DNA of 20,000 bases from an uncultured virus (IMG/VR IMGVR_UViG_3300042429_001351) (lineage: Duplodnaviria > Heunggongvirae > Uroviricota > Caudoviricetes), in the IMG/VR virus record IMGVR_UViG_3300042429_001351. The stretch is one strand, 5' to 3'. The position numbers were made by a program, and so were the translations under genes. Numbering within the stretch: the stretch's first letter is position 1; each line of letters starts with the position of its first letter. Positions 1-20,000 of the stretch are shown here, one piece after another. The notes under the pieces were generated by a model. That model searched no databases. It was not told the origin of the DNA and saw only the letters and a program-made list of their open reading frames with translations.

Positions 1-1
1 C

Positions 2-946
2 AAGGCAGTGCAGGGCTCGACATCCGTAGTTAACGCAGTTGGAGTTGTAAACCCACAATGGTTCATATTTAGAAGCGACCCGATTATCCCGATTTCTCCT
101 GTTGGCACAACGGGAATGACAATCCACATAACTTTTACAGCAAACGACGCAACCGCACCTATCTACTTTACTTTGCCGGTTCTATGTCAAAATTACGAAT
201 TTGCTTCAAAAAACACAATACTTAGCAGCGTGGCGCAGAATATACCAAGAGTGTTTTTGGATATTGACTTTGAACAGACCAGTGGGATAGACCTCCCATT
301 TATGAGATTGCTTGATATTTTTACAAATGGACTGGATGAATCATATCAACAAATGGGAAAATACGCATATCTGGATATCGAACAAGGCTACAACGACTCG
401 GACAACACAACAAAAAGTACGCTAGTCAATCCTGACGTGGCCGACTTTGAAACGCTTACATGGTTGTGTAAATTTACGGGAACAAAACCCGTAACACGAT
501 ACGAATCATCACTAGATACGGTGACAGTACCATTTATTTTGGGAGATGAAATTTCCTCTGGTTCACTTCTTGACAGCGATGATGGTTTGCTGCTTACCAG
601 TTACACAGAATTGAGTCCTCCGGTTTTCACGCTTGCGAAACAAGTTGAACTACTTAGTTGGCAGGTTGACAATGGGTATTATGGGATTAATGCTGGTACT
701 CTTCCTGCCGTTGTGGATGCAGCTAAACAACAGCTAACAGGGGAGAAATCAGTTGTTGTGGAGTATGACTATGAAACAACACCATGGGTAATCAATCTTT
801 CCAGTGAGTGGTATGAGACATACGGCTCAACGGGCGAGGAAGATGTTGGGAGTTCATCAAAACTCGTTTTGGGTGCTGTTGAATATGCCCGTCCGCTCGG
901 GGTGAAAATAACACACACAATGACGCATACCGTGACCATACAATGA
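2..946 (+). CDS. Phage baseplate/tail protein, P2 gpI-like (5'-truncated by the window edge)
   Basis: The frame is open from position 2. The pattern LLDIF...LVNPDVADFETLTWLCKFTG...GTLPAVVDAAKQQLTG...RPLGV resembles P2-I-type baseplate wedge proteins, and the gene lies directly upstream of fibre genes. Confidence 0.65.
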   Translation, partial: KAVQGSTSVVNAVGVVNPQWFIFRSDPIIPISPVGTTGMTIHITFTANDATAPIYFTLPVLCQNYEFASKNTILSSVAQNIPRVFLDIDFEQTSGIDLPFMRLLDIFTNGLDESYQQMGKYAYLDIEQGYNDSDNTTKSTLVNPDVADFETLTWLCKFTGTKPVTRYESSLDTVTVPFILGDEISSGSLLDSDDGLLLTSYTELSPPVFTLAKQVELLSWQVDNGYYGINAGTLPAVVDAAKQQLTGEKSVVVEYDYETTPWVINLSSEWYETYGSTGEEDVGSSSKLVLGAVEYARPLGVKITHTMTHTVTIQ

Positions 947-1040
947 TTTTGCTTATTGGTACATCTATTGACGTAAATAATTGACATAAATTTAATAGGT
1001 TATAATTTAGAGACTATCGACGATAAAGGCCCTAGTAACC
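947..1040 (+). promoter_or_regulatory. AT-rich intergenic region with sigma70-like hexamers, candidate promoter for the fibre genes
   Basis: TTGACG at 968-973, TTGACA at 981-986 and TATAAT at 1001-1006. The TTGACA-TATAAT spacing is only 14 nt, which is non-canonical. Confidence 0.4.
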
Positions 1041-2327
1041 ATGACAATCCAGACATTTACAGCAGGACAAAGACTGACAGCGCTTCAGCTGAACACGCTC
1101 CAGGCAAGTGATTTTAATTTTACACGTAACGTTCGAAATGATTTGACGTACACTTTCGCCCTTTCAGATAAAGGTAAATTGGTAGAAAGCACTAATGCTG
1201 GTGCGGCTGTTTTCACGATAGCCAATGACAGTTCTGTCGAATTTACCGTCGGCGACAGAATCGATGTTCTTCTTGCTTCTGTTGGCTCGGTAACCATTTC
1301 TCCTGCCTCTGGGGTGACCCTGTATGCCGAGGGCGACATCACAACAGTTGCCTCAGCATGGACAAGGCTCACCCTTATCAAGAGAGCGGAAAATTCCTGG
1401 GTTATGACCGGTACTGGAATGTCTGTCCAGACCGTGGAACTAGACGACCTTGCAGTCACGACTGCAAAAATCGCCAACCTCAACGTTACAACTGGAAAAA
1501 TAGCAGATGATGCGGTTAACGGCGACAAAATTGCGGACTCTTCTGTAACCTCGGCACACATTGTTGATGGGACCATCGTCAACGGGGACGTCAGTGCTTC
1601 TGCAGCGATTGCTTATAGCAAATTGAATCTTGGGACGTCAATCGTTAATGCTGATGTGAGTGCATCTGCTGCGATTGATTATGCCAAGTTAAATCTTGGC
1701 ACATCAATTGTTAATGCTGACGTCAGTGCATCTGCTGCGATTGTTGACACAAAACTTGCAACCATCTCAACCGCCCTAAAGGTATCGAACTCAGCAACGA
1801 CAGCAACGAATGCTAATACGGCTTCTGCAATTGTTGCCCGCGATGCTTCTGGCGACTTTTCCGCTGGAACCATTACTGCAAATTTGACAGGCATAGCAAC
1901 CTATACGGCGGAGTGGGTTCTTGGAGCAAATGGTTCTAGTCACTACACTTTTGCAGGACCAGGTTTCACTGGTTCTGAAGACGACCCCATCCTCCACCTG
2001 GTTAGAGGGCAAAAATATAAATTCACAAATACGATGGGAGCTCATCCGTTCAGAATCCAAAGCACTGTAAATGGTTCTACGGGAACTGCGTACAATGACG
2101 GAATAACAAACAACGATGTTTCGAACGGAACATTAATTTGGGATGTTCAGTTTGACGCTCCTACTGTCCTTTACTACCAATGCACTGCTCACGGAACAAT
2201 GGGTGGCGCAATTTATATTGTTAACGACACTGCTTCAATGATTGGTACTCGCACTGTGTTCGTTCAACAAGCTACGCCAACCGCTCTTGCGACTGGGGAT
2301 ATCTGGTTCCAGGTAACAGGACTCTAA
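1041..2327 (+). CDS. Tail fibre-like structural protein with C-terminal cupredoxin-like domain
   Basis: N-terminus MTIQTFTAGQRLTALQLN is typical of phage minor tail proteins. It has AVTTAKIA-type shaft repeats, three 22-aa repeats, HPF...YYQCTAHGTMGG, and ends in the P.....GDIW fibre motif. Confidence 0.8.
   Translation: MTIQTFTAGQRLTALQLNTLQASDFNFTRNVRNDLTYTFALSDKGKLVESTNAGAAVFTIANDSSVEFTVGDRIDVLLASVGSVTISPASGVTLYAEGDITTVASAWTRLTLIKRAENSWVMTGTGMSVQTVELDDLAVTTAKIANLNVTTGKIADDAVNGDKIADSSVTSAHIVDGTIVNGDVSASAAIAYSKLNLGTSIVNADVSASAAIDYAKLNLGTSIVNADVSASAAIVDTKLATISTALKVSNSATTATNANTASAIVARDASGDFSAGTITANLTGIATYTAEWVLGANGSSHYTFAGPGFTGSEDDPILHLVRGQKYKFTNTMGAHPFRIQSTVNGSTGTAYNDGITNNDVSNGTLIWDVQFDAPTVLYYQCTAHGTMGGAIYIVNDTASMIGTRTVFVQQATPTALATGDIWFQVTGL
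1575..1757 (+). repeat. 66-bp (22-aa) tandem repeat, about 2.8 copies
   Basis: Units IVN(G/A)DVSASAAI..(S/A/T)KL start at 1575, 1641 and 1707. The first two continue NLGTS. Confidence 0.9.
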
Positions 2328-2328
2328 T

Positions 2329-4215
2329 ATGGCAATTCAATGGGGTGCATACGTTGGCCCTGCGTCAGGCTCAGGATTTAGTACTTCCAACAGGATGCGC
2401 GTTGGCGTTGAGCTTACCGCTTCAACTCCAGCGTCAGGTCTGGATACAACCAGCACCATAACTGCTCAGATGTACACCCAGAACGAATTGTCTGGTACAT
2501 CAAACTGGAATGATGCTCAAACACTGTCATCCGTTGCAAGCGTTGCTGGAGCCACATGGGGAGCGGGTGGTGCGGCTTTTACAAACCAGGAGTCAAACGG
2601 AATAACTGCTAGAGGTGTTCTTAAAACCTACACCTATACATACTCAACCTACGGTTCCAGCCCTGGAAATATCTCTTTCCAAGCAACTCTCGGTGGAGCG
2701 TTTAACGGCATCACTCCGACCGTGACTGCAACTCTTGCAATTCCCGCAAGACCTGTTACAACGACTACCACAACTACTACAACTACTACCACAACGACCA
2801 CACCAGCACCGCCGTTTTTCCCGCCAGAATTTACACCGGCAACGACTACAACAACGACTACCACTACGACGACTACGCTCCCTCCGGCTACTGCTCCAGG
2901 CGCACCAACAACAGTTCTCGGAACTGCTGGTAATGCTCAGGTTGCATTGTCTTGGACAGCTCCAGCTTCGAATGGTGGGGCATCGATTACCGATTATGTA
3001 GTGCAGTATTCTTCTGACTCGGGCTCAACATGGGCAACATTTGCTGACGGTACATCAACTGCAGCGTCCGCCACAGTAACGGGTCTGACGAACGGAACAA
3101 GCTACATATTCCGTGTCGCAGCAGTGAACAGTGTTGGGACTGGAAGTTACTCAACATCATCGTCGGCAGTGACGCCGGTAACTACGCCGGGGGCACCAGT
3201 AACGATTACCGCAACTCCTGGTAGTGGAGAAGTTGGATTGACATGGCTTGCCCCTGCATCAACAGGTGGGTCAAGCATCACTGATTATTCCGTTCAATAT
3301 TCTTCTGACTCGGGTGGAACGTGGAGCTTGTTTTTTGAGGGCGTGTCAACCGCAACATCAGCAACTGTTACAGGCCTGACGAACGGAACGAGTTACACAT
3401 TCCGTGTTGCTGCGACAAACAGTGTTGGGACTGGACCTTACTCATTGTCATCGTCGGCAGTGACGCCTTCTGCTGCAACAACTACGACTACAACCACCAC
3501 TACAACTGCTGCCCCTACGACGACTACAGCTACAACCGCTGCTCCTGGTGTGAGTATCTCCAAGGTTTGGAATGGTTCATCCTGGGTTGCTACAACCCCC
3601 CAGGTATGGAACGGAACGGCATGGGTGTCAGCAATATCCCGCGCATGGGATGGTATTCAATGGGTGGCTCCAGGGGCTACGACTACGACGGCTGCTCCAA
3701 CGACAACTACCACTACCACGACGACGCTTGCTCCAACGACTACAACAACGACTACCACTGCCGCCCCTACGACTACAACAACGACTACCACTGCCGCTCC
3801 TACGACTACGGCTGCGCCTACAACAACTGGAGCCCCTCCATGCTTCGGTTGTACTACTGCCTCGTGGGACGGTGTCACGTATTCATGCGATGGCACAATG
3901 AGTTACGAGTATTGGACGGCTGGATGTCCTGGATGTACAGGTGAAGGCGGATATAACGGAGCCTACAGAGACGGGAAGTGCGGTTACACGGCACCCGTGA
4001 CCACCGAGGCCACGGCTGCACCAGTTGTTTGCACTCCTTTCGACGGATATTCCTGGACTGGGGGCTATTACTATGGAGCACTCAACGAAGGTGGAGCGAG
4101 CTGTGCAACTTGGTGTAGCTGCAACCCAGTCACCAATGGCTATAGTCAATCTGTATGGAAAATATACGCCAAAGCCGGTTGTGGAAACGCCAACCTATTC
4201 ATAGGCTGTAGTTAA
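2329..4215 (+). CDS. Mucin-like Thr/Pro-rich virion protein with two fibronectin type III domains and a Cys-rich C-terminus
   Basis: T15 and T12 runs flank PAPPFFPPEF. There are two FN3 units (PGAP...V.L.W.AP...GG..ITDY.VQYS...TVTGLTNGTSY.FRVAA.N.VGTG.YS), (T)nAAP repeats, three W(N/D)GxxWV repeats and 12 Cys in the last ~125 aa. The start is 1 nt after the upstream stop. Confidence 0.8.
   Translation: MAIQWGAYVGPASGSGFSTSNRMRVGVELTASTPASGLDTTSTITAQMYTQNELSGTSNWNDAQTLSSVASVAGATWGAGGAAFTNQESNGITARGVLKTYTYTYSTYGSSPGNISFQATLGGAFNGITPTVTATLAIPARPVTTTTTTTTTTTTTTTPAPPFFPPEFTPATTTTTTTTTTTTLPPATAPGAPTTVLGTAGNAQVALSWTAPASNGGASITDYVVQYSSDSGSTWATFADGTSTAASATVTGLTNGTSYIFRVAAVNSVGTGSYSTSSSAVTPVTTPGAPVTITATPGSGEVGLTWLAPASTGGSSITDYSVQYSSDSGGTWSLFFEGVSTATSATVTGLTNGTSYTFRVAATNSVGTGPYSLSSSAVTPSAATTTTTTTTTTAAPTTTTATTAAPGVSISKVWNGSSWVATTPQVWNGTAWVSAISRAWDGIQWVAPGATTTTAAPTTTTTTTTTLAPTTTTTTTTAAPTTTTTTTTAAPTTTAAPTTTGAPPCFGCTTASWDGVTYSCDGTMSYEYWTAGCPGCTGEGGYNGAYRDGKCGYTAPVTTEATAAPVVCTPFDGYSWTGGYYYGALNEGGASCATWCSCNPVTNGYSQSVWKIYAKAGCGNANLFIGCS
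2758..2886 (+). repeat. Poly-Thr coding tract (ACN codons) with central PPFFPP
   Basis: 15 Thr codons at 2758-2802 and 12 more after PAPPFFPPEFTPA. All four ACN codons are mixed. Confidence 0.9.
2896..3474 (+). repeat. 291-bp tandem duplication encoding two FN3 domains
   Basis: Identical DNA blocks at a 291-nt offset, e.g. ctgacgaacggaac at 3085/3376, aacagtgttgggactgga at 3127/3418 and tcatcgtcggcagtgacgcc at 3157/3448. Confidence 0.9.
3478..3831 (+). repeat. (Thr)n-Ala-Ala-Pro mucin-type repeats interrupted by three W(N/D)GxxWV repeats
   Basis: Translation TTTTTTTTTTAAPTTTTATTAAP...KVWNGSSWV/QVWNGTAWV/RAWDGIQWV...TTTTTTTTAAP repeated. Confidence 0.85.
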
Positions 4216-4251
4216 GCGCAAATTCTATTCCTAGAATAAACAGGAGAATAC

Positions 4252-4488
4252 ATGTCAGACGCACCAAGATTCATCAACCCACGAGAAACACCAGACGGAT
4301 TCGAATGGTTTGCCTTTGTTGTAGATGGCGAAGTGGCTTGGTCGGAGCCTGTACCAATCCAAGAAGAAGCAAAAATTGCTGCACTTTTGTCTGGTGTGCA
4401 AGCGGTACGTCTTGCCGGAGATGAAAGATTCACGGTTATTTCTGGATACGGATACACGGATGGTGTATTCACTCCTCCGACTGTCTAA
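4252..4488 (+). CDS. Hypothetical protein (78 aa)
   Basis: Good RBS (CAGGAG) shortly before the ATG, with TAGAAT at 4232-4237 upstream. The ORF fills the gap on the coding strand. FAFVVDGEV...Y.DG.F..P resembles small phage proteins that follow fibre genes. Confidence 0.75.
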   Translation: MSDAPRFINPRETPDGFEWFAFVVDGEVAWSEPVPIQEEAKIAALLSGVQAVRLAGDERFTVISGYGYTDGVFTPPTV

Positions 4489-4506
4489 ATTTTCCTTATA
4501 TTGATG

Positions 4507-4521
4507 TAGGATGCCTTTATG
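4507..4521 (+). promoter_or_regulatory. Putative leaderless promoter (-10 TAGGAT, 6 nt, ATG)
   Basis: gatgTAGGATgcctttATG with no SD sequence. The same geometry recurs at other gene starts. Confidence 0.5.
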
Positions 4522-4749
4522 ACAAGTCCATGGCAAGAGTATAAAAAAAAGCTCGGCGACACACGTCCGTGGGATTTGGTAAACCCACATATTGAACACG
4601 TTTCCGAGGACGTTTCATCAGCGCGATACGCAATATGTGAAGCGTGTCCAAGTTTGCTAAAACTTACCCACCAGTGCAAAGAATGTGGTTGCTTCATGAA
4701 ACTAAAAGTAAAACTACCTGCAGCAGCTTGCCCGCTCGGCAAATGGTAG
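4519..4749 (+). CDS. Small Cys-rich metal-binding protein (DUF6171-like)
   Basis: RYAICEACP...THQCKECGCFM..K.KL..A.CPLGKW, with 6 Cys including two CxxC pairs. Confidence 0.75.
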   Translation: MTSPWQEYKKKLGDTRPWDLVNPHIEHVSEDVSSARYAICEACPSLLKLTHQCKECGCFMKLKVKLPAAACPLGKW

Positions 4750-5762
4750 TAAAAGAGAATTTAAATAAGTACAAGATAACCGATGCCCAAATAGACCCAT
4801 TCGGTTACTGTAACGCGAAGTGCTGGTTCTGCCCTGTCAGGTATCAAAAGAATCCCCCACATGCAGCAAAGCATATGCCGGTTGATTTATTGGACAAGAT
4901 ATTTTCTGAGTTGATAAAAGAAAAAGAAAAACCAAACGGTGTAGTTGAAGCAAACTTTAATCATTTTTATACCGCTCACTACAATGAGATTTTGCTATAC
5001 AAGCACTTGGACGAGATGCTGTATTTGGCCAAATGTTATGGGTTAAAAACCATGATACTTTCAAACGGTGTCAATCTCACCGAAGAAAAGGTGGAGATAC
5101 TCCAACGACACAAAGACGTTATAAGCGGAATCAATTTAAACATTCCCGCATTTGAGGATGGTTTATGGCAGGAACGTTCAGGAGTCACAAGATACGATTT
5201 TGACCATGTAAGACAAAACGTATTACGAACAATGGAAGCGTTTCCAGAATACACAGCAAATGGAGCGTTTTCAATAGGTGTAAATATACCCACCGCGCCG
5301 CACATGGAAGAAAATGGCGGACGGATGGAGATGCTCGAGAATGCACCAAAGATAGATTTGGACCCCTTGACAGGAGAATCTCCGACACAAGTCGCATTGG
5401 CTAAATCGCTATTTCCCGGTCTCACTGTTTATCCAGTGGAATCATTAATTGATAGGGCTGCGATACTGGCAGAACATAAAGTGATTGATAATGCCAAAGC
5501 AATTTTGAGGTACAACAAAGGCGATAAAACTAGAGTAGTTGGTTGTTCTAATGGAACAATTGGGCGAATATATGGCTGGCTGCATGTCAACGCCCTTGGG
5601 GAAGCGTTTCTCTGCTGTAACGATTATGACTTTGACTATACTTTTGGCAACATGAACGACAGCACACTCGACGAGATATGGCGTAGCGACGAACATGCCG
5701 CAATGATAGAGAGAGCCTTGGGTTCAATATGTGTGTCTTGCGCAAGCGCTATATGGAAATGA
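4743..5762 (+). CDS. Radical SAM protein with C-terminal SPASM/twitch domain
   Basis: CxxxCxxC (CNAKCWFC), YNEILL, ILSNG, and C-terminal C...G...LCCND....GN.....L.EIW.S...C..C. The start is moved to ATG 4743, overlapping the upstream gene end. Confidence 0.9.
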   Translation: MVVKENLNKYKITDAQIDPFGYCNAKCWFCPVRYQKNPPHAAKHMPVDLLDKIFSELIKEKEKPNGVVEANFNHFYTAHYNEILLYKHLDEMLYLAKCYGLKTMILSNGVNLTEEKVEILQRHKDVISGINLNIPAFEDGLWQERSGVTRYDFDHVRQNVLRTMEAFPEYTANGAFSIGVNIPTAPHMEENGGRMEMLENAPKIDLDPLTGESPTQVALAKSLFPGLTVYPVESLIDRAAILAEHKVIDNAKAILRYNKGDKTRVVGCSNGTIGRIYGWLHVNALGEAFLCCNDYDFDYTFGNMNDSTLDEIWRSDEHAAMIERALGSICVSCASAIWK

Positions 5763-5763
5763 T

Positions 5764-6687
5764 ATGGCATCGATATTCATACAAATACCTTCTTATAGGG
5801 ATTTTGAATTAAACAAAACTGTTGCCAGCGCAGTGACCAATGCGAGCGGAGCAAACAAGCTTTCGTTTGGTATTCATAACTGCATTTTGTTTGATGGCGA
5901 AATAGAAGTTAAAACAGATTACCCAGAATGGGTCACTATTAACTCGGCGACAAGTATTGCACCGCAAAACATAGGCCTACAGCAGGCAAGGTATTTAGCA
6001 AACGAGTTTTACGACGGAGAAGACTACTACCTTCAAATTGACTCGCACATGCGATTTTTCGAAAATTGGGACGCATCACTCATCAACGATATACGCTACT
6101 ATCAAAACCTGGGCTTGCCTAAGCCACTTATTACTCAGTATCCGCCAGCTTATACATACAACGACGACGGAAAAGAAAACATTCAATTCAATCAGCCGTT
6201 TTATCAATGTGGAATCTGGTTTGGCGAGAAGGTAGAAAATTTTAAGGAAACCCTAATTCCCACACAGCAAGCTCGGGTTCTTTTTGATACTTGTGGATTT
6301 ATTAAATCTGTTTCTGGCGGTTTTATATTCACACTCGGAAGTTTTGCAAAAGTTAAACCAAATCCAAAAATTGCCTTTTGGGGAGAGGAACCACTGATTG
6401 CCGCAAGGGCTTTTACTCATGGATTCGACCTGGTGATGCCCTTCTCTCACAATGTGTCTCATTTATATCACTCTCAACAGACATTTGCCAAAACACGTCG
6501 CCACCACATATGGGGTGATTTTTCAGAAATCTGGGGGATGATGGATGCTGAATCCAGAACAGAATACAAGAGAATATTCACCGAACGAATAATTGGCGAA
6601 GGGGCATTAGGGACAGAACGCACCCTAGATGAATACGAGGAGTTTTCTGGTTTAAATTTCAGAGACGGAACCATAACCTCATTATGA
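5764..6687 (+). CDS. GT60-family (Gnt1/TcOGNT-like) UDP-GlcNAc:polypeptide N-acetylglucosaminyltransferase
   Basis: Motifs IFIQIPSYRD.EL..T, G...AR..A...Y.GE.Y.LQIDSHMRF...WD..LI, IT.YPP.Y, SGGF.F, F.GEE....ARAFTHG.D and HLY are characteristic of the Pfam GlcNAc/GT60 family. ATG 5764 is 1 nt after the rSAM stop. Confidence 0.85.
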   Translation: MASIFIQIPSYRDFELNKTVASAVTNASGANKLSFGIHNCILFDGEIEVKTDYPEWVTINSATSIAPQNIGLQQARYLANEFYDGEDYYLQIDSHMRFFENWDASLINDIRYYQNLGLPKPLITQYPPAYTYNDDGKENIQFNQPFYQCGIWFGEKVENFKETLIPTQQARVLFDTCGFIKSVSGGFIFTLGSFAKVKPNPKIAFWGEEPLIAARAFTHGFDLVMPFSHNVSHLYHSQQTFAKTRRHHIWGDFSEIWGMMDAESRTEYKRIFTERIIGEGALGTERTLDEYEEFSGLNFRDGTITSL

Positions 6688-7262
6688 AGAATCTCAAAAA
6701 GATAAGTGACGATATATATATTGTAAACCTTGTTAGCGGTCGACTTGCTGCGAGGATTATGGATTCCATAAAATTACTCGAAAAGAAAGAGCCATGTGGA
6801 GGAAGTGAACGAAACCAGTTTACGACACATTCCATAAGTGATTCCGCCTGTGTTGGTGGAATAAGACTTACAACAATTCTGCAATCGATATTCAAGAGAC
6901 TAACAAATCAATACTTTCTGAGTACTGGCGTAAGACTAGAAGTTCCATCGTTCCCGAATCAAAGCTGCAATATCAAGAGTCAAGTCAAAGGCCAATCACA
7001 CGGGGTGCATACCGATGGAGGGGACAAGGATTACGGAATTGGCAGGATTCTCCACTCGTCGGTTATATGCCTAAATGATGACTACGAGGGCGGGAGCACG
7101 CAGTTTTACCTAACTGGGACAATGGAAGAACCAAACATTGATATTGACATAAAACTCAAGGCAGGTCAAGCATTAATATTTGACGCGAATCTGAACTATC
7201 ATGGGGTTACCGAAGTCCTATCTGGGACTAGGTTTAGCTTGATTCAATTTTGGAGAGAGTAG
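6684..7262 (+). CDS. 2OG-Fe(II) oxygenase, prolyl-4-hydroxylase-like
   Basis: HTD...SSVICLNDDYEGG.T.F...G.ALIFD....HGVTEVLSGTRFS, i.e. HxD..H..RxS. ATGA overlap with the GT gene. Confidence 0.9.
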   Translation: MKNLKKISDDIYIVNLVSGRLAARIMDSIKLLEKKEPCGGSERNQFTTHSISDSACVGGIRLTTILQSIFKRLTNQYFLSTGVRLEVPSFPNQSCNIKSQVKGQSHGVHTDGGDKDYGIGRILHSSVICLNDDYEGGSTQFYLTGTMEEPNIDIDIKLKAGQALIFDANLNYHGVTEVLSGTRFSLIQFWRE

Positions 7263-7264
7263 TC

Positions 7265-8335
7265 ATGAATACAGATAGCGATAACAGATTCTACGGAACG
7301 ACACCAGATGTCCGCAATGACGAAACTGTGTCCGAAATCTTTAACATGCAATTTGAAGATTTGGGTGGTGGGGTAATTCGTTTCCCGGCAGCAATAGATG
7401 TTGACAAAGACATGCTTTTACCGTATATAGATAAAAACTCAAAATCCGCGCACGAACAAAGATGGACGTGGGCCAAGGATGAAGAAGGCAATGACTACGC
7501 AATAAACGAAGATGGCAACAAGTTTTCTCCAGAACAGGTAAAGATGGTTCCAGTAAGACTGCTTGAAGTAGTTAACTCTGGGACAGAGCCAGAGATGATA
7601 GAAGTGTTTAGATACTGGGAAGACACTATTTACAAGTGTCTCCTGCGGTACATAGATATATTCCCAATGGTCCTTGGAACAATCTGGTGGAGAACCAAGG
7701 GTCACGTAATGCGCTATGACGAGGGGGCATTCCTTGGCATACACAACGACAACGACTCAAATTACAGGGCCACAGGTGGCGAGCGATTTGTGCCGCGTGG
7801 ACAAATACAGATGCGTCAAGTTGTGGCGGTGATGTTCTACATTAACGATTGTGTTGAAGATGAATCAGAACTAGATGGCACAAACTTCACTGGTGGGGAA
7901 TTAGTTTTCCCATATCTCGGAATAAAGAACACTCCAAAAACCGGGGATGTTGTTATCTTCCCTGCAAACTACATTGCAACACATGGAGTTGAGCCAGTGA
8001 AAAAGGGCGTCCGATATGGATACCTTGAATTCTTCAGTCAAGGAAGCAGTCACGATGAAGTTGGAATTAACGTTTCAGAACCAGATAAATGTGATGGCTG
8101 GTGTAGGCCACACTTCATAGATGCGCTTTATGACGACTACAAGCACTACTGCAAGCAAACCGAATTCATGGGGAATGGTGATTCAGCAAAAGACGCAAAC
8201 GGAATGTTTAAAGCAAATCCGGTTTATCAAAACAGAACGCTTGAAGGTGAAAACGGTCTAAAGAAGGCTTATTCACATTCCCAGGTTGTATACGACAATG
8301 AGCAGCGCGGCAGGGAACACAGCAGCTTGTACTAA
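7265..8335 (+). CDS. 2OG-Fe(II) oxygenase (LGGGV clade, paralogue 1)
   Basis: HND...YIND...GGELVFPYL...P..GDVVIFPANYIATHGV..V..G.RY. ATG 7265 is preceded by GGAG. Confidence 0.9.
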   Translation: MNTDSDNRFYGTTPDVRNDETVSEIFNMQFEDLGGGVIRFPAAIDVDKDMLLPYIDKNSKSAHEQRWTWAKDEEGNDYAINEDGNKFSPEQVKMVPVRLLEVVNSGTEPEMIEVFRYWEDTIYKCLLRYIDIFPMVLGTIWWRTKGHVMRYDEGAFLGIHNDNDSNYRATGGERFVPRGQIQMRQVVAVMFYINDCVEDESELDGTNFTGGELVFPYLGIKNTPKTGDVVIFPANYIATHGVEPVKKGVRYGYLEFFSQGSSHDEVGINVSEPDKCDGWCRPHFIDALYDDYKHYCKQTEFMGNGDSAKDANGMFKANPVYQNRTLEGENGLKKAYSHSQVVYDNEQRGREHSSLY

Positions 8336-9066
8336 GTGTTTTCTACGATACCAACGTGAACATAACCCTGCCCGGAATGCTGAACATCTGCTGCAAGACT
8401 ATTTAGCTTGTTTTCTTCCTGAACCTCCATCTTTGCATCCCCTTGGCAGAACCACTGCAGATAAGAATTCCTTACCCCGGATGTGATTGGCTCAACTTCA
8501 TGACAGCCCATAAATGACGACGGATATATCAAAACCGAGCCAACTTTTGGACGTACGGTTATACCCCACGGCCTGAATCTTATATTTCCTCCCTCGTATT
8601 CCTCATTGAGGGCCATTGAACCAGTAAGGGTGTTGTGGAGCGGGAAGGTGTTCAGAACATTCCCTTCCTTGTCGTAAGGTAGGGCACAGTCGCTATGCGG
8701 TCCAATAGTTTGACCAATTGAGTACGAAGCAATCTGCCCACCTGTTCTCCAGCCAATACACTCAATTGCTACTGGGAACGAGCGACAATATTCAATTAGG
8801 CATCTATAAATGCCGTCATTAATCAAGGTTGTTATTTCTTTTGTGAATTCGGAGCCGTATGAAAGTCCATTAAACCTGGTTGGCATTTTTAATACGTGCT
8901 CTTGCGTAACCGCGTAACCGCCATCATTGGTTAATGACTCAACATTCACGCCATGCGTTGCATCTAGATTTTCAGCAAAAATTCTTTCAAGATATGCCTC
9001 GAAATTGGATGCGTCTACCACATCTTCAAACAGCATTACCCCGTTCCCAAGATGCTTCACAATCAT
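8332..9066 (-). CDS. 2OG-Fe(II) oxygenase (LGGGV clade, paralogue 2)
   Basis: HSD...LNEEYEGG.I.F...P..GSVLIYPSSFMGCHEVEPITSGVRNS. Confidence 0.9.
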   Translation of the reverse strand: MIVKHLGNGVMLFEDVVDASNFEAYLERIFAENLDATHGVNVESLTNDGGYAVTQEHVLKMPTRFNGLSYGSEFTKEITTLINDGIYRCLIEYCRSFPVAIECIGWRTGGQIASYSIGQTIGPHSDCALPYDKEGNVLNTFPLHNTLTGSMALNEEYEGGNIRFRPWGITVRPKVGSVLIYPSSFMGCHEVEPITSGVRNSYLQWFCQGDAKMEVQEENKLNSLAADVQHSGQGYVHVGIVENT

Positions 9067-9935
9067 GAGTGCATACTTTCAACCAGGCTGTGACCAACCG
9101 AAGTTTTTCCTGGGTCGACCTTATTTAGGTAATCAGTAAAGTCGGAGCGAAGTGTTGGCATGTACACATTGGTTGCGGTTTTTGCCAACTCAGGCGACTC
9201 CACTGGGTCAACTATGTGCTCGTTAACAGCCTCGTTTGGTGTTCCGTGGGAATACCATCCAAGATACGTGTACCTACTACCGCCGGTAGTCTCCTTGACT
9301 TCATGAGCAGCCATGTAGTTCGACGGGAACATCAATATGTCGCCGGCGGAAGGTTTGTAGTCAATGTCAAGATAATTAAAGTAATGATGCCCGCCTTCAA
9401 AATTATCGTTCAAGTACACAATGCATGAGATTGTGTTTCTCGTGGCCAGCTGGTCGTGTGGGTGAGGGAATCCATAGGCATAGTCGGCACTCGTGTCGGA
9501 GTGCGGCCCAAGAAACTTACCACCATTCTCCACAGAATAAGAAACCAGGTGACCTTTTACTTTCCACCAAACGTTCTTGTATGCCAAGGGGAAAAGATAG
9601 AAGTATTTGAGTAGATATGCGTCTTTTGATTTCTCCACAAACTCCAGAAAATCACTTATGTCCTCATCTGGATTCTGGTGTATTCGTGAACCGCGGCGAG
9701 GCATTTGATTCACTCCGTCGGCATCAAAATAGTACCCACTTCTATTTATGAATGCAGGTTCACCTGTCTCTGGGTCTATTGCCTCTTCGTACATTTGAGC
9801 GCGTTCTTCCGCGACTTGTTTTTCTGCAAATGCGCTTGCCCAATCGTTGTCGAAAGAGATGGCTCCACTAAAAACAACCACTCCACCGCCGAGGTGTTTG
9901 GGCTCCACATCGTTGAACTTCTGCTCTTGATTCAT
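9063..9935 (-). CDS. 2OG-Fe(II) oxygenase (LGGGV clade, paralogue 3)
   Basis: HSD...YLNDNFEGG...F.YL...P..GDILMFPSNYMAAHEV....GGSRYT. Confidence 0.9.
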   Translation of the reverse strand: MNQEQKFNDVEPKHLGGGVVVFSGAISFDNDWASAFAEKQVAEERAQMYEEAIDPETGEPAFINRSGYYFDADGVNQMPRRGSRIHQNPDEDISDFLEFVEKSKDAYLLKYFYLFPLAYKNVWWKVKGHLVSYSVENGGKFLGPHSDTSADYAYGFPHPHDQLATRNTISCIVYLNDNFEGGHHYFNYLDIDYKPSAGDILMFPSNYMAAHEVKETTGGSRYTYLGWYSHGTPNEAVNEHIVDPVESPELAKTATNVYMPTLRSDFTDYLNKVDPGKTSVGHSLVESMHS

Positions 9936-9956
9936 ACAGTGTATGATAGCCCAATG
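9933..9956. promoter_or_regulatory. Putative bidirectional leaderless promoter with overlapping -10 elements
   Basis: CAT-acagtgTATGATAgccca-ATG. On the + strand, TATGAT (9942-9947) lies 6 nt before ATG 9954. On the - strand, TATCAT (9948-9943) lies 7 nt before ATG 9935. The two starts have 18 nt between them. Confidence 0.6.
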
Positions 9957-10277
9957 AGCGAAAAAAACGAGGCATTCAATAGGTGGACTGAAATAATGGT
10001 TCAGGAGTTCGCCAAGCTACCTAATATGGTCGAAAAAGATGGCTACAACAATTGGGCAGACAACATACTCCCAGGCCAAATCGAGGACAAGTATTACACG
10101 GTCGGCCGCACTGGAGCAGAAGCAATGATGGCTTTCTGGGGAGACATTGCCGATGGCAAGATGGCCGACTTGTTAAATGAGTTCAACGTACCAAATCCAC
10201 TTGGGCTAATACACTCATCAAGCACGCTTGCTAAACACCTTTTTGTGACCGAAAAGATGTTCTCAAAAAAAACTTAG
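9954..10277 (+). CDS. Hypothetical protein (107 aa)
   Basis: It fills the gap between two - strand genes exactly. It starts MSEKNEAFNRW at ATG 9954, and its stop overlaps the next gene's stop. Confidence 0.7.
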   Translation: MSEKNEAFNRWTEIMVQEFAKLPNMVEKDGYNNWADNILPGQIEDKYYTVGRTGAEAMMAFWGDIADGKMADLLNEFNVPNPLGLIHSSSTLAKHLFVTEKMFSKKT

Positions 10278-11134
10278 TGGTCGTCGGCCCTGCTTAGATA
10301 GTCAACTTTTTCTTGCGGAGCATTCGAAATAGAACCATACTTTTCAATTAAATGGTTTTCATAATCCTTGATTATCGAAGGCAGCCACCATTGACCGTTG
10401 TTCTGGAACATCGTTTCTTCTGGATGCGCTGGTGAGCATCCGCGCTCATCATCTTGCGAACCCTGAGCAAACCATGTCAGGTAGGAATACCTTACCCCTC
10501 GTGTTACTTCGTTTATCTGATGAGCACCTATATAGTTTGCCGGCATCAGAACAATCGCGCCGGTTGACGGAGCAATATCTATATCGAAATACGGGATTGT
10601 CATGGTTCCACCAGAGAACGAATACTCAACTGATTCGTCATCGGTGCAGTCGTTGAAATATACAAGCGCTGAAAGAACGTTGCGTGTTGCATGTTGTTCT
10701 TTGGGCTCTCTACCGTAGCGATAGTTCACATCGTTGTCGGCGTGAAATCCAAGACCGCCGCTTTTTGCATACCTCAAAACATGACCAGGGCTCTTCCACC
10801 AGAGACACTGCAGGACAGCGGGAAACATTTCTATATAATGCAAAAGTGCGCCGTATATTGCTTTTTCACATTCTTGGAAAAATGGGATATCCAAGCTTCC
10901 TATCCTTATTGGAGCTTTATCCATGTCCTCTAGGTCGTAGATGAACCCACCCTTATTAATTGCGTGGAGTGGATTGCCGTCTTCATCCTTAATAATCGTG
11001 TACGAGTTATTGAAAGCTTCATCCTTCTTTTTGTCAAGATACTCAAATGCCTCTTTTTGTGGAATATTGATTGCATTCTTAAAAATTACAGTTCCGCCGC
11101 CAAGGTGTTCTGGATTAAAGTTGAAATTGCTCAT
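10274..11134 (-). CDS. 2OG-Fe(II) oxygenase (LGGGV clade, paralogue 4)
   Basis: HAD...YFND...GG....PYF...P..GAIVLMPANYIGAHQINEVTRGVRYS. Confidence 0.9.
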   Translation of the reverse strand: MSNFNFNPEHLGGGTVIFKNAINIPQKEAFEYLDKKKDEAFNNSYTIIKDEDGNPLHAINKGGFIYDLEDMDKAPIRIGSLDIPFFQECEKAIYGALLHYIEMFPAVLQCLWWKSPGHVLRYAKSGGLGFHADNDVNYRYGREPKEQHATRNVLSALVYFNDCTDDESVEYSFSGGTMTIPYFDIDIAPSTGAIVLMPANYIGAHQINEVTRGVRYSYLTWFAQGSQDDERGCSPAHPEETMFQNNGQWWLPSIIKDYENHLIEKYGSISNAPQEKVDYLSRADDH

Positions 11135-11742
11135 AAAAGAGATTGTACAGCCTGGATGATGGTCATATCCATCTCGCTAGTTTCTACTGTTTCTGCTAGT
11201 GGTTTAACGCTAAATCTAAATCTGTACATCTGCCTGCCGTCTTTGCCAACTATAAATTTTTCGTAATAAGCATGTATTTTCTGCACCGCCCCACCGGCAA
11301 GGTTTTGACCCTGGGCAGCAGACAGACTGGTTCCAGCTTTTGTATCATCAACAAGCCTTTTTGCATACCCTTTCATATGTGAGCATATTGGGTGTTCGTT
11401 ATCTCCATTGATTTCCACTTTTTCCGTAATAGGAAAAGTCACAAATGGGTAAACTTCTTTAATAAAGTTAGATATTTCATGGTTATCCAAAGGCTCCATG
11501 TTCCAGAATTGGTTAGTTGGAACTCCTACAACGCTAAAATCATCAAACATTTCATGCAGTTTCTGGAGTTCCCACAGATTTTTGGAAGTTCTCCCGTATG
11601 ACCAAATGCGACTACATTTTGGCTCGTACCCCGCTTTTGAACCAAAAGGGAAAAAGAGCGTTACTTTACCCTTAAGGCTAGAAAGTATGTTCTCATCCCC
11701 ATCTATCGATTTGATTGGTATGTCGTAAATTGATTGATTCAT
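11131..11742 (-). CDS. Glutathione peroxidase-fold protein, catalytically degenerate
   Basis: SIYDI.IKSIDG....L..LKGKV.L, LQKLH...FSVVGVPTNQF..MEP....EI, VTFPITEKVEING..EHPI and EKFIVGKDG...RF match the GPx scaffold. The catalytic C/Q/W/N positions are substituted. Confidence 0.85.
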   Translation of the reverse strand: MNQSIYDIPIKSIDGDENILSSLKGKVTLFFPFGSKAGYEPKCSRIWSYGRTSKNLWELQKLHEMFDDFSVVGVPTNQFWNMEPLDNHEISNFIKEVYPFVTFPITEKVEINGDNEHPICSHMKGYAKRLVDDTKAGTSLSAAQGQNLAGGAVQKIHAYYEKFIVGKDGRQMYRFRFSVKPLAETVETSEMDMTIIQAVQSLL

Positions 11743-12644
11743 GACAAATGTCCGGCTATTGAATATTCCGCAAACTGACCAATCTTCGCCAAACCCACAA
11801 CATCACCATTTTCTTCATCGATAGAAAATCTTATACTTATTTCGGCTATTACTGGTGTATCCACAGAGAACGATGCATCGAACGAGGTATCCGTATTAGT
11901 AAAACTCTCTATAAAGTACTTCCCGGTTGAATTAAATATTTCAGCAACATTTCCTTTTATCCCAAGGTTCACATCTTCTTTTCCAAATGGGGTGTTAATC
12001 CTAAGACAGTAAAACTTATCATACCCACCATTTTCATTTTCGGCGGAGCGAGAGTACGCAGTCCAGTCTTGGGTTGGTTTTACGTTAGGGTCTTTCGGTG
12101 CAAAATTTGCACTTACGACCAAACGTGCTTCCTCTCTGTTTCGATGCCTATTTGTCATGTGTGTTAAATAGGAATTAAAGATTATCAAATCTCCTGTTTC
12201 CGGTTTTATCTCTATGGAGTTTTCGATTGTGTTTCCAGCATTCACTAGAAATATCAAATCGGCGCTTCCGTCTGGGGCGCACGGATAGTAAGCGATTGAG
12301 AAATACTCTTCGGGGTGTAGATGCGTGTTTGATTTGTGGGAGTGTGCCGAGACCGACTGCCCAAATTCAAGGCTCAGTGTCCATATGTCGCTCATAACCA
12401 TCTCTCGACCAACCGCGGTTGAAACTCGTTCCGTCAACTTGTCAATGAGCTTTTCTGACTCAATCATTCCAAATGGATATTTTCTATCTTCGTAATATGT
12501 GTGATGCTTGTCGTCCATAAACGAATCGTCTATTTCTCCGTGAGCACCAGCAATCTCTTCCAGAAGTTTGGAATTATCAATACCGATTATCTTCGTTTTA
12601 AGGACATCAATCGACACCAGGTTTATTTTCTCAATATCACTCAT
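11739..12644 (-). CDS. Putative 2OG-Fe(II) oxygenase (TIGR02466-like, HxH type) with ~100-aa C-terminal extra domain
   Basis: W......G.....HSH......SIAYY..P.....L.F...I.P..GDLIIF.SYL.H......R..VS.NF, followed by a beta-rich extension (LRINTPFGKE...). Confidence 0.75.
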   Translation of the reverse strand: MSDIEKINLVSIDVLKTKIIGIDNSKLLEEIAGAHGEIDDSFMDDKHHTYYEDRKYPFGMIESEKLIDKLTERVSTAVGREMVMSDIWTLSLEFGQSVSAHSHKSNTHLHPEEYFSIAYYPCAPDGSADLIFLVNAGNTIENSIEIKPETGDLIIFNSYLTHMTNRHRNREEARLVVSANFAPKDPNVKPTQDWTAYSRSAENENGGYDKFYCLRINTPFGKEDVNLGIKGNVAEIFNSTGKYFIESFTNTDTSFDASFSVDTPVIAEISIRFSIDEENGDVVGLAKIGQFAEYSIAGHLS

Positions 12645-13311
12645 AGAAGAATTCGCCTAATTTTAGCGCAGTTGGTGGATTGTCTCGATGCCACACGTTT
12701 GTGACCATGACTTGCCTGATTCCGCTCTTTGCAGGTGTGGTCCCATGGACAACGTGGCCAGTATCAAAAATGATTACACGGTTACCCTTGTAGGCGATTC
12801 TTTCACGCTCTTCAACTGGAACTAATAACGTGTTGATGTTTTCAGACTCAATAGCCAGTTTTTCTCCATCTTTCAAAATGGCTTTATTGTATATTTCAAC
12901 AAAACCACCATCCTGATTGTCGAGACCATAGAATATCGAGCCAGTCAATGGGCCACTAAAAGTCTTTGACTCCTGGTAAAGAAAGGTGTCTTCATCGACA
13001 TGAACATCAAGATACTGGCCTGGGAGATAGGTTCTTGTCCAGTACTCAATACCGAGGATTTCGCTTGTATCGCATGGAAGGTTGTCTTCCCAAATTGCCT
13101 GAACGACCCGCTTCCTTAATGTGTTTGCTGGAGTGGACCACCATCCATCCCAAAACATATATGGAGCAAAACAACTTGACTTTTCGTAATGGTACGAATT
13201 CAGCTCTGTAGCTAATCTTTCGTCAGAGCCCATTGACTCTGGGAAAAATAGTTTGTCAGCTAATACATCTTCATACAAAGAATCATTGAGTGCATTGTCT
13301 TTTATAATCAT
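12637..13311 (-). CDS. 2OG-Fe(II) oxygenase
   Basis: GIEYWTR...LDVHVDED...SIFY...GG...NRVIIFDTGHVVHGT....SGIR, i.e. HxD..H..R. Confidence 0.8.
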   Translation of the reverse strand: MIIKDNALNDSLYEDVLADKLFFPESMGSDERLATELNSYHYEKSSCFAPYMFWDGWWSTPANTLRKRVVQAIWEDNLPCDTSEILGIEYWTRTYLPGQYLDVHVDEDTFLYQESKTFSGPLTGSIFYGLDNQDGGFVEIYNKAILKDGEKLAIESENINTLLVPVEERERIAYKGNRVIIFDTGHVVHGTTPAKSGIRQVMVTNVWHRDNPPTALKLGEFFYE

Positions 13312-14042
13312 GATTCTCCTTTGACGACAATAGTCATTCCGTAAAACAGAGGAACGTGATACACGCTGCAGCCGGATATCCTCTTAAGCGCTTCGTGGTA
13401 TCCCCAGATTGGAGTTGCCTTTGTGTGATTGTTGTACAGAAACATACTGTCAGAGGTATTTTGGATTATCAGAATCCCGTTATCCTCGAGCCTGTCGACA
13501 AAGGCGCTAACAGGGATTAGTGGATTCTCCATATCCTGCGACCAAGAGAGCATCATGTCGTACTTATTGTTTACATGCTTTTCAAAATCCTGCATTGTAA
13601 CGACGTCATAGTCGTCAATTGGGTCTTGGAACTTTTCATACAGACTAAGTTTTTTGTTGTTGAGAAAGGTAATGTGGGCCCCATGTATCGACTTAAAAAC
13701 CTTTAATCTGAACCTATCGAGACCACCTGAAATTGCCAATACATTTTTCTTCTTTGAGATATCCATAATCCCAAGAATTAGAAGAATCGACATCCATTGA
13801 GCCTGACCATACGCACTTGAAAGATTTGGTCTTGGATAATGGACAACGAACTCATAATCGCTCGCACCGCCGGTGGCAATATTCCTTCTATCAATACCAA
13901 CCGTATTGAAAAGATACTCGGCTATAGCGACAGAGTGACCACCATCTTCGCGGTTGCATTGGTCTGCATATTCTTCCCAATTAAACTGAAGAGAACTAAA
14001 ATCAAAAGAAACTTCAGGTTCATACCTTTTATCTTGTTCCAT
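13308..14042 (-). CDS. Probable class I SAM-dependent methyltransferase-fold protein (divergent)
   Basis: KKNVLAISGG (degenerate motif I), KYDMML (motif IV region) and VDRLEDNGILIIQN (L..GG.L++ strand). There is no clean GxGxG. Confidence 0.45.
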   Translation of the reverse strand: MEQDKRYEPEVSFDFSSLQFNWEEYADQCNREDGGHSVAIAEYLFNTVGIDRRNIATGGASDYEFVVHYPRPNLSSAYGQAQWMSILLILGIMDISKKKNVLAISGGLDRFRLKVFKSIHGAHITFLNNKKLSLYEKFQDPIDDYDVVTMQDFEKHVNNKYDMMLSWSQDMENPLIPVSAFVDRLEDNGILIIQNTSDSMFLYNNHTKATPIWGYHEALKRISGCSVYHVPLFYGMTIVVKGES

Positions 14043-14310
14043 TTGTCACCTCGTATAGAGCAGCCTGCACATCAAACCAAGCACGGCGGACATTTCTTGT
14101 CAGTGTGATATTTTGTCTTTTTATATAGTCCTTAACACTGGAATCAATTTCGGTGTCATGGTCATATCGGTATCTGTCTCGAATTGCGTTTACGCAATCG
14201 TCTATTGTGATTTCGTCAAAACGCGATTCATCAAACCCGAGTATGAACAAGTATGCTGCAAGCTGTTCTGAACGATACGCCAAATCGGCAACTGGGTCAT
14301 ACCTGCTCAT
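14029..14310 (-). CDS. Hypothetical protein (93 aa)
   Basis: Overlaps both neighbours in the same operon. Starts MSRYDP. Confidence 0.7.
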   Translation of the reverse strand: MSRYDPVADLAYRSEQLAAYLFILGFDESRFDEITIDDCVNAIRDRYRYDHDTEIDSSVKDYIKRQNITLTRNVRRAWFDVQAALYEVTNGTR

Positions 14311-14488
14311 CTTTTTCCTTTTTCACATCAAACATTGCTACACCTTGACACATTGATACAGGCTTACCAGCAACATAATAGACACCGGTGCTTGAGTCCC
14401 ATTCAATAATCTCGTTATCCCACTCTTCGGCGTCAGTTATTGCTTCACCTTTTCTGGTGCTCATCTTGAAGTCTTGTGGCTCATCCAT
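14297..14488 (-). CDS. Hypothetical small acidic protein (63 aa)
   Basis: Translationally coupled between neighbours. An alternative start MSTRKG at 14464 is possible. Confidence 0.6.
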   Translation of the reverse strand: MDEPQDFKMSTRKGEAITDAEEWDNEIIEWDSSTGVYYVAGKPVSMCQGVAMFDVKKEKDEQV

Positions 14489-14696
14489 CTTTAAGTGCTT
14501 CCAATGCGGAGTACTCGTTTGACATAAGCCTAAAAGCGTTGTACTCTATTGTTCCTTCTTCGTGCGTATTTTCCCCAGAATACACGGGGGTCATACCCTC
14601 GCTCGCCATCAACTGACTCATCTCCCCTATTGACGCGGTCAGAAATCGTGCAGCCCTATTCTTTGCCATTAGAGGGTCATATTTTCCAAGTTTCAT
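14481..14696 (-). CDS. Hypothetical protein (71 aa)
   Basis: ATG overlaps the upstream gene end. Starts MKLGKYDP. Confidence 0.65.
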   Translation of the reverse strand: MKLGKYDPLMAKNRAARFLTASIGEMSQLMASEGMTPVYSGENTHEEGTIEYNAFRLMSNEYSALEALKDG

Positions 14697-15310
14697 AAAA
14701 GTTCACGTATCCTCTCGTGCAGGCCAACAAGCTTATCAGTCGTATAAAAAGATGCAAGGGTGTACCTATCCCCACTGAGAACAGGCTTTACCTCGTGTCT
14801 AAACTCGGAGCCGCTTGGGAAGAAAACTAGCTGATTTGCTTTCGGCTTAATCATCAGGTCAAGTTCTTCAAAATACAACTCACCCCCATCGTAATCAGCA
14901 TTGAGGTAGAGGATTGATGAGTACTCATTTAGGACTTCAGACATCTGGTTGTTTGGGTCGTAGTTTCTGAGTGGCTCTGGATTGCCCCCGTAGTATCCTT
15001 CTGCATCTGCGTGCATTTTAAGATACGAGCCAGGCAGGTACTTTCTTAAATACGGTTCATACAAGAAGCACAACCTCCTACCCACCGTGGCGGATACGAG
15101 CGCCAATGCTCTAGATGAGACGTCTATGCGTTCCTGGCAGTCTGGTCTTTCGGTATATCTTTCACCGTCTAGATACTCCTGCCAGGTGTTATCCCAATGA
15201 ATGAATTCCTTGCACTTATAAAGAATTTTTGACAATTCGTCACTCGTTGCAAAGTTGTCAACAACATGAACATTTCTTATCAATAAATCTTTATAATCAA
15301 GCATCGACAT
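14693..15310 (-). CDS. 2OG-Fe(II) oxygenase, prolyl-4-hydroxylase-like
   Basis: RKYLPG..LKMHAD...YSSILYLNADYDGGELYF.....IKP....LVFFP....F.HEV..V.SG.RYT. Confidence 0.92.
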   Translation of the reverse strand: MSMLDYKDLLIRNVHVVDNFATSDELSKILYKCKEFIHWDNTWQEYLDGERYTERPDCQERIDVSSRALALVSATVGRRLCFLYEPYLRKYLPGSYLKMHADAEGYYGGNPEPLRNYDPNNQMSEVLNEYSSILYLNADYDGGELYFEELDLMIKPKANQLVFFPSGSEFRHEVKPVLSGDRYTLASFYTTDKLVGLHERIRELL

Positions 15311-15312
15311 TA

Positions 15313-16017
15313 TTATTGTCCTGGAATTTTTAGTTTTGGCATTCCCTTGAAAGTGGGTCCAATTTTATTCCCGTCAGCGTCAAGGCCAGTCTTTATTCCT
15401 TTTGTCCATGTCCAAGGATTCTCTTCGTTGTTTTTCATCTTCACATCGCCATACTTTGCGCGGCTCTTCATAAGCTCCATGTCATCTGAAAGGTTGCCGA
15501 TGGTGAATTCAACATTCTCCAAAACGGTACTTTCAAATATTGAGAAAAACATGAATGGCATTCCAGCCTCAAACAAGACAGGTTCACCAATCTTGTTTAT
15601 CTTCCAGTTCATTTGGAACTCATCGGGCCACCAACTACTTGGAATGATTGCAGAGAGTGCTTGTGCGTCATCTCTTATGTAGTTAGGCGAACCACCAATA
15701 AATGTCTCGTACCCTGGTTCGGTTCCGAAAATCCAACCGACAGAGAAAGAAACCATTCCGATTATTCCACCGTAGGCAATCTGTCTGCCGCCGTATGAAC
15801 CGCCTTCAAGTATTGTTGGGACTGTATTACCGCCGTCCCACTGGGCAATAACGTCTTGCGGAAGAACAAGTTCCCAGCCATACACATTGGCTACCGTCAT
15901 TGGCAGGCATTGATATGCATGTTTTTTGTATGTTTCATCCATCCAGTCACGATTGATTCTGGATTGTCGAATCTCTGGTGGGTTATCGTGTGTTCGTTTT
16001 AGATTCACCTTAACCAT
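15313..16017 (-). CDS. DUF6065-like protein
   Basis: R.WMD.T...HAYQCLPMTVANVYGWELVLP.D....WDGG, GG.PNY..D....L..II...W.P..F.MNWK and F..GMPF, recalled as the DUF6065 signature. Confidence 0.7.
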   Translation of the reverse strand: MVKVNLKRTHDNPPEIRQSRINRDWMDETYKKHAYQCLPMTVANVYGWELVLPQDVIAQWDGGNTVPTILEGGSYGGRQIAYGGIIGMVSFSVGWIFGTEPGYETFIGGSPNYIRDDAQALSAIIPSSWWPDEFQMNWKINKIGEPVLFEAGMPFMFFSIFESTVLENVEFTIGNLSDDMELMKSRAKYGDVKMKNNEENPWTWTKGIKTGLDADGNKIGPTFKGMPKLKIPGQ

Positions 16018-16552
16018 AAAGAATTGCCATCTCCTCTGCTAGGACGCGGTTTAATAATTTTGCTGATTTTGGTAGCGTTCTTATTCTCCAAAAACCACCA
16101 AACAAATCTTTCACTGCATCCGCATGCGGACCAGACAGGTACATTGTTTTTTCGCCAATGTCGTCACTTGATGGTTCGGTAATTGGCCAACCGCGTAGGG
16201 CTCCCTCCACATACTTGACCCCTTTGGGAACGAGTATGTTTTCAAGGTCGGCGTCATTTGAATCAGCCCACATTGCGTTCAGGTCGATATATATGCCTTT
16301 GAAATTCCGTGAAACTATTTCCTGGCCAAGCTCAAACGGGTCGAAGTTCTTTGCAATACAAAAAAAGAACTCACTCTTTTCTACGAGCGCATCAAACGTG
16401 AGAACGTCCTGTATCCCAAACTTTTCCGCACGGGCCTTAGTTTCGTCAGAGCGGCCCTCGGACGCCCATATGCATTCATGACCGTACAAAGAGCAAGAGT
16501 ACGCGACGGTTGAACCCATTGCCCCAGGAGAGTAGATTCCTACGACCGCCAC
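16010..16552 (-). CDS. NAD(P)-binding Rossmann domain of the 6-phosphogluconate/3-hydroxyisobutyrate dehydrogenase-like family, lacking the C-terminal helical domain
   Basis: VGIYSPGAMGS.VA...G....WASEGRS.ET..RA...G, YIDLNA, YVEGAL.G.P and MYLSG..A. It is only 180 aa. The GTG start overlaps the upstream TAG. Confidence 0.75.
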   Translation of the reverse strand: MAVVGIYSPGAMGSTVAYSCSLYGHECIWASEGRSDETKARAEKFGIQDVLTFDALVEKSEFFFCIAKNFDPFELGQEIVSRNFKGIYIDLNAMWADSNDADLENILVPKGVKYVEGALRGWPITEPSSDDIGEKTMYLSGPHADAVKDLFGGFWRIRTLPKSAKLLNRVLAEEMAILYG

Positions 16553-17217
16553 TACTGACTAAGTGGAGCCTTTACTCCATCGTAGCTGCCCTTGATGTCG
16601 TGGTTTCTGTCGTTGTAGTCAAACATTGTTACCGCTGAGTACTTGGTTCCACTTATCACGGGTTTTGCTGCGTGGGCATAGATAAAGGTTGACGGGAACA
16701 TAACAATGTCTCCAGCTTCGGGCTTAAATGTCAAGTCCAAGTATGGAAACCATAGTTCTCCACCTTCGTAGTCATCGTTGAAATATCCGACAGAAGAAAC
16801 TGTACATGTGTAAGAAAACCCATGGTCTGTGTGCACCTGGAAGTGTTGGCTTTCTTTGTACCGAATAAAGTTAATGGCTTCCATGTATTCCATGTTTATG
16901 TTGTAGCGACTCTGGTAATCAGTCATGCACGCACGTATGGCACCAGCCGTGTCTGCATATATATTTTTTAGCTCTGCAAATTGTGGATACTGTTGAAGGT
17001 ATTCAATATGTGTTTCCCCAATTTTGCAGTCAACACAGTCTCGGTACTCTGGCATTTTTTGCGAGTATCCAACAAGGGCTTCGTTCCACTTGAATAGACC
17101 TACCGTACTATTTCCTATAGTCGCCTCTAGACGATTAATTATGTCCAATTCTTTTGGTAGTGCATTTTTGTAGAGAAGAATCCCTAGGCGCGGGTCGCTG
17201 AGTATTTCGGTTTCCAT
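16552..17217 (-). CDS. 2OG-Fe(II) oxygenase, prolyl-4-hydroxylase-like
   Basis: FIRY...QHFQVHTDHG...VSSVGYFNDDYEGGELWFPYL...KPEAGDIVMFPS.FIYAHAAKPVISGTKYS. Confidence 0.92.
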   Translation of the reverse strand: METEILSDPRLGILLYKNALPKELDIINRLEATIGNSTVGLFKWNEALVGYSQKMPEYRDCVDCKIGETHIEYLQQYPQFAELKNIYADTAGAIRACMTDYQSRYNINMEYMEAINFIRYKESQHFQVHTDHGFSYTCTVSSVGYFNDDYEGGELWFPYLDLTFKPEAGDIVMFPSTFIYAHAAKPVISGTKYSAVTMFDYNDRNHDIKGSYDGVKAPLSQ

Positions 17218-17229
17218 AGTCCCAGTCTA
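17215..17229 (-). promoter_or_regulatory. Putative leaderless promoter (-10 TAGACT, 6 nt, ATG)
   Basis: The - strand reads TAGACTgggactATG. Confidence 0.5.
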
Positions 17230-17271
17230 TACATATCGGAGATGTCCATACGCCACCTGGAGATACGTGAT

Positions 17272-18126
17272 TTAGAGCGGAAGGAATGCTTCTGCAAAAT
17301 GTATCTGCCTATGAATCCCGGGGTGGACCGAATCGACAGCCTCATCCCAGAACTCCACATTATCTCCGTCGTGCTCACACCCGTCAATCATTAACGATTC
17401 ATTTGGGTTGATGAAATTTTCAATCCCAAGTACGGAATAGACGCGATTATCTACAGGGTCCCACGAGTAAAACTTAAAATTTATTTCTTCTATGGAGCAG
17501 AAATCCTGGAGATTCTTTAAAGAGTTCAATGAGTTTTGGATAACAATATCTAAAGATATCTCTTTACCTCTTGAGCGCCCTGGGAAGAAATTTTCATGAG
17601 ACAGAAACTCACGGTCTCTTTTCGACCAGGCGAACCTCTCCCTGTACGGGGGTGTGTCTACGCTTATCCATTGTCTACCTGCTTCTGGGGCGAGGAAAAG
17701 TAAATGTTTTGGTTTGCCATAAATCTTAATGAATTCAAAGACAGCTGTAGTAATCTGCTGAATCGAGCCGCCAGGTATTCCTAGTTGGTTAAAAGAAAGT
17801 TGTGTTCTTTCGCCGACGACATACGGCCAGGAGAGACCAGTGCTTAGTCCTATTCCGGCAGTGAAAGAGCATCCTGCGGCAAGTATTTCAGCATTTCTTA
17901 TGAATTCTTTACCTATAATCCCATTTTTGTTTACGTGGTATTTTACGTTCTCATGCGGTTTATGTGAAGCAGAATCATTCGTGTCCAAGCCAGATTCTTT
18001 GTAACTAAAAAAACTTGGATTAAATTGTGCTTCACCGCAAAAATCTATAACGTCTTTCGAAAACATGTTTTCGTAAACGTTTTGCAAACGCTTTTCGTAT
18101 ATTTTTCGATAATGGTTTTCGCGCAT
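17272..18126 (-). CDS. SGNH/GDSL-hydrolase-like phage protein (start uncertain: ATG 18126 or TTG 18156)
   Basis: ILAAGCSFTAGIG...SWP...FNQLGIPGGS (blocks I and II) and C-terminal DSVHPG...AEAF (DxxH). Confidence 0.65.
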   Translation of the reverse strand: MRENHYRKIYEKRLQNVYENMFSKDVIDFCGEAQFNPSFFSYKESGLDTNDSASHKPHENVKYHVNKNGIIGKEFIRNAEILAAGCSFTAGIGLSTGLSWPYVVGERTQLSFNQLGIPGGSIQQITTAVFEFIKIYGKPKHLLFLAPEAGRQWISVDTPPYRERFAWSKRDREFLSHENFFPGRSRGKEISLDIVIQNSLNSLKNLQDFCSIEEINFKFYSWDPVDNRVYSVLGIENFINPNESLMIDGCEHDGDNVEFWDEAVDSVHPGIHRQIHFAEAFLPL

Positions 18127-18187
18127 CCTGTCAAAGCCCAATGTTTTTACCCGCAACCTTCACAAACGCTTCATCCATTACTGCAGT

Positions 18188-18850
18188 CTATACGGTAGTA
18201 AAGAATCCTTGTGACATATAGCGGGTACCGGAGATAATCGGCCTCACGCCATGGGCCATATCTTCGTGCCAAGTGTGCGACCAAATCAGTAAAGAATTAG
18301 CTTTTGGTTTTATCGATAGTCCAAGGATTGGCATGTATAACTCACCGCCCTCGTAGTCGTCATTGACGTAGTAGACGCATGAAAAGTCAGTGACTGCGCC
18401 AGCCTTATCCAAAAACACGCCGTCGCAGTGAAGGCCCATATTGTCGCCTTCTTTGGCCATCGACAACCAGGGACCGCTTTCAAAATAGGTCTTATTCCCG
18501 TAAGTGTCTTTTATTGTGTCTCTGACATTTATCAACATCCACGACAGAATTTTGTTAACCTTCTCATCTGCTGGTATATGCATGGAAATTTTGTAATTAT
18601 CCCCGTTTGTCATGTAGCCACCAGAACTAATTTCATCCCTGGTTGGCAAGAAAGAGGTTTGGAAGGTTATCTCTGGGTTAAGAGAATGGGTCTTTTTCTT
18701 CCAACCAATCTCTGGGTTATGACCAACAAACTCAAATTTATCTTCATTATTCTCGCAATATGCTTTTACTACTCCCCATTCATCTTGTGGTAGGTAGTCA
18801 ACGAACAAACCTATTCTTGGCGTATTGGTAAGAAGAGGTTCGTGTCCCAT
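18188..18850 (-). CDS. 2OG-Fe(II) oxygenase, prolyl-4-hydroxylase-like
   Basis: GLHCD...FSCVYYVNDDYEGGELY.P.....IKP..NSLLIW.....HGVRPIISGTRY. Confidence 0.92.
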   Translation of the reverse strand: MGHEPLLTNTPRIGLFVDYLPQDEWGVVKAYCENNEDKFEFVGHNPEIGWKKKTHSLNPEITFQTSFLPTRDEISSGGYMTNGDNYKISMHIPADEKVNKILSWMLINVRDTIKDTYGNKTYFESGPWLSMAKEGDNMGLHCDGVFLDKAGAVTDFSCVYYVNDDYEGGELYMPILGLSIKPKANSLLIWSHTWHEDMAHGVRPIISGTRYMSQGFFTTV

Positions 18851-18851
18851 A

Positions 18852-19469
18852 TCATTCGACCGTAAAGAATGCTGGGGATGTGTATCGCTCGCCGCTCGTG
18901 ACCATTTTCACACCATGTAGATAGTTGATGTCCCCAGGGTGGATTACGGCAAGACCAGGCTCTGGCTTTACGACGATGTCGTGTTCTGGATAGTAAAGTT
19001 CTCCGCCTTCGAAGTCGTCGTTCCAATAGAAAAGCGAATTGATGTCGTATGTTGGGAACGGATTTGGTGAGCCATCATTCATCTGCTTATCCGCATGTGG
19101 GCGTTGTTCAATCCCACCAAACCACCGAACTATGCATGGTGGCCGTTTCTCTAGTTTGCAATTAAAAATCTCACCTGCAGTCACAGCCATCTTGTCGAGA
19201 TAGAAATCAATAAGGTCGTACACCTCTTTGTTGATTCTCTCCAAAATAGTCGAAGTACATTGCCTATTGTTCCAATACGCAGCATTATAAGTGCATACGC
19301 CGTTTTCGTCAAAGATGTCCGTGTCCGAACCATTTGACCATTCTTTTATGGTCCTAGCAAATGACGAGATGATAGATGCATCTTTTTCATCAATGAAGTT
19401 CTTTATGACGTGGATATTTTCTGGGCCAGTGCCGAAAAATCCAGGTTCTATCTTCCATGGTGAATTCAC
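18852..19469 (-). CDS. 2OG-Fe(II) oxygenase, prolyl-4-hydroxylase-like
   Basis: VRW..G.EQRPHADK...SLFYWNDDFEGGELYYP.....KP.PG.AV.HPGD..YLHGV..VTSGERYT. GTG start. Confidence 0.92.
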   Translation of the reverse strand: MNSPWKIEPGFFGTGPENIHVIKNFIDEKDASIISSFARTIKEWSNGSDTDIFDENGVCTYNAAYWNNRQCTSTILERINKEVYDLIDFYLDKMAVTAGEIFNCKLEKRPPCIVRWFGGIEQRPHADKQMNDGSPNPFPTYDINSLFYWNDDFEGGELYYPEHDIVVKPEPGLAVIHPGDINYLHGVKMVTSGERYTSPAFFTVE

Positions 19470-19481
19470 GGAATAAGACTA
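19467..19481 (-). promoter_or_regulatory. Putative leaderless promoter (-10 TAGTCT, 6 nt, GTG)
   Basis: The - strand reads gatgTAGTCTtattccGTG, sharing the gatgTAG context of the 4507 site. Confidence 0.5.
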
Positions 19482-19496
19482 CATCACCCTTAAGGC

Positions 19497-20000
19497 TTAA
19501 TTGAGCCCCAGATATTCATCGATATCAAGACTGATTAGGTCAAGGGACACGTCTACACCCTTTTCCTTTACCTGTGGGTCAATCCATGGTTCGCCATCAT
19601 CTTTTGGACCTACGAATGGCTTCCAGTCTTTTTCACCATTGTCTAGAAACTTCTCATCAAGCCACGGATATATTTCGCCAAAGACGTCTCTTTCGCCGAG
19701 CAAGAAACCATTTGAGTATCTCTTGGTTTTGGTTCCAGTTCTGTCAATCAAGAACTTTGTGAAGTTCCCCGTAATTGGAAAGGCGCGTTTTGCGTCTTTT
19801 GGAACATCTTCAGAAATACCCGACCAAGGCACTGATTCTCCAGTATATGGAACACCAAGTTTATTTAGTGTCGCGTTATAGCCCTCTGTTAGGTAGTACC
19901 AAAGAGTATTCTGTGTCTGGGATATTTCCGTATTTGGAACAAAATCGGACTCATATGTAACTTTGTCAACTCTGCCATTAGTGAGTTCTGAGAACTCAAA
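19497..20000 (-). CDS. Second glutathione peroxidase-fold protein (5'-truncated by the window edge)
   Basis: The frame is open to 20000: FEFSELTNGRVDK...LWYYLT...PITGNFTKFLIDRTG...RY, matching the GPx C-terminal I.WNF.KFL+DR.G motif with W replaced by G. Confidence 0.7.
   Translation of the reverse strand, partial: FEFSELTNGRVDKVTYESDFVPNTEISQTQNTLWYYLTEGYNATLNKLGVPYTGESVPWSGISEDVPKDAKRAFPITGNFTKFLIDRTGTKTKRYSNGFLLGERDVFGEIYPWLDEKFLDNGEKDWKPFVGPKDDGEPWIDPQVKEKGVDVSLDLISLDIDEYLGLN

Follow-up and report, generated by a model that had tools for sequence, protein, structure and literature searches.

The 20,000-nt window analysed here, from an uncultured lake phage of ~169 kb, holds two convergent gene cassettes facing each other, not a single pathway. 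The phage has a tail sheath gene, and WhiB points to an actinobacterial host. From gene content and structure models, the phage probably decorates its own fibres chemically. We lean, with a little more than even confidence, towards direct O-HexNAc modification of Thr on one fibre protein and hydroxylation of Pro and aromatic residues on another.

The plus-strand cassette A (2329–8335) consists, in order, of a gene for a Thr-rich, Cys-tipped Fn3 protein, a 78-aa gene, DUF6171, a BtrN-like radical SAM enzyme, a GT60 glycosyltransferase and two 2OG-Fe(II) oxygenases. Cassette B, on the minus strand, contains the other nine of the 11 oxygenases, pointing toward cassette A, with the dUTPase-fold protein DUF6065 and GPx genes, and is headed past the window end by an Fn3-(PP[F/Y]F)18 gene (Table 1). 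A first-pass annotation had described one tightly packed island, uninterrupted by capsid or replication genes. The packing was confirmed (gaps of -14 to +54 nt), and a Pfam scan of 28 window ORFs matched no capsid or replication family. However, the island divides into two cassettes, the minus-strand block runs on past the window end, as far as a third GPx gene and the Fn3-(PP[F/Y]F)18 gene, and the GT60 gene, described as directly following the fibre gene, is separated from it by the 78-aa, DUF6171 and radical SAM genes. The listed Thr-rich Cys-tipped gene, GT60, radical SAM/SPASM enzyme, 11 oxygenases and two GPx folds (19497–20387 below cut-off) were confirmed, whereas support for the Rossmann, SGNH and methyltransferase assignments was weak (E 0.02, 0.014 and 0.45); DUF6065, DUF6171 and several small genes had been left out. 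Three IMG/VR contigs share an identical 20.9 kb surrounding GT60, which rules out an assembly artefact. No close cultured relative was found: GenBank phages gave four GT60 matches at 26% and no match to DUF6065. No description of such tract-plus-enzyme cassettes was found in the literature searched.

Table 1 Genes of the two cassettes and their flanks. Positions are those of the window unless a contig is named.
Position	Strand	Feature	Evidence or remark
1041..2327	+	Tail-fibre connector-like protein, upstream context	PHROG 677 E 5e-34, phrog_892 E 1e-21; 1-nt gap to 2329-4215 gene
2329..4215	+	Candidate substrate A: 2xFn3, poly-Thr stalks (aa 144-183, 384-503), one PPFFPP, 12-Cys tip
4252..4488	+	Small conserved protein (78 aa) between fibre gene and DUF6171	Co-occurs with Cys tips
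4519..4749	+	DUF6171, six Cys	Pfam; tracks Cys-rich fibre tips
4743..5762	+	Radical SAM with short SPASM/Twitch-like domain, BtrN-like; likely start 4743	Pfam radical SAM+SPASM (4644-5762)
5764..6687	+	GT60/PF11397, predicted soluble polypeptide HexNAc-transferase	Thr-tract-associated lineage
6684..7262	+	2OG-Fe(II) oxygenase, P4H-like	Pfam; weak Tet_JBP match below cut-off
7265..8335	+	Long P4H-like oxygenase	Pfam; kept in relatives without Thr tract (L339, L436, L433, 54-56%)
8332..9066	-	P4H-like oxygenase	Pfam; stop overlaps plus-strand cassette (convergence point)
9063..9935	-	P4H-like oxygenase	Pfam
9954..10277	+	107-aa protein	Homologous to C-terminal part of Rossmann-domain fusion in L146
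10274..11134	-	P4H-like oxygenase	Pfam
11131..11742	-	GPx-fold protein	Ala where other two paralogues carry Cys
11739..12644	-	2OG-FeII_Oxy_5/TIGR02466-like oxygenase (HxH)	Additional C-terminal domain
12637..13311	-	P4H-like oxygenase	Below Pfam cut-off
13308..14042	-	Conserved methyltransferase-like protein (weak)	NCBIfam E 0.003, PDB E 0.45; 24 distinct sequences in related loci
14029..14696	-	Three small genes (93, 63, 71 aa)	93-aa family: 25 distinct sequences in related loci
14693..15310	-	P4H-like oxygenase	Pfam
15313..16017	-	DUF6065, dUTPase-like fold	PPFF-cassette marker
16010..16552	-	Rossmann NAD(P)-binding domain (weak)	Pfam E 0.022
16552..17217	-	P4H-like oxygenase	Top PDB match bacterial prolyl 4-hydroxylase (3itq)
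17272..18156	-	SGNH/GDSL-like protein (weak)	E 0.014
18188..18850	-	P4H-like oxygenase	Pfam
18852..19469	-	P4H-like oxygenase	Below Pfam cut-off
19497..20000	-	GPx-fold gene, 3' part in window	Whole gene to 20387 (G000:C1:48282-49172); below cut-off
G000:C1:49169-49747	-	Third GPx gene, outside window	Upstream of 19497-20387 gene
G000:C1:49751-50554 (= window 20966-21769)	-	Candidate substrate B: Fn3-type protein ending in 18 PP[F/Y]F units, outside window	Heads cassette B

The 2329–4215 protein contains 154 Thr in 628 residues, with six runs of 8–15 Thr in which all four Thr codons are intermixed, and its 12 Cys all lie within residues 505–627. It had been called Thr/Pro-rich; the Thr part holds, but its 40 Pro make up just 6% and PPFFPP occurs once. 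The PHROG tail matches fall mostly across the Fn3 part, the gene abuts the connector-like gene, and no hydrophobic signal or TM segment was found in the protein. The six Cys of DUF6171 comprise five invariant positions plus one (37 sequences). Proteins encoded upstream of DUF6171 have at least 5 Cys in their last 80 residues in 47/54 cases, and the family tracks Cys-rich fibre tips (10/11 versus 6/59). Relatives of the 78-aa protein match the unannotated phrog_14370 in 6 of 15 cases, and an Atlas search with it gave no lead.

The GT60 protein matches the GlcNAc transferase family PF11397 (E 5e-36, 125 bits against a Pfam cut-off of 21), and its structure model (pLDDT 91) matches ppGalNAc-Ts first (E 1e-8). 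It is a single domain of 307 residues with a GT-A fold related to GT27 ppGalNAc-T, lacking the ricin lectin domain. D93 and H95 (DxH), H233 (third His) and W206-G207-E208-E209 (WGEE) are invariant in 30 homologues; we take these to be the GT27 motifs, with DxH and the third His binding metal. The radical SAM enzyme carries CxxxCxxC plus additional Cys in its C-terminal part. Its only PDB match, of low similarity, is the aminocyclitol dehydrogenase BtrN (4m7t, E 3e-4). This family is GT-adjacent in 19/21 clusters and fused to a GT-like domain in two loci (L230/L278).

Nine of the 11 oxygenases identified with Pfam score above cut-off. Ten have the HxD...H iron triad and a basic 2OG-binding residue, while 11739–12644 has HxH. 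No orthologue of 6684–7262 at 40% identity or more was found in 7 related loci.

We compared tracts and enzymes across related phages, where labels come from HMMs built in this analysis. PPFF tracts have a P4H within 3 kb downstream in 48/68 loci and upstream in 2/51, and a GT60 in 2/68, while poly-Thr tracts have a P4H in 3/51 and some GT in 28/51. Loci anchored on DUF6065 carry PPFF-type units upstream in 19/19 and downstream in 0/24; the oxygenase array, earlier assigned to the 2329–4215 protein, thus tracks a different gene, that of the (PPFF)n protein outside the window. When loci were anchored neutrally on DUF6171, Pro-rich proteins were associated with P4H (23/30 versus 7/24, p 0.0008), Thr-rich proteins with GT60 (5/12 versus 4/42, p 0.019) and Pro-rich proteins not with GT60 (p 1). 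A DUF6171 tree offered only 3 independent pairs, so that relatedness may still account for the co-variation. Pro stands at +3 after 156/247 Thr runs, versus 10–24 at other offsets. In one locus with a PPYF-type tract (L437), just the C-terminal half of the window's GT60 lineage is retained. The proposed synteny of GT60, P4H and radical SAM genes with tract genes stood for GT60 with Thr tracts, P4H with PPFF and radical SAM beside GT, but GT60 was rare near PPFF. Conserved gene order in many contigs gives good support to the broader claim that the phage uses its enzymes to modify fibre-region proteins of its own.

GT60 polypeptide alpha-GlcNAc-transferases initiate mucin-type O-glycans in Dictyostelium and Trypanosoma cruzi, and on Skp1 of Dictyostelium and Toxoplasma hydroxyproline is formed before a cytosolic pp-alpha-GlcNAc-T acts (both from excerpts of PMC8724618 and PMC3188802). 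The first-pass annotation had followed the second route, Pro to Hyp to Hyp-GlcNAc on the 2329–4215 protein; the Thr/Ser mucin-initiating branch described in these excerpts was absent from it. We regard as unlikely a series like that of PhyA and Gnt1 on Skp1, with the oxygenases making hydroxyproline in this protein (or in the PPFF protein, acting in trans) and GT60 adding GlcNAc to it. The phage does combine a cytosolic GT60 with P4H-like enzymes in one genome, two P4H-like genes directly follow GT60 on the same strand, the fibre has 40 Pro, and most Thr runs are closed by Pro. However, the tracts with which GT60 co-varies are not those of the hydroxylases. The window's GT60 clade has a Thr tract in 40/45 members and a hydroxylase directly upstream in 8/45; in the ~300-aa set, 33/36 have a Thr-rich ORF upstream and 2/35 have one downstream, and a P4H on the same strand lies close by in 8/30. 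A tree joining the window's GT60 to the Pro-associated group was rejected marginally (p-AU 0.047), the group having been named after the tree was seen. A divergent PF11397 lineage has P4H upstream in 5/5 rows, and the Pro-Hyp-GlcNAc route fits such lineages of other phages better than the window's. P4H-free GT60 loci have hydroxylases elsewhere in 3/5 contigs tested; these could act in trans, so the series keeps some probability, and this counts against our reading. No Skp1 family match was found among the 28 window ORFs and 70 further G006/G000 proteins scanned.

It is also quite unlikely that the enzymes act mainly on the host envelope or host proteins, or on a Thr-rich phage protein whose N-terminus is hydrophobic (G000:C1:72151-76479), with fibre adjacency reflecting a hypervariable region. 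Cyanophage GT clusters have been interpreted as host-surface modifiers (PMC12801897), the complete copy G006 carries an orphan oxygenase/carbamoyltransferase cluster, and in L131, L142 and L147 GT60 has a Thr-rich gene in divergent position nearby. This view is opposed by the strong upstream/downstream asymmetry and residue matching, by near-identical phages (L431 and L433, 94% over 9.8 kb) that differ jointly at tract and enzyme block, and by the absence of any strongly hydrophobic TM or signal segment from the island proteins.

An island for DNA or nucleotide modification appears very improbable. Here the oxygenases would oxidise bases, with the GT, methyltransferase and dUTPase-fold protein completing a hypermodified base, or would serve DNA repair or 2OG control. 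DUF6065 resembles dUTPase structures (Z 9–10, rmsd 2.7–5.2 over 116–128 residues, 7–16% identity), 6684–7262 has its weak Tet_JBP match and several oxygenases are labelled 'DNA endonuclease' in PHROG; but DUF6065 gave no dUTPase sequence match at E<=10 and tracks PPFF tracts, the GT fold is that of a polypeptide-GT, and the island sits between tail-region genes. The solved relatives of the oxygenases are likewise protein hydroxylases or PKHD proteins: the profile matches PiuC (PKHD-type, ranked first), P3H1, prolyl 4-hydroxylases and lysyl hydroxylase (LH3), with no AlkB/TET entry among 24 structures matched. These include PDB 5c5t (E 3e-8), which we take to be the PBCV-1 prolyl 4-hydroxylase. 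Cyanophages also carry many oxygenase paralogues, proposed for DNA repair or 2OG control, which favours this view; the excerpts of PMC3037559 and PMC9146016 describe no substrate tract for them. Very improbable too is a RiPP-like system in which the PPFF repeat is cleaved to short peptides and tailored into a diffusible product: a repeated core precedes numerous tailoring genes, joined in some relatives by sulfotransferase, TauD, PhyH or carbamoyltransferase, and some tract proteins have a Hint domain, but no peptidase or exporter family was matched in the cassette, the repeat forms one protein with Fn3/PASTA-like domains, encoded behind fibre-like genes, and its units adjoin without spacer.

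For Thr glycosylation and Pro/aromatic hydroxylation on separate proteins, we propose that the soluble GT60 would transfer HexNAc (GlcNAc by family) from a UDP-sugar onto Thr of the poly-Thr stalks, by analogy with the protist mucin-initiating enzymes. Those (CAZy) share PF11397, a ppGalNAc-T-like fold without lectin domain and a Thr-rich partner protein, whereas the phage enzyme is soluble, phage-encoded and adjoins its candidate substrate. The BtrN-like enzyme probably oxidises or epimerises the sugar, and DUF6171 and the 78-aa protein may serve the Cys-rich tip in folding, metal or disulfide handling. In cassette B, the Fe/2OG oxygenases would hydroxylate Pro, and probably Phe/Tyr, in the (PP[F/Y]F)18 tail, with GPx proteins as possible redox support. 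We infer a virion location for both substrates, and the likely outcome is fibres that are stiffer, protease-resistant or surface-tuned. Several observations count against this reading: a P4H is missing within 3 kb of the tract in 20/68 PPFF loci, only 6/51 poly-Thr loci have GT60, no Thr tract reaches the threshold used here in 5/45 of the GT60 clade, a second tailoring cluster in G006 has no low-complexity gene beside it, and eleven oxygenases exceed the obvious need of a three-residue alphabet. The P4H of chlorovirus PBCV-1 acts on Pro-containing peptides, yet hydroxyproline was not detected in virions (excerpt of PMC7019647), which also counts against it; PBCV-1 has one such enzyme, compared with 11 here, nine of them behind a (PPFF)n tract. 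Mycobacteriophages Che8, Corndog and Myrna glycosylate capsid and tail tube (Freeman et al. 2023, cited in PMC12363180). Actinobacterial phage GTs acting on virion proteins would be common to both, while the excerpt of PMC12363180 mentions no low-complexity tract or hydroxylase array.

More tentatively, and with somewhat less than even confidence, lake actinophages may share a modular, residue-matched tailoring code: Thr runs would call for a Thr-type GT60 and a sugar-editing radical SAM enzyme, Pro/Phe tracts for oxygenase arrays, accompanied in some phages by a separate Hyp-type GT60 lineage, and Cys tips for DUF6171, tract and enzyme block being swapped jointly between close relatives. If true, phages would have a counterpart to the mucin and hydroxyproline-rich glycoprotein chemistry of eukaryotes, and the orphan phage 2OG oxygenases would gain named substrates.

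The fibre protein of cassette A carries two Fn3 domains, and the gene families named in the first-pass annotation were confirmed: a radical SAM/SPASM enzyme, a PF11397 (GT60) transferase, GPx folds and eleven 2OG-Fe(II) oxygenases. Its SGNH, Rossmann and methyltransferase calls were weakly supported, and its layout, one island behind the fibre gene, did not hold, since strands and gene order differ. Genes lie on the plus strand from 2329 to 8335 only and from 8332 on are minus, except for one encoding 107 aa. The minus-strand block contains 9 of the 11 oxygenases and, traced beyond the window, starts with a 267-aa Fn3-type protein that ends in 18 PP[F/Y]F units (12 PPFF and 6 PPYF, codons mixed) and whose gene itself sits behind long fibre-like genes. 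Thus, the island consists of two cassettes meeting tail to tail, A behind the poly-Thr fibre gene and B headed by the PP[F/Y]F gene. Strand and synteny led us to reject a single pathway behind the Thr gene, and mixed codons a microsatellite origin of the low-complexity tracts.

Features of the phage contig (G000), its complete record (G006) and related loci
Record	Position	Strand	Feature
Window	2329-4215	+	Fibre A, poly-Thr stalks, Cys tip
Window	5764-6687	+	GT60
Window	6684-7262	+	Cassette A enzyme
Window	9954-10277	+	Corresponds to one part of a 284-aa protein of locus L146
Window	16010-16552	-	Corresponds to the other part of that L146 protein
Window	10685-20000		Largely ~75% identical to locus L011, where a PPFF gene comes first
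G000:C1	28786-48785		Window
G000:C1	49751-50554	-	Fn3-(PP[F/Y]F)18 head gene of cassette B
G000:C1	58794-59381	-	Single P4H-like gene, two genes downstream of the third Fn3 gene
G000:C1	59927-60973	-	Third Fn3 gene, 27-residue poly-Pro run, short Cys tip
G000:C1	68827-76479		Two unannotated GT-like genes (by reading), methyltransferase, epimerase, then a 1442-aa Thr-rich protein
G000:C1	79226-79471		Ferredoxin-like gene (by reading of the ORF)
G006:C1	10497-11144		Proteasome-subunit-like gene adjoining WhiB
G006:C1	52199-58602		Tailoring cluster: carbamoyltransferase, SGNH-like, two 2OG oxygenases, AurF-like, methyltransferase
G006:C1	61198-72261		Giant polyvalent protein, 3687 aa
G006:C1	84549-91961		Giant polyvalent protein, 2470 aa
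L213	3898-4812		Unannotated ~305-aa GT-A-like protein
L450	7635-9426		Desaturase-like membrane genes at the GT60 position

The window lies inside a 79.5 kb contig; upstream of it are genes resembling those for tail sheath, tape measure and baseplate, named by reading ORFs and not from a scan. The 169 kb record of the same phage, rated 100% complete and essentially identical where compared, adds a capsid gene and WhiB, the latter indicating an actinobacterial host. All 24 runs listed with this DNA come from lake water metagenomes, none being an RNA data set, and 11 could be its source. A promoter and terminator scan gave counts no higher than those of shuffled sequence (29 vs 35.9 and 16 vs 18.3). 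The giant proteins carry DnaJ, NUDIX, zeta-toxin-like P-loop and exonuclease domains and a weak ATLF-domain match. The 1442-aa Thr-rich protein has a hydrophobic N-terminus, and its gene cluster may be a further, third cassette for glycosylation, one that would act on a host-surface protein.

We searched viral contigs with a GT60 alignment and retrieved the best 80 of 528 relatives. Among these, one gene order recurs: a Thr-rich gene with a Cys tip comes first, then a small gene, DUF6171, in some loci the radical SAM gene, and GT60. When ~300-aa GT60s were clustered at 90%, Thr-rich ORFs (at least 13 Thr in 30 residues, within 4 kb) stood upstream in 33/36 clusters and downstream in 2/35, and a same-strand prolyl-4-hydroxylase-like (P4H) gene nearby in 8/30; clustering at 70% gave 23/24, 1/24 and 5/21. 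The ~415-aa GT60s of the same sample showed no asymmetry (10/17 upstream, 8/18 downstream) and no P4H in their loci (n=16). A poly-Thr pattern scan returned 125 stretches, 80 with flanks. Using GT profiles seeded from these same loci and including two unannotated GT-like families, a GT of some family followed the tract within 3 kb in 28/51 cases (GT60 in 6/51, P4H in 3/51), and no GT preceded it (n=56).

The GT60 model (pLDDT 91) has polypeptide GalNAc-transferases as its first matches; a sequence-profile search of the PDB gave nothing useful, and in GenBank phages GT60 was found in four jumbo phages at 26% identity. Pro stands at +3 after the Thr run in 156 of 247 runs (35 substrates, not pattern-selected), a position at which ppGalNAc-Ts (GT27) favour Pro. 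The available part of PMC2936419 supports an effect of neighbouring Pro on ppGalNAc-T, and that effect only. In the accessible portions of PMC8724618 and PMC3188802, GT60 is the protist initiator of mucin-type glycans and the Skp1 enzyme a cytosolic relative.

The radical SAM enzyme has BtrN as its sole PDB match, adjoins a GT in 19/21 clusters (a figure inflated by enrichment for GT60-fetched loci) and in L230 and L278 forms a fusion with a GT-like domain. Sugar editing is therefore its likelier role, and cross-linking of the Cys tip, found upstream in 10/21 clusters, is less likely. A tail-fibre assembly chaperone role for the 78-aa protein, suggested by a motif, found no support in Pfam, PHROGs or Atlas. 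The GT-A-like family of L213 often directly follows poly-Thr genes, has relatives in L214, L216, L218, L220, L224, L227, L241 and L267 and provides the radical SAM fusions of L230 and L278; Atlas leads to HPAT (PF23452, 10% of members) and DUF7164. Desaturase-like genes (first PF00487) take the GT60 position in the close relatives L450 and L443.

For cassette B, a PPFF-coding pattern scan found at least 122 stretches, 80 with flanks, and 87 anchors were clustered into 75. P4H and GT60 calls in related loci rest on profile HMMs built in this analysis. Among the matches listed, a P4H-like gene lay within 3 kb downstream of the tract in 48 of the 68 clusters whose downstream flank reached 3 kb or more, leaving 20/68 without, and upstream in 2/51; GT60 was nearby in 2/68. 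The reciprocal DUF6065 scan (best 80 of 495 relatives, 33 clusters) placed at least three PPFF-type units upstream on the same strand in all 19 clusters with at least 7 kb upstream, and downstream in 0/24; only the window phage's cluster had GT60 in its representative. One seeming exception in this set, G001, has an array headed by an Fn3-(FAPPGF)n-Hint gene. A Hint-like domain also ends some tract proteins in place of the Cys tip (L062, L074, L163, L580).

The 24 PDB matches of the oxygenase profile include PiuC/PKHD proteins, lysyl hydroxylase and both prolyl 3- and prolyl 4-hydroxylases; none is an AlkB or TET entry. DUF6065 is modelled with a dUTPase fold (pLDDT 94), and thus may have a nucleotide role; it had no match in GenBank phages, and a sequence-profile search of the PDB gave nothing useful. 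Five bacterial MAG contigs (L583-L587) with DUF6065 and P4H-like genes, three with a called PPFF gene, are probably binned phage DNA.

As an anchor, DUF6171 selects neither tract nor enzyme. Its best 80 of 600 relatives gave 54 usable clusters (8 loci without an upstream gene, one without a call and one too-short cluster were dropped), with a Cys-rich tip on the upstream protein in 47. Within this sample, P4H occurred in 23/30 clusters with a Pro-rich tract vs 7/24 otherwise, GT60 in 5/12 with a Thr-rich tract vs 4/42 otherwise, and the crossed pairs showed no association. A second count of 60 rows, with baseplate-anchored loci added and rows differing in a trait kept apart, gave 27/33 vs 10/27 for Pro-rich tracts and P4H, and 6/15 vs 1/45 for Thr-associated GT60s, whose lineage labels were assigned after the tree. 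Three independent pairs on the DUF6171 tree ran in the predicted direction, too few to reach significance.

Natural swaps were also found. Loci L431 and L433 share 94% identity along 9.8 kb that runs into the fibre gene, and part at the tract, where L431 has Thr/Pro units and L433 has PPSF units. After coming together once more they part a second time across the enzyme block; in L431 this block holds P4H, radical SAM and a GT60 of the window type, in L433 P4H together with a distant GT60. L437 has a PPYF tract and the distant GT60, and what it keeps of a window-type GT60 is the C-terminal half alone, at 83% identity across 115 residues; L339 and L436 are without tract and GT60 there and retain the long oxygenases. 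A quick tree of 79 sequences, with long-branch warnings, placed the window GT60 in a 49-row group with a Thr tract in 40/45 and upstream P4H in 8/45 scorable rows; no Thr tract was called by threshold inside the clade for L131, L143, L431, L175 and one L183 enzyme. Five PF11397 proteins forming a group of their own had P4H upstream in 5/5 and a Pro-rich tract in 4/5, and the originally proposed Skp1-like route, Pro hydroxylation and then GlcNAc on hydroxyproline, may therefore exist there. Two distant PF11397 lineages (L427, L433, L367, L437, L183; L062, L344, L348, L402) lie after Pro-rich or Pro/Thr genes, in many cases with P4H upstream, and are candidate hydroxyproline-type GT60s in phages.

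Short PASTA-like PPFF head genes of relatives appear to need a +1 shift (L009, L024, L047, L055, L057, L059, L061, L065, L067, L072, L080, L088, several of L518-L577, and L585). An ATG frame of ~20-45 codons runs into the short PPFF segment in 31 of 34 distinct cases, overlapping at CGGA in 29 and CGGT in 2. CGG accounts for 3/1090 Arg codons of enzyme genes in 19 shift-type loci vs 34/769 in 8 window-like loci, and L586 has an in-frame version of the head gene. These features make the relatives candidates for a conserved recoding event that uses a rare Arg codon. No such shift is evident in the genes of the window: CGG is in frame 44 times in G000, and 0/4 candidate frameshift sites there look credible.

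Gene content, folds and residue-matched co-variation were observed; a virion location of the tract proteins is what we infer from position and weak tail matches. We propose that, in the host cytoplasm late in infection, GT60 would add HexNAc to the Thr stalks and the radical SAM enzyme would edit the sugar. DUF6171 and the 78-aa protein would handle the Cys tip, the oxygenases would hydroxylate Pro, perhaps Phe/Tyr, of the PPFF tail, and the oxygenase adjoining GT60 may act on the small number of Pro residues in fibre A. Stiffness, protease or grazer resistance and adhesion are candidate purposes. We give this scheme as a whole slightly better than even credence. P4H occurs elsewhere in 3/5 contigs with a P4H-free GT60 locus, the other two being less than half complete, so hydroxylases could act in trans. 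Against the scheme, the G006 tailoring cluster by the capsid gene is without an adjacent low-complexity gene, and PBCV-1 virions gave no detectable hydroxyproline although the virus has a P4H, according to the available text of a review (PMC7019647).

Multi-copy phage 2OG oxygenases and glycosyltransferases are classed as auxiliary metabolic genes. In the available parts of the sources, DNA repair or 2OG control is proposed for multi-copy phage 2OG oxygenases (PMC3037559, PMC9146016) and host-surface change for phage glycosyltransferases (PMC12801897); host-dependent tail methylation is reported in phage (PMC13445384), and virion glycosylation is phage-encoded in mycobacteriophages (as cited in PMC12363180). 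Phage-encoded virion glycosylation and a viral P4H are thus already known. We found no description of tract-matched cassettes in a literature search that covered few subscription journals and no supplements and screened listings on their titles and opening abstract lines. For each of the two enzyme types the locus offers candidate substrates short enough to synthesise, together with natural swap pairs, which makes a long-open question testable in vitro. If the scheme is true, mucin-type initiation and peptidyl hydroxylation would extend to phage fibres, these loci would be a source of small soluble O-HexNAc transferases and hydroxylases, and such genes ought not to be counted as host-metabolism genes.
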